Shown here: one piece after another, positions 1 through 64,000 of the stretch
How the letters are laid out: each line of letters starts with the position of its first letter
How positions within the stretch are numbered: position 1 is the first letter of the stretch
Source: Candidatus Bathyarchaeia archaeon
GTDB lineage: Archaea > Thermoproteota > Bathyarchaeia > Bathyarchaeales > Bathycorpusculaceae
Assembly: GCA_049512075.1 (NCBI GenBank)
Contig: JBEKXL010000001.1
Span: 1-64,000 of the forward strand
Reading direction: 5' to 3'
Length of the DNA: 64,000 bases
Made by a program: the position numbers and the translations under genes
The notes under the pieces: generated by a model
The model's input: the letters and a program-made list of their open reading frames with translations, nothing else
The model's database searches: none
Told to the model about the DNA's origin: nothing

Positions 1-1949
1 AGTTGCGACAGCGTGAAGGGTGCGTCGGCTAGGATGTTGCCGGATACCGCGGCTTGTCCTGGCCATAATCCGTGGAGGCCATCTGTTGCTGAGCCTTGTT
101 CAGCCAGGGTCAAGTTGTTGGGTACTATGTATTTGTACAGGTGTTCGGGCACGATTTCGCACATGGGCGTATACAGGCTTAACCAGCTGGGATTGGCGAC
201 TAGGATGGAGCATGTCCAGTTATCCCGCTGTGTGAAGTAGGGTGCGTAACCGTTTGAAGCGTTAACGCATAGCATCATATTGTAGTTGTTCCATGAGTCG
301 CCGTACAATGCGTTCTCATAAATCGTGTAGTTGAGGTCAGCCACCGTGAAAGGCACGCCATCCTGCCACGTAATATCATGTTTAAACCACAAAGTAACAT
401 TCGTCCATTGAGGATTAGAAGAGTTAGTCGGATCATCAATAAGCTGAACCTTCCAAGAATAAGCCATCCACGGCAAATCACCACCCGAAGGTACGCCTGT
501 GATCGCGCTGCCTGGAACCATCGTGTTATACGGGTTCGTAGCCAACGGATATGTGAAGATTTCGTCCAGAACCTGATAGTCGAAGGTTCCGTAGCTGAAG
601 ATTGGGTTCAACAGGTCTGGCGGGTTGTAACATCCGTAGTAGATGATGTTACTGTCAGGTGTGGCTGAGGGAGTGCCATTATACACGATTGTGTTGGTCT
701 TCCTTGAGCCCAGCGTTATCCAGTTCATGAGTTGGGTTGGACCCCCATTGCTGTTGCCTTGCGTGCCGTAGCCAAGTTCATCGATCTGGCCTAACATGCC
801 GGTCTTGTAAGCACAGTAGGTTGCAGGTGTGTAGACGCTGACCAGGTACGACTCCATAACGAGTATGTCTTGAACATTGTTAGAGGATACCTGGTACAGA
901 GCCTGAGTCGGGTCTGTGTACATCTTAGTCGCCCAATATGTCATGTTTGCGTCGTCAATCAGGTATGGGTTCGGACCACCAGGATAGATTCCTACGGGTG
1001 TGCATTCCGTGTAGAACCAGTTTGGCGGTGCGCCCATGCTGTAGCCCAAGGTTGCAAAGTCGTATGTCTGTGCGTCAAGCACGTAAGGTCTCAAGGCAGA
1101 CAAGCTTGCTTTGTAATTTTCAACGTAAGGACAACCAATTGCCTTCAGCTCGTTGCAGAACAGGTCACCCAAGTCTTTACGACCGTCGTTGCTTCGGACG
1201 TAACCAATCAGCGGGTTAAGTGGGGTGTTTGCAAATGCAGCGTTAACAGTGGCTAGTGGGTCGCCGCGGCCCCATTGACCGTTGGGGTCGTTACCGGAGT
1301 ACACGACACCGCTCGCAGTGCCGCCAGCGGTTGAAAGCGAACCAGTGCCACCACCATAGGCTGCGAGCAAATCTGCAAAGGTTGGATAGACTATGTGGCT
1401 GTACCATCCGCCTCCGTAGAGAATGTATAGGGAGTTCGTAACATTGAATTCCCACGGATAGTTCGGATACGAAACTGCTGGGTTCACGAATACGGACATC
1501 GAGGGCTGTGGAATCTGGGTGTCATCTCTACATGCGAAACCACCCAGAACTGGCCCATTGATAACGCCGAATTTGTCAACTAGACAGTTCAAAGCGTTTC
1601 GGAAGTCCGTAAAATTCATGGGGCTTCTGCGATCCATGTTTACGCCATCAGTCCAGTTATTATTGAAAGCCAACTCGTACTCGCCATAACCACACAATGG
1701 TTCGACAATGATACCTGTGTTGTTTATTGCTGTTTGATATTCTGCCTTCGTCAGGGGCCAGCCCATAACGTCAACGCCGCCCGAGCTGTCAGGCGTCAAT
1801 AGGGCAGTGAATAAAGAGTTTTGACTGGCAAAGTATCTGTATTGGATTACGTTCATGTTTGCCGGGGTAACTGCAAATGCTTCACGTGTTGCAGGCGCCA
1901 CAATCGTAAAGGCAAGAACTACACAAACCAATACCGCAATGACCTTCAA
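1..1949 (-). CDS. ABC transporter family 5 (peptide/nickel) substrate-binding protein, runs off the window edge
   Basis: Not in the ORF track; start and a distal segment read manually. TTG start gives signal peptide MKVIAVLVCVVLAFTIVAP, then FNNN..DFRNALNCLVDK and later ITWQDGVPFTVADLNYT, typical SBP family 5 motifs. Confidence 0.8.
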   Translation of the reverse strand, partial: MKVIAVLVCVVLAFTIVAPATREAFAVTPANMNVIQYRYFASQNSLFTALLTPDSSGGVDVMGWPLTKAEYQTAINNTGIIVEPLCGYGEYELAFNNNWTDGVNMDRRSPMNFTDFRNALNCLVDKFGVINGPVLGGFACRDDTQIPQPSMSVFVNPAVSYPNYPWEFNVTNSLYILYGGGWYSHIVYPTFADLLAAYGGGTGSLSTAGGTASGVVYSGNDPNGQWGRGDPLATVNAAFANTPLNPLIGYVRSNDGRKDLGDLFCNELKAIGCPYVENYKASLSALRPYVLDAQTYDFATLGYSMGAPPNWFYTECTPVGIYPGGPNPYLIDDANMTYWATKMYTDPTQALYQVSSNNVQDILVMESYLVSVYTPATYCAYKTGMLGQIDELGYGTQGNSNGGPTQLMNWITLGSRKTNTIVYNGTPSATPDSNIIYYGCYNPPDLLNPIFSYGTFDYQVLDEIFTYPLATNPYNTMVPGSAITGVPSGGDLPWMAYSWKVQLIDDPTNSSNPQWTNVTLWFKHDITWQDGVPFTVADLNYTIYENALYGDSWNNYNMMLCVNASNGYAPYFTQRDNWTCSILVANPSWLSLYTPMCEIVPEHLYKYIVPNNLTLAEQGSATDGLHGLWPGQAAVSGNILADAPFTLSQ

Positions 1950-2187
1950 ATCAAACCCTTCCACCAATACAAATGGCGCGAATGACCAATTAAAAGTTTG
2001 CCCAAATCAACAGCCCACATTCGGTTTCGTATCAAAACCATCATAAATAACAACCAAAAATGATGAATCCATCGAAGAACACCACGCGCAGTCCGTTGCT
2101 AGACAAGACCCCTGATCACTGTAGCGCGCGCTGCGTTTGATACAATATTGGCCGTGATTAATCATTGTGCTCATAGAGACGCGCGCG

Positions 2188-2238
2188 AAAATCTACAACT
2201 ATGCAAGAACAGCAGAAGAAATACAGAGCCATTATGCG
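2188..2238 (+). pseudogene. 17-codon remnant resembling the end of a LamG/concanavalin A-like domain
   Basis: Translates KIYNYARTAEEIQSHYA (cf. LamG DEVKIYNxALSxEEI); no start codon; flanked by CGCGCGCG and GCGTGCGC. Confidence 0.5.
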
Positions 2239-2358
2239 TGCGCTATGACGGCTGGGAACTGAAACAGGCATTGAGCAATTATGAATACTTGCTTGAAAAG
2301 GCGTGAAATCGCAATAGAGACTTGAGTCAATGCTACAAGAGATCTCTTGTTAGGTCTC

Positions 2359-2520
2359 TTAGGGGTAGTGTTGTCCGTAGTGGTTGGGCATTAAGAATAG
2401 ATCTGACGAGCCCACAATATTGTTGCCGTTTATGTCCGCGTTTGGATTCCAATTGACGCTGCTTGGCATAGACTTGCAGGCGTTTGCTAGAATAGTCAAG
2501 TCTGACAGAACGACTTTAAA
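2359..2520 (-). pseudogene. Degenerate dockerin-like C-terminal fragment (copy 2)
   Basis: FKVVLSDLTILANA..WNPNADINGNNIVGSSDL..HYGQHYP*; first Ca-binding loop missing; joined to the T-run that ends copy 1. Confidence 0.75.
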
Positions 2521-2841
2521 AAAAAGAAGACGGTTGTGGGTAGTGTTGGTTGTAGTGTTTGGCCATGATGGAAAGGTCGGATAGGCCAACTGTGCCGTCG
2601 CTGTTTATGTCCGCGTTGGCGTTCCACTTTGCATCGCCTTGCTTGGTGTTGTAAGCCTTTGCGAGGATGGATAGATCAGACAGGCTGACTTTGAAGTCGC
2701 CGTTGAGATCGCCAGGAATTGTTACAATTGCCCAGATTGGCGCGAGCAAGTTGTTGGTCGTGTCCGTTTCGCTAGGAACTGGAGAAATGTAGGCGCTTAG
2801 TGTGTAGTTGCCGAAGGCGAAACCTGTCGTGCTCTATGAGA
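2516..2841 (-). pseudogene. 3' remnant of a CARDB plus dockerin-like surface protein gene (copy 1)
   Basis: TTGFAFGNYTLSAYISPVPSETDTTNN then PGDLNGDFKVSLSDL..ADINSDGTVGLSDL; in-frame TAG at 2834-2836; no 5' part. Confidence 0.8.
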
Positions 2842-2849
2842 GCGCGCGC

Positions 2850-3087
2850 CGACTATGCTCACGAAGTTCGTGACACCTTCTATGTCCAAGACTTTGCTGG
2901 CCACAGAGACATCAAGTCAACAATGCTCTACATCCATTTGGAGAAAAAAATCTACAAAAACCCTGTGAACGAAGACTTCTATGTAGCAAGTGCCAAAACC
3001 ATTGATGAAGCGTCCAGCCTAATAGCTATGGGCTACGAATTTGTCCATGAATACAGCGGAGTGATGCTCTTTCGCAAACGCAAGTAG
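2850..3087 (+). pseudogene. C-terminal fragment of a tyrosine recombinase/integrase
   Basis: VQDFAGHRDIKSTMLY (box II H/Y motif) plus AKTIDEASSLIAMGYEFV..FRKRK tail; catalytic R and HxxR region absent. Confidence 0.8.
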
Positions 3088-3190
3088 CTCTCGAAAAATA
3101 AGCTATATATCCGCAGATATAAGTCATAAATCGTAATATAGGTTAAATCTTTTAAAGGATGAAGGATATACAAGAAAAGGACAGGATGAT

Positions 3191-3529
3191 GTGAAAATGA
3201 AAGATGGAGAAGAGAAGAAGGCGATACACATTCTGACGGACCCGAAACTTTCGGCGATCAAGGCTATGCTTGAAAAAGACCACGCTATAGACTGCATTCT
3301 GTTGCTGCACATCAGTCGTGGAAAATGGAAAGAGGCGAAAGACTTCATGCGCCAACACCGGCTGACGCTCAGCGACGGCACCTTCAGGGCCAGAATGATA
3401 GAAATCGAACACTTAGGGCTGGCTAAGAGCGAGCGGATAGACCCGCTCAAGAAGCTCTACAAGATAACACCACAAGGCAGGAAAATCGCGGAGCTACTCA
3501 TAGGACTGTTTGACAAACTGGAAGAATAA
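3191..3529 (+). CDS. Winged helix-turn-helix transcriptional regulator
   Basis: LSDGTFRARMIEIEHLGLAKSE..YKITPQGRKIA wing motif. Confidence 0.75.
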   Translation: MKMKDGEEKKAIHILTDPKLSAIKAMLEKDHAIDCILLLHISRGKWKEAKDFMRQHRLTLSDGTFRARMIEIEHLGLAKSERIDPLKKLYKITPQGRKIAELLIGLFDKLEE

Positions 3530-3728
3530 ACCCGAAAAACACGAACACGCACAACTGTACAACACTTTCTTTTTCAACGTTCAGGACGCACTAGGCTAGG
3601 TGTACTTCCTTGGGATATGCGTATTTTTGTCATACAAATAGGTAATCTTGTGTAGTGAGTCGTAAGATTTAAAAGCTTAGCCTCCACTAAAATACTCAAT
3701 AACTCCAGAAGGAGGGATAAAAAAGAAA

Positions 3729-4139
3729 ATGAAGATATTGAGAAGCAGAAAAGCCCTAAGCCCGGTAGTAGCCTCAATCATACTCATCGCCGTGACAGTC
3801 GCAGTCAGCATAGCAGTAGCAGCATGGATGGGAGCACTAACCTTCAACTTCATGGCAACAGAACAGGGACAAATATGGAACCTTCAGTTCACAGCAGGAA
3901 ACCCAGGTGGAACTATTCTGGTCACATTCAACAACACTGGAACTACTCCGATAACACTCAACCAAGCATGGGTAAAGGGTATACAGGCAACCGTTGGAGC
4001 CTTGCCTCAAACTGTTACAGCCAATAATGGGACCCAAATCACCATAACGATGACCATCATCTCAGGCGCCTCTTACGAAGTCAAACTTACGTCTTCAAAG
4101 GGCAACACGTTCCTCAGGACCGGTGTGGCTCCCAGCTAA
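3729..4139 (+). CDS. Archaeal type IV pilin/archaellin-like protein with class III signal peptide
   Basis: RSRKA|LSPVVASIILIAVTVAVSIAVAAWM; Thr-rich beta domain with NxT sequons; T-rich terminator-like tract at about 4141-4152. Confidence 0.9.
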   Translation: MKILRSRKALSPVVASIILIAVTVAVSIAVAAWMGALTFNFMATEQGQIWNLQFTAGNPGGTILVTFNNTGTTPITLNQAWVKGIQATVGALPQTVTANNGTQITITMTIISGASYEVKLTSSKGNTFLRTGVAPS

Positions 4140-4215
4140 TCTCCCCTTTTTGTCAAGATTGGGGGGGTACCAGAATCCAGTTTCCCATATTGTTTCCTGT
4201 TTGGAGGTGCAATAA

Positions 4216-4641
4216 ATGGTTGTGGAAATAAAAGAGTACGGTTCAGCAGAAGAGATAGCCGAAACCTTGGACAAGGAGATTTCCGAAACTAAGAGTACGT
4301 TAGGCGAGTACCTGCGACGGCTGGACGACATCAGAGCTTTGGCAGAGAAGTCGAAGAAGATTCGTGAGGTAGTCATGAAGCTCGCCGGCAAAAAAGCGTC
4401 GTCTGAAAGCTTGGGAGAGATTTCAGTCGGCAGCTTGAGCATAGTGCTGGACGCAAATCCTTTCCACGAGTTGACGGCCATCGAAGAGGTTGTGCGAAGC
4501 CATCAGGAAAGACTCCTGGTTTTGCAGAAGGCCCGCGACGCGTTGAAGTGGCTAGACCAGCTCGGCGACACCGAAGGCCTCAAATACCTCGTCATTGAGA
4601 GCGACGGCGTTCCTGAACGAATACTCTTCAGAATAACTTAG
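4216..4641 (+). CDS. Hypothetical protein, helix-hairpin-helix coiled-coil pattern
   Basis: 141 aa ORF with GGAGG upstream; two long amphipathic helices around a beta-rich segment. Confidence 0.7.
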   Translation: MVVEIKEYGSAEEIAETLDKEISETKSTLGEYLRRLDDIRALAEKSKKIREVVMKLAGKKASSESLGEISVGSLSIVLDANPFHELTAIEEVVRSHQERLLVLQKARDALKWLDQLGDTEGLKYLVIESDGVPERILFRIT

Positions 4642-4661
4642 CCTCATGAGAAGGGAAAACC

Positions 4662-5474
4662 ATGGAAAACGACGTTTACTCCTTTGCCCTAAGGAACACT
4701 CTGACCGAGATCACTAACGCGTGCCCGGACATTCTAAGCATCTTCTTGTTCAAAGAAGACGGCGACATCATAAGCGGAGAAGAAAAAGCTCAGGAAGAAG
4801 CCGCGGTGCACACTGTTGACGCTCTTGATGACGTTCTGGAAAAAGCCAAAGCTCTAGGCGGCGCAGAAAGCATACGCCTTGAGGGCACCAAGGGCACAGT
4901 CAATGTTTCGCGCGTAAACGACTTTTACCTGGTAACCGTAGTTCCCGAAAAGGCGGACCTGAAATACATAAATATCTTCACCAATGCCCTTCTTCCGACA
5001 GTTTTAAAACTTCTTGACAAAATCGCCCCCGCCCTCAACAGAAACAGCCCGTCTGAAACTGAAAACGAAGAGCCCAGGGTCAGACCAGTCATCAAGCCCA
5101 ATGAAGAATCTACCGAAGAGGCTGCGGAGAAGCACGAAGAACACGAGGCGGCTGAAGCTAACCCAGAAAAAATTCTTCCAGAGCCTCAAGTAAACCAGTT
5201 CATCGTGGAGAACGTCGGAGGCCTGTTTGCATCATCAGATACCGTGCGCATCGACTGCGACACACTGTCACAATGGACAGAACTGTATGAAGACAAAAAG
5301 ATCGAGGAAGCCACAGTCGAGACCTTCCTAGGAAAATCAGTCCGCTGCAAACTCAAACCATTAAAGAACGCAAAACTCGAAGGAAAGGGTATCATACAGA
5401 TTCCCGAAAAAATCCAACAAACGCTGGACATAAGGAAAGGCGAACTCGTCAGGGTTAAACCAGTAATCGAGTGA
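4662..5474 (+). CDS. Roadblock/LC7-like domain, acidic linker and double-psi beta-barrel-like C-terminal domain
   Basis: N-terminal ILSIFLFKEDGDII roadblock pattern; C-terminal TVRID..GIIQIPEKIQQTLDIRKGELVRVKP resembles CDC48-N. Confidence 0.65.
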   Translation: MENDVYSFALRNTLTEITNACPDILSIFLFKEDGDIISGEEKAQEEAAVHTVDALDDVLEKAKALGGAESIRLEGTKGTVNVSRVNDFYLVTVVPEKADLKYINIFTNALLPTVLKLLDKIAPALNRNSPSETENEEPRVRPVIKPNEESTEEAAEKHEEHEAAEANPEKILPEPQVNQFIVENVGGLFASSDTVRIDCDTLSQWTELYEDKKIEEATVETFLGKSVRCKLKPLKNAKLEGKGIIQIPEKIQQTLDIRKGELVRVKPVIE

Positions 5475-5487
5475 CTGAGGCTTCAAC

Positions 5488-5883
5488 ATGGTTAAGCAAA
5501 AGAAAAACCTTCAAGAAACTGCCAGCGAACTCGAACCGATAGCCATTGAGAAAGCAACATGCGAAGACAACGTGCGACCTATCTTAGAAGAAATCAAGAA
5601 ATCCGACGGAGTCATAGGCTACATCCTCAGAAACACCACGTCAGCAACAATAGATCTCAACGATCCAACCAAAGTAATAGACTACGCAACTCTCTCTTCC
5701 TCAACCTTCGAAGCAAGCGAACAACTCTCAGAACTGTTCGATCTGGGCAAAATCAAAAACATCACCGTGGAAGGAAAAGACACAAACACGCTCCACCTGA
5801 ACATTGACGAAAACAACATAAGCATCTTCATGGAAAAAAATGTAGACGCAAAGAAAATCCTCGAAAAAATGCATACACTATAA
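5488..5883 (+). CDS. Roadblock/LC7 domain protein
   Basis: ILEEIKKSDGVIGYILRN..ELFDLGKIKNITVEG pattern. Confidence 0.75.
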   Translation: MVKQKKNLQETASELEPIAIEKATCEDNVRPILEEIKKSDGVIGYILRNTTSATIDLNDPTKVIDYATLSSSTFEASEQLSELFDLGKIKNITVEGKDTNTLHLNIDENNISIFMEKNVDAKKILEKMHTL

Positions 5884-6249
5884 GGACACACAGCAAATCA
5901 GCTGCGCATCCTGTGGACGTTCAACAGTTCTTTCCTGAGACAAGCCGCTCGAGAACTTTACAAAGCACGAAGTATCCTTTTTTCTTCGTCCAGAGTTTTG
6001 GAATTTTCCCAGTTTTGTGTCAGATTTGCAATGTGAAACCTGTTTTTATGCCATGATTTACCGAGCTAGTTTCCTCTGGCCCCCACGGGAAAGAGCACGT
6101 TCATAGTCCGCATGCAACCGATCAAACAGCGGATCCATGAATTGCGGGATTCCTGTTCTATGTTCTTTTTGGGAATATTGTGGTGAGAGAAATAAAGTAT
6201 TATCTATTAAGATACAACTTAATCAATGTTGACGTTAAGGTGGAAGACC

Positions 6250-6540
6250 ATGCTCAAAAAAACGGAATTCTGCGAAGAAATCAACACGAATCAACAGGTT
6301 GACGCTAAAAAAACGATAGAGGCTACCTTGCAAAAGCTGCAAGCTTTAAAGAGTAGAATATCAGAATTGAGAGCCCATTATGAAGAACTTCAAAAAACAC
6401 ACGCTGAAGATCAAAGCAGTTTACGTTGCGACGAATGTGGGGGTGGCATAGAGCCGGGGCAGGAAGTCGAGGCCAAGAACTTCAGTGAAAAAACGCATCA
6501 TTACCATAAGGAATGTTTCCGAAAACTCTGGCAACAATGA
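6250..6540 (+). CDS. Coiled-coil protein with C-terminal LIM-like zinc finger
   Basis: Heptad-rich N-terminal half, then CDECGGGI..HYHKECF. Confidence 0.6.
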   Translation: MLKKTEFCEEINTNQQVDAKKTIEATLQKLQALKSRISELRAHYEELQKTHAEDQSSLRCDECGGGIEPGQEVEAKNFSEKTHHYHKECFRKLWQQ

Positions 6541-6566
6541 TCCTTGTAAGTGCATCCCGCAAACCG

Positions 6567-6836
6567 CTAGACACGCGCTTGTTTTCTTCGACGAAGCTTA
6601 AGTGTCTCTCGCAGAGTCTTCTCAGCAGTTGCAACGGAGAAGAGCAGGTCGTCGATGGTGGCGATAAACGTTGGAAAACCTTGATGACATTTTATCCGGG
6701 TAACCACTTTTGCCTTTTCGGTTCTTGTCTTGACTGATAGGCCTGTCGGCGTTCCATAATTGTCTGGGGACACAGCGTCAGCGATGGCTTCGGCTATGTT
6801 CGTATCATCATACTCTATTGCTATTTCAGCTTCCAC
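6567..6836 (-). CDS. pcc1: KEOPS complex subunit Pcc1
   Basis: AEAIADAVSPDN..ATIDDLL; position after DHH gene. Confidence 0.85.
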   Translation of the reverse strand: MEAEIAIEYDDTNIAEAIADAVSPDNYGTPTGLSVKTRTEKAKVVTRIKCHQGFPTFIATIDDLLFSVATAEKTLRETLKLRRRKQARV

Positions 6837-8283
6837 TTCTCTCGCCTTTCAACTGTTTCCCGACCAGTTCATTCACGGTTTTTATGAAGTTGTCTATGTC
6901 TTCGATGGGTACCTGTGCGCCGGCGGCAACGTTGTGTCCTCCGCCTTTTCCTAGGAATTTTTCTGCTGCGGCCTGCATTATCTCTCCCAGGTTGAGGCCT
7001 CTGCTCGTGACCGTGTCCGATGCTCTTGCGCTGATTTTCGCGATGTCTTCTCCTTCGACGTTTGAGTAGGCGATCAAAGGTTTCTCAGGGTTTGGGAGGC
7101 TTCCTGAGAGTATGGATGAAATCGCGCCGATTATCTTGTCGTCTATGAAGCCCTCGCCAGAGACGACGTAGATGTTTTCAAACTCTTTGACGCGTTCGGG
7201 CTTCTCCATGACCCATCCTAGGTACTTGTTTAGCGTTCTTCTGTAATCGTCCAGAACCTTGTTTGCCCCTTCAAGCCCTTGCCCTCTGTCACCCATGCAC
7301 ACGGCTATTCCGAGACCAGGCTTGTCCATTCTACCAGTGGCATTCAACAGAACAGCAAATTCCCGGGCATCCCTGAGCGGAGTCCAAGGTTCTTCACGGT
7401 TCAAGATGTAAACGTGCCCTATGAGGTTTGAAACTTCGTAGCGCAAACCCTTCGAGAGCAGGTGATCTGCCAAAGCCGAACACAGTCGCTTCTTCTCTTC
7501 CTCTGAAAGGTCCCTAAGAGCCCGCCATTTGTCACCCTCCCTTGGTTTGATGCCTAGGCTTGCCAGAAAAGCCAAGCTCTTGTCTTCTTCACCGCTTATG
7601 CCCGGAATAAACGGGCTGGTAGTTGAAGCCAAGGTCTTATGGATGGGCCGAGTTTCCCTGCCGAAGAATATCAAATCTTTCTCCACAGTGAGAAGGCCCG
7701 AATTTCTCGCATCTCCAAGTATTCTCCCATTGAGTCCTCCGAGCATTCGCTGATCATACTTGTCCTGCATGTCTCCTAATGCCCCGACAACGGCGATTGG
7801 AGCCAAATCAACGTTGACCTTGTCAAGAGCATGGGCGACAAAATATGCCACACCCGCTCCGCTAACGTCCCTTGCGCCATCAATTCCATACAGATGCGGG
7901 TTCACATGAACAAAGTTGGCTGACTCCTTACCGATTATCTGATGGTGATCCAGGATGGCGATTTTGAAGTCAGCGAGTTTCTGACTTAACAAATCCACGT
8001 ATCCGCTTCCTAAATCGGTGAAAATCACCAACTGCGGCTTATCCGAGAGAATCTCGCCCACGATCTTCTGTTCAATCCACTGAGTTATTCGAATCCGAAA
8101 TCTCGCATCCAGCCTGAACAGCGCCTTTCCGATTATCCCCGCTGCTGCAACTCCATCAGCGTCCAAGTGTGAAAAAACATGGATAAACCCGTCTGCCTTA
8201 ACCGTCTCCAAAATCGTCTTGGCTGCCTCGTCAGCCGAATTCAGAAAACACGCAACCTGGTTCTCGTTTGAGGTTGAAGCCAT
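6826..8283 (-). CDS. DHH-family RecJ/Cdc45-like phosphoesterase
   Basis: HLDADG, TDLGSG, LDHH and GGGHNVAAG motifs. Confidence 0.92.
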   Translation of the reverse strand: MASTSNENQVACFLNSADEAAKTILETVKADGFIHVFSHLDADGVAAAGIIGKALFRLDARFRIRITQWIEQKIVGEILSDKPQLVIFTDLGSGYVDLLSQKLADFKIAILDHHQIIGKESANFVHVNPHLYGIDGARDVSGAGVAYFVAHALDKVNVDLAPIAVVGALGDMQDKYDQRMLGGLNGRILGDARNSGLLTVEKDLIFFGRETRPIHKTLASTTSPFIPGISGEEDKSLAFLASLGIKPREGDKWRALRDLSEEEKKRLCSALADHLLSKGLRYEVSNLIGHVYILNREEPWTPLRDAREFAVLLNATGRMDKPGLGIAVCMGDRGQGLEGANKVLDDYRRTLNKYLGWVMEKPERVKEFENIYVVSGEGFIDDKIIGAISSILSGSLPNPEKPLIAYSNVEGEDIAKISARASDTVTSRGLNLGEIMQAAAEKFLGKGGGHNVAAGAQVPIEDIDNFIKTVNELVGKQLKGERSGS

Positions 8284-8384
8284 GGGCTATCACTGTAGGC
8301 TAGAGGATCAAGTTATTTAAGGATTTAAGACTGGCAACACGCATTTTTCTATGTGTAGGCAAAAAAAATTCTAACTAAAGACGT

Positions 8385-8828
8385 TTAGGTTATCGAAGCT
8401 ATTTTCGCCACATACTTCCAGTTTGGAGGCAGGATGCCCTTATGCTTGTAGTATCTTGAGATTTTGTGTATCTTCGCCTCAATCAGCTGAAGGGCCCTTT
8501 TGTTAATCTGATCAGTTCTGTTCTTTTCAAGATGAAGAGAAAGGCTCTCAGCTTTCTTGAGCAGACTTGCCAAGTCTTCAGGCAATGATGGAGCAAGCTC
8601 GTTTTCTTTGAGCACCACCATCACCCTTTTTCCGATTATCGGCTTTGCCAACGGAATCGCGTGCTGATCTCTAAGTATCGTCCCGATGCGACTGGGAGAG
8701 TTGCCCTCCTTCCCCAGTTTCACGATCAAAGCCTCTACCTCTTCCGGCTGATACTTGCACCAGCTCGGAGGGCGTTTGCTAACTGGTCTTATCTGATGAG
8801 ACTTTCCCTTTTCTTGTTTAGGCATCAA
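8385..8828 (-). CDS. rps15: 30S ribosomal protein uS15 (S13e-like)
   Basis: GKSHQIRP..SRIGTILRDQH..LPEDL..IEAKIHKISRYYK. Confidence 0.95.
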   Translation of the reverse strand: MMPKQEKGKSHQIRPVSKRPPSWCKYQPEEVEALIVKLGKEGNSPSRIGTILRDQHAIPLAKPIIGKRVMVVLKENELAPSLPEDLASLLKKAESLSLHLEKNRTDQINKRALQLIEAKIHKISRYYKHKGILPPNWKYVAKIASIT

Positions 8829-9024
8829 CTATCCCTTAAACTCTGTATCAGCGAAGGTACGCGCATATTTAAGAATAACTGTCTCTTTCGACGACACATG
8901 CTCTTTTCATTCACTTCTGTTTTCTGAAGAGTTTCTTTCAACCAATCTCCCCAGCGTATTAGACCTCACTTCTGGCAATTTGCTGGCCGTTTCAAGCGGG
9001 CGCCTCCAATCTATGCGCATGCAT

Positions 9025-9930
9025 TCATATTGAAAAAGTGTGCCTTCGATATTTCCAAGCGTCTGGATATGAATAAGGAATTATCCACATGAAGGCGTAA
9101 AGGAAGGATTTCAGCAAATCAAACCCGGGACTAACCCTGTTAACAGTCCTCGTAAACACGCCTGCACGTTTTTCATAGGAAACCCTTCCATACTCGCCCA
9201 AAATCCTTGAAAACTTGTGGTCTTCTGCCACGGCCAATTCTGGATCGTACAGATATCCCTCATCTGCACGAATTCTAAGAGCTACTTCACGCAGAACGGC
9301 AATACTGAATCCTGGCACACTTGGGCCCGAGATAGGAGTGCCCCGAATTCTTATGGTTGGGATTTTTGTCGAAAACCAAACGGTGTAGTTCTCCCCCATG
9401 GTTCCAAATCTGCGACTGACTTTCCGTGTGTCACTTGCCCTGGCAGAAGGAGCTGCTCCTACAATGTTCTTGCTTCTTAGCGCTTTATACATCACCTCAA
9501 AGTAGTTTTCATACTTGTCAAGTTTCGAGTTTACATACTTGAGATCCAACTCGGTGCCGCTGGAAAATTGGGTATCTATATCCTGAAAAACTACGATGGT
9601 TCCTCTTGCGTAAGAAAAACCGAGGTTCCTACCTATTGTAGGAGAGTCCCATGACTTGTACTTGATCTTTCCAGACTCGCAAAGTCCCCGTCTATATTTC
9701 TCATAGGTTTCGTAATCTATTAAATTGGAATCACTCAATTCTGGAAAAACTGCGTTTTCTCCTGCATCAACGATAACGAATTCTATTTTCTTGCCTGTTT
9801 TCTTCTCGAAAAGCTGCTTGACGGTTTCCCAGTTTTCAAAAGTCTCCTCAAAGAGCCCCTTGTTCTTCTCGTTTTTTGCAGTAGTTATGACCGAGAAAGT
9901 TGGTTGTACCATGGTAGGATGAGAATACAT
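9025..9930 (-). CDS. Glycosyltransferase family 2 (GT-A fold)
   Basis: FSVITTAKNE, FVIVDAG, GRNLG, FQDIDT (DxD) and AEDH motifs. Confidence 0.8.
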   Translation of the reverse strand: MYSHPTMVQPTFSVITTAKNEKNKGLFEETFENWETVKQLFEKKTGKKIEFVIVDAGENAVFPELSDSNLIDYETYEKYRRGLCESGKIKYKSWDSPTIGRNLGFSYARGTIVVFQDIDTQFSSGTELDLKYVNSKLDKYENYFEVMYKALRSKNIVGAAPSARASDTRKVSRRFGTMGENYTVWFSTKIPTIRIRGTPISGPSVPGFSIAVLREVALRIRADEGYLYDPELAVAEDHKFSRILGEYGRVSYEKRAGVFTRTVNRVSPGFDLLKSFLYAFMWIIPYSYPDAWKYRRHTFSI

Positions 9931-10094
9931 TAGATTCTTAAACTTTTTCCAAAGCCCGCCCGAACAGTTTGCTTAGCACCCACGTTTCAGACCCATCACA
10001 TCAATAAGTGTTCCTCTTCCTCCTCAAGTCCTGTAACTCGTGCGAAAACACCTTATTCACTCGTTAACAGCGTACTCGCTCGGCCTAATTGGAG

Positions 10095-10676
10095 TTACTT
10101 ATACCATTCGGCGAATTGCAGAAAAGCAGCCGCGCGGTGAGAAACCTTGCACTTCTCCGCGACACTCATTTGTGCAAACGTTCTGTCACTGTTGTCCGGC
10201 TTGAAGATGGGATCAAAGCCGAAACCCATCTTGCTGTGCGTTTTTCTTTCTTTGCGGATTATTTCTCCTTTGGCTATGCCTTCAAAGCACATCGGTGATC
10301 TCAGCTGCGCAGATAGGTATGCAACTACGGATTTGAACGTCGCTCTTCTGTTATTGGCCCTTTGCATGAGTCTGAGCAAGCCCTTGTTGCCTATCGTCTT
10401 GTAAACGTAAGCAGCATAAGGACCTGGGAAACCGTTCAAGGCGTCTACGAACAGCCCGGCATCCTCAACCACAATTGGTAATCTGTATTTTTCAAAAGCT
10501 TCCATGACGCTTGCATCAGCGATTTCCTCGAGGCTTTCGCTCTGGATTTCCAAGGACTTGATTCTGAGCATTCCGACTGCTATCTTGTTTTCGGCCAAGA
10601 CCTCTCGGGCTTCATTGAACTTGTTGACATTGTTTGTAGCGAAAAAAACGAAGTTGCCTTTCAACTGTCTCTCCAT
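10095..10676 (-). CDS. rdgB: Non-canonical purine NTP pyrophosphatase (RdgB/HAM1)
   Basis: FATNNVNK, EDAGLF..GFPGPY, GFGFDPIF and SHR motifs. Confidence 0.95.
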   Translation of the reverse strand: MERQLKGNFVFFATNNVNKFNEAREVLAENKIAVGMLRIKSLEIQSESLEEIADASVMEAFEKYRLPIVVEDAGLFVDALNGFPGPYAAYVYKTIGNKGLLRLMQRANNRRATFKSVVAYLSAQLRSPMCFEGIAKGEIIRKERKTHSKMGFGFDPIFKPDNSDRTFAQMSVAEKCKVSHRAAAFLQFAEWYK

Positions 10677-10735
10677 GGAATTTCACGGCTCTCTCTTATC
10701 TGAAACGTGAAGAGTCATACTCCAAACGGTCTTGC

Positions 10736-11401
10736 TCAGTCTCTTTCTTTCCTTTCGGCAACGTAGCGCCCTCTTCTTTCTATTTCCCTGATCTTGTCTA
10801 AGACGTTTTCTGATGTTTCAGACTTCAAAACCGAAGAATATCCCTCCATCGCAGAGTTAAAACACTCCTCGGCAAACTTGTAATGGGTGCTTTGAAGCGC
10901 TCTCTTCATCAGATGAAGGTCAACTCCTCTGGCTTCAAGCTCTTTGGTTTTGTCGCCAAGCCCGAAATCCAAGAAAAAAATCTTGCCCTCCGAGCGTTGA
11001 ATAAGGTTTGAGGTTGTCAGGTCACCGTGAACTATCCCGTATTCATGAAGCTTGCCTATCAGTTCGCCAATTCTAAAGCATAGACTTTGTCTCTCACTCT
11101 TGGAAACTCCGTTGAGCAGTTGCTTCACTTGCTTTCCTTCTATGTACTCCATTATTATGGTGGTGTTCTTGTGATCAACCAAGAAGATTATTGGCGTAGG
11201 CACTCCAGCTTTTTTGGCTTCGTGCATCAGTTGGGGTTCATGAATCGTTCGGTAAGCGCGGATTTGCTCATCCAACATTCTGGGGCGATATTCTTTTGGG
11301 AGACGCTTCTTCAGCACCACTTTTCTTCCATGCCAATCCGCGAGGTAAAGATTAGCTTCGGCTCCCTTTTTCATCAGCACTGGCTGTTTCATTGCATCCA
11401 A
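10736..11401 (-). CDS. bud32: KEOPS kinase/ATPase Bud32
   Basis: KGAEA, HGDLTTSN, DFGL and RGRY motifs. Confidence 0.95.
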   Translation of the reverse strand: MDAMKQPVLMKKGAEANLYLADWHGRKVVLKKRLPKEYRPRMLDEQIRAYRTIHEPQLMHEAKKAGVPTPIIFLVDHKNTTIIMEYIEGKQVKQLLNGVSKSERQSLCFRIGELIGKLHEYGIVHGDLTTSNLIQRSEGKIFFLDFGLGDKTKELEARGVDLHLMKRALQSTHYKFAEECFNSAMEGYSSVLKSETSENVLDKIREIERRGRYVAERKERD

Positions 11402-12411
11402 GGAATTTCAACCTCTTCAAGCCGCCACCTCAACCGCACTTGACTTTCTTCAATCGCAGTCACCGTGCCGTGTGTGTAGGCCAGAACGCCTGTCCATGCG
11501 ATCATGGCTCCGTTGTCAATCGCAAACCTGGTCGGCACAACGTCGAATCGAGCGTTATGCTCCCTTGCCACAGATTTGATCATGCTTTGCAGCCTTTTGT
11601 TAGCGGCAACTCCACCCGTCAGCAGAACCTCCTCTCTTCCCGTGTGTGCCAGAGCCCTCTCTGTCACCTCTGTGACCATTGAAAACGCTGTCTCCTGAAG
11701 ACTGTAACACAGATCTTCAAGCCTGTACTCTCCTTTCATAAATAGAGCAACCGCGGCAGTTAGTAAGCCGCTAAGGGACACATCCATGCCCTTAACAGTG
11801 TAGGGCAGCTTGATCAACTGTTTCCCAGTTTGCGCAAACTTTTCAACGACAGCCCCGAACGGCAGACCTGGCTTCTGATGCAGTCCGGCCTCCCTTGCAA
11901 AAACGTCTAAACAGTTACCCAACGCAATGTCCAGCGTCTCGCCGAAGATTCTATACCGTCCAGCATCGAAAGCCGCAACGATGGTGTTACCTCCTGAGAC
12001 GTAGAGCGTCAGCGGATTCTTGGTTCCAGTTTCCAGTTTTCCTATCTCGATGTGTGCCACGCAATGATTGATTCCCACGAGAGGAATCTTGAGGTAAGAA
12101 GCCAACGCGCGAGCCACGGTTGCTCCAGTGCGAAGGCATGGACCCAAACCCGGGCCTTGAGAAAACGCGATTACAGACAGATTCTGTGGTTCTACTCCCG
12201 ATTCTTCAACAGCAGCGTCTAAAACCTTGCTTGCCACTTCAGCATGGTGTCTCGCAGCCTCCCGCGGATGTATGCCGCCCTCCAGTGGAACATACGCGTC
12301 TATCGTGTTCGCCAATATCTTGCCATTAAATGTTGATATTCCAACGCTGAAATCATCAGCTGACGATTCTATTCCCAAACAGTAACGCTCTTTTGCCTTC
12401 TTATTCGTCAT
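11389..12411 (-). CDS. kae1: tRNA t6A synthesis protein Kae1/TsaD
   Basis: GGIHPREAARHH, HCVAHIE, GETLDIALGN and DNGAMIAW motifs. Confidence 0.95.
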   Translation of the reverse strand: MTNKKAKERYCLGIESSADDFSVGISTFNGKILANTIDAYVPLEGGIHPREAARHHAEVASKVLDAAVEESGVEPQNLSVIAFSQGPGLGPCLRTGATVARALASYLKIPLVGINHCVAHIEIGKLETGTKNPLTLYVSGGNTIVAAFDAGRYRIFGETLDIALGNCLDVFAREAGLHQKPGLPFGAVVEKFAQTGKQLIKLPYTVKGMDVSLSGLLTAAVALFMKGEYRLEDLCYSLQETAFSMVTEVTERALAHTGREEVLLTGGVAANKRLQSMIKSVAREHNARFDVVPTRFAIDNGAMIAWTGVLAYTHGTVTAIEESQVRLRWRLEEVEIPWMQ

Positions 12412-12443
12412 TTTTCTCGTCCTTGAACACGATTCTTTGGGTC

Positions 12444-12620
12444 TTAAACATACACCTTTTTATGTGGACTACCCTAACCCTAAAGGATAGGGCTTCCTGC
12501 TTGAACGACAATGCTTGCTGGCACTTCCAGCAGAGGCTTCGTCTCCACAGGCTCCAAGGGTCGTCCCAACCCCGCTAAACCCCTCTCCAAAATATTTAGA
12601 GAGGCATTGTAGTCTCTGTC
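12444..12620 (-). ncRNA. Putative omegaRNA/reRNA overlapping the tnpB 3' end, guide from the right flank
   Basis: Inferred from established TnpB architecture plus the right-end hairpin; boundaries are estimates. Confidence 0.5.
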
Positions 12621-13667
12621 CAAATCTCCGTGTTTGTACTCTTGTGATGTTCCTCTGGGATTTACCCTCACAAACTGCCTGCCAGCGTTTTCAGCTTTGT
12701 AGGCTAACATGTGAAGGAACCTGCCCCAAGAGGCGTCCAGAATTTTTCCAGCAAGGTTACAGTTTCTAACCATGTTTGTTATGTTCAAATCTTCAACCGC
12801 AATGATATCATAGTTGTTGACGTAGAACCTTGAAAGCTTGTGGAGAAATCCGTTCCTCTGATTCACGAGTTTCTCATGGAGACGTGCCAGTCTCACTCTC
12901 TGTTTGCCTCTGTTTTTTGAACCTTTCTTCTTCATCGAAAGTTCCCGCTGAGCTACTTGGATTCTGGATAATGTTTTCTCGTAGAACGCCGGGTTCTCAA
13001 CCTGACGTCCATCACTATCGGACAAAAAATGTTTCAATCCGACGTCTATACCTACGCTTTTGTTCGTTTTAAGCAACGGTTTTGCTTTACTTTCAAACTG
13101 GAATATAGCATGCCATTTTCCAGAAAGCTCACGCTTAATGATAACGCCTTTGATTTTTCCCTCGATTGAGCGGTGCAATTTGATGTTGATTGCTCCAACC
13201 TTCGAGAGACACAGTTTCTTTCCATTAAGTCTGAAGCCCGACTGGTTGAAATTTAATGTTTTGAACCATTTCCCCTTGAACCTGAGCTTTCCTGTCTTCC
13301 GCCCTTTCCCTTTCATCTTTGATAGCGCTCGAATGTTGCTCCATAGTTGATAGTTGACCATCTGCAAAACTTTAGAATACACTCGATCAAGTTCTGGTTT
13401 CCGTTTTTTCAACTCTACAATGAAGTGCTGCATTTTTTTCTGACTGAGCTTTAGCTCTTGACTCTTCGCTGTATTCAGTTCTTCAAGCAGCCTATTATAC
13501 AGCCACCTGCACAATTCAAGGTGTTCACATAATTTCTGTTCAGTTAATCTCGAAGGGTACAGCCTAAACTTTTGGCTCAGCGCCGGATGCACAGAAACAA
13601 CTATTATCCAATGGCTTATAACGTTTCGGCTTTCATCCCCACCCTGAATGATAGGGACTCCCTGCCC
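12464..13667 (-). mobile_element. IS200/IS605-family (IS1341-type) element carrying tnpB only
   Basis: Homologous subterminal hairpins on minus strand: left GGCAGGGAGTCCCTATCATTCAGGGTGGGGATG, right GCAGGAAGCCCTATCCTTTAGGGTTAGGGTAGTCCAC; no tnpA; left boundary approximate. Confidence 0.85.
12480..13592 (-). CDS. tnpB: RNA-guided endonuclease TnpB, zinc finger absent
   Basis: KFRLYP..RWLYN, GIDVG (RuvC I), IAVEDL (RuvC II), DRDYNASLNI (RuvC III). Confidence 0.95.
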   Translation of the reverse strand: MHPALSQKFRLYPSRLTEQKLCEHLELCRWLYNRLLEELNTAKSQELKLSQKKMQHFIVELKKRKPELDRVYSKVLQMVNYQLWSNIRALSKMKGKGRKTGKLRFKGKWFKTLNFNQSGFRLNGKKLCLSKVGAINIKLHRSIEGKIKGVIIKRELSGKWHAIFQFESKAKPLLKTNKSVGIDVGLKHFLSDSDGRQVENPAFYEKTLSRIQVAQRELSMKKKGSKNRGKQRVRLARLHEKLVNQRNGFLHKLSRFYVNNYDIIAVEDLNITNMVRNCNLAGKILDASWGRFLHMLAYKAENAGRQFVRVNPRGTSQEYKHGDLDRDYNASLNILERGLAGLGRPLEPVETKPLLEVPASIVVQAGSPIL

Positions 13668-13812
13668 ATGAAGTTAAGAACGTTCGAATCTCCTAGTCAT
13701 GCTGAGCAGCAACTATGGCACAGCTTGATTTGCATGTTAGGAATCGTGTAGATTTAGAGTGAGGTTTTTATTTGAAAACTGCGTATATTAAAGGGGATTG
13801 GAATTGATCGCG

Positions 13813-14193
13813 ATGCCGAAACGCAATGACATGGAACAGAAGGCTCTTCAATTCATCATGAACACCGGTTTCAACGGCGTTCTTCAATCTGACCTGTGGC
13901 ATGAACTCGGAGCAACTAGCCGAGAAGGCTCTAGGATATCGTTGAAGCTGGAGACTAAGGGGCTCATCCGTCGAGAGAAAGAGCTTCAAGAAGGAAGATG
14001 GACCTTCAGACTTTTCCCGAAGAGGTTGCCCGCCTCAATCGATTCGATAGCGGACTGTCCGTGCCTAATGTGTGCAGACAATCCTAGGTGCGACCCATCA
14101 AGCGTAACTTCCCCCCAAACCTGTGACCGCCTTACAGACTGGCTCCTTTGCATATCCGGAAGTGCTCAACAAGGCGCCATGGGTGACAGTTAA
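13813..14193 (+). CDS. TFE beta / Rpc34-like protein (winged helix plus 4Fe-4S cysteine cluster)
   Basis: GVLQSDLWHELGATSREGSR..LETKGLIRREK followed by PCLMC-x5-C-x8-QTC-type cysteine cluster. Confidence 0.8.
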   Translation: MPKRNDMEQKALQFIMNTGFNGVLQSDLWHELGATSREGSRISLKLETKGLIRREKELQEGRWTFRLFPKRLPASIDSIADCPCLMCADNPRCDPSSVTSPQTCDRLTDWLLCISGSAQQGAMGDS

Positions 14194-14195
14194 TC

Positions 14196-14810
14196 TTGCC
14201 CAAAGCGTGGATCCAGGACAGGAAAAGAGACTATTACTACCAGAAGGCAAAAAAAGAGAAGTACCGTTCAAGAGCCTCGTACAAGCTGTTTCAAGCAATC
14301 CAGAAATATCATTTTATAGAATTCGGCGATGTGGTCGTTGACTTAGGGGCGGCGCCTGGGGGATGGATTCAGGCGGCGAGAAAAACGGCCGGAAAAGGAG
14401 GCTTCGTCTTAGGCGTTGATTTGAAGCACATCGAACCGTTTCCCCAGGATTATGTTAGGACAATAATCTGTGACATTATGGAACAGGACGCTGTGCAGCA
14501 GATTTCGGAGATGCTTCCAAGAAAAGCTGACGCGGTGATTTCAGACGCTTCTCCCAACATCTCAGGAATATGGGAAGTTGACCATGCCCGCCAAATAGAC
14601 CTAGCCCAGCAAGCTTTGCAAATAGCCTTAGAGACGCTTAGACCCGGAGGCAACTTCTTCGTGAAGGTCTTCCAAGGAGACATGCTTGACGAGTATACGC
14701 ACAAGGTGAAGCAGCACTTTGAAACCGTCCTGGTGATAAAGCCCAAGGCAAGCAGGGCTAAGAGTTCGGAGATGTTCATTCTAGGACGGTGCTTTAAAAA
14801 GGCCGTTTGA
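14196..14810 (+). CDS. rlmE: 23S rRNA 2'-O-methyltransferase RlmE/FtsJ
   Basis: YRSRASYKL, DLGAAPGGW and KPKASRAKSSE motifs. Confidence 0.95.
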   Translation: MPKAWIQDRKRDYYYQKAKKEKYRSRASYKLFQAIQKYHFIEFGDVVVDLGAAPGGWIQAARKTAGKGGFVLGVDLKHIEPFPQDYVRTIICDIMEQDAVQQISEMLPRKADAVISDASPNISGIWEVDHARQIDLAQQALQIALETLRPGGNFFVKVFQGDMLDEYTHKVKQHFETVLVIKPKASRAKSSEMFILGRCFKKAV

Positions 14811-15553
14811 ACAGCAAACATAAATTCTATCAACTAATCTATAGTAAACTCGGTGAAAACCTGAGAATCATCGCCGCAGACTCGTCTGCAGCCGTGTTGA
14901 ACGAGAAGTTCGAGCCCTTATCGATTGTCGCGGCAGCATCAGTCCTGGTGATCCCGCCCTACAGAGAGGCAAGCACGTTCTTGGCAGAGCCGATTTTTGT
15001 GAATGCAACCGACGGATCCGAAGTCGTGGTACACGAGGCAGAACTCTGCAGGGAACTCATTGGAAAGGTGAAGGCGGACGTGGTGCATCTGGACATGTCT
15101 CTGGGATCTACCCCGCTCGAACAGCTTTCGCCGATTCAATTCACTAACATGAGGATTTCCTCCAGAGCAAGACAACACCTTCTGAAAATCCTGCCACGAA
15201 CAAGGAAGATTGCAAATGAGATAACGCTGAAGTATGGGGCGGACGTGTTGGCCATAGGCAAGGAAAGCATCCCGGTGAGGGTTGCGGAGTTGACAGCAGG
15301 CGCGCACGCAATACTGTACGCGTCTGAAAAGGCCGTCGCCGAAAAGAAGCCCGTCCTACTGGGTTTGCCCTCAAGATGCCAACCCCGTCTCACTGAAGGC
15401 GCAGTATACCTCTACTCGCTCATGGCTGCAGAACACGATGTGAGAGGTTTCGCAGAAGATTCAACAGAAGTCCTAGGCAAGATTAATATCGTGGAAATGT
15501 TAAACCCAGTTGCAAGAGGCTTCCGAACCTTAAGAATAACACTTAAACACTGA
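14807..15553 (+). CDS. Conserved archaeal protein (DUF4152-like)
   Basis: RIIAADS..DVVHLD..GKESIPVRVAE..LGLP. Confidence 0.7.
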   Translation: MNSKHKFYQLIYSKLGENLRIIAADSSAAVLNEKFEPLSIVAAASVLVIPPYREASTFLAEPIFVNATDGSEVVVHEAELCRELIGKVKADVVHLDMSLGSTPLEQLSPIQFTNMRISSRARQHLLKILPRTRKIANEITLKYGADVLAIGKESIPVRVAELTAGAHAILYASEKAVAEKKPVLLGLPSRCQPRLTEGAVYLYSLMAAEHDVRGFAEDSTEVLGKINIVEMLNPVARGFRTLRITLKH

Positions 15554-15570
15554 AAGAGGATGCTGAGCAC

Positions 15571-16131
15571 GTGAGCTTAGAATTTTGGAAAAACGCCTCT
15601 CCCAGAGGCAGAAGGATCATAATAATCGGGATATTCTTCCTGTTTGCAATATTGGTGAGGGTAGTAGGTGTTCTGGCCCCGCTCAGCTCTCAACAAATTG
15701 CAGATGAGAATAGCGAGCTCAACAAGACACAACAGGAAATTCTGAGTATGGATTTTGCACATCGAACTGCCGCAATCTTCCTAAACAACTTCGAGATATG
15801 CCTACTAATGTTTGTTCCCATCGTCGGAATCGTGATCGGTTCCATCGTGCTATTCAATACCGGCAGTGTTCTTGCGGCCCAGACAATAACCAATAACGCA
15901 AGCCAAGGTCTCAACTTTCCTCCGATTCTAGTCTTGGCGTTGCTGTTCGTTTTTCCCTTCACATGGCTTGAATTCATATCTTACTCCACAGCTCTTTCAG
16001 AAAGCTTTTGGCTCATTAGGCGCGGGTTACAGGGCGAATGGAGACGGGAAATCAAGAATCTTGGCAAACTCGTCCTGATCACCGCAGTTTTACTTGTTGC
16101 AGGAGCATTAGTAGAAGCATTGCTGGTCTGA
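15571..16131 (+). CDS. SpoIIM/DUF95-family membrane protein
   Basis: IFLNN..NTG..PFTWLEF..ALVE with several TM helices. Confidence 0.8.
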   Translation: MSLEFWKNASPRGRRIIIIGIFFLFAILVRVVGVLAPLSSQQIADENSELNKTQQEILSMDFAHRTAAIFLNNFEICLLMFVPIVGIVIGSIVLFNTGSVLAAQTITNNASQGLNFPPILVLALLFVFPFTWLEFISYSTALSESFWLIRRGLQGEWRREIKNLGKLVLITAVLLVAGALVEALLV

Positions 16132-16185
16132 ACCCTCAGCTTGGCACTCCATGGGCCTGCGGCCGGAAGGTTCAAGGCTCTTCCA

Positions 16186-17061
16186 TCATATTCCGCGGCT
16201 TGGCTTTTGTCTTGCCACTTTTAGATTTATGTCTAGGGCCCTTGGACTCTCTGTTATTTCTCCCAAGCTTACAATGTCGACTTTTTTTGAGGCATAGGAA
16301 AGAACGTTTTCAGCAGTGATTCCACCGCTGGCTTCGACCAACACTCTTCCGAGAAAACCGGCTTTCTCCAGAACTCCGATTGCCTCTTCGACTTGTTGCG
16401 GAGAAAAATTGTCCAACATGATTATGTCCGCTCCTGCCTCTGCAGCTTTGACAGCGGCAGCGGCGCTGGTCACCTCAACCTCAATTTTCTTGCTGAATGA
16501 AGCCCTCTCCTTAGCGCTTCTGACAGCATCTTGCAAGCTTCCGACCATCGCGATGTGATTGTCTTTTATCAATATCATGTCGTCGAGATGCAGCCTGTGC
16601 GTGTCACCGCCACCCAAAAGAACCGCTTTCTTATCAAAATACAGAAGCCCCGGCGCTGTCTTCCGTGTACACGCAATTCTCGTTTTGAGCTTGGCATTCA
16701 GGATTTTTTTCACTAGCTGTCTCGTAGCGGTTGCTATGCCGCTCATACGCGAAAGAAGGTTGAGTAGAGTTCGCTCCACCGAAAGGATTGTCCTTGCGTC
16801 GCCAGATATCTTCATTATGACCTCATCAGCCTCTATTTCCTCTCCGTCCCTGAATGACGCTTGAATCTTGAGTCCTAGGCTCTCGAGAAGAACTGTGGAT
16901 TCTTCGATTCCGGCGGCGATTCCCGGCTCTTTGAATCTCACCTCGGCCTCTCCGGTTGCTCCGGCCGGAACGATCAGCGCGGTGGTTATGTCTCCTTCGC
17001 CTATGTCTTCGGCCAACATGTTCCGAAGCTTCTCTTCCAAGATTTTGCGGGGCAAGAACAT
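16186..17061 (-). CDS. nadC: Nicotinate-nucleotide diphosphorylase (quinolinate phosphoribosyltransferase)
   Basis: EDIGEGDITT, TRKTAPG, LIKDNH, IEVEV, MLDN and EASGGI motifs. Confidence 0.95.
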   Translation of the reverse strand: MFLPRKILEEKLRNMLAEDIGEGDITTALIVPAGATGEAEVRFKEPGIAAGIEESTVLLESLGLKIQASFRDGEEIEADEVIMKISGDARTILSVERTLLNLLSRMSGIATATRQLVKKILNAKLKTRIACTRKTAPGLLYFDKKAVLLGGGDTHRLHLDDMILIKDNHIAMVGSLQDAVRSAKERASFSKKIEVEVTSAAAAVKAAEAGADIIMLDNFSPQQVEEAIGVLEKAGFLGRVLVEASGGITAENVLSYASKKVDIVSLGEITESPRALDINLKVARQKPSRGI

Positions 17062-17098
17062 GTTCGTACTTCTTAGTCTCCTAGCCTAAAACACTTGC

Positions 17099-17916
17099 CT
17101 ATTTTTGGGCCATTTCGATTACTGTTCTGACAGCGTTTTCCAGGCCGTTGTACTTCAGCGCTTCTTCTTGGATCTGAGCCAGTCTTCTGCCAGTTTCCTT
17201 TTGCAAGCATTGTCGAACTTTTTCCTGCAGTCTCTCTTTGGTCAGCCATTTTTGCAGGATAACCTGCGCAGCGCCGAGTTTCTGTGCTTGTCTTGCGTTC
17301 GTAAGTTGTTCGGTGTGGTTTGGTGTGGGCACGAGTATCACGGGTTTGCCGTAGCACATACACTGCGTTATTGTTCCATGACCTGCACGCCCAATAACCA
17401 CGTCGCAGGCTTTCAGGTACTCGAAGCGATTGGGAACCCACGTGTAGATTGTGACGTTGCCATGCCGGGCAGGTTTGCTGTCAGCGCCTGGGTAGCCATA
17501 CGACACTACGATTTCATACTCTTCTGGAAACTCAAGCAGAATCTTCCTCAGAACACCGGTTACGAAGGCTTTCTCCAATGTTGGACCGCTTATGGGCACA
17601 AAGATAACCGGCCTATCCAAGGGCAGCCTCAGTTTTCTGCGCAGTTCTTCTTTAGTCGACAGTTCATCCGGATGCTTGGGCAATATTGGGCCTATCAATC
17701 TCACATTCTTTCTGAAGGATTTGGGGATGTTTAGGTTGCCTTCGCATATCGTGTATGGTTCGGGGAAATCCGGGATTAGAACTGTGTTTCCGCTCGTCCA
17801 CATTTTGCCAAGGATTGCGAGGCCGATGGAGTCAGCCAGTCTTGCCAAGCGCAGATAGTGTGTTCTTCGCGGGATTATGGGTTGAAACTCATTAAGTATA
17901 CAGATTCTAGGGATTA
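17099..17916 (-). pseudogene. GT-B (family 28/MurG-like) glycosyltransferase, N-terminal part lost
   Basis: GRAGHGTI..PVILVPTPNHTEQLTNA motif; family-like sequence appears to begin only at IPRICILN, just after GCGCGCG at 17917-17923. Confidence 0.75.
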
Positions 17917-18128
17917 GCGCGCGTATTTGTTTGTTTGTTAGTAGGGTCTTCGGAAACGACGATGTACCCTGAAGCAATACTAAGCAAATTGATAACAACA
18001 TTATTTACACGTTAAAATGATAAGGTGTAAAAAACTTAGGTGCTAACGATTCTTTCCATGAACTTCACGGTACTATGAGAGCTATTATCTATTGATCTTT
18101 AGGCGTGTATGTGTGGAAAAAAAAGAGG

Positions 18129-18148
18129 AAGTGACACGCGTGTCACTT
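18129..18148. repeat. Perfect 20 bp palindrome AAGTGACACGCGTGTCACTT
   Basis: Self-complementary by inspection; followed on the minus strand by a T-run after the 18163 stop. Confidence 0.9.
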
Positions 18149-18162
18149 GCGAGAAGATAGGC

Positions 18163-18435
18163 TTAGGCTTGTTTTTGGAGTTCCTCAAGTTTCTCTACGA
18201 CTAGGATGTTTGCGTAGTCGTCAACGGTTATGCCCATGCTTTCAGCTTGTGTTTTCAATTTCTGATGAAGGTTCCCTGAAAAGAATAATCGCTTCACACA
18301 ACCTTCTCGGATACTGTCACATTTATCATGCATCAAGAGGGCGATTACAGAATTGTCCTCATTGACACCGTAGAAAGCTTTGAGTTTCTGAAAGAGTCTT
18401 GAGTTTCTTTCGTCTAAACTTACGTTCAGTTTCAT
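18163..18435 (-). CDS. Small putative ribbon-helix-helix DNA-binding protein
   Basis: MKLNVSLDE beta-helix-helix pattern and a second LHQKLKTQAESMGITVDDY unit. Confidence 0.55.
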   Translation of the reverse strand: MKLNVSLDERNSRLFQKLKAFYGVNEDNSVIALLMHDKCDSIREGCVKRLFFSGNLHQKLKTQAESMGITVDDYANILVVEKLEELQKQA

Positions 18436-18463
18436 GTTCTCTTTTCTCCTTTAGGCGAGCTGT

Positions 18464-18736
18464 TTAGGCTTCTACAGTGAGTCCAGTTATTTCCTTGAAT
18501 ACTGGGTCCAGATTGTATCGTTCAGCCAGTCTTCGCGGGGTCGGCACAAAGCAGTCTCCGGCGTCTATGTCGGCTCTCACTAGACCCACTATGCAGCGTT
18601 CCAAGTATTGAGTTGCTGTTTCTCCGAGTGATTCTTCACTGTCTCGCAGAAGCTTCATTACGCTCTTGGGAATTTTCACGGATACTACTTCAAACTCGAT
18701 TTTGTCTTTACTTTTTGATTCCATGTTTTCTTTCAC
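18464..18736 (-). CDS. Small CopG/RHH-like protein
   Basis: EVVSVKIPKSVMKLL..TATQYLERCI. Confidence 0.6.
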   Translation of the reverse strand: MKENMESKSKDKIEFEVVSVKIPKSVMKLLRDSEESLGETATQYLERCIVGLVRADIDAGDCFVPTPRRLAERYNLDPVFKEITGLTVEA

Positions 18737-18862
18737 CTTTTAGGCATCCTAGTGTATTATACGACAGGGCATATATTTCTTTTGCACCATAGGTGAAACT
18801 ATAGGTGATGTATAGATACTATCCTGATGAAGGAAAACGAAAAGAAGGAATAGATACAGATT

Positions 18863-19343
18863 ATGCGAGGCTTGCATGGGATAATCGTTTATAGTATCTT
18901 GCCTCGACTAGCCGAGAAGCTAAAGCGAGAAGGATTGATTTCAGATTACGATCGTTAAGCAAGAAAAAATCGAGATTTCTAAGGCCTTTTCTAAAATCAG
19001 GATATATCCTGATCTTGTTCTTCACACGTCAAACGGAAGGAAGCTTCTGGTTGAAATAGCTAACCCAAGAGATCCCAAGAGATTCATAGGAGAACTGATT
19101 TATCCAAAAATGCTTCTTTGGCGTAAGAAGATCACGGCCGACATAGTTTTCGTCCTGAACCCACAAGAACAGGAAACACATAAGAGAAGTCTGTCTCAGA
19201 TACTTGTGTTAGATAGGTTCTTGCGCTTACCAAAAGGTTCTAGAACAGTCACATGGCCAGGTGAAGACGCGGCTTACAATATCCTGAAAGCCTTCATAAC
19301 ATCGATCCAGTCACGCGCATTGAAAAAAGAAAAGAAGGAATAG
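18863..19343 (+). pseudogene. Frameshifted PD-(D/E)xK-like nuclease
   Basis: MRGLHGII..LISDY, frameshift near 18952, then IYPDLVLHTSNGRKLLVEIANP continuing into track ORF 19110-19343. Confidence 0.55.
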
Positions 19344-19439
19344 ACCATGAAAGACAGAGAACCAAGCTTCACTTTAACCTTAGTCTCTCTCCATTTCTCA
19401 AGAATGTTGTATTGACAAACTGTTTTTAACCTTCAAAAC

Positions 19440-19775
19440 TTGCCTTTTCCATTGTGGCTATTCTTGCTTTCACCATGCGAAATCCAAAAGTTCTATTTGG
19501 ATTATCCTCTCAAATTGCCGAGCGTCTGGAATCTAAGCCGGAAGCATTTCCGCGTTTCGCTAAGTGAAGGCAGGTTTGTCAAGCTTAACCGTTTCGAGAA
19601 CCGCTTGAACGTCCATGATTTGAAGTTTTACTGTTGGAAGCTCAAACCCATGCACGTCTATTTTTCCGTTCTGAACTGGCTGTTTCCTGAGCGTGTCGGC
19701 AAGAAGTACAAGGTTCGGTACTGCGTGCCGCCAAATGGCGAGTTCGTCATCGATGTCGATGCCTATCTATCGATC
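19440..19775 (+). pseudogene. N-terminal fragment of an archaeo-eukaryotic primase (PriS/primpol-like)
   Basis: KFY..RKHFR..PMHVYFSVLNW..GEFVIDVD (AEP motif I DxD); motifs II and III absent; ORF continues to 19880 in unrelated-looking sequence. Confidence 0.7.
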
Positions 19776-19940
19776 GCGTTCTCTATCCCCGTGGAAAACG
19801 ATAAGACTGCCTTCCACTTTCTTAACGCGTGCCAATCCAGCCTTTATTACCTAGAGGTTTCTTCTATAATTAAACTCTAGATGCGTTTTTATTTCACCCC
19901 AAGATAAGTTCTAGATGCATATAAATCGAGATGAGAAAAA

Positions 19941-20747
19941 ATGAAGACAAAACACATAGTCATAGTGATACTGGCATTGCTGATGCTTTCAAGCGCTACG
20001 CTATTGGCAACCGTAAAGGCCCCCGCAACTTGGCCAAATTTGCCGTTAACAACGGTTCAACTTACAGTCGTTAACGGAACAACATCCTACTTCATATCCA
20101 CACTCAGCGGCGTTCCCGCAGGATTCGACGTTCACAACGGAGTCTACCCAGGCTGGTGCGTAGACCGCTCAGTAACAATGATTAGAAGCGTATCTCACAA
20201 CGTAAAACTATATTCCAGCCTACCCCCGACATCAGTCCTAAGCAGCATTAACTGGCGCGCAATCAACTACATCCTAAACCACAAACAAGGCAATATGATG
20301 GATGTTCAACAAGCAATATGGCACTTCACTGACGCGTTTTCACCAATCAGTGCAACTGCTCAAGCAATGGTCAACGCTGCAAACGCGAATCCGACTTATG
20401 ACCCAACCAGCGGTGCCATTCTAGCAGTAATATGCCTTCGACAGACCGACAGTGGTGTACAGAACTCTATCATAGAACTCGGCAGGTTGGCAGGGCTTTC
20501 GCCTGGATACTGGAAGCATAACGTCAACGTTTACAATGGTGGCCAAGGAAGCTACAGTGGAGATCCCCACATCACACCAGCGCAATTAGAGGCTTACGCG
20601 GCGTACATAGCGGCGAATTTCCATCCAGGCTTCACTCTCGCATGGGCCAACACAGAGTTCCAGAACAACGCATACAAAAACATGTGGCTGACTATTGCCA
20701 ACTGGTTCAACGCAGCAGCAGGCCGACTACCATACGCTGGAGACTAA
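19941..20747 (+). CDS. Secreted protein with thioester-domain (TED/TQXA)-like motifs
   Basis: Signal peptide; GWCVD, VQQAIWHFTD, GVQNSII; C-terminal SPGYWKHN domain; T-rich terminator-like tract at about 20771-20790. Confidence 0.7.
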   Translation: MKTKHIVIVILALLMLSSATLLATVKAPATWPNLPLTTVQLTVVNGTTSYFISTLSGVPAGFDVHNGVYPGWCVDRSVTMIRSVSHNVKLYSSLPPTSVLSSINWRAINYILNHKQGNMMDVQQAIWHFTDAFSPISATAQAMVNAANANPTYDPTSGAILAVICLRQTDSGVQNSIIELGRLAGLSPGYWKHNVNVYNGGQGSYSGDPHITPAQLEAYAAYIAANFHPGFTLAWANTEFQNNAYKNMWLTIANWFNAAAGRLPYAGD

Positions 20748-21138
20748 ATACAGCACAATCCAAACCAAACCCCTTTTTTTATTCTTCTTTCGGAATGAAT
20801 GTTCAGAAGTAACATAGTTTAAGCTATCAGCCCACGTGCTGGACTCTAACGGGTCGATGAAACCATGCACTAAGAACAGGGTGAGGGCAGCATAGTGAGG
20901 GTAACCACGATGACGCCTTCACAATCAATTCATTCAAGGTTAAGAGTATGCCAAAACAGAAGATAAGAAACGTGACCGAGTGTTCAGCCTGCCCTAAGAG
21001 TGGAACTCAATACTGTTGGACTGAGTGTTCACATAACATCTGGAACCCTAAAATTATTCAATCAAGATAGACCCTTTTGGCTCAAACTTATCTAGTCTTG
21101 AACATAGAACAGAAAAAAAGAGGGTTTTGTTTTGGAGG

Positions 21139-21688
21139 TCAGCTCTTGGTTATAGTTACTTCTGCGTTTAATTGTAAGAATGCAAAGAATGGGCCTGGGA
21201 TGTAGTAGAAGGTTAACCCGCCTAGGGTTGCTGTTGCCGAAGCGTCTCTTATAGGGCCGTTAATGATAACGTGGTAGGCTCCCGCAACATAATGATAATT
21301 CTGGTTCACGGCTGGACGGATTGCCTGCCACTGAGCAGTTAGCTGGGTGGGCACACCAAAATAGTCAACTGTCGTCGAAAGCGTTGCTAGGCCCATGCTC
21401 CACTTAAACTCGCCCATAGCCAAATAATTGTCAGCGAACCATATTTGACTGCCAGACGAATCAGTCACTATCGCGAGCATGATGGTTTCAAAGTTTGGAG
21501 TAAACTCGGTTCCCATGCTCGTGATAACGATTATGGTCATGTAGTAGCCGTGGTCAGGATTGTAGAGACTCCAGGCAACTGCCCCTTTTTCCAACAAAGT
21601 ACCCAGTGGTGGCTCCTGATGCGAAGATTGGAGTTGCCAGCATCAAAAAGGCGATGGCTAAAACTGGTATCAACAATTTCTTATTCAT
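21139..21688 (-). pseudogene. Secreted beta-rich protein with +1 frameshift after the signal peptide
   Basis: ATG at 21688 gives MNKKLLIPVLAIAFLMLATPIFASGATTGYFVGK; one extra base in AAAAAGGGG near 21590 separates it from GAVAWSLYNPDH. Confidence 0.65.
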
Positions 21689-21892
21689 TCTCATCTTTCT
21701 CCTCTATATTTGATGCACCATAAACCAGTGCATCCGTTGTATCAATAGTGCGACGAAGGAGATAACACTTCTGGAACGCTCTTCCATAGCGCACGCATAT
21801 ATGGTTAACGTAAACAAGTGTTGAACCGGAGCCACGTTTTTGAGTATGCCGTCGTTCTGCTCATGGAACAAGAAAAGGAAGAATAAGCGGCT

Positions 21893-22552
21893 CTATCTCT
21901 TCAACACGTCTTTTGGAGAGATCACTTCAACAGAGCCCTTTGGCGTGATTTCTCGTGCTATAATGCAATTAAACTTGTATATTTTCGTGCCCTGTCGAAG
22001 CCAATAGTCTGCAAGCAGACCGGCTTTGTTGCAGCATTGGCACAGGAATTCCTGTGCGTCCCATCCCCATTCGACGGGCACTTGGGGCAGTAGTAGTCCT
22101 TTGTAAATGCCTCTTTCAACGATGAGCCCGTCCTCTCCGACCGTGATTTCGGTGCAGTATTCTCTTGGGTTCTTCGCTTCTATCAGTCTTGGCGGCGTGA
22201 GCACGCTCACTTCGAAGACTACATGCTCAAGCTCGCCTAACGATAGCGGGGGAAAACGTGGGTCTTGAGTCGCCGCGTTCATTGCTGAGTCGATTACCGC
22301 TCGCGCCAAGGGCAAGGTCGGATAGGGGAAACCGATGCACCCTCTTAGTTCCTTTTCTCCCCCTGATATGCTGTTTATCGTGACGAAAACACCACAGGGC
22401 TGCAGGAGCTTTTCAGACAGGTTTTCTGGGACATCTATGCATTTTCTTGTTTTCAGGTATTGTTCAACGGCTTTGCGGGCGAGTTCGACGAGGAACGTTC
22501 CTTCTTCTGGGCTTAGTTGAAATGACAATCCTGTCTTCTCCGTTAATGGCAC
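21893..22552 (-). CDS. AMMECR1/AmmeMemoRadiSam protein A family
   Basis: GVFVT..LRGCIG..DPRF..EVSVLT..GLLLPQV. Confidence 0.93.
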   Translation of the reverse strand: MPLTEKTGLSFQLSPEEGTFLVELARKAVEQYLKTRKCIDVPENLSEKLLQPCGVFVTINSISGGEKELRGCIGFPYPTLPLARAVIDSAMNAATQDPRFPPLSLGELEHVVFEVSVLTPPRLIEAKNPREYCTEITVGEDGLIVERGIYKGLLLPQVPVEWGWDAQEFLCQCCNKAGLLADYWLRQGTKIYKFNCIIAREITPKGSVEVISPKDVLKR

Positions 22553-22598
22553 ATGCTACTGTGCATGACAACGTGTTTAAACGTTTTTAAAAAAGGGT

Positions 22599-23219
22599 CT
22601 AGAACTTTGTGGATTCTTCTTGTATCCCGTCTTTGGTTATTATCAGAAAATCCGTTCCGTCGCCGCTCATGATGTCCCTGCTTATCGCGGATTTCATAGC
22701 TTTGACGACCAGCTCTTTTGCTTCTTGAGCACTCATGTTGTCCTTGTATCCTTCTTCTACAACTCCTATGGCGAGTTCTGTTCCAGAGCCTACAACCGTA
22801 TATTTGTCAGGCAGCACTGAACCCAAGGGGTCAAGCGAGTAGAGTGACGGCCCTTCGTCATCTATTCCACCCACGATTGTCTGCGTGATAAGTGGACCCA
22901 GACGACGGTTAAAAAGCAGGTTTGACATCAGTTTCGCCGTCGACCTCACCGAGATAGGCCTGCCAGCGTCAAGGACAAACAGGTTCACGTAGGCCTCCAC
23001 TTCCCTTATGAGAACCTGCATGTCTGAAACCAGTCCAGCGCACGCTGCGCCGATCAGATCCGTTATTTTGAAGACTTTCTTGCCGGTCTTGCTGACGACA
23101 AGGTAACCGTACGAGACACGTTTCTCAGATGCCAAAATGACGCCGTCTTTGAACGTTACGCCTATAGTCGTCGCTCCGGGAATGAACATGTAACCGTCCT
23201 GTTGCGATTGCTTTTCCAT
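22599..23219 (-). CDS. psmB: Proteasome beta subunit, probably non-catalytic type
   Basis: PGATTIG..ASEKRVS..AGLVSD..GSG..RDIMSGDG. Confidence 0.93.
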   Translation of the reverse strand: MEKQSQQDGYMFIPGATTIGVTFKDGVILASEKRVSYGYLVVSKTGKKVFKITDLIGAACAGLVSDMQVLIREVEAYVNLFVLDAGRPISVRSTAKLMSNLLFNRRLGPLITQTIVGGIDDEGPSLYSLDPLGSVLPDKYTVVGSGTELAIGVVEEGYKDNMSAQEAKELVVKAMKSAISRDIMSGDGTDFLIITKDGIQEESTKF

Positions 23220-23495
23220 GTTAGACGCCTTTATCGCTTTTATGCACGGACGACCTATTAAACTTAATGATGAAATGATGGATACTTCTCCAGCGGGAGT
23301 TTCCCTTCACGCGCGCGCCTTCGTTCTGACACTGGAGATAGTTGTGGGACATGAAATCATGGCAAGGAAAGGAGAACACTTGAAACTGGTTCGGAATGTG
23401 TAGCCTTACAGGCATAGAGAAAGTTCATCTTTAACTTCCCCAGCGGTTCCTTGTTTTTGCATTCCACTAGGTCCAGCATTCGCGGGTTCTTCAGT

Positions 23496-23921
23496 CTAGA
23501 TTGTCCTCTTCCTGAAGATTCTGCGCGTTTCGTAGATGCTCAGCATTAGTGCGGCACCGGTTCCTAGCAATGCGAACGTGTAATACCTTGAAACTGAGTC
23601 TGGTCTGAAAAGTGTCAGCTGGAACACCAGCATTGCGGCGAAGAACAAAGCATGAAAGAACTGTCTGGGAACAAGGACACCCCTTAACCTGACTGAATCG
23701 TGCATCACGACACGGTCAGGCACGTATCCTTCCCCAGGGTCTTCTCCACCAGCCCAACCTCTTCCAACTTGTTCAGGTGGTAGAAAGCAAGCCTAGGACT
23801 GCTGAGGTTTTAGGGAGTTTTGCACTTCTCTAATCCCAGTGGGCTTATCGTTCTTCAACACGTACCTGTAGACTTGCAGCGTTACTCCCCTCAACACGTC
23901 CTCGCTATTGTTGAGTTTCAT
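23496..23921 (-). pseudogene. Membrane-anchored winged-helix regulator with two frameshifts (paralog of 26437-26889)
   Basis: DVLRGVTLQVYRY..GIREVQ / LSSPRLAFYHLNKLEEVGLV / GYVPDRV..VPRQFF across frames; indels in an A4 and a G4 run. Confidence 0.8.
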
Positions 23922-24163
23922 TTTTCCCCACAGAAAACACTGGTCTTCTACGTATTCTTCGCTTTCTACGTATAACTTCGTTATACGACTGAAGCGTATG
24001 GAGACAGTATGGAAACATGTCTGCAACAACCCTAGTGCAAAGGCGTTCTATTAAGAAAACCTTGATGAGTAAGGCGAAATGGCTACAAAGACAACCTATT
24101 TGCCAAATAGGCAACCTATTAAGCTCAATGCCCTAAGAATATCTGGGAAGAGGGCAAGTTGAA

Positions 24164-24760
24164 ATGGTGACGATTCACGCGCAAAAAGCTGGAGACGTCT
24201 GGTTCGGCGTCGCTTTCGACGGTGAGCGAATCTTTGCCACCGGGTTTGGCTCCAGTGAGAAGAGCGTTCTGCAGAGCCTAAGGGAGGGTGCTCCGCCGAA
24301 TGTTCCGTTTCAACGCTTGGAGGAAGCCTCAGCGTTTGCCGAGCGTGTCATTGGTGTTTTGAAAGATGTTTACGATGGAAAAGATGCTTCCGAGAATTTT
24401 CATTTCGAAACTGGGCGTTTGTCCGACTACTCTAGAAGAGTTATCGAAGCCGTTTGTTTGATTCCGCCAGGTTACGTTGCTTCCTATGGAGGAGTTGCCC
24501 ATGCTACGGGTGGAAGCCCGAGGGCCGTTGGACGCGTTATGGCTTTAAACCCTTTTGCGCCACTTTGCCCGTGTCACAGAGTCGTAGCTTCAGATTTCAC
24601 ACTTTGCGGTTACGGTGGAGGCTTAGACGTGAAACTGGAATTCTTGAAGCGGGAACGTAGAGGCTACTCTACCAAGAAGCATATCAAGGTGAGCAGCGGC
24701 AAGCTGGAACTGTTTCCTGTCGAGTTTGTGCTCGACAGAGCAGAGAAGGGCAAACGTTAA
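24164..24760 (+). CDS. ogt: O6-methylguanine-DNA methyltransferase
   Basis: IPPGYVASYG..RAVG..NP..PCHRVV. Confidence 0.92.
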   Translation: MVTIHAQKAGDVWFGVAFDGERIFATGFGSSEKSVLQSLREGAPPNVPFQRLEEASAFAERVIGVLKDVYDGKDASENFHFETGRLSDYSRRVIEAVCLIPPGYVASYGGVAHATGGSPRAVGRVMALNPFAPLCPCHRVVASDFTLCGYGGGLDVKLEFLKRERRGYSTKKHIKVSSGKLELFPVEFVLDRAEKGKR

Positions 24761-24802
24761 TTGAGCTTGGACTCGTTGTGACTACGTTGCTGGTGGCGTT
24801 CA

Positions 24803-25327
24803 ATGGTTAAGCGCGGATTGTATGTTGGAAGGTTTCAGCCTTTTCACATGGGCCACCTCAGCGCGGTGAAAGCGGTTTTGGAGGACGTTGATGAGCTTGT
24901 TATCGTCGTTGGCAGTGCTCAGTACAGTCATACAATGGCTAATCCGTTCACCGCCGGTGAGAGGTTGGTGATGGTCCGTTTAGCCTTGGAAGAGGCTGGT
25001 CTGGATAGCAGTCGGGTCTGGGTTGTGCCCGTGCCTGACGTGCACCTGCACATGCTGTGGGTTTCGGCGCTGGAGGGATACACTCCCAAGTTTGACCTCG
25101 TGTACTCTAACGAGCCTTTAACGCGAAGGCTTTTCACGGAAGCTGGATACAAAGTGAAGGAAATTCGGTTTTTCGAGAGGAAAGTCTACTCTTCAACCGA
25201 CATCCGGGCGAAGATGGTTAAGGGTGAAGACTGGAAGAACCTCGTCCCGAAGAGCGTTGCCGCTTTCATAATAGAGATAGACGGCGTCAACAGGCTCAGC
25301 GATTTGACAAAGAGCGACAAAGCTTAG
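24803..25327 (+). CDS. nadM: Nicotinamide-nucleotide adenylyltransferase
   Basis: GRFQPFHMGH, NPFTAGER and SSTDIR motifs. Confidence 0.93.
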   Translation: MVKRGLYVGRFQPFHMGHLSAVKAVLEDVDELVIVVGSAQYSHTMANPFTAGERLVMVRLALEEAGLDSSRVWVVPVPDVHLHMLWVSALEGYTPKFDLVYSNEPLTRRLFTEAGYKVKEIRFFERKVYSSTDIRAKMVKGEDWKNLVPKSVAAFIIEIDGVNRLSDLTKSDKA

Positions 25328-25456
25328 GACAGGCATGCACCTGTGACTTCAAAACAAAAGACGTGTAGCTGATCGTGACGAAAACCGCTGAAAACAAGCA
25401 CAGAAGACATTCGAGGAAGACTGCGGACGTGCCATGCCGATTAACGCGCGCGCTGT

Positions 25457-26257
25457 TTAGTCAGAGCGCGTCAGCACAACCTTGTCTTCGACTCGCACTT
25501 TGAAAGTGCTCGCAGCATCGCCCTGATTCACAGAGATTTCGAGGAAATTATGGCTTCCGATGATGGCTAACGGCTGCCGCTTTTCGACATCACCATAAGC
25601 CATGCACAGCATCAACGTTAACTCAGTGTTACCAACTTTGACGTTCAGCTTGTCTTTGGTTTTCATTGTCTTAAGCTCTTTTTCTGTGAAACTTGTGACT
25701 ATGTTTCCGAAATCGTCTATGTGAATCACTTGACCTTCTAACGCGTCTCTTCTTCTGATTATCTGCGCAAATTTCGGCGATAACATTTGGTGAATCTCTG
25801 GTCCGAATTCAGCCGGACGTATACCCTTCACTAGGTGAGCTGCTGCTGGCGCGAAGATGTCTCTCCCATGAAAAGTGCTGGAGACTTTTGGCAACATGAA
25901 TTCGCTGTTGGTCATGCTGTAGACGCGCGTCTTGCCGCCGATGTTTTTCACGGCCAGAGCCAACACACCGTTGTCGGGTCCAACAAAGAAACCTTTGTCT
26001 GTCTGCACGATTATAGGTCGCCTTCTCGTTCCCACGCCAGGATCCACGACAGCCACGTGAACGGTGCCCTCTGGAAAGCGAGGGGACGCCGAGGCCAAGA
26101 CATAAGCGCCCATCCTAACGTTAAACTTATCGATTTGATGAGTTATGTCAACAACCGTTGCGTTCGGGCTTATGCTCAGAATCACTGCTTTCATCTCGGC
26201 TGCGTAGGAGTCTCTTAATCCAAAATCCGTCGTCAAAGTGACCAGTGGGCAACCCAT
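25457..26257 (-). CDS. SAM hydroxide adenosyltransferase (DUF62, chlorinase/fluorinase family)
   Basis: LTTDFG, VVDPGVG, GPDNG, STFHGRDIF and DDFGN motifs. Confidence 0.93.
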   Translation of the reverse strand: MGCPLVTLTTDFGLRDSYAAEMKAVILSISPNATVVDITHQIDKFNVRMGAYVLASASPRFPEGTVHVAVVDPGVGTRRRPIIVQTDKGFFVGPDNGVLALAVKNIGGKTRVYSMTNSEFMLPKVSSTFHGRDIFAPAAAHLVKGIRPAEFGPEIHQMLSPKFAQIIRRRDALEGQVIHIDDFGNIVTSFTEKELKTMKTKDKLNVKVGNTELTLMLCMAYGDVEKRQPLAIIGSHNFLEISVNQGDAASTFKVRVEDKVVLTRSD

Positions 26258-26436
26258 GCCACTCTCTCTGTAAACAGCACATTAATTAGATTTCCACGAT
26301 TCGCGAGAGCTGATGTTTCAGGATGCCCCATTCTCAAGAACAGAATTATCGCATTCATAATGGCCTTCAACGGTACACCCTTGCCGGAAACTTTTGAAGC
26401 AGTCGGCGATAGATATGATCAACCACCTCAGGGTTT

Positions 26437-26889
26437 CTACGACACTTCTTGAGAAAACACTTTGACCGTTTCATAAACCGATGTCGCTGCCGCGATGCTA
26501 ATCACTGCCAACGAAAATACGTATTCCCTCGTTATTATGGGCGGTCTGAGAAAAACTGCGAGCATAATCAGGGACGTTACAAGGAATATCATGTAGAAGA
26601 AATTCCTCGGTATGAGGATTCTTCTGAAACGGATAAGGTTCTCGAGGATTACTCTGTCCGCAGTGTACCCGTTCGATTCTTTCTTGATGAGTCCCGCTTC
26701 TTCAAGCTTGTTCATGTGGTAAAGCGCGAGCGTGGGACTGCTCAGGTCTAGTGCCCTTTGAACCTCACGAATTCCGACTGGTCTGTCGCTCCTAAGAACG
26801 AACTTGTAGACCTTTAATGTGAGCCCTCTAAGAACGTCTTTCTTTTCACTCACGGCTTTCCAGTCTCCATATGAAAAGAACTGCTTCAT
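26437..26889 (-). CDS. Winged-helix regulator with two C-terminal TM helices (start may be GTG 26853)
   Basis: GIREVQRALDLSSPTLALYHMNKLEEAGLI plus hydrophobic C-terminus. Confidence 0.85.
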   Translation of the reverse strand: MKQFFSYGDWKAVSEKKDVLRGLTLKVYKFVLRSDRPVGIREVQRALDLSSPTLALYHMNKLEEAGLIKKESNGYTADRVILENLIRFRRILIPRNFFYMIFLVTSLIMLAVFLRPPIITREYVFSLAVISIAAATSVYETVKVFSQEVS

Positions 26890-26983
26890 TTTATTTGGCT
26901 ATTGCTGTTCAAATCGCTTGTACACCCGTACAAAAACGTAGAATTAAATCGTTCACCGACAATACATTATCTTGGTGGCGTAG

Positions 26984-27784
26984 GTGAACGCAAAGAAAGA
27001 ACTGTTGGCGACATCACTGCTTGCAATAGCTCTTGCTGTAGGGCTCGGAACATTGAGTTTCGGCCTTTTTTCTGAGGCTCCTCCTAACGTTCAAATCGGC
27101 GTTTCTGCCAAGAAGAACGGGGCGACCAGCCTCTCCTTTCTCCCTCAAGACCAAGTCCTTCTCGAGGCGCAAGTATCAAGCAACAACGCCTCAGTAGCTG
27201 GCGCCCCAGTTACTTTCGAAGTTGAATCGCCGAACGGCACGGACTTTCTCGTGCTTACAGCCAATACTGATAGCCTTGGAACAGCAAACGTCACCTTCCA
27301 GATACCTTGGCCCATAATCCTTTCTCCCCAAACCACATGGGAACTAGGCACCTGGCAAGCACAAGCCACGATTCAAATATATGGACAAACGCAAAACGCC
27401 TCAACAAACTTCAACTGCGAAACCGTCGCTCCAACAATAGACATGTATACAAACAAAGGAGGACATGGACCCAACACTACGGGAGGAACCTTCACAACCA
27501 ACGAAACCGTGAGAGTATACATCGAAACCAGAAACGAATTGAACAAGACAGCGTCTAGCCAGCTCATAGGCTTTCAAGAATCCGTCTGGGGAGGAGGCAG
27601 CAATTTCAACCCAATCGCAACACCAATTACAAACGCCTCTGGAATCGCGACGCTAGGCTTCAATCCAACAATACCTGACACCGCCGCCAAATACATGTGC
27701 ATCGCGACATGGACCACCGTTTTCAACTTCGAGGATATCAATGTGACCGACGCCATGACTTTCACCGTGCAACTTGGTCCTTGA
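26984..27784 (+). CDS. Secreted/membrane-anchored protein with two Ig-like repeats
   Basis: N-terminal hydrophobic helix; TDSLGTANVTF and TNASGIATLGF repeats; many NxT/S sequons. Confidence 0.75.
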   Translation: MNAKKELLATSLLAIALAVGLGTLSFGLFSEAPPNVQIGVSAKKNGATSLSFLPQDQVLLEAQVSSNNASVAGAPVTFEVESPNGTDFLVLTANTDSLGTANVTFQIPWPIILSPQTTWELGTWQAQATIQIYGQTQNASTNFNCETVAPTIDMYTNKGGHGPNTTGGTFTTNETVRVYIETRNELNKTASSQLIGFQESVWGGGSNFNPIATPITNASGIATLGFNPTIPDTAAKYMCIATWTTVFNFEDINVTDAMTFTVQLGP

Positions 27785-27789
27785 CTCGG

Positions 27790-28572
27790 CTAGCCTTCTT
27801 GTTCCAGGCACCTTTTGCCTTTGCACGCGTTCATGAAGATACAGTCTCTGAACGGCATCATCATTTCTTCTGAAGCATGTACATTATCGTCGAAATCTAC
27901 AGGAGCATCTTTGATGAGGACAACCGGAGTCTTCTCTGCAGCCTCGCCCATCAACAAATGAGCCGCAGAAGCCAAATCATCCGCCACTGCATGCCTAGTA
28001 ATCAGTATAGTCCTTCCGTACAAGTCCTTTCTCCCTCTCCATTCCCTTATCGGATTGAAGCCTGCAACCGCCAAAGCTAATCCAACGGTGCCTATCCGAA
28101 GGGGAATCAATCCACTATCAACAACAATCACAGCGACCCGCTTACCCGTCCTGCGGTTGATTTCACCCCTGAAAAACCTCAACCATTCAACAAGGTTCTC
28201 AGGCCACAGCACAGCCGAACCAACAGGCGCGTTCTTGCTGTCTATGCCAGCATTTGGTGTGATAACACTGTCTTTAAGCGTTAGGACAGCCTTTTTAACA
28301 CCACCGTAGACCTCTCCAGCTTCAAGGAGAACAAGCTCGGCAAATCCGGGCTCCAGTGAATATTTTTTCGCCAGTCTCCTCGCCTTTTCTGACGGTTTGA
28401 CCTCGCTCAGTTTCACAACACGACCTTGAGCGCAGGACACGATTTTTGAAGCCAATGCCAATACGTCATTGTTTTCAACCTCAAGCTGTTGTTTTCCCAA
28501 GGCTTCATGAACTAGTTCAGCCAAATCATCGCCAGGTCTTACAATGCGCGTCCTTACAGGGTACAGTTGCAT
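27790..28572 (-). CDS. cofE: Coenzyme F420-0:gamma-glutamyl ligase family
   Basis: PGDDL, SKIVS, PNAGIDSKN, DLYGR and DDLASAAHLLMGE motifs. Confidence 0.85.
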   Translation of the reverse strand: MQLYPVRTRIVRPGDDLAELVHEALGKQQLEVENNDVLALASKIVSCAQGRVVKLSEVKPSEKARRLAKKYSLEPGFAELVLLEAGEVYGGVKKAVLTLKDSVITPNAGIDSKNAPVGSAVLWPENLVEWLRFFRGEINRRTGKRVAVIVVDSGLIPLRIGTVGLALAVAGFNPIREWRGRKDLYGRTILITRHAVADDLASAAHLLMGEAAEKTPVVLIKDAPVDFDDNVHASEEMMMPFRDCIFMNACKGKRCLEQEG

Positions 28573-28578
28573 GTACTT

Positions 28579-28863
28579 TCATCCTCCGTGCACGATTGGG
28601 ACAAAAACCACTTCGTCCCCATCTTTGATCATTGTTTCGAAACCGTCCAAGACGCTCATCTCTTTTCCATTCACGATTACAAGCATGTTAGTTTTCGGGC
28701 CTTCAGATTCTGGATCGATCAAAGCTGGCTCAAGTTTGGGCAGTTCTTTGGCAATCATCTTGACAACGTCTCTGATTGGAGAAGATCCTTCAAGCCTGAG
28801 TTCAAGCATGTTCTTGCCGGAAAGACTGCGGAAAGAACCTATGAACTTAACGCCTACAGCCAT
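28579..28863 (-). CDS. MoaD/ThiS/SAMP ubiquitin-like protein
   Basis: VIVNG..DGDEVVFVPIVHGG di-glycine C-terminus. Confidence 0.9.
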   Translation of the reverse strand: MAVGVKFIGSFRSLSGKNMLELRLEGSSPIRDVVKMIAKELPKLEPALIDPESEGPKTNMLVIVNGKEMSVLDGFETMIKDGDEVVFVPIVHGG

Positions 28864-28881
28864 TCTATTGTTCCTTCTCAA

Positions 28882-30258
28882 TCACAAAACCACTATCACA
28901 GACACATCGTTGACGTTTGTGCCAGTGGGTCCGGTGAGGATGAGGTCGCCGAGCCTTGAAAAGAAGTGATACGAGTCATTTTCGGCCAGAAACTTTTCAG
29001 GAGCTAAACCCATTTTCAGAGCCCTTATCACTGTTTTCCCATCGATCACCGCTCCTGCTGCATCGGTCGGTCCGTCTACACCGTCTGTGCTGAGAGAAGC
29101 CAGTGCTATTCCCTCGGACCCTTTGAGTCGTGAGGCAGCGGCCAACGCCAGTTCCTGGTTTCTTCCACCTAGCCCCTTTCCTGTTACGGTCACGGTTGTT
29201 TCTCCGCCTGCAACTATGCCTGCAGGTTTTGGAGCGGGATTTGCAGAAACTGAAACTTCTGTGGCTATTGAGGCTAGCATGACGCCTATATGTCGAGCTT
29301 CCCCTTCCATGGTCGCAGTCAACAAGAGCGTATTGAGATCCGCAGTTTTCAGCTGTTCACAGGCGGCCAAGCTTGAGGATCTGTTGTTTCCGACCACGAC
29401 GTTGTAGACCCTCCTGAATGCTTCATCATCGGCCTTGGGGGTTTCCGGGATAAGTCCCTTCTCGCCCTTTGACAATACCTTTCTAATAGACTCTGGAGCC
29501 GTAGCCCATAGACTGTACTTCTTCAAGACGTCTATGGCTTCTTTGAATGTTGTTGAGTCGGGAACTGTTGGGCCTGAAGCAATAAAGTCTAGAGGATCAC
29601 CCACAACGTCAGAGAGGATGAGGTTCAGAATCGTGGCGGGATAAGCCTTTTTTGCCAGCCAGCCACCCTTGAAGTCTGAAATGTGTTTTCGGACCGTGTT
29701 GACCTCGTTTATCGTTGCTCCTGACTTCAACAAAGCCTGCGTCATCTCCCTCTTATCTGCAAGTGAAATGTTCCCACGTGGGAGAGGCATCAGGCTTGAA
29801 CCGCCTCCCGAAATCAAGCATATAATTAAGTCGTTGCGTTCTGCTTGTTCCACTATGTCCAGCATGCGTCGCGTTCCTTCAACTCCTGCCTCGTCCGGAA
29901 CCGGATGGTTCGCTTCGTGAAGCTTGATTCTGCTTGTTCTGTTCTTGCTGCCGTGAGGAACGTTGACGAGCCCGCCTGTTACTCGCTCGCCGAGAATCTG
30001 TTCAAGCGCTTCAGCCATTGATCCACTTGCTTTGCCACCGCCCACAACGTAAACACTCTTCAGTTTCTCCAGATTGAAAGAGAGCTCATCAACCGTCAGC
30101 GTCGAGTCATCGAGAAAAAGCTTAGATTTCAACATCTGCTTTGGATCAACTGCGTTCAGCGCAGTTTGAAGACTCGTTAGAGCCAATTTCCTTGCTTTTC
30201 GGTTGAGCCGGGTCTCTCCGTTCTCGACAAGCTGTACCATGTTCCTAATCGCAATCAT
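28882..30258 (-). CDS. Glycerate 2-kinase (MOFRL family)
   Basis: GGGKAS, HPVPD, ISGGGSSL, GGETTV..GGRNQE, TDGVDG and TGTNVND motifs. Confidence 0.93.
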   Translation of the reverse strand: MIAIRNMVQLVENGETRLNRKARKLALTSLQTALNAVDPKQMLKSKLFLDDSTLTVDELSFNLEKLKSVYVVGGGKASGSMAEALEQILGERVTGGLVNVPHGSKNRTSRIKLHEANHPVPDEAGVEGTRRMLDIVEQAERNDLIICLISGGGSSLMPLPRGNISLADKREMTQALLKSGATINEVNTVRKHISDFKGGWLAKKAYPATILNLILSDVVGDPLDFIASGPTVPDSTTFKEAIDVLKKYSLWATAPESIRKVLSKGEKGLIPETPKADDEAFRRVYNVVVGNNRSSSLAACEQLKTADLNTLLLTATMEGEARHIGVMLASIATEVSVSANPAPKPAGIVAGGETTVTVTGKGLGGRNQELALAAASRLKGSEGIALASLSTDGVDGPTDAAGAVIDGKTVIRALKMGLAPEKFLAENDSYHFFSRLGDLILTGPTGTNVNDVSVIVVL

Positions 30259-30354
30259 CTGTATGGCCCATTGCAGTTTTTTCAATGGTTAGTGCGTAAG
30301 TGTAATAAGTCAACGCTAATAAAGAATTCCGCAAATCAATGTTTGGTGAACTGC

Positions 30355-31359
30355 ATGCCAAAACTAGAGATATACGTCACGCGACAACTGCCAGAGAGAG
30401 GCTTGAAAATAATAAGGAAATACTTCGACACCGAAGTCTGGCCAGAATATGGCCCGCCGCCGAAGAAGACTATAATAGAAAAGGCCAAGAACGTGGACGC
30501 CCTTGCCACACTTTTGTCCGACAAGATAGACACCGAAGTCTTTGACGCTGCACCGAAATTGAAGATTGTCTCACAGCTGGCGGTAGGCTTCGACAACATA
30601 GACCTGCAAGAAGCCACTAAGAGAGGCATCTACGTCACGAACACGCCTGAAGTGCTGACCGATACCACCGCAGACTTCGCATGGGCTTTACTTATGGCAG
30701 TCGCGAGACGAGTCGTTGAGGCAGACAAGTATGTTCGCACTGGCCAATGGAAGGTCGGATGGCACCCTGACATGATGACGGGCCGAGACGTTCATGGCGC
30801 AACCATAGGCATCGTGGGCGCTGGCAGAATAGGCTATGCGATGGCGAAGAGAGCAAAAGGGTTCGACATGAAAATCCTCTTCTACGATGTCATCCCACGA
30901 CCAGAGATGGAAAAAGACTTCGGTGCAAAACGCATGGACCTTGACGCGCTACTGAAGGAAGCGGACTTCGTCAGCATTCACGTTCCGCTCATGAAAGAAA
31001 CGCATCACTTGATGAACGAACAAAAATTGAAGTTGATGAAGAAAACGGCCTACTTGATAAACAATTCACGCGGACCAGTTGTTGACGAAAAGGCCCTGTA
31101 CAAGGCATTGAAAGAAGGTTGGATAGCCGGTGCAGGACTGGACGTTTTCGAGCAAGAACCAGCGCCAGTGGACAGTCCGCTGCTTAAGCTTGACAGCGTT
31201 GTGGTCGCTCCGCACATTTCAAGCGCAAGTCTTGAGACCCGCTCGAAAATGGCTGAGATGGTGGCAGATAACCTCGTCTCCTTCTTCGAAGGAAAGAAGC
31301 CGCCGAACCTTGTCAACCAAGATGTGCTGAAAGTGCGTCCATTGTCAAAGCAGATTTAA
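30355..31359 (+). CDS. gyaR: Glyoxylate/hydroxypyruvate reductase (D-2-hydroxyacid dehydrogenase)
   Basis: VGFDNID, NTPEVLT, GAGRIG, NNSRG, LDVFEQEP and PHISS motifs. Confidence 0.9.
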   Translation: MPKLEIYVTRQLPERGLKIIRKYFDTEVWPEYGPPPKKTIIEKAKNVDALATLLSDKIDTEVFDAAPKLKIVSQLAVGFDNIDLQEATKRGIYVTNTPEVLTDTTADFAWALLMAVARRVVEADKYVRTGQWKVGWHPDMMTGRDVHGATIGIVGAGRIGYAMAKRAKGFDMKILFYDVIPRPEMEKDFGAKRMDLDALLKEADFVSIHVPLMKETHHLMNEQKLKLMKKTAYLINNSRGPVVDEKALYKALKEGWIAGAGLDVFEQEPAPVDSPLLKLDSVVVAPHISSASLETRSKMAEMVADNLVSFFEGKKPPNLVNQDVLKVRPLSKQI

Positions 31360-31438
31360 ACGTGAGATCATCATAGACCCACCTGCAAATAGTTAAATAC
31401 CCCTTTTCTTCTTACCTTCAATTTCCTTTCAGCACAAG

Positions 31439-32620
31439 GTGACTCATGTGGACTCTATCTTTGCAGATAGAATGAAAACTCTTGGAACGGAAACAGCCTT
31501 CGAGGTGCTCGCAAAGGCCAAGGCGCTTGAGAAGCAGGGAAAAGAAATTGTGCACTTGGAGATAGGCGAACCGGACTTTGACACGCCAAAGAACATAAAA
31601 GAGGCAGCAGCTAAAGCGCTGAGTTCAGGCTACACGCATTACACTCCATCTGCAGGCATGCCGGAACTGAGACAAGCTGTGGCAGACTACATTTCCAAAA
31701 CCAGAAAACTGGACGTGAAACCGGAAGAAGTGGTCATCACACCTGGCGGAAAGCCGATAATGTTCTTCAGCATCTTAGCGTTGGTGAACCCTGGCGACGA
31801 AGTCCTGTATCCAAACCCAGGCTTCCCAATATACGAATCTATGATAAACTTTGTCGGCGCCAAACCCGTTCCAATACAACTCAAAGAGCAGAACGAGTTC
31901 GGCCTTGACCCTGAATACGTCAAGAAGATGATAACGAAAAAGACCAAGATGATCATTCTCAACTCTCCAGAAAACCCGACAGGCGGAGTGGTAACGCGAG
32001 AACAGCTCAAAGTAGTAGCTGACAGCATATCCGGCAGAAATGACGTGTTTGTGCTTTCAGACGAAATCTACAGCAGAATAATCTACGAAGGCAAGCACGA
32101 AAGCATAACGCAATTCCCGGGAATGAAGGACAAGACAATCCTTTTGGACGGGTTCTCAAAAACGTATGCCATGACCGGCTGGAGACTCGGCTACGGAGTT
32201 ATGAGAAAGGACTTGGCTGAAAAAGTTGCCCAACTGATGACGAACTCAAACTCGTGCACCTGCGCTTTCACCCAATTAGCCGGGGTTGAAGCCTTAACAG
32301 GACCGCAGAAAGAACCAGAAAGAATGGTTGAGGAATTCAGAAAGAGACGAGAAGTGATAGTTTCCGGCCTGAACAACATCGAGGGCATAACATGCAAAAA
32401 GCCACATGGAGCTTTCTACGTGTTTCCGAACATCACGGGAACAGGCATGGACTCTCGCACGCTCCAAGACCACCTGCTCAACAACGCTGGCGTGGCAGTT
32501 CTAGCAGGCACATCCTTCGGAAAATACGGTGAAGGCTACCTGCGCTCATCCTTCGCCAACTCCGTTGAAAACATAAAGAAAGCCTTAGACCGCATAGCAA
32601 AGGCTGTTAAGAAAAAATAA
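31439..32620 (+). CDS. Class I/II PLP-dependent aminotransferase (AspC-like)
   Basis: IGEPDFDTP, NSPENPTG, SDEIY and GFSKTYAMTGWRLG motifs. Confidence 0.93.
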   Translation: MTHVDSIFADRMKTLGTETAFEVLAKAKALEKQGKEIVHLEIGEPDFDTPKNIKEAAAKALSSGYTHYTPSAGMPELRQAVADYISKTRKLDVKPEEVVITPGGKPIMFFSILALVNPGDEVLYPNPGFPIYESMINFVGAKPVPIQLKEQNEFGLDPEYVKKMITKKTKMIILNSPENPTGGVVTREQLKVVADSISGRNDVFVLSDEIYSRIIYEGKHESITQFPGMKDKTILLDGFSKTYAMTGWRLGYGVMRKDLAEKVAQLMTNSNSCTCAFTQLAGVEALTGPQKEPERMVEEFRKRREVIVSGLNNIEGITCKKPHGAFYVFPNITGTGMDSRTLQDHLLNNAGVAVLAGTSFGKYGEGYLRSSFANSVENIKKALDRIAKAVKKK

Positions 32621-32626
32621 ACCTCT

Positions 32627-33004
32627 CTAATCTTCCACTTTTTCCTCGGTCAGAGTCTCAACTATGTCGGAGGCTAGACGCACTAGATCGTCGGCCTGTT
32701 TCATGGCCTTCTCGCCGTCGACTTCTTCAATCTGGGTCAACTGCTGAAACATCGCCTCAATTTCAACCAGAAACCTCAAAATGGGATCCGTAATCGGAGC
32801 CTGCGTCTTCTCAGCCGTTTCCCTCACAACTATCTCCACGAAGGCGGGCTCTCCCAGACTGTAGTAGATGGCGTTCCTAGCTTTTCTGATGGCCTCCAGA
32901 ACCAAGCTTGGAGCCATGTAGGGCATTTTTCTTGCGGCCTGAAGCTCCGCCTTTGCTTCGCGCAAGTATCGCAATGCCCAGCTTCGTCTGTAATCATCCA
33001 TCAT
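32627..33004 (-). CDS. Hypothetical all-alpha protein, possibly HEPN-like
   Basis: YLREAKAELQAA..ARNAIYYSLG helical pattern; no RxxxxH motif. Confidence 0.55.
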   Translation of the reverse strand: MMDDYRRSWALRYLREAKAELQAARKMPYMAPSLVLEAIRKARNAIYYSLGEPAFVEIVVRETAEKTQAPITDPILRFLVEIEAMFQQLTQIEEVDGEKAMKQADDLVRLASDIVETLTEEKVED

Positions 33005-33053
33005 TACTGTTCGCCCTTAATTCGACTGAAAGAACAGCCGAGTTTAAGCAAGG

Positions 33054-33320
33054 CTACGCGCCCTCTGGCGCTTCCTCCGTCGATTCCGCCCCTTCCGGCT
33101 CTACTCCCTCGGAGGTCTCCTCTTGCAGTTGCCTTTGTTCTGCCGCCACAAACCGAGTTATGTAGCCCGCGATCTGGTTCAGAACCTTGGGCGTTCCTCC
33201 CTGCACTAGACTGTTAACCAAATGCTTGTTGTTCTCAAAATCATTAGAGAATTTGTCAGGAAATCGTTTGATAAGCTCCTTAGCTGTTCGTTTGATTTGT
33301 TCTGTTCGCACGTTCCCCAA
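33054..33320 (-). CDS. rps17e: 30S ribosomal protein eS17
   Basis: MGNVRTEQIKR..DFENNK..NQIAGYITR. Confidence 0.95.
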   Translation of the reverse strand: MGNVRTEQIKRTAKELIKRFPDKFSNDFENNKHLVNSLVQGGTPKVLNQIAGYITRFVAAEQRQLQEETSEGVEPEGAESTEEAPEGA

Positions 33321-33543
33321 ACTTCACGGTCCTCCGAATGCTCTTGACTTTCTACTCACTCCAACGCAAGTAAATTCTAGTTTGAACTGTCATAAACCAA
33401 CCATACTAATTTAAGCTTACCCCATAGCAATTGCAAAATGCCCTATCCAAGACACATCGGAACCATCCGTGCCAATCGCTTGCAGACAGAACCTCATCCC
33501 TTAAGCGCAAAGCAGACAAGACTGAAATCAAACAAGTTCATCT

Positions 33544-34323
33544 TCACTCCAGCTTCACATCAAAGAAATCTTGGAAATTCCTCAGTATCTGCTCCGCAAC
33601 TTCTTCTGCGCTCATGTTTTTTACCTCTGCGAAGGCCGCAATCACGTTGGGGATAAAAGCGGGTGTCGTTCTTTTTCCTTCAAAAGGTTTTTTGAAAAAG
33701 CGAACGGGCCCGTCAGTCTCTGTTAACAGATTGGTCAAGGGCACCATTTTGACCACGTCACGTATGCCGTCTGAATAGGCTGCCGGCGGCCCCTCAGTGA
33801 TATAGTAACCTCTTTCGACAGCCTTAACGAGCGCGCTGATGGGATTGCTGAACCAGTGCAGCAACACCTTCTTGAGCTTGTAGGAGGGAAGCATGTCGAC
33901 AATCTGGACAGTCGTGCCCCGTGAATGGATAATAGCGGGCAGACCAAGCTTCTCAGCCAAACGCAGCATCAAATCAAAAACTTTCACCTGTTTATCCCAT
34001 ATCTCCATATACTTGGAATCCAGCCCTATCTCGCCCAAAGCGACAAACGCCCTATTCCCCCTCTGCGCTGAAATCAACTGTAACACTTGATTAAGCTCAT
34101 CCTCCTTCAGACCCTTCACAGTCCAGGGATGGATACCCAACGCAGCATAGACCATCCCAGGATGTCGCTCTGTCACTTCTAAGGTTCCTTGGCAGGTTTT
34201 CAGGTCTATGGAGTTTGAAACCAAGGCCACCACACCTGAGTTCTTGGCTTCAGTCAGAACTTCACTGACAACTCCAGCATACTCCTCGTCTGAAAGATGA
34301 ATGTGCGCGTCAACAAACTTCAT
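33544..34323 (-). CDS. tatD: TatD-family deoxyribonuclease
   Basis: DAHIH, GIHP, GEIGLD, IHSR, LHWF and ETDGP motifs. Confidence 0.93.
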
Positions 34324-34550
34324 TGACAACCACTTTGAACACCACTCATACAACATCTGCTTTTATAAATTCGCCTGGGAACAAGCTTTTAACAAGCTTT
34401 TTTCACTTATGTCTAAACCTCCAGTTTGTTTCCAAGATGCGCTGTTCTCAGTCGAACTCAAGAGTACGTGAGTTGTCCCTAGTAGCGCGCGCGGAACCGA
34501 TAAGCCTAAATACGGCTTTAAATAGTAAAAGAGGCTACGGAGGACTCTTT

Positions 34551-34772
34551 GTGGTCGATTTAGAGTTGGCTGTAGCCCCAATGCATAGACTGTGCAAAAA
34601 GGCTGGAGCTGACAGAGTTAGCGAAGCAGCAGCGAAAGAGCTAGCAAAAGCCTTAGGGGAAATCGGCGTAAAAATCGCCAAAGAAGCTCTAGACTTCGCA
34701 ATGCACGCTGGAAGAAAAACTATAAAGTCTGAAGATATCGAAATCGCAGCCAGAAAAGTCATGGGCAAATAA
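34551..34772 (+). CDS. Archaeal histone
   Basis: [34 protein letters not shown]; GGAGG before GTG 34551; TTTAAATA upstream. Confidence 0.95.
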
Positions 34773-34898
34773 ACCTTTTTTCCCAGTTTCTCCTTTCTTT
34801 TTATCAAAATGGCGCAGACCGATACAATCGAATACCTGTCTTAATGTGGAAAACCCTTAAGAACTTCGAACAGACTTCAATATCAGAAGCTGATAAAC

Positions 34899-35222
34899 AT
34901 GGGTGGAAAGAAGAAGCTCAACCTGAAACAAATGGAACGAATGCAAGACAAGAAGGATGAGGAGGACAAAGAAAAGAAGAAGAAAGAGAAAGGCGGAGCA
35001 CCGAAAGAAAAGAGAGCTTCGGCAGTGGTCCCGCCAGACGCGAAAAACGACAAAATCATCGCTGAGCTTAAGAAAATGCACGTTTTAACCCCTTACGCCG
35101 TATCCACTCGATACAACATAAGAATTAGCGCCGCCAAGGATTTCTTGGAGGAGCTACAACAAAACGGCACGATTCAACTCGTTTCTGGAAGCCACAACAT
35201 CAAAATATACAAGGCAGACTGA
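34899..35222 (+). CDS. rps25e: 30S ribosomal protein eS25
   Basis: Lys-rich N-terminus; LTPYAVSTRYNIRISAAKDFL..IY. Confidence 0.9.
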   Translation: MGGKKKLNLKQMERMQDKKDEEDKEKKKKEKGGAPKEKRASAVVPPDAKNDKIIAELKKMHVLTPYAVSTRYNIRISAAKDFLEELQQNGTIQLVSGSHNIKIYKAD

Positions 35223-35292
35223 ACCCTTCCCACCTTAGCAACTCATTCGTCTACGCATGTGTCCGATCGACTGTTAGAAGGTTAGAACCTGT

Positions 35293-35772
35293 TTGGATTT
35301 TCCCAGGAGAATCTACACAGAAGAGGAAGTCAACAAGGCCAGAGAACTGGTTGAGAAGGGATACAAACACAGTTTGATATCTGAAGGCAGTCCAGCCTTC
35401 AAGCAGAAGGTAAAAAGAGCACTCGAACTGGTCAAAGCTGCGGGTTACTGCGATTTTTTGAGAACTTACATTCGTGCAATAAAGGAGATTGACGGCCTGA
35501 CCCAGCTCCGACAGGCTGACGCTGCAATATGGGCGAACATGTACGCCGTGGAGAATCCCGTTGACGCGGCCAGTCTTCTTGTGCAAAAGGCCAACTACAT
35601 GAAGGAATACCTGGAGGGCAAGCTCTACTATGGTGGAGCAGCGGAGAAACGTTCAGACGAAAAACGCATAGAATTTCTCAAAGTGTTAGAAACCAAGAGT
35701 CAGGAAAAGCAGGTTAGAGAAGAGTGTGAGAGAATCCTGAAGCTGTGGAGAGAGGGTTACTGGGTGTATTAG
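35293..35772 (+). CDS. Hypothetical protein
   Basis: 159 aa ORF with protein-like composition; no family recognised. Confidence 0.65.
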   Translation: MDFPRRIYTEEEVNKARELVEKGYKHSLISEGSPAFKQKVKRALELVKAAGYCDFLRTYIRAIKEIDGLTQLRQADAAIWANMYAVENPVDAASLLVQKANYMKEYLEGKLYYGGAAEKRSDEKRIEFLKVLETKSQEKQVREECERILKLWREGYWVY

Positions 35773-36152
35773 ACGCTTTCAACCCTGATTTTTGTTCCGC
35801 TCTTCACCCTTTTGAATAGCTCAAGGTTCGCAGTGACTTTGCCCAAGATGCTCACAGGGCTGTAAGGCTGCGAGCTGCCATGGAAGATGCATATGGCGCT
35901 TCCCATCGGCCAAAACGCGATGGTGCCGACCTCGACGGTGCCCTTGGCCTTCTCTTCTCCCATCTTAATCGGCGTTCCGAAGTACACCTCTTCCTTCCAC
36001 ATTGCCACTCTGCCCTCTATGGGTAGTTTCCTCACTATCAGATCCACAGTCCTAGGCGCGAGAAAGCGAACCAGTTCTCCTTCTGCCTCGCCCAGACCCT
36101 CGACTATAAACTTTACTTTTACGCGGGATATCTCTGCTTTTTCTTCACTCAT
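35769..36152 (-). CDS. Cyclophilin-like fold protein (DUF369/TM1367 type)
   Basis: APRTV..LPI..WKEEVYF..GTIAFWPMGSAICIF..SPV. Confidence 0.85.
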   Translation of the reverse strand: MSEEKAEISRVKVKFIVEGLGEAEGELVRFLAPRTVDLIVRKLPIEGRVAMWKEEVYFGTPIKMGEEKAKGTVEVGTIAFWPMGSAICIFHGSSQPYSPVSILGKVTANLELFKRVKSGTKIRVESV

Positions 36153-37483
36153 TTTTCTTTCCGTCTTCTTTGAATGAACTCGTCCAGTATCTGCTCGAGA
36201 GAAACTGGCCCCAAAACTTTGAGCTCATACTTCACTCTTACAGTGGGCTTGTTAATAGCTATGACTCTTCTGAGGTCGATGGGTGTCCCGATGACTACAA
36301 CGTCGCAGGGTGTCCGATCGATGGTCTCCTTTAGCTCCGCTATCTGTTTTTCACCGTAACCCAACGCAGGAAGAACGGCCCCCAAATGCGGGTACTTCCT
36401 GTACGTTTCCTTTATCGAGCCCACCGCGTAAGGTCTTGGATCAACCAGCTCAGACGCACCAAAATTCTTCGCGAACACCACGCCGGCTCCATAGGACATG
36501 CCACCGTGCGTTACCGTGGGTCCATCCTCAATCGCCAGGACTCTCTTTCCCCGGACAGCTTCTGGATTCTCAGCGGTTATGGGTGAAGCCGCTTCCAGCA
36601 CTGTAGCCTTTGGATTAACGGACTTTATGTTTTCTCTCACTTGTTTGACCTTCTGTGGATCAGCAGTGTCAACCTTGTTTATTATAATGACATTCGCCAT
36701 TCGCAGGTTGGTTTCACCGGGGTAGTATGTCAACTCGTTTCCTGCCCTGTGAGGGTCGGCCACGACGATGTTTAGATCAGGTCTGTAGAACGACATGTCG
36801 TTGTTGCCTCCGTCCCACACTATCACGTCGGCTTCTGTCTCGGCTTCTCTCAGAATCTCTTGATAGTCAACTCCTGCGTAGACGATTATTCCGTTGTCGA
36901 TGTGCGGCTCGTACTCTTCTCTTTCCTCAATCGTGCACTCATACCTGTCCAAATCCGCGTAAGAAGCGAAGCGCTCGCACACCTGTTTTCTCAAATCTCC
37001 ATAGGGCATCGGATGTCTAACAGCTGCAACGTTCAGACCTTTGCTCTTCAAGATCTTTGCAACCTGCCGGGAGGTTTGGCTCTTGCCTGATCCTGTTCTG
37101 ACTGCGCACACGGAGACAACGGGGACCTCAGCCTTCAGCATAGTTGTCTTGGGCCCCATCAGACGAAAGTCCGCACCGTTTGCCAAAACTAAGGAAGCCT
37201 TGTGCATAACATACTCATGGGAAACGTCGCTGTAAGCGAAAACAACCTGGTCAATATCATGCTCTCTTATCAGTCCGGGGAGCTCCTCCTCCGAGCATAT
37301 TGGTATCCCATCCGGGTACTTTGAGCCGGCAAGCTCGGTCGGATAGCGGCGTCCTTCTATTCCAGGTATCTGGGTGGCTGTAAAGGCCACGACGTCATAT
37401 GCGTCGTTGTCTCGGAAGTGAACGTTAAAGTTGTGGAAGTCTCTCCCGGCGGCGCCCATTATTATAACCTTGATTTTCTGCAT
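36149..37483 (-). CDS. COG2403 P-loop protein (cDPG synthetase-like / arginine synthetase ArcE-like)
   Basis: GAAGRDFHNFN, RTGSGKS, RHPMPYG, EEREEYE, WDGGNND and EDGPT motifs. Confidence 0.85.
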   Translation of the reverse strand: MQKIKVIIMGAAGRDFHNFNVHFRDNDAYDVVAFTATQIPGIEGRRYPTELAGSKYPDGIPICSEEELPGLIREHDIDQVVFAYSDVSHEYVMHKASLVLANGADFRLMGPKTTMLKAEVPVVSVCAVRTGSGKSQTSRQVAKILKSKGLNVAAVRHPMPYGDLRKQVCERFASYADLDRYECTIEEREEYEPHIDNGIIVYAGVDYQEILREAETEADVIVWDGGNNDMSFYRPDLNIVVADPHRAGNELTYYPGETNLRMANVIIINKVDTADPQKVKQVRENIKSVNPKATVLEAASPITAENPEAVRGKRVLAIEDGPTVTHGGMSYGAGVVFAKNFGASELVDPRPYAVGSIKETYRKYPHLGAVLPALGYGEKQIAELKETIDRTPCDVVVIGTPIDLRRVIAINKPTVRVKYELKVLGPVSLEQILDEFIQRRRKEK

Positions 37484-37564
37484 GATGGAATCCTCCGTTA
37501 AAACCCCAAATCTGGGGGTTCAATACTAGCGCGCGCATTCCATATAAACCTTAACGTTGCGGCG

Positions 37565-38668
37565 CTATTTTAGTAATTGTAGGACACTGTCGCTTATGTA
37601 GTCTATTTGTTTCGCTGTGACTCCAGGATGGACTGGTAACGAGAACACCCGTTCTGAGGCTTTTTCTGTCTCTGGAAGTCTGTATCTGCCGAACTTGCGG
37701 TAGTAGGGCATGAGGTGTATTGGGTTCACGTAGCAGATGAACGCGTCTATTCCCTTCTGCTTCAGCTTCTCAACAACGTCGTCTCTCTTTTCCTTCTTTG
37801 CTTTTTTCAATCGGACAGTGTAGAGGTACCAGGAGCACTTGAAGCCCTCTGGTTCGCTTGGCAGTTGAAGACCCTTTGCCTTCTCGAGGTTTTCAGTGAG
37901 TCTTTTCGCGTTCTGGCGTCTTCTGGCCACAAACTTCGGCAGCTTTTTGAGTTGTTCGACACCTATGGCGGCTGCTATTTCCGGCATGTGGTAGTTGTGT
38001 CCAAGCATCAGAGATTGATACTTCTTTTTCTCTCCGTGACTGCGAATGTACCGTGGAATTTCCGCAATCTCGTCGCTGTTCGTTGTTATCATGCCGCCTT
38101 CGCCCGTTGTCATGTTCTTGCTTCCGTAGAAACTCCAGCACGCAGCGTCAGCAAAGGCTCCCGCAGGTTTTCCCTTGTACGTAGCTCCGTGAGCCTGAGC
38201 TGCATCCTCAATGATTTTGAGCCCATGCTTGTTGGCAATCTCTCTTATCGGCTGCACGTCAGCGGGCATGCCATACAGGTCAACCGGCATTATCGCCTTG
38301 GTCTTCTTCGTCACAGCCTTCTCAACCGCCTTCGGAGAAACGGTGTACGTGTCCGAGTTTATGTCAACAAAGACTGGTTTTGCTCTGTTGAAGACTACGA
38401 CCTCGGCTGTAGCCACAAACGTGAAGCTTGGCAAAATGACCTCGTCACCCGTCTTGACGCCAGCCGCTGCAAGAGCCGAATGAAGCGCAGCCGTTCCAGA
38501 GTTCATGGCTATTCCGTGCCTTGCCCTTACAAATCTGGCAAAGGCCTTCTCGAACTCTGTGACCTTCGGGCCTGCACCCAGGCCGGATGTGAGCACACCG
38601 CTCTTCAGGACTTTGACAACAGCTTCAATCTCTTCCTCGCCAATCTGCGGAGCATTAATCGATATCAT
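37565..38668 (-). CDS. DegT/DnrJ/EryC1/StrS nucleotide-sugar aminotransferase
   Basis: NSGTAALH, FTFVAT, EDAAQAHG and SFYGSKNMTTGEGG motifs. Confidence 0.93.
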   Translation of the reverse strand: MISINAPQIGEEEIEAVVKVLKSGVLTSGLGAGPKVTEFEKAFARFVRARHGIAMNSGTAALHSALAAAGVKTGDEVILPSFTFVATAEVVVFNRAKPVFVDINSDTYTVSPKAVEKAVTKKTKAIMPVDLYGMPADVQPIREIANKHGLKIIEDAAQAHGATYKGKPAGAFADAACWSFYGSKNMTTGEGGMITTNSDEIAEIPRYIRSHGEKKKYQSLMLGHNYHMPEIAAAIGVEQLKKLPKFVARRRQNAKRLTENLEKAKGLQLPSEPEGFKCSWYLYTVRLKKAKKEKRDDVVEKLKQKGIDAFICYVNPIHLMPYYRKFGRYRLPETEKASERVFSLPVHPGVTAKQIDYISDSVLQLLK

Positions 38669-38746
38669 CCCGACGCCTTCCAGTTACTATGTCGGTCTTA
38701 TGTTAATAACTTCCGCCTTTCGACTCAAGTTTGCAGGTCGAAGAGA

Positions 38747-39394
38747 TTATAAGAACCGATTGGCCAAGCCTTTCACTCTGTTGAGAAACTCTTCCTTTTC
38801 TCTTTCGACCTCTTCCATTCTTTTCGACAGAAACTCGAGTTCCTCGGATATTTCCTCGAGCCACTGTTCCATCGCCAAGCTGCACTCTTTGTCGGTCATT
38901 TTTGAGAGGTATTTTGAGACATCTTGGGCCGCATTCTTCTCTAGCGAGTGTAGGGGATAGTTGATTTCCTGAAACTTTGAGAATGGAAAGAAGTGCCTAG
39001 TTGAGCGTGGTTCCATGAGGTGGCCACTCATCCCAGCTGAAATAACTTGTTCGATGGTTATTTCCTTGTCCACGCCTTCTGTGTATCGGTGTATTCTCCT
39101 TTTTCCAACGTGTATCTTCTGGTTCTTGAAGACATCGACGAGAATGACTGGTATCAGCTCGTAGCCAAGGCTCTTCAGTGCGAGCCAGCGGTGCATCCCG
39201 TCCAAGATGACATGGGTCTGTTCATCGGCTATTATCGGATGCTTAAGCACATTATCCTTGAGGATTTCTTTTCTCAAGAGCTCAAGGTACAGCGGGGAAC
39301 CTTTTTCATGCGGCTTGAGCTGGTCAACTCGCAGCAAGGTCACTCTTGCATCGGTGTTGTCGACCTTCAAAACTGTGGATGTCGCATGATTCAC
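38747..39394 (-). CDS. ParB/Srx-fold protein, SerK/SbnI free-serine-kinase-like, with C-terminal coiled coil
   Basis: LKPHE, PIIAD, ILDGMHRW and PRSTRH motifs. Confidence 0.7.
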   Translation of the reverse strand: MNHATSTVLKVDNTDARVTLLRVDQLKPHEKGSPLYLELLRKEILKDNVLKHPIIADEQTHVILDGMHRWLALKSLGYELIPVILVDVFKNQKIHVGKRRIHRYTEGVDKEITIEQVISAGMSGHLMEPRSTRHFFPFSKFQEINYPLHSLEKNAAQDVSKYLSKMTDKECSLAMEQWLEEISEELEFLSKRMEEVEREKEEFLNRVKGLANRFL

Positions 39395-39397
39395 CTT

Positions 39398-40759
39398 TTA
39401 GTGGCTGAACGTCGGAACTTCGATTTTTTCGGGCTCGTACTCTACGAGTTTGCCCGAGAGGTATTGTTCGTAGGCTGATAGATCGAGGAGGCCGTGTCCG
39501 CTGTAGTTCATGGCGATGACTTTTTTTTCGCCTGTCTTTCTGCATTTCAAAGCCTCGTCCATCACGAACTTCAGGCTGTGGGCGGTTTCGGGAGCCGCTA
39601 TCATACCCTCCGTTTGAGCTAGAAGTTCGGCAGCCTCGAAGACCTCGGTTTGGTTGTAAGCCACTGAACGGGCGTACCCTTTATGAATCAGGTAGGAAAT
39701 GAGCGGTGACATACCGTGGTACCTTAGGCCCCCCGCATGGACTGGTGGACAGGCGTAGTCGTGCCCTATCGTCAGCATTTTGATGAGCGGAGTCATCTTG
39801 GCGGTGTCTCCATAATCGTAGGTGTAGACCCCTCGGGTTGTGTGTGGAACGGCTTTGGATTCACAAGCAACAAATTCTGTGTTCGTTTTTCCTTTGAGCT
39901 TGTCCACCATGAAAGGGAAACAGAAACCGCCGTAGTTGGAGCCGCCTCCTATGCAGCCGCAGACGACATCCGGGGCCACGTCTATGTGTTCAAACTGTTT
40001 CTTTGCTTCCAACCCAATTATGGTCTGGTGCATCAGAACATGGTTTAGGACAGAGCCCAGAGAATAACGGGTGCCTTCGTGTGTAAGCGTGTCTTCGATG
40101 GCTTCGCTTATGGCGATGCCGAGTGTTCCAGGATGATTTGGATTCTCTTTCAGCAGCTTCCTGCCAAAAACTGTTTGATCGCTTGGTGACGGAAACATTT
40201 CGGCTCCGTACAACTGAGCCATCGTCCTTCTCCCAGGCTTGTTCTGATAACTCACGCGAACCATGTATATCCGACATTTGAGTCCGAAGAGCGAGGTTGC
40301 CAAAGCCAAGGCTGTGCCCCATTGCCCAGCCCCCGTCTCAGTCGCCAGCCTCTTGATTCCCTGCTTCATGTTGTAGTATGCCTGTGCAATGGCTGTGTTG
40401 GTTTTGTGGCTGCCTGCTGGGCTGAAGTTTTCACATTTGAAATAGATGTGGGCGGACGTCTTGAGGGATCTCTCGAATCTTCTGGCGCGGTAGAGTGGTG
40501 TTGGACGGGGCAGTCTCAGATACGCGTCAAGCACGTCGTCGGGTATCCTCACGAACCGTTCTGTTGACATTTCTTGTGCTACGAGTTCCTTTGCGAATAT
40601 TCTTTCAAGAACGTTAGGGCTTATCGGCTTTAGTGTTGTTGGGTCCAGTGGAGGGGGCAGAGGCTCTGGAAGATCCGCTTGGATGTTATACCAAGACGCG
40701 GGTATTTCATCAGGCTCTAACTGTGTTACACATTCTCTATTCTTGCTCATAGTTGTCAT
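39398..40759 (-). CDS. trpB2: Tryptophan synthase beta chain type 2
   Basis: IPASWYNI, RPTPLYRA, AGSHKTNTA, TETGAGQWG, GSVLNHV and HAGGLRYHG motifs; start ATG 40759 follows AGGAG. Confidence 0.93.
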   Translation of the reverse strand: MTTMSKNRECVTQLEPDEIPASWYNIQADLPEPLPPPLDPTTLKPISPNVLERIFAKELVAQEMSTERFVRIPDDVLDAYLRLPRPTPLYRARRFERSLKTSAHIYFKCENFSPAGSHKTNTAIAQAYYNMKQGIKRLATETGAGQWGTALALATSLFGLKCRIYMVRVSYQNKPGRRTMAQLYGAEMFPSPSDQTVFGRKLLKENPNHPGTLGIAISEAIEDTLTHEGTRYSLGSVLNHVLMHQTIIGLEAKKQFEHIDVAPDVVCGCIGGGSNYGGFCFPFMVDKLKGKTNTEFVACESKAVPHTTRGVYTYDYGDTAKMTPLIKMLTIGHDYACPPVHAGGLRYHGMSPLISYLIHKGYARSVAYNQTEVFEAAELLAQTEGMIAAPETAHSLKFVMDEALKCRKTGEKKVIAMNYSGHGLLDLSAYEQYLSGKLVEYEPEKIEVPTFSH

Positions 40760-40773
40760 TTCGGCTTCTCCTA

Positions 40774-40857
40774 TGTACATTTGTGTTCGTTTGTGTATGT
40801 TAATGGTCTAACTAGTATACAGGAACATATTTATACTTTATTGCACGGAAATGTACA
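40774..40857. promoter_or_regulatory. Divergent promoter region with two TGTACA (TRP-box-like) palindromes
   Basis: ATGTACAT at 40773-40780 and 40851-40858; variant TATACA at 40816-40821; lies between trpB2 and a TrpY-like gene. Confidence 0.65.
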
Positions 40858-40873
40858 TTAAGGAAACCGTAAC

Positions 40874-41377
40874 ATGTGGAACAACGCTAAAAGATATTTT
40901 GAGGGTCATCCAGAAAGGCTTAAGGTAGCTCGTGTACTGATAGAAAGCGGGCTGGCCGTGAGAAACAGGAAAATCTATCTTAACGAAATTGAAATTCCGC
41001 CTGTCCGAGTTGCACGGGCTGCCGGAGTGGATAGGCGAACAGTCGTAGAGACGTTGAAGGCCATTGGATCTGACCGTGAACTTCGATCGATATTTGAAGA
41101 CATAAGGCCCGCTGGGCATTCGCTAAGGGAAATTGCCAAGCATCTGAACCTCGGTGTGGTTGAAATAACACCCGTGGACGCCAAGACCCCGGGCATATTA
41201 GCAGGGTCTGCCATGATTTTGGCAAAGAATGGCCTGAGCATTAGACAGGCAATCGTTGACGACCCGGAACTTTCACCGGAACCCAAACTCACGTTGATTG
41301 TTGAGAAAAAAATCCCTGGAGAACTCATTCCAGAACTACTGAACGTAAAAGGAGTGGCCAAGGTTTCAATCTACTAG
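40874..41377 (+). CDS. COG2150 HTH plus ACT regulator, TrpY-like
   Basis: VARAAGVDRRTV HTH; PGILA..LSIRQAIVDDPEL ACT domain. Confidence 0.85.
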   Translation: MWNNAKRYFEGHPERLKVARVLIESGLAVRNRKIYLNEIEIPPVRVARAAGVDRRTVVETLKAIGSDRELRSIFEDIRPAGHSLREIAKHLNLGVVEITPVDAKTPGILAGSAMILAKNGLSIRQAIVDDPELSPEPKLTLIVEKKIPGELIPELLNVKGVAKVSIY

Positions 41378-41536
41378 ATGGCCAACAGTGATACCCTCAA
41401 AGTTACGGATTTGAGCACACTTCGCGTTGCCAAGCTTTCGCAGGGTCTAGACATCAAAAACGTACGTTCTTGACAGAAAGGATAATAGAGAACTTCAAGC
41501 GCAGTTTATTCATTCATAGTCACGGACGGCTGACTG

Positions 41537-43537
41537 ATGACCAGAATTGGCGTGTACGTTTGCCACTGCGGCCTGAACATCGCCGGAGTCGTTGACGTGG
41601 AAAAGGTTGCCGAATACGCCAAAACCTTGCCAGACGTCGTCGTATCCGAGCATTATACTTACATGTGTTCTGAACCTGGACAACGCATGATTCAGGAGGG
41701 TATAAGGAACAAAAAGCTTGACAGGATCGTCATCGCAACGTGCTCGCCTCGAATGCACGAAGAAACGTTCCGGAGAGCAGTTGCGGAAGCTGGACTTAAC
41801 CCATATCTGACGGAAATAGTCAACCTGCGAGAGCAAGTTTCTTGGGCGCACACTCATGAACCTGAAAAGGCGACGGAAAAAGCTAAAGCGCTTGTTAGGA
41901 TGGGAGTGGCCCGCTCTCGACTCTTAGAACCGCTTGAAAAACGCAGAGTGAGCGTTGAGAAAAGCGTCTTGGTTGTGGGCGGAGGAATCGCGGGCATACA
42001 GGCCTCGTTGGACCTCGCTAACGCAGGGTTTCCTGTCTACCTTGTAGAGAAAGCCCCAAGCATCGGCGGACGCATGGCACAGCTGGACAAAACCTTCCCA
42101 ACTCTCGATTGCAGCGCGTGCATACTGACGCCTAAAATGGTTGATGTAGCCAAAAATCCGAACATCACAATGCTGACAAACGCTGAGGTCACCGACGTGA
42201 AGGGCTTTGTCGGCAACTACGAAGCTACAATCCTCAAGAAGCCGAGATACGTGGACGAAAAAAGATGCGTGGGCTGTGAACTGTGCGCGCAAGTGTGTCC
42301 AGTCAAAGTTCCAGACAGGTTTAACGAAAACTTGACACAAAAACGTGCCATATCCATCTACTCGCCGCATGCCGTGCCTAATATCGCCATAATCAACCCG
42401 GGCTACTGCCTCAGACTGAAGTATAACAAGGGCGTTTGCGGCAAGTGCCAAGAGGCATGCGAAGCTAAGGCCATAAACTTCGAGCAGCAACCTGAAACGA
42501 TCCAGGTAAAAGTGGGCGGCGTGGTCCTGGCTGTAGGTTCCGAGGTTTTCAACGCCTTGCAAATGACGGAACTCGGTTATGGACGCTTCAAGAACGTGAT
42601 TTCGAACATCGAGTTTGAAAGGATTTCAGACGCGTCTGGACCGACAGGAGGCAAAATCCTCTCTCCGAAGAACGGTAAGACACCCAAGACAGTTGTTTTC
42701 ATCCAGTGTGTGGGCTCTCGAGACAAGCGTTTCCACGAGTACTGTTGCCGAGTCGGCTGCATGGTAACCCTGAAACAAGCGATTCTGGCGAGAGAGAAAA
42801 TCCATGAAAACGTGAAGATATACGTCTGTTACATCGACATGCGAGCCTTCGGCAAGGGCTACGACGAGTTCTACAGACGCGCAAGGGACATGGACATAGA
42901 CTTTATCGCGGGCTTACCCTCTGAGATCCACGAGTCGCCAGACGGTTCACTCTACTTCGACGTCTACGACAAGGGAACAAACAAGCTCTTGCAGATACGC
43001 ACAGACCTGGTTGTTCTTGGAACAGGACTTGTCCCGAACGAAGATCTAGCAGACATCAGCGCACTGCTCCACGCTTCAAGGAGCGCAGACGGTTTTCTGT
43101 TGGAGGCACATCCGAAACTGAAACCACTCGAAAGCGCCGTGGCAGGCGTCTTTCTGGCAGGCGCATGTCAGGGACCCAAGGACATACCGGACACGGTGGC
43201 ACAGGCAAGCGGAGCCGCGGCGAAAGCCTTGGACCTGCTCTCACACGGTGAGATTGAGCTTGAACCCTTGAAAGCCATAGTCGACGAAGACCTGTGCAGC
43301 GGATGCAAAATTTGTACGTCAATTTGCCCATTCCTGGCAATAGAAATGAAAACTGATATCATCGAAGGAAAAGAGAGGGCCAGAGCGGAGGTTATCGAAG
43401 CCGTGTGCCAGGGTTGCGGTCTTTGCAGTTCAGCGTGCCCGACCGGCGCCATAAAAATACAGCAATACAACAACAAACAAGTAATGACCCAAGTTGAGGC
43501 AGCCTTGGCTGAGACCTGCGCTGAAGGGGGAAAATGA
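41537..43537 (+). CDS. hdrA: Heterodisulfide reductase subunit A (FAD, Fe-S)
   Basis: RIGVYVCHCG, CSPRMHE, GGGIAG, KTFPTLDCSAC, CVGSRD, AHPKL and ferredoxin motifs. Confidence 0.95.
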   Translation: MTRIGVYVCHCGLNIAGVVDVEKVAEYAKTLPDVVVSEHYTYMCSEPGQRMIQEGIRNKKLDRIVIATCSPRMHEETFRRAVAEAGLNPYLTEIVNLREQVSWAHTHEPEKATEKAKALVRMGVARSRLLEPLEKRRVSVEKSVLVVGGGIAGIQASLDLANAGFPVYLVEKAPSIGGRMAQLDKTFPTLDCSACILTPKMVDVAKNPNITMLTNAEVTDVKGFVGNYEATILKKPRYVDEKRCVGCELCAQVCPVKVPDRFNENLTQKRAISIYSPHAVPNIAIINPGYCLRLKYNKGVCGKCQEACEAKAINFEQQPETIQVKVGGVVLAVGSEVFNALQMTELGYGRFKNVISNIEFERISDASGPTGGKILSPKNGKTPKTVVFIQCVGSRDKRFHEYCCRVGCMVTLKQAILAREKIHENVKIYVCYIDMRAFGKGYDEFYRRARDMDIDFIAGLPSEIHESPDGSLYFDVYDKGTNKLLQIRTDLVVLGTGLVPNEDLADISALLHASRSADGFLLEAHPKLKPLESAVAGVFLAGACQGPKDIPDTVAQASGAAAKALDLLSHGEIELEPLKAIVDEDLCSGCKICTSICPFLAIEMKTDIIEGKERARAEVIEAVCQGCGLCSSACPTGAIKIQQYNNKQVMTQVEAALAETCAEGGK

Positions 43538-43538
43538 A

Positions 43539-44054
43539 TTGGGCCTCTCCGATTTGATGTCGATGGCTAAACCCAACATCGAAGCACGAGACAAAATCCT
43601 GGCCAGGATCGGCGGGAAAGAACTCGTGAACTGTTTTCAGTGTATAAAATGCACGAGCGGATGCACCGCTTTGAAGCTTCTGGAACTGAAGCCACATGAA
43701 ATAATAAAACTCGTGAACCTGGGCTTCGTGGACGAACTACCTTCTTCGGACATAATCTGGACGTGCGTAACCTGCCTGAAATGTGTACAGAGATGCCCCC
43801 AGAAAGCCTCGCCCTACCACGTGATAATAGCTCTGAGAAACCTTGCTGTTGAAAAGGAAGCAAAGGTGCCAGAGGGGTATTTGAAGGCAGTTTCACAGAT
43901 ACTGGAAACCGGACAAGTGGACACCTACCAGAAAATCGTGACTAGGAAGATGGAGACTGTTGACCGCGAATGCCTGAAACTTCCCAAGATATGCCCGCCG
44001 AAAGAAAGCTTTCAGGTTGTCTTCATGAAGGCAATGGAGGAAAAGACAACTTGA
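43539..44054 (+). CDS. hdrC: Heterodisulfide reductase subunit C
   Basis: CFQCIKCTSGC and IWTCVTCLKCVQRCP. Confidence 0.9.
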   Translation: MGLSDLMSMAKPNIEARDKILARIGGKELVNCFQCIKCTSGCTALKLLELKPHEIIKLVNLGFVDELPSSDIIWTCVTCLKCVQRCPQKASPYHVIIALRNLAVEKEAKVPEGYLKAVSQILETGQVDTYQKIVTRKMETVDRECLKLPKICPPKESFQVVFMKAMEEKTT

Positions 44055-44926
44055 AGACGGCGGTTTTCTGGGGTTGCTGCATACTAACAAGCCAGTACGC
44101 CTATGAGATGTCGCTCCGTCAAGTTCTACCCAAGTTTGACATCGAACTGGTTGATCTTCCTGAGGCCATCTGCTGCGGCGATCCTATCAAAAGCGTCAAC
44201 GACTTCTCGGCCAACTATCTTGCAGCAAGGGCCCTATCCTTGGCAAACTTGACGGGATTAGAAAACCTGCTCGTTCCGTGCAACCGCTGCCACTTCACAA
44301 TCTCTGAAGCAAAGAAAACAATACAGAACAACACCAAGATAGGTCAAAAGATCGTGGGTTTGCTGAAGGAGGAAGGCTTGGAGTATAACCCGAACATCAA
44401 GATGTGGCACACTATCGATCTTTTGCACGATTATGTTGGACTCAAAAGAATCAAAAAAGCCGTGATCAAACCTCTTAAAGGTTTGAAAGTGGCGAGCCAC
44501 GTCGGCTGCCAGATCATCCGGTACACTGACCTCGGAAGGGTTGACGATGCTGAAAACCCGAAGAAACTGGACGAGTTGATAAGTGCTTTGGGCGCGGAGG
44601 CCGTCGACTACCCTGAGAAACTCGACTGTTGCGGGGCAGCTCTGACACGAAGCCACCCTGACTCTGCACTTTCGCTTGCAGGCTCGAAACTGAAAGCCGT
44701 GCAGAATCTCCCAGCGGACGGAATGGTCGTCTCCTGCCCAGAATGTCAGCTAATGTTCGATGCGAAGCAGAAGGACGCGGGAACAACTGTCGGAGCAAAG
44801 CTCAACGTTCCAGTGGTCTATTACACACAGCTGCTCGGTCTGGCCCTAGGTATCGACGAGAAGAAGCTTGGCTTGGAATTGAACCAAAGCCCCGTGGACC
44901 AACTTCAGGCCAAGATTTGCGTCTAG
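44051..44926 (+). CDS. hdrB: Heterodisulfide reductase subunit B (two CCG domains)
   Basis: WGC, CCG, PCNRC, HVGC, DCCG, SCPECQLMFD and YYTQLLGLA motifs. Confidence 0.92.
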   Translation: MKTAVFWGCCILTSQYAYEMSLRQVLPKFDIELVDLPEAICCGDPIKSVNDFSANYLAARALSLANLTGLENLLVPCNRCHFTISEAKKTIQNNTKIGQKIVGLLKEEGLEYNPNIKMWHTIDLLHDYVGLKRIKKAVIKPLKGLKVASHVGCQIIRYTDLGRVDDAENPKKLDELISALGAEAVDYPEKLDCCGAALTRSHPDSALSLAGSKLKAVQNLPADGMVVSCPECQLMFDAKQKDAGTTVGAKLNVPVVYYTQLLGLALGIDEKKLGLELNQSPVDQLQAKICV

Positions 44927-44983
44927 AGGCCCAAACAACTTTTATGCCAGTAGCTCCAAACTCCTTTCTAAAAGGTGGACAAT

Positions 44984-46201
44984 ATGGTAGATTTCAGTTT
45001 CACAGAGGAACAGGAGCTTTTCCGTAAGGCCGTGCGTGAATGGTGCGAGAAGAACCTGCCGATGGAAAAAATCAGGGAAATGGATACTCAGGGCCGGATT
45101 CCGCAGGAACTGCTTCGAAGCATGGGTGAAATGGGACTGCTCATCATGACCGCCCCACAGGAACACGGTGGAACTGGCGCAGACTGGGTTACGGCTTGCA
45201 TTGCCGCGGAGGAACTGGGCTACGCGGACGTAAGCATCGCGTTGCCTGTGCTTTGGCTTGTAGAGTCATCGTGGGGCTACGTCGTTGACAGATACGCCAG
45301 CGAACAAGTGCGTGAAGCGGTAATTCGGAAGGCGATAAGAGGCGACGCATTCATAGGAATAGGCTCGACAGAAGCAGGAGGAGGCTCAGACGTTGCAGGC
45401 TTCAAATCAACGGCGAAAAAACAGGGAAACGACTGGATTCTCAACGGCGAAAAGACTTACATCAGCGGCACTGAAGAAGCAAAGACGCTGGGCGGAGGCT
45501 ACTTCGTCATTGCACGAAGCTCACCCGCACCTCCAGAAGCTTCACACCGTGGAATGACCGGCTTCTACGTTCCGATGAACGCGCCGGGAGTTGAAATCAA
45601 CAAACGGTACGAAGACATGGGCAGAATGGCAATCTCAACCGGCGGCTTCTTGATGAAAAACGTTAAGGTGCCAGACTCGTACAGGCTGGGAGAAGTGGAC
45701 AAGGGTTTCTACTTAACGATGGAAGGTTTCGACACTGCGCGCATATTGATATCAGCCGTGTGCACGGGTGCAGCGAGACGTGCCCTGGACATAGGAACAG
45801 AGTACGTGAAAGCAAGGAAAGCCTTCGGAAGGCCTATCGGCAAATTCCAAGGCATACAGTTTGAGATGGCAGACGACTGGGCGCATCTGGAAGCTTTAAG
45901 GTCATTGACTTTCCGCACTGCATGGATGATGGACATGCGCTACAAAGAGAACAAGTTCACGCCGCTCGAAGTGACTAAGTTGATCGCTGCCTGCAAACTC
46001 CTCGCCCCACATCTAGCTTTTGACATCTACAAGCACGCGATGATTTGGCTCGGAGCCTACGGATACACTAAAGAGTGCCCGTTAGAGATGGGTCTGCGAG
46101 GCGTAATGTCCTACTGCGTGGGCGCTGAGGGAGCGACCAACATTCAAAGAACAGTCATAGCCAGAGAACTACTCGGCAAAGACTTCATAGCCTACAAGTA
46201 G
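44984..46201 (+). CDS. Acyl-CoA dehydrogenase
   Basis: TEAGGGSD, LNGEKTYIS, RKAFGRPIGKFQ, GAYGY and AEGATNIQR motifs. Confidence 0.93.
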   Translation: MVDFSFTEEQELFRKAVREWCEKNLPMEKIREMDTQGRIPQELLRSMGEMGLLIMTAPQEHGGTGADWVTACIAAEELGYADVSIALPVLWLVESSWGYVVDRYASEQVREAVIRKAIRGDAFIGIGSTEAGGGSDVAGFKSTAKKQGNDWILNGEKTYISGTEEAKTLGGGYFVIARSSPAPPEASHRGMTGFYVPMNAPGVEINKRYEDMGRMAISTGGFLMKNVKVPDSYRLGEVDKGFYLTMEGFDTARILISAVCTGAARRALDIGTEYVKARKAFGRPIGKFQGIQFEMADDWAHLEALRSLTFRTAWMMDMRYKENKFTPLEVTKLIAACKLLAPHLAFDIYKHAMIWLGAYGYTKECPLEMGLRGVMSYCVGAEGATNIQRTVIARELLGKDFIAYK

Positions 46202-46245
46202 GCTAACTTCCCGCCTTTATTCACTCTATGCCAAGCAAGAAAGAA

Positions 46246-47220
46246 CTATTGGAGATGTTTTTTCAGGGCTTCCTTCAGCGCCGGTAGAACTTCGTACATG
46301 TTGCCAACGACTCCGTAGTCCGCTATTTCGAATATTGGTGCTTCGGGATCTTTGTTGATGGCCACTATTACTTTGGCATCGCGTATTCCAGCCACGTGCT
46401 GGATGACCCCTGAAACTCCTGAGGCTATGTATAGTTTGGGTTTGACCTTGTGTCCTGAAAGCCCGATCCATTCTGAGAACCACTTCCTGTCTTCTACCAA
46501 TGGTCTTGAGCAGCCCACTTGGCCGCCCAGAACCTCTGCCAACTCCTTCAACAATGTAATGTCATCTTTTTTTTCTAAACCTCTTCCACAGCTGACTATC
46601 ACTTCAGCTTCTTCAACCCTTTCACTGGAAGTTTCAAGCGGTTTTCTCTCGACAACCTCAACTTTCGGCAGTTCAATCTTGACGTCTACTTCCACAACTT
46701 CCCCTTTGCGCTCTTGTGGGGTTGCCTTTTCAAATGCCCTTGCTGGTACGGTCACTATCTGCGGCTTTGACTTGAAAGCCACCTTTGCCACGGCGTTTCC
46801 GCCGTAGGTTATCCTTTCGCCGATCAGCCTTCTGTCTTCGTCAACGCTAAGCTTGATGCAGTCAGGGACGCATCCGGCGTCAAGACGCGTCGCCAGTCTG
46901 GCAGCGAGAGGCTTTCCGTTTCTGGTCGATCCAACCATCAGGATTTCAGGGCGATATCGTACTGCCAGATTGTGCAAAACGCTCAGGTAGGGTTCGGTTT
47001 GGAAACGCTCCAAGGCAGGGTTGTCAACAAGAAAAACCTTATCTGCCCCGTATTTTATCAGATCGTTTGCTTTCTTCTGCGCGTTATTTCCAAACTGTAC
47101 AGCTGCAAGCTCCGTCTGCAATTTGTCTGCTAGCTCTCTGGCTCTTCCAAGCATTTCAAGGGTAAGGTCGTAGGCTTCTGAAAAGACGCAGATTCCACTG
47201 TGTTCGCTCACGATGCTCAC
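46246..47220 (-). CDS. etfA: Electron transfer flavoprotein alpha subunit
   Basis: VSCGRG, GCSRP, GLSGHKVKPKLY..GVSGVIQHVAG..AINKDPEAPIF. Confidence 0.95.
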   Translation of the reverse strand: MSIVSEHSGICVFSEAYDLTLEMLGRARELADKLQTELAAVQFGNNAQKKANDLIKYGADKVFLVDNPALERFQTEPYLSVLHNLAVRYRPEILMVGSTRNGKPLAARLATRLDAGCVPDCIKLSVDEDRRLIGERITYGGNAVAKVAFKSKPQIVTVPARAFEKATPQERKGEVVEVDVKIELPKVEVVERKPLETSSERVEEAEVIVSCGRGLEKKDDITLLKELAEVLGGQVGCSRPLVEDRKWFSEWIGLSGHKVKPKLYIASGVSGVIQHVAGIRDAKVIVAINKDPEAPIFEIADYGVVGNMYEVLPALKEALKKHLQ

Positions 47221-48014
47221 CTTCCGACAACTCCTTCTTGAATTAACGCCTTAGCCAGTTTTTCTGCTATTTCCTGCATTGTTTCACCCTTGATGATTAT
47301 CTTTTTCCTCTCCATTTTGGGCGCCAAGACTTCCAGCACTTCAATCTTCGAGGTGATTTTCTCCTTCTGCACACCAATGTCTGTCAGTGCCCACTTGACT
47401 ATTTCTTTCTTAGAGGCCTTCATTATCATCATAAGAGAAGGAATTCTCGGCTGATTTATCTCCCTCGTCACGGTTACGACGGCAGGCATTTTCGCCTTCA
47501 CAGTCTCGCTTGAGTCTTCAAGCGCTCTCTCCGCAACGATGGTGTCGCCTTCCACCGAAAGCTTCCTGACCGAGCTCATCTGGGGCAAACCTAGAAGTTC
47601 GGTCAACCTCGAACCTACGAGTCCAGAAAAACTGTCCAGAGAGGCATCACCGCCGAGAATCAGGTCAAATTCTCCGATTTTCCTCACTGCTTGAGCTAGA
47701 ATGTAAGCAGTGCCCGATGTGTCCACTGCCTGAACTGCAGGATCATTGACAAAGTAAGCCTTGTCGGCTCCCATTGCTAGAGCTTCGCGCAGAACTGCCT
47801 TAGCATCCTCTGAGTCGACAGTCAAAGTGAATATTTCGGTCCCGCCGAGTTTCTCCTTGATCTTTATCGCCTCTTCCAAGGCGTTTTTGTCAAAGTCGCT
47901 GATTTTTCTGGGCGCACCAGCGGTGATTAACTGTCTCGTCGCAGGATCAATTTTCAGTTGTGAGACATCGACTGCCTGTTTTAGGCAGACAATTATGCGT
48001 TTCAAATCATCCAA
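47217..48014 (-). CDS. etfB: Electron transfer flavoprotein beta subunit
   Basis: IVCLKQ, DKNALEEA, ALAMGAD and NQPRIPS motifs. Confidence 0.93.
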   Translation of the reverse strand: MDDLKRIIVCLKQAVDVSQLKIDPATRQLITAGAPRKISDFDKNALEEAIKIKEKLGGTEIFTLTVDSEDAKAVLREALAMGADKAYFVNDPAVQAVDTSGTAYILAQAVRKIGEFDLILGGDASLDSFSGLVGSRLTELLGLPQMSSVRKLSVEGDTIVAERALEDSSETVKAKMPAVVTVTREINQPRIPSLMMIMKASKKEIVKWALTDIGVQKEKITSKIEVLEVLAPKMERKKIIIKGETMQEIAEKLAKALIQEGVVGR

Positions 48015-48255
48015 CCTCTCGCAGTTAGCCTGAATCGGAGACTAGAAACTTGACATTTGAAATAAAAAAGTTTCGCCTCACGAGTCACAATTTGGCGCGA
48101 GCCGCCACTCAACAGGAAAAACGCATTTTACTCAAGCCTTCGTGGCTAATTTCGCTCTAGCGCCACACAGGCACAATGCGGGGAAAAGCTTGGATTTCAA
48201 TCTGCTGATCGCCGTCCGGCCTATTTCCAATTTGGCACTATTAAAACGAAAATAG

Positions 48256-49407
48256 TTAGAGGGAAACAAGTTTGTCTTGAGCTGCTGCCAACCCTGCTCC
48301 AAGGCTGAACTTGTAAGCAAGATGTGTTAACGCTTGTTCTATGGCTCCTATGGTTGAAAGTATATCGTTTTCGCTCACGTTTCCCATGTGACCGACTCTA
48401 AACCCTTTGCCCTTTATTGGCCCGATCGTGGCGGCGACTACTACTCCGTGCTTTCGCATTTCACTCCTGAATGCTGTATCCTCGACGTTCTCAGGGTAGA
48501 AAGCTGCTGTCAGAGTGTCTGCTGCACATTCCCTTTCTGCTACGAGTCTGACATTAAGAGCATCTAGTGCAGCTCGAAAAGCTTCGGCTATGATGTGATG
48601 CCTCATGAATCTCTGTTCCAGCCCTTCAGCAAGAATTGCTTTCAAAGATTCAGAGAGAGCATATGTCATGTTAACGGCCGGTGTGGCAAAATACTTAGAT
48701 GGGTCTCTCATCACAGGTAACCAGTTCTTGAGGTCGCCGTACCAAAATCCTACAGGGGTCTTTCTGTTTTCCAGAAGGTTGAGGACTCTGTCGTTTGTAG
48801 AAAGCAGGGCCAAGCCTGGCGGAACCCCTATGCATTTTTGAGAACCGCTGACGCAAGCGTCTATATTCCAGTCGTCAACTCGGACCTCAATTCCGCCTAA
48901 GGAGCAAACCGTGTCAACAATGTAGAAGGCGTCGCTGTTTTTCTTCACAATCTGGCCAATTTCCTTAATCGAATTAATTACTCCTGTAGAAGTATCCACA
49001 TGCGTAACTGTGACCGCTTTGTAATCATCTTCCTCTAGAGCTTCTTTGACTTGGTTCGGTTTCACACATTTACCCCACGGCGCCTCCAGAACCTTGGTTG
49101 CAGCTCCATGAGCTTTTGACATTCTTGCAAAGTAGTCTCCAAAATACCCTACCACGATGTTCAGGATTTTGTCTCCAGGCTCTACGATGTTTGCAATGCC
49201 AATTTCTAATGCCAAGGTTCCTGATCCGGCAATGACGAAAACTTCGTGTTTGGTCATGAACACCTTTTTCAAGTTCTCGAGTGCTTCTTTGAAGGTTTCA
49301 ACAAACTGTGGATCCGTGTGCGCGAGGGTTGGCTTGCTTAACGCGCGCAGAACCAGGGGATCCACATTTGTCGGACCTGGAATCATGAGAAGTTTTCTTT
49401 CACTCAT
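48256..49407 (-). CDS. Class V aminotransferase (alanine-glyoxylate/serine-pyruvate)
   Basis: LMIPGPT, HVDTSTG, VDTVCSLGG, GSQKC and FRVGHMG motifs. Confidence 0.92.
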   Translation of the reverse strand: MSERKLLMIPGPTNVDPLVLRALSKPTLAHTDPQFVETFKEALENLKKVFMTKHEVFVIAGSGTLALEIGIANIVEPGDKILNIVVGYFGDYFARMSKAHGAATKVLEAPWGKCVKPNQVKEALEEDDYKAVTVTHVDTSTGVINSIKEIGQIVKKNSDAFYIVDTVCSLGGIEVRVDDWNIDACVSGSQKCIGVPPGLALLSTNDRVLNLLENRKTPVGFWYGDLKNWLPVMRDPSKYFATPAVNMTYALSESLKAILAEGLEQRFMRHHIIAEAFRAALDALNVRLVAERECAADTLTAAFYPENVEDTAFRSEMRKHGVVVAATIGPIKGKGFRVGHMGNVSENDILSTIGAIEQALTHLAYKFSLGAGLAAAQDKLVSL

Positions 49408-49615
49408 GAATATTCACAGCCCAGTTACCATATGGACAGAAATATCCTTTTATCTTCTTAATAATGATTATGTAGTTAGCTGAGTTGGTGTGCTGACACA
49501 CGCTACCTCCGGTCCACGATATGATCCAAAAAATAGGATTCGCCAAAATGTGCGATCTCTCTCAAATCGCCATGATAGTTCTGTGGTGACTGTTGACCCG
49601 GCAATTCGAAAATGG

Positions 49616-50716
49616 CTAGACGACTACTAGCTCTTTCGATATGTGACTCAGCATTCTTCGGTTAGTTTGTGAAACAGCTATGTTGTCTTCGATCCTGACC
49701 CCGAATTTACCGAAGAAGTATATTCCGGGCTCGATAGTGAACGCCATGCCAGGCTTCAGTATCATTTCGTTGCCTTGAGCGATATATGGCTCTTCATGCA
49801 CTTCCAAGCCTAAGCCGTGACCTGTTCGATGAGTAAAGTAGTCGCTGTACCCAGCATTCTCTATGACGTTTCTGGCGGCAGCGTCAACTTCTTCAGCTTT
49901 GACACCTGGCTTCACACTTCTTACGGCTGCTTCATGAGCCTCAGCCACAAGGTCGTAGATTTCTCTTTCCTTTTTTGTCACTTCTCCAACGAAGACTGTT
50001 CGGGTTAGGTCACCATAATACCCTTCACAGACTGCGCCCACATCCATCAGCACCACATCCTTTTCACCTACCATCCTGTTTGATGTTTCTCCGTGAGGAA
50101 GAGCTGAATTTTCCCCTGATAGGACCAGACAGAAAGGAATGCTTTCGCCGCCACTTTCTTTTATCACCTGCTCTATTCGGCAGGAAATCGCCAATTCCGT
50201 GACTCCAGGTTTTATGAACTCTATCCCCGCCTTTATCCCCTCAGCAACGACACCTGCAGCTTGTTCTATTAGCCCCAGTTCTTGGTCAGATTTCACGCAC
50301 CTGAGCTGACTGAAGAGGGCCGAAGCGTCTTCTGCCCTTATTTTTGACGATGCGGCAGCCAGCATTCTGTAGAATCTGAACGGCAGAGTGCCTTCAACCC
50401 CGAAAGCAGCTTTCTCCAGTTTTAGCTCTTTTACTGCCTTGTTAAGCAGAAGGGCCGGACTCTCTGAATCGGAATAGGTCGTGATTTCTTTGAACGCGGA
50501 CTTTTCTTTTGCCTTTGTCTTCTCGAGCTCTGGGACTATCACTATCGGAACACCCGTTTCTACTGGAACGACTATTCCCGCGAACCTTTCTATCGCTAGG
50601 GTTGAAAAGCCTGCTAGATATCGCATGTTCTTTTCGGAGACAATAAGAAAAGCATCGATTCCAGCCTTCCTGCCGTTCCTCTTTAACGCTTCTATTCTTT
50701 CCTCGAACACTGTCAT
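49616..50716 (-). CDS. Xaa-Pro peptidase (M24B)
   Basis: LPH, DVG..YYGDLTRT, HRTGHGLGLEVHE, TIEPGIY and GVRIED motifs. Confidence 0.93.
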   Translation of the reverse strand: MTVFEERIEALKRNGRKAGIDAFLIVSEKNMRYLAGFSTLAIERFAGIVVPVETGVPIVIVPELEKTKAKEKSAFKEITTYSDSESPALLLNKAVKELKLEKAAFGVEGTLPFRFYRMLAAASSKIRAEDASALFSQLRCVKSDQELGLIEQAAGVVAEGIKAGIEFIKPGVTELAISCRIEQVIKESGGESIPFCLVLSGENSALPHGETSNRMVGEKDVVLMDVGAVCEGYYGDLTRTVFVGEVTKKEREIYDLVAEAHEAAVRSVKPGVKAEEVDAAARNVIENAGYSDYFTHRTGHGLGLEVHEEPYIAQGNEMILKPGMAFTIEPGIYFFGKFGVRIEDNIAVSQTNRRMLSHISKELVVV

Positions 50717-50846
50717 AATTCTCAGCCTGATTACTTCTACGTAGTCTAATAACTTCGTCAGGAATATATTAGTGCGCTGCAAGTTGATGACAAAACATCA
50801 ACTATAAATAAGGTTTGGAAACAACGGAAGCTTTGGAGATCGCAGG

Positions 50847-51446
50847 TTGAAGACGATAAGAAACGAGAATGTGTGGATACGATTAGGCAGCATGTGGATC
50901 GTGGGCTTTGCGATTCTGCTTTTGACCTGGATCTTCAGCTACAGAGCCCTTCCGGAAGGGGTTGTCAGCGGAAGTTCAGGCGTCTACTATGCCCCAATAA
51001 AGGCCGAGGATGTCACAGTGACTTTCCTCCGAATCTTTCTATGGAACCTCTGCGTGGGCTGCATCCCCGTAGCGATAGGCAACTTCGTTCGCGTGAAGGG
51101 CATTCCCTTGGGATACCTACTGGCCTTTTATCACTGGGGGATGTACGGTGTTCTGCTTGGAACCAACTCGTTTGTGATTCCGGGTCCAAGCAAATTTCTC
51201 CCCTCGCTCACAACACTATTCTATGGAAGCGGAATCTACGAGATTTCGTCTTACACTATACTTTCCTCAGCGACCTTCAGCCTCTACAGCCAGTATGGAG
51301 ATTCTGGGGGCGATTGGGATTCGACCAGAAAACACAAGTGGAGTATCCTCAGATTGTCAAAAACCGAGTATGCCGCCATGGCGTTTGCTATTCTGATATT
51401 GGCGGTTTCCAACTACTATGAAGCTTGGTATATTTTCCACATATAG
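50847..51446 (+). CDS. Multi-pass membrane protein (SpoIIM-like)
   Basis: IFLWN..GVLLGTNS..GIYEISSY..YYEA with hydrophobic helices. Confidence 0.65.
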   Translation: MKTIRNENVWIRLGSMWIVGFAILLLTWIFSYRALPEGVVSGSSGVYYAPIKAEDVTVTFLRIFLWNLCVGCIPVAIGNFVRVKGIPLGYLLAFYHWGMYGVLLGTNSFVIPGPSKFLPSLTTLFYGSGIYEISSYTILSSATFSLYSQYGDSGGDWDSTRKHKWSILRLSKTEYAAMAFAILILAVSNYYEAWYIFHI

Positions 51447-51470
51447 AAAGAAATGCGACAGTGAGGATCT

Positions 51471-52598
51471 CTATCTTTTCTTAGTCTCCCCCACAATATC
51501 TTCGATTGGCCTGTAACCTATGTCAAAACCAAAGTGTCTCGGGGAGAACAACTCTATTCCTTTTTTGGTCCTCCATATCATGTAGGCTCTTCTTCCAAAA
51601 ACCACAACTTCTCTATTCTTCCCGAATTCCTGACCCCAAACGGACAGTCCTTCACCCGTTTTTGCGTCGACAACGCAGATAGTGTCTGGACAGGTGACGT
51701 ATGGCCTTTCGTTCAGCCATGTAATCATGTACTCGTTCTTGAACCAAATCGTGAGTACTTCTTTTCGAAAACCTTCATTGCCTGAAATACTAATGTTGCC
51801 CCACATGAAACCTGCTTCTTCTTTTCTCTCGAAAGAGTTCACATTGCCACGGAACAGCAGGTATCCATCACAAGTCTTGATCAAAGCCTGCACGGGATCT
51901 TCTCCGCGTTCCCTAGCTTGTCTGACACTTCTTCCCACTCCTATGGTCGCAGAAATCGAATTAGGAACAACCGCATCCCTGACGTCCCTTCCAGTTGTAG
52001 CGCATCTCGCGACTCCGCACTTTCCACCAGACGCAACTGCCATGTATCTGCAGATGTCTTCAGCCCTAGCGTCATCGACAACATTCTCGACAATCATCGT
52101 TTCTCCGAATGGAGTGACAATCGCCAAAGGAAAAGCATTAAGGCCTACCACATTCGTGGTGGACAGAGAAATCTCAGGTTTGGCTCTTCCTCCCCCTGCA
52201 TTACAGTCGACACAGCAGGTGTCCATCATTGCAGCAATGTACGTCGGTATCGCAGTGTTGAAAGGCCCAATTTCACTGGGGAAGAAAGCGTAGGGTTCTT
52301 TTCCAAGATATTCAGCGAGCGCTTTTTCAGCTGCAAATTCAGGTTTCTTCTCAATTCTTGGCAAATTGCTAACTTTTTTTCTAGCTTCTCCGGAAACACC
52401 GCCTCCGACAATTCCGACTATCATCACGATTTCATCGTCTGGAATCTCTTCAATATCCATAAGCCTAAATTATTTCTTCTCTGCGTAAACCTCTTCTATC
52501 AAAGGCCTAGCTGATTCTATCTCTCCACCTCCGCCAACACCCAAGATCTTGGCCCCCACCAACAGGTCCTCAATATCCAGTCTGGGGAGGGTTTTCAA
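51471..52598 (-). pseudogene. DUF917 (S-methyl thiohydantoin desulfurase-like) gene with in-frame stop
   Basis: TTG 52598 gives MKTLPRLDIEDLLVGAKILGVGGGG..KK*FRLMD (TAA at 52470-52472); SEIGPFN, GRAKPE, FKNEY and TCPD motifs downstream. Confidence 0.85.
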
Positions 52599-52834
52599 AA
52601 GATTTTATCTCCAGAGGCAACGAATATTGGAAAGATTGGAAAAGTTGATTTAAAAGTTTTGCGCGAGTCAGCGCACGCGCCGACTTATCGTGAATCTCTC
52701 GCGCCACAAACTATTGATAATGGCCCGGAGATTAGCACCCTCCAAAGCCTTTGCTGCCTATTTGGTCTACTTTTTGTCTGAAATGGCGCCTGCGATGTGA
52801 CTAAGGTAAAACATGAGACCGACCATGAGTCTTA

Positions 52835-53107
52835 ATGAGGGCATACATTTGGCCCACGATTGAAGTCACAGTGAAGGATGTTAAGGGAAGGTGTGCGTTC
52901 GCATACAAAGTGGGCGACAAAATAACCTTTGATGGTAGAACGGTGAAAGGCGATATGTGCTATAGTGTTTTGACAGTTTACTTCCAAGCTATTTGCAATG
53001 CTTTATGGGGCAAAGTCTCCATGGACTCAAAACAAGGATATAGTGCCCAATTCTTTCCCGATGCTCAGAATCCAGCGGTACTAGAAATCCGGCGAATTAG
53101 AAAATAA
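52835..53107 (+). pseudogene. Degenerate TIGR04076-like small Cys protein
   Basis: VKGRC..KVGD..CY and PDAQNP..EIRR are in frame, but the family-like middle (KLFAMLYGAKSPW) lies in another frame, implying compensating frameshifts. Confidence 0.6.
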
Positions 53108-53228
53108 CGGCGCGCGCATGGTGGAAGCAAGTTCTCTCTTCTTTCTAATGAGATACACTTCATCCAAAGCAATCCGCGCGGCTGAAGATTTATTAGACTA
53201 GGAATGCAGAACAGCAACGAGTGAAATC

Positions 53229-54152
53229 ATGTTTGACGAGCGAATTTTCAAGAGAGTTCTACTTGCTGTGGATGGTTCACTTCCGTCTATCACCGCTGAA
53301 GAACTAACAGTCTTTATGGCCAAGAAACTTGATTCACATGTGACAGTTCTCAACGTGATATCTCATGAATTCATGGACTCGCGGCTTGGCAGTTACATTC
53401 CAATCTTGTACAAGGATACTCCCTTGGGTACTGGAGGTCGTCCTGAAGAGCGTGTTTCTGAACTGCCGGCTTCAGGCACCGGTGAAGCTCTTTCAAAGGA
53501 AATCACAGCGTCATATCTAGGACGCAGCACAGAAATAGTTGAAGAAGCTGCAGCACTTTTTGAAGAGCAAGGCATACGAGTAGATCGGAAGATTCTAGAG
53601 CATGCTGATCCAGCCGAAATTATCACAAGAGAGGCTGAAAAGGGAAACCACGACTTGATAGTTGTTGGGTACAGCGGACAGGATGATAAGGAACCGCATC
53701 TGGGAAGCATTGCCAAGAAAACTGCCCTGTACGCTAAAACTTCCGTTCTTGTTGCAAGAGAGAAAAGTCAAATATCGAAAATGATGGTTCCAGTGGACGG
53801 CTCTGAGCATTCAAAAAAAGTGGTCCGATACGCTGCAGTTCTGGCCTCCAAATTGGGGGCTAATGTTTTACTTCTTAATGTTCAAGAACCTGATTTACCT
53901 CCCAAAATCATGAAGGAAATGGGGATACGAATACTATCCGAGGCAGTGGGCCAATTTAGAGGGACGAAGCTAGATCAGAAGCTGGTATCGGGCGATCCTG
54001 CCAAAACAATTATTCAAACGGCAAGGGAGGAGGACTGCGACCTGATACTCCTGGGACACAAAGGGCATTCCGCGGTCATCCGATTTCTACTGGGCAGCGT
54101 GAGCGACCACGTAGTCCAATACGCAGACCGCTCAGTACTCCTGATAAGATGA
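53229..54152 (+). CDS. Tandem universal stress protein
   Basis: Two USP domains: LAVDGS..DLIVVG..LGS and VPVDGS..GDPA..LLGSVS. Confidence 0.93.
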   Translation: MFDERIFKRVLLAVDGSLPSITAEELTVFMAKKLDSHVTVLNVISHEFMDSRLGSYIPILYKDTPLGTGGRPEERVSELPASGTGEALSKEITASYLGRSTEIVEEAAALFEEQGIRVDRKILEHADPAEIITREAEKGNHDLIVVGYSGQDDKEPHLGSIAKKTALYAKTSVLVAREKSQISKMMVPVDGSEHSKKVVRYAAVLASKLGANVLLLNVQEPDLPPKIMKEMGIRILSEAVGQFRGTKLDQKLVSGDPAKTIIQTAREEDCDLILLGHKGHSAVIRFLLGSVSDHVVQYADRSVLLIR

Positions 54153-54339
54153 AATGTCGTCATCTCGTAATACTTTGGAAGAGTTTGTTGCGCACTCGGG
54201 CAAATCTTCTAGGCGTTGTTGGATAACATTGCGTTACTCGAGCTCTGGCATCTAAAAAGTGGCGTGTTTTGGCAGTCTATTTGTTTTCCAAAAGCAATAA
54301 ATAACATGTGGAATCTGAGATTGAATGAATGTGGTACAT

Positions 54340-54789
54340 ATGTCTAAACCTGAGAAGAACGTGGCCATCATAATCTGTGATCGCTACCACACTTGTGCTG
54401 GCGGAAAATGTTTCAGAGCCTTGAGGAATAGAGAAGGGGCTTTCAGTTTATACAAGGATGAAGATGTGAAGTTAGTAGGTTACACTACTTGCGGAGGATG
54501 CCCAGGTGGAAATGTCGAGTACTGTGTCGAGGAGATGAAGAAAAACGGTGCTGACGTGGTACATTTTGCAACTGGCATGGTCGTCGGCTACCCGCCCTGT
54601 CCCTATATTGACAGTCTTCAAAAATTCGTTAAGGAAAAATACAACATAGATGTTATTGTCGGTACACATCCGATTCCACAGAAGTATTACTTAACCCATC
54701 AGGCTTTAGGAACTTGGGATTCGCCTGAATGGAAAGATAAGATCAAGCTCATATTGACAGATGAGCAAACGAGATTAAAATACAATTGA
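54340..54789 (+). CDS. CGGC domain metal-binding protein
   Basis: IIC..CAGGKC..TCGGCPG..HFATG..PPCP..GTH. Confidence 0.88.
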   Translation: MSKPEKNVAIIICDRYHTCAGGKCFRALRNREGAFSLYKDEDVKLVGYTTCGGCPGGNVEYCVEEMKKNGADVVHFATGMVVGYPPCPYIDSLQKFVKEKYNIDVIVGTHPIPQKYYLTHQALGTWDSPEWKDKIKLILTDEQTRLKYN

Positions 54790-54889
54790 TTCGAATTTCC
54801 TTCGTTTTCTTGTAGGATACACTGTATTTAGCATACGGTTTATGGCAAGATTTTTATTGATATAGATGTACTTTCGAAGAGGTGAAAAA

Positions 54890-55930
54890 ATGTCTTGGTA
54901 CATGGAATTAGGAAAAGCTGCAGATACCTTGGTGAACTATGTTCTAAGAGTGAAAAAGAATGAGGATGTTCTAATCTATGGAGACGATATCGTTGATTTC
55001 GAAGTGTTGAAAGCGACAGCAGCTGCTGCGAAAACCGCTGGAGCAACGCCTACCATAGTTATTCACGAGACGCGTGAAATTTCCTTCACTGAACCACCCA
55101 AACCTCTCGCCGCAGCAATGATGGATTCAGATGTCACAGTGGAATTCTCAGCCAGAGCTATACTCTACACAACAGGTCAGACAAACGCCTTAAAGAGAAA
55201 CAGGGCTTACATTTGTCTAACATCTCTTGACCGTGAAGCGATGGTCAGAACCTTAGGCTGGGTAAACTATCCGAAAATGATTGAGCTAGGAGACAAACTC
55301 GCAGAAATGACAACCAAAGCTAAAGAGATTAAGGTAACCAGCCCATCTGGAACGAACTTTACTGCCCAGATTGGCGGACGGAAGTTTGAGAACTTCGGTA
55401 GCACGGCAGACAAAAGGAAGGTCATAATGCTAGGCGGTCAGACTGGTGGTGCTCCGATTGAGGAGACGGAAAATGGTGTCCTTGCTTTTGACGGAAACGT
55501 TTGGCCTCCAGACGAGATCAAAGCAAACATAAGAACCCCCATAAAATGCAAAGTTGAAAAAGGCGTCATCACAGAAATTTCCGGCGGCGTAGAGGCTGAC
55601 ATACTCCGAAGATACATGGCTAGCCTTAAGGACAAGAATCTCTACAGAATCGCACATGTCTGCTATGGATATCATCCTAAAGCAAGAGTAACCGGCGACA
55701 TATCAGAGGTTGAAAGGGTTTGGGGCTGCTTCCAAGTCGGATGGGGCTCGCAAGGGCCGCTTCTGAGACCAGACCTCAAGGGCGCTTTCGGATGGAGAGC
55801 TGCATCTCACGATGATGGCATCATTCTGAAAGCATCGATATACCTTGACGGTGAACCAGTGCAGAAAGATGGAAAATTCGTCCATCCAGACTTGTTGCCT
55901 ATCATAAAAGAGATGGGTGTTGAACAATAG
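54890..55930 (+). CDS. M29-fold metalloprotein, NicX-like ligand set
   Basis: SPSGT, GGQ, NGVLAFDG, IAHVCYG, EVERVWG and SHDDG motifs. Confidence 0.75.
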   Translation: MSWYMELGKAADTLVNYVLRVKKNEDVLIYGDDIVDFEVLKATAAAAKTAGATPTIVIHETREISFTEPPKPLAAAMMDSDVTVEFSARAILYTTGQTNALKRNRAYICLTSLDREAMVRTLGWVNYPKMIELGDKLAEMTTKAKEIKVTSPSGTNFTAQIGGRKFENFGSTADKRKVIMLGGQTGGAPIEETENGVLAFDGNVWPPDEIKANIRTPIKCKVEKGVITEISGGVEADILRRYMASLKDKNLYRIAHVCYGYHPKARVTGDISEVERVWGCFQVGWGSQGPLLRPDLKGAFGWRAASHDDGIILKASIYLDGEPVQKDGKFVHPDLLPIIKEMGVEQ

Positions 55931-56204
55931 GAGCGCAAATCCTTTTTTCTTCTGCCTTTTTTTGTTTTATGAGCTCAACTCCCAGATGAGCAGATGGCAG
56001 ACATCTCCTTATTGCTGTCTGACGGAGAGCCAGGCATAGCATTTGTTCAATTAGGTTCCCATCAGCTGTAGATACCGAGAAGCAAGCGAACATGGCATAA
56101 TAGAAAGCAGAGATATGTTGAACATTAACAATTGGACTTGCATGTTTTTAATATGAAGAAATCATTCCTGAGAGTTGGAAAAAGGCAGCAAAAAAAGAAA
56201 GGGG

Positions 56205-56330
56205 CTATCGTACTACTCCCATTTCCTTGACAATCTTAGCTAGCTGCGGGTGGACGTATTTCCCGTCCTTTTCTATGATTTCGCCATCTAAGTATACTGT
56301 TGGGTTCAGCATTTTGCCGTCACAGTAAGC
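56205..56330 (-). pseudogene. C-terminal 41 codons of another M29/NicX-like paralog
   Basis: AYCDGKMLNPTVYLDGEIIEKDGKYVHPQLAKIVKEMGVVR*, with its own T-rich terminator-like tract; begins directly after CGCGCGCGC at 56331-56339. Confidence 0.85.
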
Positions 56331-56448
56331 CGCGCGCGCAGATGCGACAGTCCCGTGTATAGGTCGGGAGATTTAGCTTTGCTACGGAGACATTTTCTAA
56401 AAATCTCCAAAGTCGGAAATTTAAAAAGGAGGAAAAATGGGTTTTTAT

Positions 56449-57489
56449 CTACGCTAAGAGTTTTCCGTCTTTCATCACTGGTTTTCCGTCGAGTGTCCAT
56501 GTTGGTTTTGGAATGACGAAGTCTTGATGCAGGTCTGTCGATACTTTTCCACCCATGTGGAAGTTGTCTCCTATTGCTAAGTGGACTGTTCCCCTTATCT
56601 TCTCACATTCAAGAAGATTGTCTGGCCGCTTCGCGTTTGGGTTTGTTCCTATCCCCAGCTCAGCGAGGTTTCTCCTCGAAAGGTATGGCTCTTCTTTTTT
56701 GCTGAAATCTAGCAATGCTCGGAATTCGTCGCCGATCTTTCCTCCGCCGATTATTTCAGTGACGTTTCCATTCTTGAAGACTAGCGTCATTTTCTCTTTC
56801 AGGTCTGCACACATATTTGGCTCCACTACAAGTTTGCCGTTGGCGGTTCCTTCTACGGGTGTGGTGTAGGCTTCTCCAGCTGGGAGGTTGCCCCAAGAGC
56901 CCTTCTCAGTGAAGATTCCCCCGTCCACCATGCCTTTTCTGTCTTTCACGCTGAAGCTGATGTCTGTGCCTCCGGGGGATGTGACTTTGACATCATTGGC
57001 CTTCGTTATCCACTCTGCGATCTTGCTTGTCTCCTTTTCTATCACTCGATAGTCAGCAGCCATCGGTCCGCCCTTGGAGAACATTTCGGCCAAAAAGTTC
57101 GGCATGCTTACAACTCTTCTGCCGGCCTTGCATGCGTTGAGGCGCGCATCTGTGTGGGTAAGTGAGTAAGTGGTTATTGCAATGGTAACGTCTGCGCTCT
57201 TCATTTTCTCTTCAACTTCCTTTCCAGGATAGGTTCCGTGTTTGCCAACTGATGGGTACGTGAAGAACTCGACAGTGTTTTTGGGGAATTTTTCGGCTGC
57301 AATTTCGCTTACCAGCTTGGCCAGTATTGACCTTTCCACTGCTTCCGTCAGTTTTTCGCTAGTCTTGGTTTTCCACTCATCGGCTGTTGGTACGTCTGTG
57401 ACAACAAGCACTTTCTCGCCGTCTTTTAGACCCATGTTAACTTTTAACATATTGATGACGCCATTGACGATTTTTTCCTTGTCAATCAT
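56449..57489 (-). CDS. M29 (AmpT-like) metallo-aminopeptidase
   Basis: NLPAGEAY, LAELGIGTN, LECEK, VHLAIG and HQD: canonical ligand set. Confidence 0.88.
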   Translation of the reverse strand: MIDKEKIVNGVINMLKVNMGLKDGEKVLVVTDVPTADEWKTKTSEKLTEAVERSILAKLVSEIAAEKFPKNTVEFFTYPSVGKHGTYPGKEVEEKMKSADVTIAITTYSLTHTDARLNACKAGRRVVSMPNFLAEMFSKGGPMAADYRVIEKETSKIAEWITKANDVKVTSPGGTDISFSVKDRKGMVDGGIFTEKGSWGNLPAGEAYTTPVEGTANGKLVVEPNMCADLKEKMTLVFKNGNVTEIIGGGKIGDEFRALLDFSKKEEPYLSRRNLAELGIGTNPNAKRPDNLLECEKIRGTVHLAIGDNFHMGGKVSTDLHQDFVIPKPTWTLDGKPVMKDGKLLA

Positions 57490-57603
57490 ACAGGTCACCG
57501 CAGTTTGGATTGTTTGAACGTTCGTAACTAGCTGTGTTCAAAAAGCTTATAAGATTTCTGTTTTGTCGTTCTAGGCAGTGGAAAGCTTTAGAAGGGTTCA
57601 ATC

Positions 57604-58104
57604 GTGAAGGACGAGTCTTTAATTGAGGCTATCAAGGGACGGAGGAGCGTGCGGAGGTACAAGAAGGAACCTTTTCCGATGGGGATACTTGCCTCGTTTG
57701 TGGAGGCAGCCCGCTGGGCTCCTTCAGCAGGAAATTCCCAGCCTTGGGAGTTTTTGTTGATAAACGATGAGCGCATGGTGAGGGCCTTAAAATCAGTGTC
57801 TCCCGGGTGGCTGAGAGATGCTCCCGCATTGATAGTGATGTGTATCAACAAAGAAAGGGAGACAAATTGGAGTTACGTGGACGTCGGAGCGGCGATGCAG
57901 AACATGCTCTTGTATGCCCATTCAATGGGTTACGGATGCTGCCCGATCGGCAGTTTCGTGGTTGATGCCGTCAAGGGACTCTTGGAATTGTCGCCTGAGC
58001 TTGAGCCCGTGTTGTTAGTGACCGTCGGCTATCCCGACGAGGAGCCGCCGGCCATAACTCGCTTGTCATTGGAGGAGCTTGTTTTCAAGAGGGTTGGAAA
58101 TTGA
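57604..58104 (+). CDS. Nitroreductase-family FMN protein
   Basis: RRSVRRY, APSAGNSQPW, QNMLL and GYP motifs. Confidence 0.92.
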   Translation: MKDESLIEAIKGRRSVRRYKKEPFPMGILASFVEAARWAPSAGNSQPWEFLLINDERMVRALKSVSPGWLRDAPALIVMCINKERETNWSYVDVGAAMQNMLLYAHSMGYGCCPIGSFVVDAVKGLLELSPELEPVLLVTVGYPDEEPPAITRLSLEELVFKRVGN

Positions 58105-58406
58105 TGGAAAAAAAGGCAGGTGATTATCTTTTTGAGATAACTTGCTTTGTGATTTCCAGTGCCGAGAGAGTTCTTGGACCCGAGCGTGGATATGGAGCCT
58201 GTCGTCTTGTGCAGGCGCTTTACATGCTCTCTTTCCTCCCAGAATGCGCTAACTTGAGTGGAAACGAGTTGTTGATGAAAGTCAGAGCCTACGTGGACGC
58301 GGATCCTCAGAATTTCTGGCGTGAACCGCAGCTCAAACAGTTTCTCGGCGAGCTTAGCCGACAACTTGCGAAAGAGATAAAGAAAAGACAAAACCTTGAA
58401 AGATAG
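58101..58406 (+). CDS. Small helical protein (DUF6092-like)
   Basis: LFEITCFVISSA..YGACRL; start overlaps nitroreductase stop. Confidence 0.6.
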   Translation: MMEKKAGDYLFEITCFVISSAERVLGPERGYGACRLVQALYMLSFLPECANLSGNELLMKVRAYVDADPQNFWREPQLKQFLGELSRQLAKEIKKRQNLER

Positions 58407-58462
58407 TGGCAAGGTCAAATTTTAAATACTTCTCATATATCAGAAACGCGTTGTGAATCGAT

Positions 58463-59176
58463 TTGCTTAAAATACTGTTCATAAATCCGCTAGGCACTGA
58501 TGTTTACGACAAGCACATGTTGGACGCCATAAATGAGGTTAAGAGAAGTGACGTAAGAGCCAAAGTCGTTCATCTGCGCAAGGGTCCAGTTCATGTGGAG
58601 TATCACTACTACGAGCATTTGAACCTCGGTGAAACTCTAGATTGGGTGAGGTGGGCTGAAAAGGAAGGATACGATGCAGTTGTCGTGGGTTGCTTCTACG
58701 ACCTAGGAATCAGAGAAGCGAGGGAGCTCGTTTCGATACCTGTGATTTTTCCTGCAGAGGCTACGATGCATGTGGCTGCGACTCTTGGGCACAAGTTTTC
58801 CATAATTGTGGGCAGGCGAAAGTCGATTCCACGGATGGAGAGCAATGTGTATATCTATGGGCTTGAGAGGAAACTCGCCTCTTTCAGAACGATAGATTTT
58901 ACAGTTCCGAGGATGTTCTCTGAACCTGAGAAGCTTAAGAAGGCCATCTTGACTGAGGCCAGGAAGGCAGTGGAGGAAGACGGCGCTGAAGTCATAGTCT
59001 TAGGATGTACTATGCAGTCTGGATTCATGAAAGATTTAACGAAAAAGTTGAAAGTGCCCGTTCTCGACGCCGTTGTAACCTCGTGGAAGTATGCTGAAAT
59101 GATGGCTGATTTATACCGCAAAGTGGGCTTGATGCACTCAAAGCTTTATGGGTACGAGGCTCCTCCCGACGCGTAG
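58463..59176 (+). CDS. Asp/Glu/hydantoin racemase family protein
   Basis: INP, GCFYDLG and LGCT: both catalytic cysteines present. Confidence 0.88.
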   Translation: MLKILFINPLGTDVYDKHMLDAINEVKRSDVRAKVVHLRKGPVHVEYHYYEHLNLGETLDWVRWAEKEGYDAVVVGCFYDLGIREARELVSIPVIFPAEATMHVAATLGHKFSIIVGRRKSIPRMESNVYIYGLERKLASFRTIDFTVPRMFSEPEKLKKAILTEARKAVEEDGAEVIVLGCTMQSGFMKDLTKKLKVPVLDAVVTSWKYAEMMADLYRKVGLMHSKLYGYEAPPDA

Positions 59177-59356
59177 ACCACTCCAAAGGCTCTGCTGTCC
59201 CGCGTTTAGATAGCTTTCTCCAGTACGGGTCAATTGAAACTCTTTTGCGAACAGTAGACGTGCACCCAAAAGATTACAGATTAATCACGTGTCATCCTCT
59301 GCGGAGTCTTGGACTTAACGTGCAGAGGTGTCCGCATTAAAAAAATGAGGAGTGTG

Positions 59357-60067
59357 TTATGGCGTTCTCTTCTTTTTGTAGGGGTCCATAAAGGCCTTTT
59401 TGCTGTGCGAGAGGTTGAGCTTTACTAGATCTTCGGCAATTTTCAATGCTACTAAGCCAGGATCGATGACGGGCACTTTGAGCTTCTTCTGCAATATTTC
59501 GGCGATGTTGAGAAGGCTTCCGCAGCCCATGACCAGGACTTCAGCCCCGTCCTCGTTGATGGCTTTCTTGCCCGCTTCCAGTAACTCCTTGCAAAGCGCA
59601 TCGAAATCCTTCTTTATGTCAAGAACCTTTGTTTCGATTATTCTCGCTGACGCTAGCTTGTGCTGTAGTCCATAAATTGTTATTTTGTCTGCGAATAGAC
59701 TAGCGGCTCCACAACCGCCAACGCCTATCACTGAGAATTTTCTCCCCAGGATTGACGCTAGGTGGACGGCTGGTTCGTTTATGCCAACTACGGGTATGTG
59801 CAACGCTTCTTTTATCGCTTCTAGTGCTGGATCGCCGAAACAGTAGTCTATGACGGCGTCGTATCCTTCTTTTTCAGCTTTTTCTGCCTCAAGCAATGTG
59901 GGTAGGGCTGCCCAAGCCTCGTCGTAGAGTTGCTCAATCGAGTCTGGACCTTTTTTCAGGTTTATTACGGTTATCTCTGTGTCAGGGTCTTTGTATTTCT
60001 CGTATGCTTCTCTGATCATTTCAGTCCAAAGGTTCGTTGTCACTGGTACGATGACTTTTATTCGCAT
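59357..60067 (-). CDS. Asp/Glu/hydantoin racemase family protein (second paralog)
   Basis: GPDSIE, YCFGDP, MGCG and PVIDP motifs. Confidence 0.88.
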   Translation of the reverse strand: MRIKVIVPVTTNLWTEMIREAYEKYKDPDTEITVINLKKGPDSIEQLYDEAWAALPTLLEAEKAEKEGYDAVIDYCFGDPALEAIKEALHIPVVGINEPAVHLASILGRKFSVIGVGGCGAASLFADKITIYGLQHKLASARIIETKVLDIKKDFDALCKELLEAGKKAINEDGAEVLVMGCGSLLNIAEILQKKLKVPVIDPGLVALKIAEDLVKLNLSHSKKAFMDPYKKKRTP

Positions 60068-60260
60068 GTTGAAACCTCGGGTTAGTGTAGACCTATGTGG
60101 TGATTTAAGTCTTTCGAGCTTAAACTAAGTCACGTATGGGAGCCGGCTCTGTGCGGATGCCAATTGATGTATTTGATGCGGCTATCCAGTCCTAGCGACG
60201 TTCCGAAAGGAAAATTCTTTTAAACTATGCAACATAAATGAACGGACAGTATGATGCTCT

Positions 60261-61306
60261 ATGACCGAGTATTACGAGTATGAGTTGGGCAAAGCTGCGA
60301 AGATTCTGATTAATGAACTTGTAAAAGTCAAGCCAGGAGAAGTTGTGGCGATAACCGCTGACACCGGATCTGACAGAAGGGTCGTGAGTGCAACGGCTGC
60401 TGCGGCTTTTGCTGCCGGCGGGCTGCCCTTGGTTATGACGATAGCGTCCCCTTTGGGAGTTGGGAAAGAATCTGACGCGATGACCCCTGTGAAGGCTCTG
60501 GGAGCGGCTTTGAGAGAAGCAGACGTTTGGATAGAGTACAACCAACAATGGCTGCAGTACTCAACGACTTATGAGATTGCGACCAAGGGAAACAAGAAAT
60601 TGAGATACTTGTGTTATGTCACGATGAATGCCGACATGATGACGAGGGTAATAGGCCGAATCGATTATGCCACGCAGAAGGCTTTTCAGATAAAGCTTCA
60701 CGACTTGACTTCGGCTTCTAGGCACATGAGGATTACAACGCCGCGGGCACGGATGTTGAGTTCGACAATCCATCCAAGGTGTGCATGACGAACTCGTACG
60801 GCTACGCCGAGGTTCCTGGTCAACACCTGTTAGCAGGACAAATAGGCTGGAGACCTGTGGTGGAGTCTATCAACGGGATGATAGTCTTTGACGGATCTAT
60901 AGTTCCGCCAATCGGCGTGGTCAAAACCCCCGTCAAACTTCATGTTAAGCATGGAAAAGTTGTGAGGTTTGAAGGCGGTGATGAGGCTTTGAAGTATGAA
61001 TCGTGGCTTAAGAGCTTCAAAGATCCGCTTATGTTGACGTTGGCTCACGCGTGCTATGGTGTCAACCCAGGAGCTAATCTGACTGGAAACATCCTTGAGG
61101 ACGAAAGGGTGTGGGCGTGCACCGAATGGGGATTGGGTTACGTGGGTCCGTTCTTTGCTCCACCCAACGGCATTCCCGCATCAACCCACACGGATGGAAT
61201 ATGCCTCAACTCTTCTGTGTGGCTAGATGGGGAACAGATTCTGGACAGGGGAAGGTTCATACACCCCGAGTTGGCGAAGTTGGCAAAGAAACTGGGCAAG
61301 AAATAG
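60261..61306 (+). pseudogene. M29-fold NicX-like protein split by one frameshift
   Basis: Track ORFs 60261-60788 and 60779-61306 join as TTP(A)GTDVEFDN if one base is restored near 60744; paralog of 54890-55930. Confidence 0.8.
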
Positions 61307-61352
61307 CGACCTCGACGGAATGTTCCAGTCTTGCAAGACAGTGACAGACCTG

Positions 61353-62324
61353 TCATTTGGTTATCAGGTGGCAGGCGACTTGATGTTCGGGTTCCACTGT
61401 CACGAAGGTTGGTTGTTTACTTCTGCACGTTTCTGTTGCGAATGAGCATCTAGTATGGAAGCGGCAGCCTGGTGGCGGATTGATGGCGCTTGGAACTTCG
61501 CCCCTTGATATTATCTCTTTGGGCTTAAGCTTCTCCTCCTTGTCCGTTAACACAGGTATAGAGGAGAGCAACATCTGGGTGTAGGGATGCACAGGGTTTC
61601 GGAAGAAAGTTGCGGTAGGAGCAAACTCGACGATTTGGGCTAGATACATTATGGCAACCCTTGAAGACACGTTTCTCATAAGGCTTAGATCGTGAGTTAT
61701 GAATAAGTATGACAGGTTGAGTTCACGTTGCAGCCTCATGAGCACCTTCATGATTTTTGCCTGGATTGAAACATCCAGGGCTGATGTGGGTTCATCAAGC
61801 ACTATGAAAGAAGGGTTTGTAGCTATGGCCCTGGCGATAGCGACCGCCTGCCTTTCCCCTCCACCCAAGTCTTTCGGCCGCCTCTCTTTGAAATCTTCAG
61901 GAGGCAGCTCGACAGCATCAAGCAGCTCAGATACTCTTTTGTCATATTCTTCATGGCTTTTTGCCAGTCCCTGAATTTTCAACGGTTGTCCTACCACGTC
62001 TTTGACTGTCTTTGTAGGATTCAAGGAAGAAGCGGGATCTTGGAAGACGATTGCAAGATTCTTCTTCAAGTATTTTGGACGTTTCTTGGCGTGCATTGAG
62101 ATGTCGTTGCCTTTGAAGAGTATTCTTCCTGAAGTGGGCGTGTAGATACCCATAACTACGTAGCCAGTGGTGCTCTTGCCAGAACCTGATTCGCCCACTA
62201 AGCCGAAGGTTTCGCCTGCTTTCACCGTGAAGTTTATTTCATCTATTGCCCTGACTACTCCGAAACTGGTTTTGAAATGTTTTGTCAGATTTTCTACTAC
62301 CAGTAAATCCTCGTTCTTGTCCAT
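61353..62324 (-). CDS. Oligopeptide/dipeptide ABC transporter ATPase (OppF/DppF-like)
   Basis: GESGSGKS, LDEPTSALD, HPYT and GCRFHTRC; signature variant LGGGERQ. Confidence 0.93.
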   Translation of the reverse strand: MDKNEDLLVVENLTKHFKTSFGVVRAIDEINFTVKAGETFGLVGESGSGKSTTGYVVMGIYTPTSGRILFKGNDISMHAKKRPKYLKKNLAIVFQDPASSLNPTKTVKDVVGQPLKIQGLAKSHEEYDKRVSELLDAVELPPEDFKERRPKDLGGGERQAVAIARAIATNPSFIVLDEPTSALDVSIQAKIMKVLMRLQRELNLSYLFITHDLSLMRNVSSRVAIMYLAQIVEFAPTATFFRNPVHPYTQMLLSSIPVLTDKEEKLKPKEIISRGEVPSAINPPPGCRFHTRCSFATETCRSKQPTFVTVEPEHQVACHLITK

Positions 62325-62330
62325 TACCGC

Positions 62331-63302
62331 TCATCTCTTATTGTACAACCAGCAGGCAACCTTGTGGTTGTCGGCATCGACTTCCAGAAGCCGGGGCCTT
62401 TCCTTTCTGCATATCTCCATTGCATATTTGCAACGTGGATTGAACCTGCAACCGGGTGGAGGGTTAACGTAGTCTGGAATTCTTCCTGGGATACCTTCTG
62501 AAAATCCTTCCCCAGTCAACTTGGGAACAGATTTCAGGAGCCCTTGCGTGTAAGGATGCAGAGGGTTCGAGAACAATTTTCCTGTTTCTGAAGACTCTAT
62601 CATGTTTCCAGCGTACATGACATAAACAGTGTCGACCGTGTTTCTTATAGTCCCAAGTGCGTGGGATATCAGGATTATTGACAGGTTCTTCCTATTTACC
62701 AGGTCCTTCATAAGACGCAAAACTTGGTCTTGAATTGTTACGTCAAGGCTGGTGGTCGGCTCGTCAGCAATCAGAAGATCCTTTGCGGTGGCCAGCGACA
62801 TTGCTATGCAAACTCTCTGACGCATGCCGCCACTTAACTGAAAGGGGTAACTGTCAAGCACTCTTTCAGGATCCGGAAGTGAAACCTCCTTGAGAGCGTC
62901 TATGGATTTTTCACGAAGCAGTTTTTTTGTGGCTTTTTCGTGGTCAAAATTGCCTGAGTACTTTATCACGTCTCCGAGTATTTCTCCTACCTTGAATACC
63001 GGATTGAGGGCGGCAGTGGGATCTTGAAATATCATAGTAAGGTTTTTTCTTCTTATTTGGTTCAATTGTTTTTTGCCGATTTTCAGCATCTCGTGTCCTT
63101 GAAAACTTATTTCTCCGCCATCGATTACGGCGTTAGACGCCAGAATCCCAAGTATAGCCTTCATCGTGGTAGTCTTGCCGCAACCAGATTCGCCAATGAT
63201 CCCAACTTTCTCGCTCTTACGTAGGGCGAAGTCCACCCCGTTCAAGACATTCAGCTTGCCCAAGTACGTCTTGAAGCCTATGAAAAGGTTTCTCACTTCC
63301 AA
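62331..63302 (-). CDS. Oligopeptide/dipeptide ABC transporter ATPase (OppD/DppD-like)
   Basis: GESGCGKT, LSGGMRQR, ADEPTT and GCRFNPRC motifs. Confidence 0.93.
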   Translation of the reverse strand: MEVRNLFIGFKTYLGKLNVLNGVDFALRKSEKVGIIGESGCGKTTTMKAILGILASNAVIDGGEISFQGHEMLKIGKKQLNQIRRKNLTMIFQDPTAALNPVFKVGEILGDVIKYSGNFDHEKATKKLLREKSIDALKEVSLPDPERVLDSYPFQLSGGMRQRVCIAMSLATAKDLLIADEPTTSLDVTIQDQVLRLMKDLVNRKNLSIILISHALGTIRNTVDTVYVMYAGNMIESSETGKLFSNPLHPYTQGLLKSVPKLTGEGFSEGIPGRIPDYVNPPPGCRFNPRCKYAMEICRKERPRLLEVDADNHKVACWLYNKR

Positions 63303-63314
63303 GAAAGGCTCCGT

Positions 63315-64000
63315 CTATCTTGCCTCCTCAACGAAAATGTCTCGAATTCCATCTCCTAAAAGATTGAAGCCTAGAATTATGACGATGATTGCCACGGCGG
63401 GAAACATGCTTATCCACCACTGGCCAGGCAGAAAAATAGAACCCCCGGCGACCATTGTGCCGAGATCTGGTGTTGGAGGCTGAGCGCCCAAACCTACAAA
63501 GCTCAGTGCAGAGCCTAGGAGTATTACCCAGCCCACATCCAACGTTATCTTGGTCAGAATTGACCCGAGACAATTTGGAAGGATTTCGTTGAACATTATT
63601 CGGAAAGAATTTTCGCCCATGACTTCTGACGCTTGAACAAAGTATTCATTTCTCAAAGCTGATGCAGCGTTATATGTTAACCTTGTGTACCAAGGCCACC
63701 ACATCAGTGAGACAGCCATCATCGAGTTGAATGCGCTGGGGGTCAGCACGGAAGCTATTGACAAAGCCAGTATGAGTGGAGGGACGGCTATGAACACGTC
63801 TGATATTCTCATGACCAGCGTGTCGATCCATGAGCCCCTGTAGTATCCTGCGATTAAACCCAGTACTATCCCAGGCGGTACAACGAGTAGCAACACTACC
63901 CCAGCCATCATAAGCGAGTATTGAAACCCAAAGACAGTTCGGGTAAACACGTCCCTCCCCAGTTGATCAGTTCCAAACAGGTACTTCGAACTTGGAGGCA
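63315..64000 (-). CDS. Oligopeptide/dipeptide ABC permease (OppC/DppC-like), 5' end outside window
   Basis: FGTDQLGRDVF, EYFVQAS..G and LSFVGLGAQPPTPDLG motifs. Confidence 0.92.
   Translation of the reverse strand, partial: PPSSKYLFGTDQLGRDVFTRTVFGFQYSLMMAGVVLLLVVPPGIVLGLIAGYYRGSWIDTLVMRISDVFIAVPPLILALSIASVLTPSAFNSMMAVSLMWWPWYTRLTYNAASALRNEYFVQASEVMGENSFRIMFNEILPNCLGSILTKITLDVGWVILLGSALSFVGLGAQPPTPDLGTMVAGGSIFLPGQWWISMFPAVAIIVIILGFNLLGDGIRDIFVEEAR

Follow-up and report, generated by a model that had tools for sequence, protein, structure and literature searches.

The 8-bp GC-rich palindrome HIP1 (GCGATCGC) is over-represented many-fold in cyanobacteria, with a lineage-patchy distribution and no settled function, and according to excerpts of three papers it occurs on average more than once per gene in some of these genomes and is tied to two methyltransferases (PMC5861425, PMC4390886, PMC13756078). 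The archaeal motif described here, written (A)GCGCGCGC(T) after its 8-letter core GCGCGCGC, resembles HIP1 in being a GC-rich palindrome of 8 bp whose abundance differs sharply between related lineages, but differs in that 85–91% of its copies are intergenic, no C5 methyltransferase was found alongside it, and it occurs as de novo filler where the ancestor had none. HIP1 copies reportedly border a deletion at the Synechococcus metallothionein locus.

Other known systems share single traits with the motif. End-joining junctions contain non-templated filler nucleotides (bacterial Ku/LigD; eukaryotic TdT, Pol mu and Pol lambda), and to our knowledge these fillers have no fixed sequence. The joints described here likewise carry short extra DNA where sequence was deleted or captured, and the analysed genome has a complete Ku/LigD operon, but 12 of 17 fillers share one palindromic core, Ku does not track the motif, and PolX was not found in this genome. 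The mobile GC clusters of yeast mitochondria and other short selfish organelle palindromes are foldable and tens of bases long; they too are GC-rich palindromes in A/T-rich spacers, with clean presence/absence between strains and a position at deletion or recombination endpoints, whereas the archaeal motif is 8–10 bp long, chromosomal, and takes the place of lost DNA. REPs (REP/BIME, RAYT transposases), which are imperfect palindromes of 20–40 nt that open with a conserved tetranucleotide, also form hundreds of extragenic, lineage-specific copies, whereas the archaeal motif lacks conservation beyond a 10-mer. Transposon excision footprints and solo ends are sequence-defined scars of DNA removal with A/T-biased flanks as well, but no parent element was found here, and the removed segments are ordinary genes. 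Finally, integron cassette arrays likewise place a recurring palindromic site (attC) between short segments of unrelated DNA, but the archaeal site measures 8 bp, has no linked integrase and arises de novo at deletions. We found nothing comparable in the published literature, and the almost wholly intergenic GCGCGCGC, often precisely at sites of deletion, insertion or truncation, points to an undescribed way of rejoining broken DNA.

Abundance, length and placement of the motif

Within the analysed genome (G000, a metagenome assembly of 86 contigs and 2.73 Mb), the core occurs at 547 sites, lies inside 547 of the 581 tracts of at least 8 nt, and is the most over-represented 8-mer (1292 occurrences on both strands vs 56–89 expected under Markov orders 0–3; z = 127). 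Tract lengths peak at 8–10 nt and drop sharply at 11 (195, 284, 186, 105 and 3 tracts of 7, 8, 9, 10 and 11 nt, respectively), with no run-away expansion beyond 10 nt, so that the motif is a discrete one. An A is favoured before the tract and a T after it (T at position +1 in 67% of core-ended flanks), TAGCGCGC is over-represented too, and conservation stops at position ±1. Neighbouring motif pairs less than 400 nt apart number 111.

An earlier note had reported nine CG-alternating tracts of 8–9 nt in the window (the whole 64,000-nt stretch analysed), at 2124, 2180, 2842, 23310, 25445, 34485, 37529, 53110 and 56331, and had proposed that they exceed chance and avoid intact genes. All nine are present where reported, against roughly one expected per 64 kb, and both trends extend genome-wide, the excess with a Markov null. 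Overall, 242 of 284 8-mers, 156 of 186 9-mers and 96 of 105 10-mers are wholly intergenic (85–91%), compared to 1801 of 8834 4-mers (20%), by approximate gene calls from a crude caller that covers 78% of the genome. Motif density is ~0.9 per kb of non-coding DNA and similar in convergent, tandem and divergent spacers (0.69–0.95 per kb), with no spacer-type preference and no constant spacing from start or stop codons genome-wide. Given this even density and flanks unconserved past ±1, we rejected promoter, terminator and MITE identities. The tract phenomenon belongs to the genome and to parts of the class, and is not special to the window.

Junctions in the window

Positions 1–3118 have paralogous matches only, with no syntenic match in four congeners. 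There, one motif copy (AGCGCGCGCT, 2124–2131) lies in a gene-free patch (1968–2515), and a second tract (CGCGCGCG, 2180–2187) immediately precedes a gene sliver, as had been claimed: a 50-nt match (90%) to G001:C6 opens at 2188, the first base past the tract. A third copy (2842–2849) had been described as joining two broken genes, and two back-to-back fragments do meet there. On the minus strand, a 5'-truncated dockerin-domain gene fragment (2516–2833; Pfam Dockerin_1, 5e-10) ends at the tract, and its more than 10 paralogous alignments in congeners all end at 2834. On the plus strand, the C-terminal remnant of a tyrosine recombinase (2850–3087; translation ...GHRDIKSTMLYIH...) begins at it, with a weak Pfam match below the cut-off (Phage_integrase, E 0.0085, profile positions 141–170 of 172).

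A glycosyltransferase gene whose 5' part is gone (17099–17916, minus strand; GT28 C-domain, Pfam Glyco_tran_28_C, 2.9e-22) provides a further junction, at a 7-nt tract (17917–17923) that is 9 nt long in another population, i.e., in run X2, where GC is inserted behind 17916. Alignments of this gene stop at 17918 in G002 and at 17915 in G004; in both congeners it continues with mutually homologous sequence, while G000 has the tract and unrelated DNA. The tract does behead the gene, as initially suggested.

The remaining tracts occupy varied settings. The one at 23310–23318 marks the edge of a segment (~23270–24111) without match in relatives, with homology of all four lost between 23269 and 24112 and the G002 alignment (query 3257–3318) stopping on the final base of the tract. 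The tract at 25445–25453 sits in a colinear convergent spacer with substitutions between genomes (GTGCGCGC in G002, unrelated sequence in G003), and that at 34485–34493 at an indel joint, where 5 nt in G000 correspond to 43 nt in G002 and ~1 kb lies between the same flanks in G003 and G004. The tract at 37529–37536 precedes gene 36149–37483, with 46 nt separating it from the start codon and a TATA-like box on its other side; it is identical in G002 and G003 and is replaced by 7 unrelated nt in G004 and G001, the flanks being otherwise conserved. Another 7-nt tract, absent from the original list, is found at 49342–49348, 60 nt inside the longest ORF there (48256–49407), and a motif copy (53110–53117) falls in a segment without G003 match (~51538–54282), G002 having no match beyond 50777. 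The last tract (56331–56339) lies in a convergent spacer (55931–56448) that is unalignable in G003, with 110 nt between it and the stop codon of an M29-peptidase-like ORF. It had been thought to precede a truncated peptidase, but the adjoining 349-aa ORF shows no sign of truncation; similarly, the ORF taken for a primase remnant (19440–19880) has no Pfam match.

Breakpoints, fillers and polarised events

We compared G000 mainly with G002, a 95%-identical congener. Near motif sites there are 141 unique orthologous alignments, of which 33 run across the motif and 108 end within the compared stretch. As far as approximate alignment ends can tell, 38 of these 108 stop between −25 and +8 nt from the motif edge, including 22 no more than 3 nt away. 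For random intergenic sites (three control sets), 186 of 347 alignments span the site, and only 9 of 161 ends are equally close (Fisher p = 5e-10). Cases with one flank only or with non-colinear flanks outnumbered colinear ones by 169 to 48 at motif sites, compared to 303 to 204 at controls.

The same pattern emerges from a catalogue of 83 indel events, 41 of which have one allele ≤25 nt. Among the 17 joints with a filler of at least 3 nt, 12 hold the motif or a near-motif (perfect in 6, with one mismatch in 3, and a 7-nt tract in another 3) vs 3.5% expected (p = 2e-14); the other 5 lack it, as do 9 of 11 blunt joints. It is rarer in the older G000–G003 comparison, at 4 of 22 filler joints. 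One repeat family of ~40 copies is cut at about nine different positions, with a tract at each break.

Only three events could be firmly polarised by outgroups (65 of the 83 indel events have none in the DNA compared), and in each the tract stands in place of ancestral DNA whose two boundaries were tract-free. G002 carries TAGCACGCGC where a 2551-nt segment present in G000 (38750–41300) was lost with its two genes of 215 aa (weak ParB_N) and 460 aa (PALP; both Pfam); G003 covers the whole segment, and the G003, G004 and G001 alignments cross its left boundary to 40000, the query end. At C13:24736, 776 nt within a helicase gene, retained in G002 and G004, gave way to ACCGCGCGCGT in G000. The third case is the glycosyltransferase truncation at 17917. 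One event is opposite or ambiguous: 992 nt in G002, missing from G004 and G001 as well, exactly replace a tract that is intact in G003 and decayed in G000.

Existing tracts also receive DNA, with tract-internal insertions flanked by a 7-nt duplication at C33:10338 and C26:22707, and one fragment copy has tracts as its borders. Tracts are sometimes the substrate of later insertions and not a product alone. Some copies differ among genomes solely by single substitutions, and motif conservation does not exceed that of the flanks (17 of 41 identical vs ~43% expected from 90% flank identity). Taken together, the central proposal of the earlier note, filler at breakpoints, is supported by homology ending at the motif above controls, the filler joints, the polarised cases and contigs that bridge the junctions; cut/fill/religate cycles, Ku/LigD as determinant, and the two local examples at 56331 and the primase remnant are not.

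Origin of the tracts

On balance, the motif is probably in the main a product of break rejoining, with the scar later re-used as a docking site. Upon loss of a chromosome stretch or capture of foreign DNA, the joint would be sealed with 5–15 nt of filler whose core is four GC dinucleotides. We infer that one dedicated, putative activity writes this tract, which would act as a universal sticky end: two GC-repeat 3' ends could pair whatever their register, and extension would then stabilise the duplex enough for ligation. Joints in needed genes would be purged by selection, so that copies would accumulate in spacers and next to gene remnants. Being self-complementary and present in hundreds of copies, the tract could then be re-used: an insertion into a tract would place a copy on either side, and loss of the DNA between two tracts would leave a single one.

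Alternatively, nothing may write tracts, and they may be mere pre-existing hotspots of breakage or recombination (Z-DNA-prone DNA, a topoisomerase or endonuclease site, or universal microhomology). This would suit the segments at C33:10338 and C26:22707 that have a tract on both sides in one genome and a single tract in the other, the 575 nt between GGCGC and CGCGC at C16:38284, the 992-nt replacement, the full-length copies of inter-tract fragments with a tract at the other copy's border in about half (25 vs 28), and the contig ends near tracts (28 of 88 vs 15.5% by chance). We nevertheless consider it unlikely, because it gives no source for an 8-mer that is discrete and about ten-fold in excess, and the ancestral sequence was tract-free at both boundaries in the three polarised cases. 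In 37 of the 41 events with one allele ≤25 nt, moreover, the long allele has no tract at up to 12 nt from either junction, and these include 7 of the 8 with the motif in the short allele. Doubtful, too, is a footprint or the solo ends of a putative cut-and-paste element with GCGC termini and an A/T or TA target, whose excision would leave 4 + 4 bases. No parent element was found and none of the 83 indel events has a tract at both long-allele ends, in-register repeat families beside tracts are tiny, covering 32 of 1066 flanks, the lost segments, unrelated at their ends, consist of ordinary syntenic genes, and tracts are missing from the catalogued classical insertions with 9–12-bp target duplications, even though such an element would fit the A and T flank preference, the excess of TAGCGCGC, the clean 10–12-nt tract-containing presence/absence differences at C4:16404, C15:13623 and C33:12331, and a patchy class distribution as expected of a mobile agent.

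A functional intergenic signal, i.e., a site bound by a regulatory or nucleoid protein, or a palindrome of the HIP1 type that selection or methylation-linked repair maintains, would make the junction link a by-product of variable, spacer-rich DNA. Like HIP1, the motif is a lineage-limited, hyper-abundant 8-bp palindrome, its copy at 37529 is retained in three genomes, and point substitutions create or erode some copies. However, alignment ends cluster within 3 nt of tracts compared to controls from the same intergenic DNA, the motif keeps no fixed gene distance or preferred spacer type, it shows no conservation above flank level, and the genome yielded no C5 methyltransferase; we thus hold this reading to be quite improbable. 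Tracts are also enriched near contig ends of this 86-contig metagenome assembly, as assembly or amplification artefacts at strain-variable positions might be. Such an origin is practically out of the question given that four further runs, from as many studies, yielded independently assembled contigs with the same junctions, which bridge 2124, 2180 and 17917 (contigs of runs X2–X5 span 441–2687/2696 across 2124, and one X2 contig, 2677–3148, bridges 2842). In addition, tracts are shared at orthologous places by different species-level genomes, as at 37529, and the motif properties recur in another family.

Among candidate enzymes, the operon for Ku, LigD primase-polymerase and ligase-phosphoesterase is complete in G000, yet Ku and the motif do not co-occur across 301 genomes of the class (Ku in 4 of 18 motif-rich genomes vs 69 of 283 others), and Ku was not found in the motif-bearing congeners G003 and G001. 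PolX was not found in G000; it occurs mostly in one other family (64 of 71 genomes), which contributes none of the 18 motif-rich genomes. Cycles of cutting, filling and religation at GCGC or CGCG are disfavoured by sites that are not avoided (O/E of 0.89 and 0.97 in coding DNA), the failure to find a C5 methyltransferase in the genome, and the lack of expansion beyond 10 nt; restriction at such sites left no trace that we could find. The motif excess is patchy, being limited to 18 of the 301 genomes, from at least five families, where related genomes are not independent. The genome of another family that repeats the motif properties also links them to breakpoints, with 3 of ~44 alignment ends coinciding with tracts (p = 0.007).

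A discrete eight-base palindrome in intergenic DNA

All nine alternating C/G tracts of 8–9 nt listed in an earlier note (at 2124, 2180, 2842, 23310, 25445, 34485, 37529, 53110 and 56331), which proposed them to be end-joining or deletion scars, were recovered in the window together with its 7-mer at 17917, and an additional 7-mer tract lies at 49342. These tracts are a genome-wide feature and no local oddity of the window. Across the source assembly (G000; GCA_049512075.1, 2.73 Mb, 86 contigs, 47.5% G+C), maximal alternating C/G tracts became fewer with each added base up to 7 nt, in line with expectation (8834, 2105, 669 and 195 tracts of 4, 5, 6 and 7 nt), then rose again at 8, 9 and 10 nt (284, 186 and 105), with 3, 2 and 1 left at 11, 12 and 13 nt, i.e., only 6 of the 581 tracts of ≥8 nt exceeded 10 nt. 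Such a rise at 8–10 nt followed by a collapse from 11 nt is what a discrete 8-mer flanked by random neighbors produces. Overall, 547 of the 581 tracts contained GCGCGCGC, the other phase occurring alone in only 34. No other 8-mer of G000 is as over-represented as GCGCGCGC (z = 127), which occurs 1292 times on both strands vs 56–89 expected under Markov models of order 0–3, so that the excess first noticed in the window holds against a genome-wide null. The base after the core is T in 67% of cases (by symmetry, A before it), and from position ±2 outward the flanks are at background composition.

The location of the copies was evaluated with a crude codon-usage gene caller of our own making, whose calls cover 78% of G000. 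Most 8-mers (242/284), 9-mers (156/186) and 10-mers (96/105) were wholly intergenic, compared to 1801 of 8834 4-mers, while 74 of 575 tracts of 8–10 nt lay wholly inside called genes; of the 76 tracts ≥8 nt within called genes, only 18 sat deep in confident ones. Motif density was similar across spacer types, at 0.89 per kb in convergent spacers, 0.90 and 0.95 in tandem ones and 0.69 in divergent ones, distances to gene starts and stops were broad with no fixed value, and in-register repeat families beside the motif were tiny (32 of 1066 flanks). Taken together, this indicates that the motif is not a promoter, a terminator or a MITE end: a promoter or terminator element was ruled out by the lack of both a fixed position and a spacer-type bias, and a MITE/REP-like family by the lack of conserved flank sequence. 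Copies were clustered, with 111 neighboring pairs <400 nt apart, and were not better kept than their own flanks (17/41 identical).

Within the class, the motif was abundant in a minority of lineages. The 10-mer AGCGCGCGCT is found 115 times in G000 and 29–98 times in four congeners (G001–G004), with 0–9 copies in 26 other relatives and 0–6 copies of reversed-pattern controls. Among 301 class genomes sampled, 18 were motif-rich (28–131 copies, controls 0–5), and these belong to at least five families, including four genera (g1, g30, g35 and g36) of the family of G000, much of families f26 and f31, and single genomes of f27 and f37. The length bump and the position outside ORFs both recurred in an assembly from another family (G121, 400 kb), where we counted 17, 31, 16 and 2 tracts of 7, 8, 9 and 10 nt, 47 of 51 tracts outside ORFs, and A…T flanks in 27 of 51. 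Comparing two 20-kb stretches of G121 to a fragmented congener yielded ~44 alignment ends, of which 3 coincided with tracts, all in one stretch and none in the other.

Homology breaks and indel joints at the tracts

The association of tracts with broken homology was evaluated against 807 kb of G002 (~95% identity) and 1.225 Mb of G003 (~86%). At intergenic motif sites, G002 flanks were one-sided or non-colinear in 169 cases vs 48 colinear ones, compared to 303 vs 204 at three random intergenic control sets (p = 2e-6). When only unique alignments of ≥250 nt and ≥85% identity were considered, 33 of the 141 G000–G002 alignments near motif sites crossed the motif and 108 stopped within the surrounding interval, 38 of these with their end within −25 to +8 nt of the motif edge and 22 within 3 nt. 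In controls, 186 of 347 alignments were spanning and 9 of 161 ends fell equally close (p = 5e-10 and 7e-10 vs motif sites).

Indels were catalogued from 83 pairs of adjacent colinear G000–G002 alignments, 41 of which had one allele of ≤25 nt and the other of ≥40 nt. A motif or near-motif was seen in 12 of 17 filler joints (≥3 nt in the short allele; 6 perfect, 3 with a seven-nt tract and 3 with one mismatch), 2 of 11 blunt joints and 2 of 13 overlap joints (≥5 nt); with 3.5% of random 26-nt intergenic windows scoring likewise, the filler class was strongly enriched (p = 2e-14). A thirteenth filler joint, GCGCGGACG, corresponds in G003 to a perfect GCGCGCGCG. The overlap class consisted mainly of classical insertions with 9–12-bp target duplications, its two motif cases being segments flanked by the tract itself. 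Tract-bearing short alleles were found in G000 and in G002, and the older G000–G003 comparison gave a weaker signal (4 of 22 filler joints with the motif, p = 0.007). Across the 807 kb compared to this one relative, no long allele among the 83 events was bordered by a tract on both sides. There was no sign that fillers had been copied from elsewhere in the genome: for five of them, the longest second copy measured 12–15 nt, about what ~1100 motif flanks would yield by chance. The catalogue also holds insertions of 3–6 kb with 9–12-bp target duplications (TTATAAATA, AAGCTTAATT, TAACCATAATTA) and without GC tract, e.g., at 13482 of contig C30 and 45909 of contig C12, and ordinary mobile elements are therefore active beside the tract-associated events. 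Beyond the window, at 94034–94348 of contig C1 (on which the window spans 1–64000), G002 swaps 313 nt for 7 nt (TAGCACG) within a 1059-codon surface-protein-like ORF, a net loss of 306 nt that keeps the reading frame.

Three events were polarized by an outgroup, and in all three the ancestral sequence was without a tract at either boundary. The 2551-nt segment at 38750–41300, encoding a 215-aa protein with a weak ParB_N match and a 460-aa PALP enzyme, is present in G000 and fully covered by G003; alignments of G003, G004 and G001 pass its left boundary, up to the query end at 40000, and G002 has TAGCACGCGC in its place. At position 24736 of contig C13, G000 has ACCGCGCGCGT in place of 776 nt within a gene that a GKT Walker-A motif and a DEAH box, read from its translation, suggest to be helicase-like; alignments of G002 and G004 run through the long allele (locus L031, 14539–15315), and both have an intact gene. 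At 17917, the glycosyltransferase gene continues in G002 and G004, mutually homologous there, while G000 has GCGCGCG followed by unrelated DNA, and the G000 gene is thus beheaded at the tract, just as the earlier note had read it. One further candidate (event 76) was dropped because it rested on a paralogous match, and for 65 of the 83 events no outgroup was available within the 1.225 Mb of G003, further searches giving partial hints only and no usable outgroup. In addition, a repeat family of ~40 copies, corresponding to the 3′ end of dockerin-type genes, is cut at ~9 different positions with a tract at each break. This family (contig C4, 42121–42380, and ~40 other places) includes DNA downstream of the gene end, in which lies the second most unusual 8-mer of the genome, TGTAATGT/ACATTACA (167 seen, 52.5 expected).

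Elsewhere in the window, the region 2124–2849 is a patchwork in which tract 2124 is followed by 48 nt and then by tract 2180. Homology of the next gene sliver begins at 2188, directly past that tract, so that the earlier placement of a sliver there was correct; tract 2842 does join two gene fragments, namely a dockerin fragment (Pfam 5e-10), in which every paralogous alignment ends at 2834, and a recombinase C-terminal remnant. The last base of tract 23310 is the end of the G002 alignment, tract 34485 is an indel joint, and tract 53110 lies in a segment without G003 match. Two other claims were not supported: tract 56331, supposed to mark a truncated peptidase, is located 110 nt beyond the stop codon of an M29-like ORF for which we found no evidence of truncation, and a supposed primase remnant had no Pfam match.

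The tracts and junctions are not an assembly artefact. The stretch is present in contigs of many public runs, and in four runs from four studies other than the likely source, contigs covering 441 to 2687 or 2696 cross both 2124 and 2180, while 17917 is spanned by contigs covering 17833–20000 or 3119–20000. One contig (2677–3148) crosses 2842, so that all four junctions are bridged independently, and contigs of one run extend the 17917 tract by two bases to a full 9-mer.

Tracts were also re-used, and some copies vary among genomes. At one place where G000 has a single tract, the tract of G002 contains a 302-nt segment and a 7-nt duplication; a 110-nt segment of G000 has the same arrangement. 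Elsewhere, 575 nt lie between GGCGC and CGCGC at a place where G000 has an intact motif, and a 275-nt allele of G000 is a copied fragment with tracts as borders, G002 having only GCACGCG. In G002, 992 unique nt, with a small membrane-protein-like ORF, exactly replace a 9-nt tract that is found in G003 and decayed in G000; the segment is absent from G004 and G001 too, and the direction of this event appears opposite or unclear. Some copies differ among genomes by point substitutions only (e.g., 25445), and other copies by a clean presence or absence of 10–12 nt. Tract 37529 occurs in G000, G002 and G003; in G004 and G001, its place between conserved flanks is taken by seven unrelated bases.

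Candidate machineries and a putative scar-writing activity

Contig C16 of G000 encodes a complete three-gene end-joining operon (locus L127, 5124–8191), comprising LigD_Prim-Pol (3.8e-83), Ku (1.3e-40) and an ATP-dependent ligase fused to a 3′-phosphoesterase (ligase + LigD_N). However, the co-occurrence of motif and ligase/primase-polymerase that the earlier note suggested looking for was not observed: no more than three of the five congeners yielded Ku and the primase-polymerase, which were also present in a motif-poor genus. Across the class, Ku was detected in 73 of 301 genomes, concentrated in few families, with 4 of the 18 motif-rich genomes vs 69 of the 283 others (Fisher p = 1). The relative G010 has Ku and a single copy of the 10-mer, whereas in G003, with its 69 copies, Ku was not detected, and we rejected Ku/LigD as the determinant. 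PolX was also rejected, as it was not found in G000 and occurs mostly in f24 (64/71 genomes), a family with 0 of the 18 motif-rich genomes. Cycles of restriction cutting, fill-in and religation at GCGC, CGCG or GCGCGC gained no support either: these sites are not avoided in coding DNA (observed/expected ratios of 0.89, 0.97 and 1.32 for GCGC, CGCG and GCGCGC), no C5 methyltransferase (PF00145) was found in G000, and tracts show no step-wise growth and rarely exceed 10 nt. A CRISPR-like acquisition was rejected as well, since a simple scan of G000 recovered no regularly spaced array, just three protein-coding tandem repeats. Among 4-bp palindromes, the strongest avoidance in G000 concerns GATC, with observed/expected ratios of 0.66 and 0.68 in coding and non-coding DNA.

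The tracts recall end-joining filler, yeast mitochondrial GC clusters, REP elements, transposon footprints and integron sites, and each of these likenesses fails at least one tested feature, the mismatch with transposon footprints (no parent element with matching termini) being tentative and limited to the 807 kb of G002 compared. To our knowledge, no known repair or recombination system leaves a scar of defined sequence. Our literature searches on GCGCGCGC in archaea and on end joining in Bathyarchaeia returned nothing relevant, and we found no described system doing what the tracts show. The nearest described case that we could find is HIP1 of cyanobacteria, which shares an 8-bp palindrome and a lineage-specific excess. 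The motif of G000 differs in its intergenic restriction and its de novo appearance at joints: HIP1 is abundant within genes too, in contrast to the 74 of 575 tracts found there here. HIP1 also has cognate orphan methyltransferases for its core; of the methyltransferase families, PF00145 was searched for in G000 and not found. A paper on HIP1 (PMC4390886) does not mention “archaea”, “gcgcgc” or “intergenic”.

Overall, the earlier observation of the tracts was confirmed and extended, and the core of its interpretation, that they are rejoining filler, is supported by the breakpoint, indel and polarized comparisons, while neither cut/fill/religate cycles at GCGC or CGCG sites nor Ku/LigD as the determinant found support. 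At the joints of the indel catalogue, filler tends to complete the alternation using G/C bases already at the flank, which suggests a pairing of self-complementary GC ends. An activity may add GC repeats to 3′ ends by extension or capping; pairs of these ends could anneal in any register and would be ligated once ~8 bp have formed, and the resulting palindromes could then provide universal microhomology for later insertions and deletions. Tentatively, and with doubt outweighing confidence, we propose that in some lineages of the class chromosome breaks are sealed by a putative activity which writes an invariant 8-bp palindrome at the joint, and whose patchy distribution would be reminiscent of horizontal transfer. 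The genome would then be a countable record of ~550 break-repair events, and the palindromes would act as minimal docking points, enzyme-independent or enzyme-guided, for gene gain, swap and loss, i.e., a cassette system with an eight-base “site”.

If such a defined-sequence scar system exists, it would represent a new way of DNA end joining in archaea. It would also explain flexible-genome turnover in abundant, uncultured sediment and peat archaea, and offer a built-in marker with which pseudogene formation, as well as deletions and insertions, could be counted and dated in metagenome-assembled genomes. As motif-rich genomes are scattered over at least five families, the responsible gene should be findable by phylogenetic profiling.

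Of 88 contig ends in G000, 28 had a tract no more than 1 kb away, vs 15.5% of random windows, an enrichment that fits strain-variable joints, and this coincidence with strain-variable joints and contig ends means that the tracts matter for assembly and binning of such genomes. Strain variation was also visible elsewhere in the window. At 3865–4179, contigs from three other sequencing runs (X3, X4 and X5) omit 306 nt (3865 to 4172, or 3872 to 4179), a strain-level indel of 102 codons. The population of a further run (X2) carries a 10-nt insertion, CCCAAGAGAT, at 19063 and a 1-nt deletion at 19364, both within the variable island 17924–21831.

Follow-up and report, generated by a model that had tools for sequence, protein, structure and literature searches.

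Does the gene at positions 19941 to 20747 encode a thioester domain (TED) of the kind that the cited literature places in Gram-positive bacteria, and what would such a domain do in an archaeon? According to the available sections of PMC4450167 and PMC13685950, TEDs build their thioester spontaneously, releasing ammonia, and the thioester then reacts with a lysine of the target to yield an isopeptide bond; in SfbI this exchange can be reversed and is tuned by pH. The SfbI-fibrinogen bond uses a Lys amine. We examined the gene, its relatives and its surroundings in the window, that is, the whole analysed stretch of 64,000 nucleotides. The window is archaeal, because the Kae1, Bud32 and archaeal proteasome beta subunit encoded in it exceed the NCBIfam cut-offs.

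An exported archaeal protein with thioester-domain motifs

The gene codes for a protein of 268 residues with the following features (counts refer to a pooled set of 341 domains).

19941..20747, plus strand: gene for an exported protein of 268 aa (signal peptide, thioester domain and PGxWK domain), with 238 homologues
19941..20021, plus strand: putative Sec signal peptide, residues 1-27, read by eye, its pattern retained among homologues
20028..20486, plus strand: predicted compact class I-like TED, residues ~30-182, six strands and three helices, from the AlphaFold2 model and fold matches
20157..20159, plus strand: Cys73, predicted thioester Cys, in W-C-V-D at the end of strand C; 340/341 domains
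20307..20321, plus strand: Gln123-x-Ala-Ile-Trp127, TQxxPhiW-type motif of the central helix, with Val for Thr; Gln123 in 323/341, Trp127 in 331/341
20433..20435, plus strand: Cys165, variable hydrophobic core position in strand P; Cys in 213/341, otherwise mostly Ala, Leu, Val or Ile
20460..20462, plus strand: Gln174, predicted thioester Gln, in V-Q-N-S-I-I, preceding the last strand; 334/341
20487..20744, plus strand: C-terminal PGxWK domain, 86 aa, four helices; G-L-S-P-G-Y-W-K-H ... A-N-W-F-N-A-A-A-G

A preliminary description of the gene had drawn attention to the motifs GWCVD, VQQAIWHFTD, AVICL, GVQNSII and SPGYWKHN. All are present in the open reading frame 19941-20747 and follow one another as claimed: GWCVD with Cys73, VQQAIWHFTD with Gln123 and Trp127, AVICL with Cys165, GVQNSII with Gln174, and LSPGYWKHN at residues 186-194. 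The signal peptide that it had proposed can likewise be recognised by eye, as a basic n-region followed by hydrophobic residues 6-23 and V-K-A at residues 25-27, with no lipobox Cys. From this pattern, cleavage after V-K-A27 is likely.

The Pfam TED profile (PF08341) scored the full protein at 12.8 bits (E 0.16) and the domain alone at 15.1 bits, both under the gathering cut-off of 22 bits, and reached E<=0.05 in 8 of 76 relatives, with a best E of 0.0051. NCBIfam returned 0 matches for the 268-residue protein, and neither the protein nor a 131-row profile matched any PDB chain by sequence, TEDs included.

A scan for bacterial-type promoters and terminators gave nothing above shuffled sequences at the gene. 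By eye, the T-rich ends of the gene and of its convergent neighbour (20760-20792, plus strand; 21100-21140, minus strand) carry similar 'CCAAA(C/A)CAAA(A)CCC + T-run' stretches, which are probably archaeal T-rich terminators. In three sediment or wetland metatranscriptomes, contigs of relatives cover the gene span (43, 16 and 65 records) with almost bare flanks; 0, 0 and 5 of these records, respectively, are at least 99% identical to the gene, with shares of 0.04-0.09. We did not count this coverage as proof of expression, because the runs were chosen via this gene and the contigs carry neither strand nor level. Three relatives' contigs in one metatranscriptome begin at the start codon (19941-19942), which hints weakly that the transcript may be leaderless, although contigs cannot show RNA starts.

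The N-terminal domain is predicted to adopt a compact TED fold

We modelled the mature protein with AlphaFold2 from a 131-row alignment (mean pLDDT 93.5, pTM 0.79). The N-terminal domain of the model comprises strands at residues 39-45, 51-56, 67-73, 86-92, 160-167 and 176-181 and helices at 105-113, 119-131 and 138-148, in full-length numbering. Comparison with TED structures, which the preliminary description had suggested, returned solely TEDs with Z 7.7-10.8: they occupy all of the top 8 places among 48,161 representative chains, and the next row has Z 3.9. CpTIE (5a0g) is the best match (Z 10.8, rmsd 3.3, 132 residues aligned), followed by Cpa 2xi9 (10.6), FNE (9.5), BaTIE (9.5), SfbI (9.3), EfmTIE86 (8.8), PnTIE (8.4) and SaTIE (7.7); sequence identity to solved TEDs in the structural alignments is 8-14%. 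Foldseek counted 11 rows at E<=0.001, and the 10 that are listed are all TEDs. For the same domain, the ESM Atlas gave TED-annotated clusters at 0.88, with TED on 11-13% of members, which we treat as a lead only. On the strength of the model, residues 30-182 almost certainly adopt a bacterial-type TED fold. The proposed identity of the domain is borne out by this fold, which only TEDs match, and by the Cys/Gln conservation and coevolution described below.

The preliminary description had placed the domain in class I. As set out in the available part of PMC6194298, a class I TED combines a six-strand barrel with a three-helix bundle and a linker of ~10 residues between helix alpha3 and strand P, and its helix alpha0 is an N-terminal indel of 15-20 residues between strand D and helix alpha1. 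The archaeal domain resembles the class I domains CpTIE-TED (5A0G), Cpa-TED (2XI9, 4C0Z), SfbI-TED (5A0L), PnTIE-TED (5A0N) and FNE (5DCQ), with fold Z-scores of 8.4-10.8. It shares with them the barrel and bundle, the Cys at the end of strand C, a Q-x-x-I-W central helix, the Gln at the last strand, the short alpha3-strand P linker (11 residues in the model) and the N-terminal place after a signal peptide. Unlike them, it belongs to an archaeal host, has the low identity given above, lies under the PF08341 cut-off, and carries W-C for [YFL]-C and V/I-Q for T-Q. Helix alpha0 is reduced in the model to a 3-residue turn within a 12-residue connection, so that the class I indel of 15-20 residues is missing. 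Unlike Gram-positive TIE proteins, the protein has no isopeptide or ester stalk and no LPXTG sortase anchor (no such match in Pfam or NCBIfam); the PGxWK domain follows instead. With the class II TEDs (BaTIE 6FWV, EfmTIE86 6FWY, SaTIE 6FX6 and TIE of pLS20) the domain shares the lack of a full alpha0, and their upper lobe matches it with Z 7.7-9.5, whereas the ~75-residue beta-sandwich insertion or slipknot of that class is absent from both the sequence and the model.

Spacing sets the domain apart from both classes. Cys73 and Gln174 lie 101 residues apart (97-126 in the family, median 104), compared with 129 in CpTIE, 149 in Cpa, 152 in SfbI, 153 in PnTIE and 171-204 in class II, as computed from the residue numbers given in the available text of PMC4450167, PMC6194298 and 10.1101/743393. 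The archaeal domain is the most compact TED among those compared. The class I assignment agrees with the motif order, the short linker and the missing beta-sandwich, and disagrees with a helix alpha0 cut to one turn. As the domain fully fits neither class, given its class I-like linker, reduced alpha0, lack of a sandwich and short spacing, we describe it as a minimal TED.

Secreted archaeal proteins with a predicted Cys-Gln thioester also include the alpha-2-macroglobulin/TEP homologues described in the available part of PMC8416519. These have an unrelated fold and a CxEQ motif, with Cys and Gln three residues apart as opposed to 101 apart on two beta-strands here. The CxEQ motif of the alpha-helical-toroid alpha-2-macroglobulin/complement proteins is absent from the 268-residue sequence.

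Conservation and coevolution point to a Cys73-Gln174 pair

A search with the full protein found 238 homologues at E<=0.001, the best 120 of which were aligned, and a search with residues 27-182 found 925 clusters at 50% identity, the best 150 of which were taken. The distant set holds 151 domain rows, consisting of the query and 141 more distant representatives. In addition, a genome scan by a helix-1 pattern that contains neither Cys73 nor Gln174 yielded 141 relatives; the best 80 of these gave 78 loci, and the 78 named loci plus 7 further loci (4 duplicates) form a set of 89 domains.

Among the best 120 of the 238 homologues, Cys73 is kept in 116/116 rows with a residue, Trp127 in 120/120, Gln174 in 119/120 and Cys165 in 113/120. 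The corresponding counts in the 151 distant rows are 148/149 for Cys73, 141/151 for Gln123, 149/151 for Trp127, 140/142 for Gln174 and 76/144 for Cys165, and here the neighbours of Gln174 vary (Val173 in 39%, Asn175 in 9%, Ser176 in 32%). Cys73 and Gln174 are both retained in 89/89 genome-locus domains, Cys165 in 35/89. In the 341 pooled rows, Cys73 is found 340 times, Gln174 334 times (four of the misses are gaps) and Cys165 213 times. Cys73 and Gln174 are thus the most conserved residues of the TED amid variable neighbours, and the motifs are beyond chance because Cys73, Trp127 and Gln174 are near-invariant while their flanks vary. The residue before Cys73 is Trp in 336/341 domains in place of the textbook [YFL], and the rest of the C-Phi-zeta motif fits (W-C-V-D); Val or Ile replaces the Thr ahead of Gln123 in TQxxPhiW, within helix 119-131. 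One relative (P0183), with Arg for the Cys and Pro for the Gln, is possibly a decayed copy.

Counted back from the last aligned residue, Gln174 falls on Gln267 of CpTIE, Gln575 of Cpa, Gln247 of PnTIE and Gln261 of SfbI chain B, with SfbI chain A off by one, provided that the last 8 residues align without gaps and that the entries are numbered as in the papers. Gln174 precedes the DSSP-assigned last strand of the AlphaFold2 model by two residues. The Gln of VQNS, put forward earlier as the candidate reactive residue, is Gln174 and falls in register with the Gln that forms the bond in solved class I TEDs.

We then asked the alignment for couplings by mean-field DCA (341 rows, effective number 276, 11,026 pairs), for which three column shuffles set a noise level of top z 4.4-5.4. 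The pair V74-I177 ranks 2 of 11,026 with z 9.4 (z 7.8 in 240 distant rows), which sets the strand of Cys73 beside that of Gln174. The direct Cys73-Gln174 coupling has z 4.3, which drops to 2.8 once 7 degenerate or truncated rows are taken out, and D75-N175 has z 3.8; both lie inside the shuffle range, as expected for near-invariant columns. Cys165 couples to L90 (z 8.7), V88 and I178.

These results bear on two readings in which no thioester would form. The preliminary description had set a disulfide between Cys73 and the Cys of AVICL against its own proposal; the TED-like motifs would then be coincidental. The retention of Cys165 among the best 120 homologues fits such a bond, but the residue is variable in the wider family, being present in about half of the distant domains (the 76/144 above), in 0/16 bacterial and in 0/4 Asgard-labelled ones, where Cys73 stays. 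Cys73-Cys165 ranks 8,197 of 11,026 pairs, and since Cys165 couples to core strands and not to Cys73, it is a core residue and the disulfide fails. With the TED-matching fold also against it, we rejected the disulfide at the family level and regard it as extremely improbable. A TED-like fold that holds no stable internal thioester deserves somewhat more weight while still being quite unlikely. Cys73 and Gln174 would then owe their conservation to catalysis or structure, for instance to an acyl-transfer or amidase-like site with an outside substrate or to non-covalent ligand binding. The Trp for [YFL], the V/I for Thr and a Cys-Gln stretch 28-100 residues shorter than in solved TEDs speak in favour of this reading. 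Against this, the available sections of PMC4450167 report that 12/12 TEDs tested are about 17 Da light, that only Cys and Gln are fully conserved among TEDs, and that the Thr-Gln-Trp motif is neither fully conserved nor essential, the helix motif being dispensable. By analogy with these domains, the Cys73-Gln174 thioester very probably forms.

The TED is joined to exchangeable C-terminal modules

The PGxWK domain, modelled alone, forms four helices (AlphaFold2 pLDDT 96.2). Its best match among solved structures has Z 3.8, with no Foldseek match at E<=0.001, which does not imply a new fold. It has no Pfam or NCBIfam match, the ESM Atlas gave clusters at 0.79 without a family (a lead only), and our literature searches found nothing relevant on the PGxWK motif. 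Among proteins of 470-2000 aa, none bearing the domain was found, which is weak evidence. The domain occurs in 11 of 401 class-level genomes and is always C-terminal, four times behind a TED and seven times without one. Several of the TED-less proteins amount to little beyond a signal peptide and the domain (L093, L094 and L098 among them), several with an 'ACE' motif, and hence a Cys, ahead of the domain. A longer form is found in Bathyarchaeia and Thermoplasmatota proteins. Because it occurs with and without a TED and also alone behind a signal peptide, the PGxWK domain is an independent secreted module, and because stand-alone forms exist it is not simply a stalk. The earlier proposal that an SPGYWKHN domain replaces the stalk holds for its position, the domain being one of several mutually exclusive C-terminal modules; it does not account for the TED-less and stand-alone forms. 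Judged by position and architecture, the chance that PGxWK serves as a retention module, holding or matrix-binding, is about even.

For the tails of relatives, we labelled 85 non-duplicate domains (90 minus the window's own and four duplicates) by regular expressions. The labels gave a PEF-like tail for 14, another membrane tail for 19, PGxWK for 11, a post-COAP-1-like domain for 4 and a dockerin-like one for 1; of the remainder, 8 stop after the TED and 28 are of other kinds or truncated. No protein carries two of the four motif labels (0/85). An exosortase-family gene (TIGR04178, 67 bits against a cut-off of 23) lies within the locus of 9/14 PEF-like genes versus 0/11 PGxWK genes. Across 88 loci, the recurrent neighbours among nameable genes are exosortase, flippase, glycosyltransferases and housekeeping-type genes. 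More distant relatives show PEP-CTERM, a T9SS tail, SdrD-type repeats and PKD domains. Two or three TEDs per chain are found in 8 of 141 representatives (P0121, P0126, P0129, P0130, P0141, P0142, P0206 and P0207), one of which has three TEDs and a T9SS tail; these multi-TED proteins are candidate multivalent covalent cross-linkers. As read from the sequences, the TED is a head on exchangeable C-terminal tails, and the family context is one of surface display.

In these respects the family recalls the PEF-CTERM/archaeosortase C and PEP-CTERM/exosortase systems, since relatives carry such tails and often adjoin an exosortase-family gene, a flippase and glycosyltransferases. Unlike proteins sorted by those systems, the 268-residue protein has no such tail and no membrane anchor, and no exosortase gene adjoins it. 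Attachment of this protein to its own cell is something that we infer and do not see, because it lacks an anchor or sorting tail and no PGxWK-type gene has an exosortase beside it.

Distribution of the family and genomic setting

The nearest named relatives of the TED are Bathyarchaeia, up to 77% identical, so that the host most probably belongs to this group as well. As labelled, the 78 loci (drawn from the best 80 of 141 relatives, and so skewed to the closest ones) comprise 27 from Bathyarchaeia, 30 from Thermoplasmatota or 'Euryarchaeota/Methanobacteriota', 4 Asgard-labelled, 1 from an unclassified archaeon and 15 from bacteria (7 Verrucomicrobiota, 2 Planctomycetota, 2 Chloroflexota, 1 Acidobacteriota, 1 Myxococcota and 2 unclassified). 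One further locus bears an acidobacterial genus name; we counted it with the Bathyarchaeia because its neighbour genes match the host genome at 46-74%. The survey of archaeal homologues that the preliminary description had called for shows the family, at 925 clusters, to be large and to extend over Bathyarchaeia, Thermoplasmatota, diderm bacteria and a few genomes labelled as Asgard. In a quick tree, two of the four Asgard-labelled rows fall within Bathyarchaeia rows and may be misbinned; as this tree leaves deep branches open, we claim neither an origin nor a direction of transfer. In the host order, 26/301 sampled genomes match, 3 of the 26 weakly, and with a narrower profile in the host class 9/301 genomes match, 2 of the 9 by the C-domain alone. 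This patchy presence across order and class marks an accessory gene.

Upstream of the gene lies a small accessory island (18163-19880). It holds two small genes (18163-18435 and 18464-18736), with paralogues on contigs C4, C9 and C10, and a decayed open reading frame (19416-19880), the DNA of which recurs on C8 and C18. By eye, a motif in the decayed frame resembles that of a primase small-subunit fragment, with no library match. The convergent neighbour on the minus strand (21139-21703) looks secreted, with its signal peptide (frame ending at 21554) and its body (21139-21642) in different frames. The break lies at an A/G run near 21590 and is an assembly error, a pseudogene or slippage. This neighbour has no homologue in the host genome or in the relatives' loci examined and no Pfam match.

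Elsewhere in the host genome, a second TED paralogue of 243 aa (C1:297084-297815, minus strand) keeps both Cys and Gln and ends in 'VGG...membrane helix...basic tail'; by eye, the open reading frames around it read like tyrosine recombinases. About six other host open reading frames, on contigs C3, C8, C11 and C37, share a similar 'VGG[FY]...membrane helix + basic' tail, a candidate for a so far undescribed sorting signal in these archaea. A PEF-like pattern fits 16 host open reading frames, and the genome has two exosortase-family homologues (C30:570-2684 and C11:50743-52269), which are not beside the window gene.

A covalent linker as the proposed function

What would such a protein do? The explanation that we prefer overall, with a probability of roughly 0.7, is an exported covalent linker. 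After export and cleavage of the signal peptide, Cys73 would attack the side chain of Gln174, with ammonia being lost and a buried Cys-Gln thioester formed. The TED would dock on a target, an amine of which would open the thioester to leave an isopeptide bond to Gln174. PGxWK would hold the protein non-covalently to the cell envelope or within the extracellular matrix, in the position occupied in relatives by PEF-like exosortase tails, membrane anchors, dockerin-like or post-COAP-1 domains. Overall, the archaeal cell or its matrix would become covalently bound to other cells, to matrix proteins or to proteinaceous particles of the sediment. By analogy with characterised TEDs, a role in adhesion or matrix cross-linking is probable.

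The same thioester could also serve a protein that is set free. A freely secreted covalent tag or trap, as opposed to an adhesin of the producing cell, would mark or disable foreign cells, virions or enzymes, much as complement or alpha-2-macroglobulin does. It would fit the missing anchor, the 8/85 relatives that end with the TED (some with little beyond signal peptide and TED), the patchy distribution at order level and the position of the gene in a small accessory island. We consider it unlikely, given that 33/85 relatives are membrane- or exosortase-anchored, that the protein contains no effector domain, and that the characterised TEDs of this fold in the available parts of PMC4450167 and PMC8092201 are adhesins. 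A still smaller chance, and a slim one, goes to a mating-pair adhesin of a mobile element, similar to TIE of plasmid pLS20, which requires its Cys68 for conjugation as reported in the available part of PMC8092201. The membrane-tailed paralogue on C1 among its tyrosine-recombinase-like frames, and the placement of the window gene beside small repeated genes and a decayed frame, would agree with that role, but the nameable recurrent neighbours in the 88 loci include no conjugation gene, several neighbours being unnamed.

Implications of an archaeal TED

Taken together, fold, conservation and coevolution indicate that the gene encodes a real, compact and unannotated TED in an archaeon, with a predicted thioester. 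Full-text literature searches, which largely leave out subscription journals, found no report of a bacterial-type TED in archaea. The archaeal 'TED' in the available part of PMC8416519 and the TED-like domain in that of 10.64898/2026.10.19.760177 both have the unrelated complement-type fold. New TED clusters are described in PMC9210967, the main text of which, in its available part, does not mention archaea. Figure S7 of PMC12617251, as far as that source is available, labels TEDs among Gram-positive, Gram-negative and archaeal adhesins and may bear on novelty.

Beyond the single gene, we lean towards the view that a third, minimal class of TED is common to sediment archaea and many diderm bacteria; it would form a reactive Cys-Gln bond and be mounted on at least six kinds of holding module, among them the so far undescribed PGxWK domain. 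This class would cover Bathyarchaeia, Thermoplasmatota and some Asgard-labelled genomes, with tandem two- or three-headed cross-linkers in some relatives. If this is true, the domain of ~150 aa would be the smallest thioester warhead among those compared. The chemistry itself would be already known. Being small and modelled with high confidence, the domain may offer a compact scaffold for protein ligation tools, and its predicted reactivity could serve to capture the natural target out of lysates of sediment or enrichments.

An archaeal TED, missed by Pfam and NCBIfam, would carry covalent adhesion into a second domain of life and would offer a cheaply testable mechanism by which sediment archaea not yet in culture could bind partners or particles. 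Covalent adhesion would then, if the minimal class is real, be a general prokaryotic route to aggregates and matrices, reaching beyond the Gram-positive colonisers of hosts.
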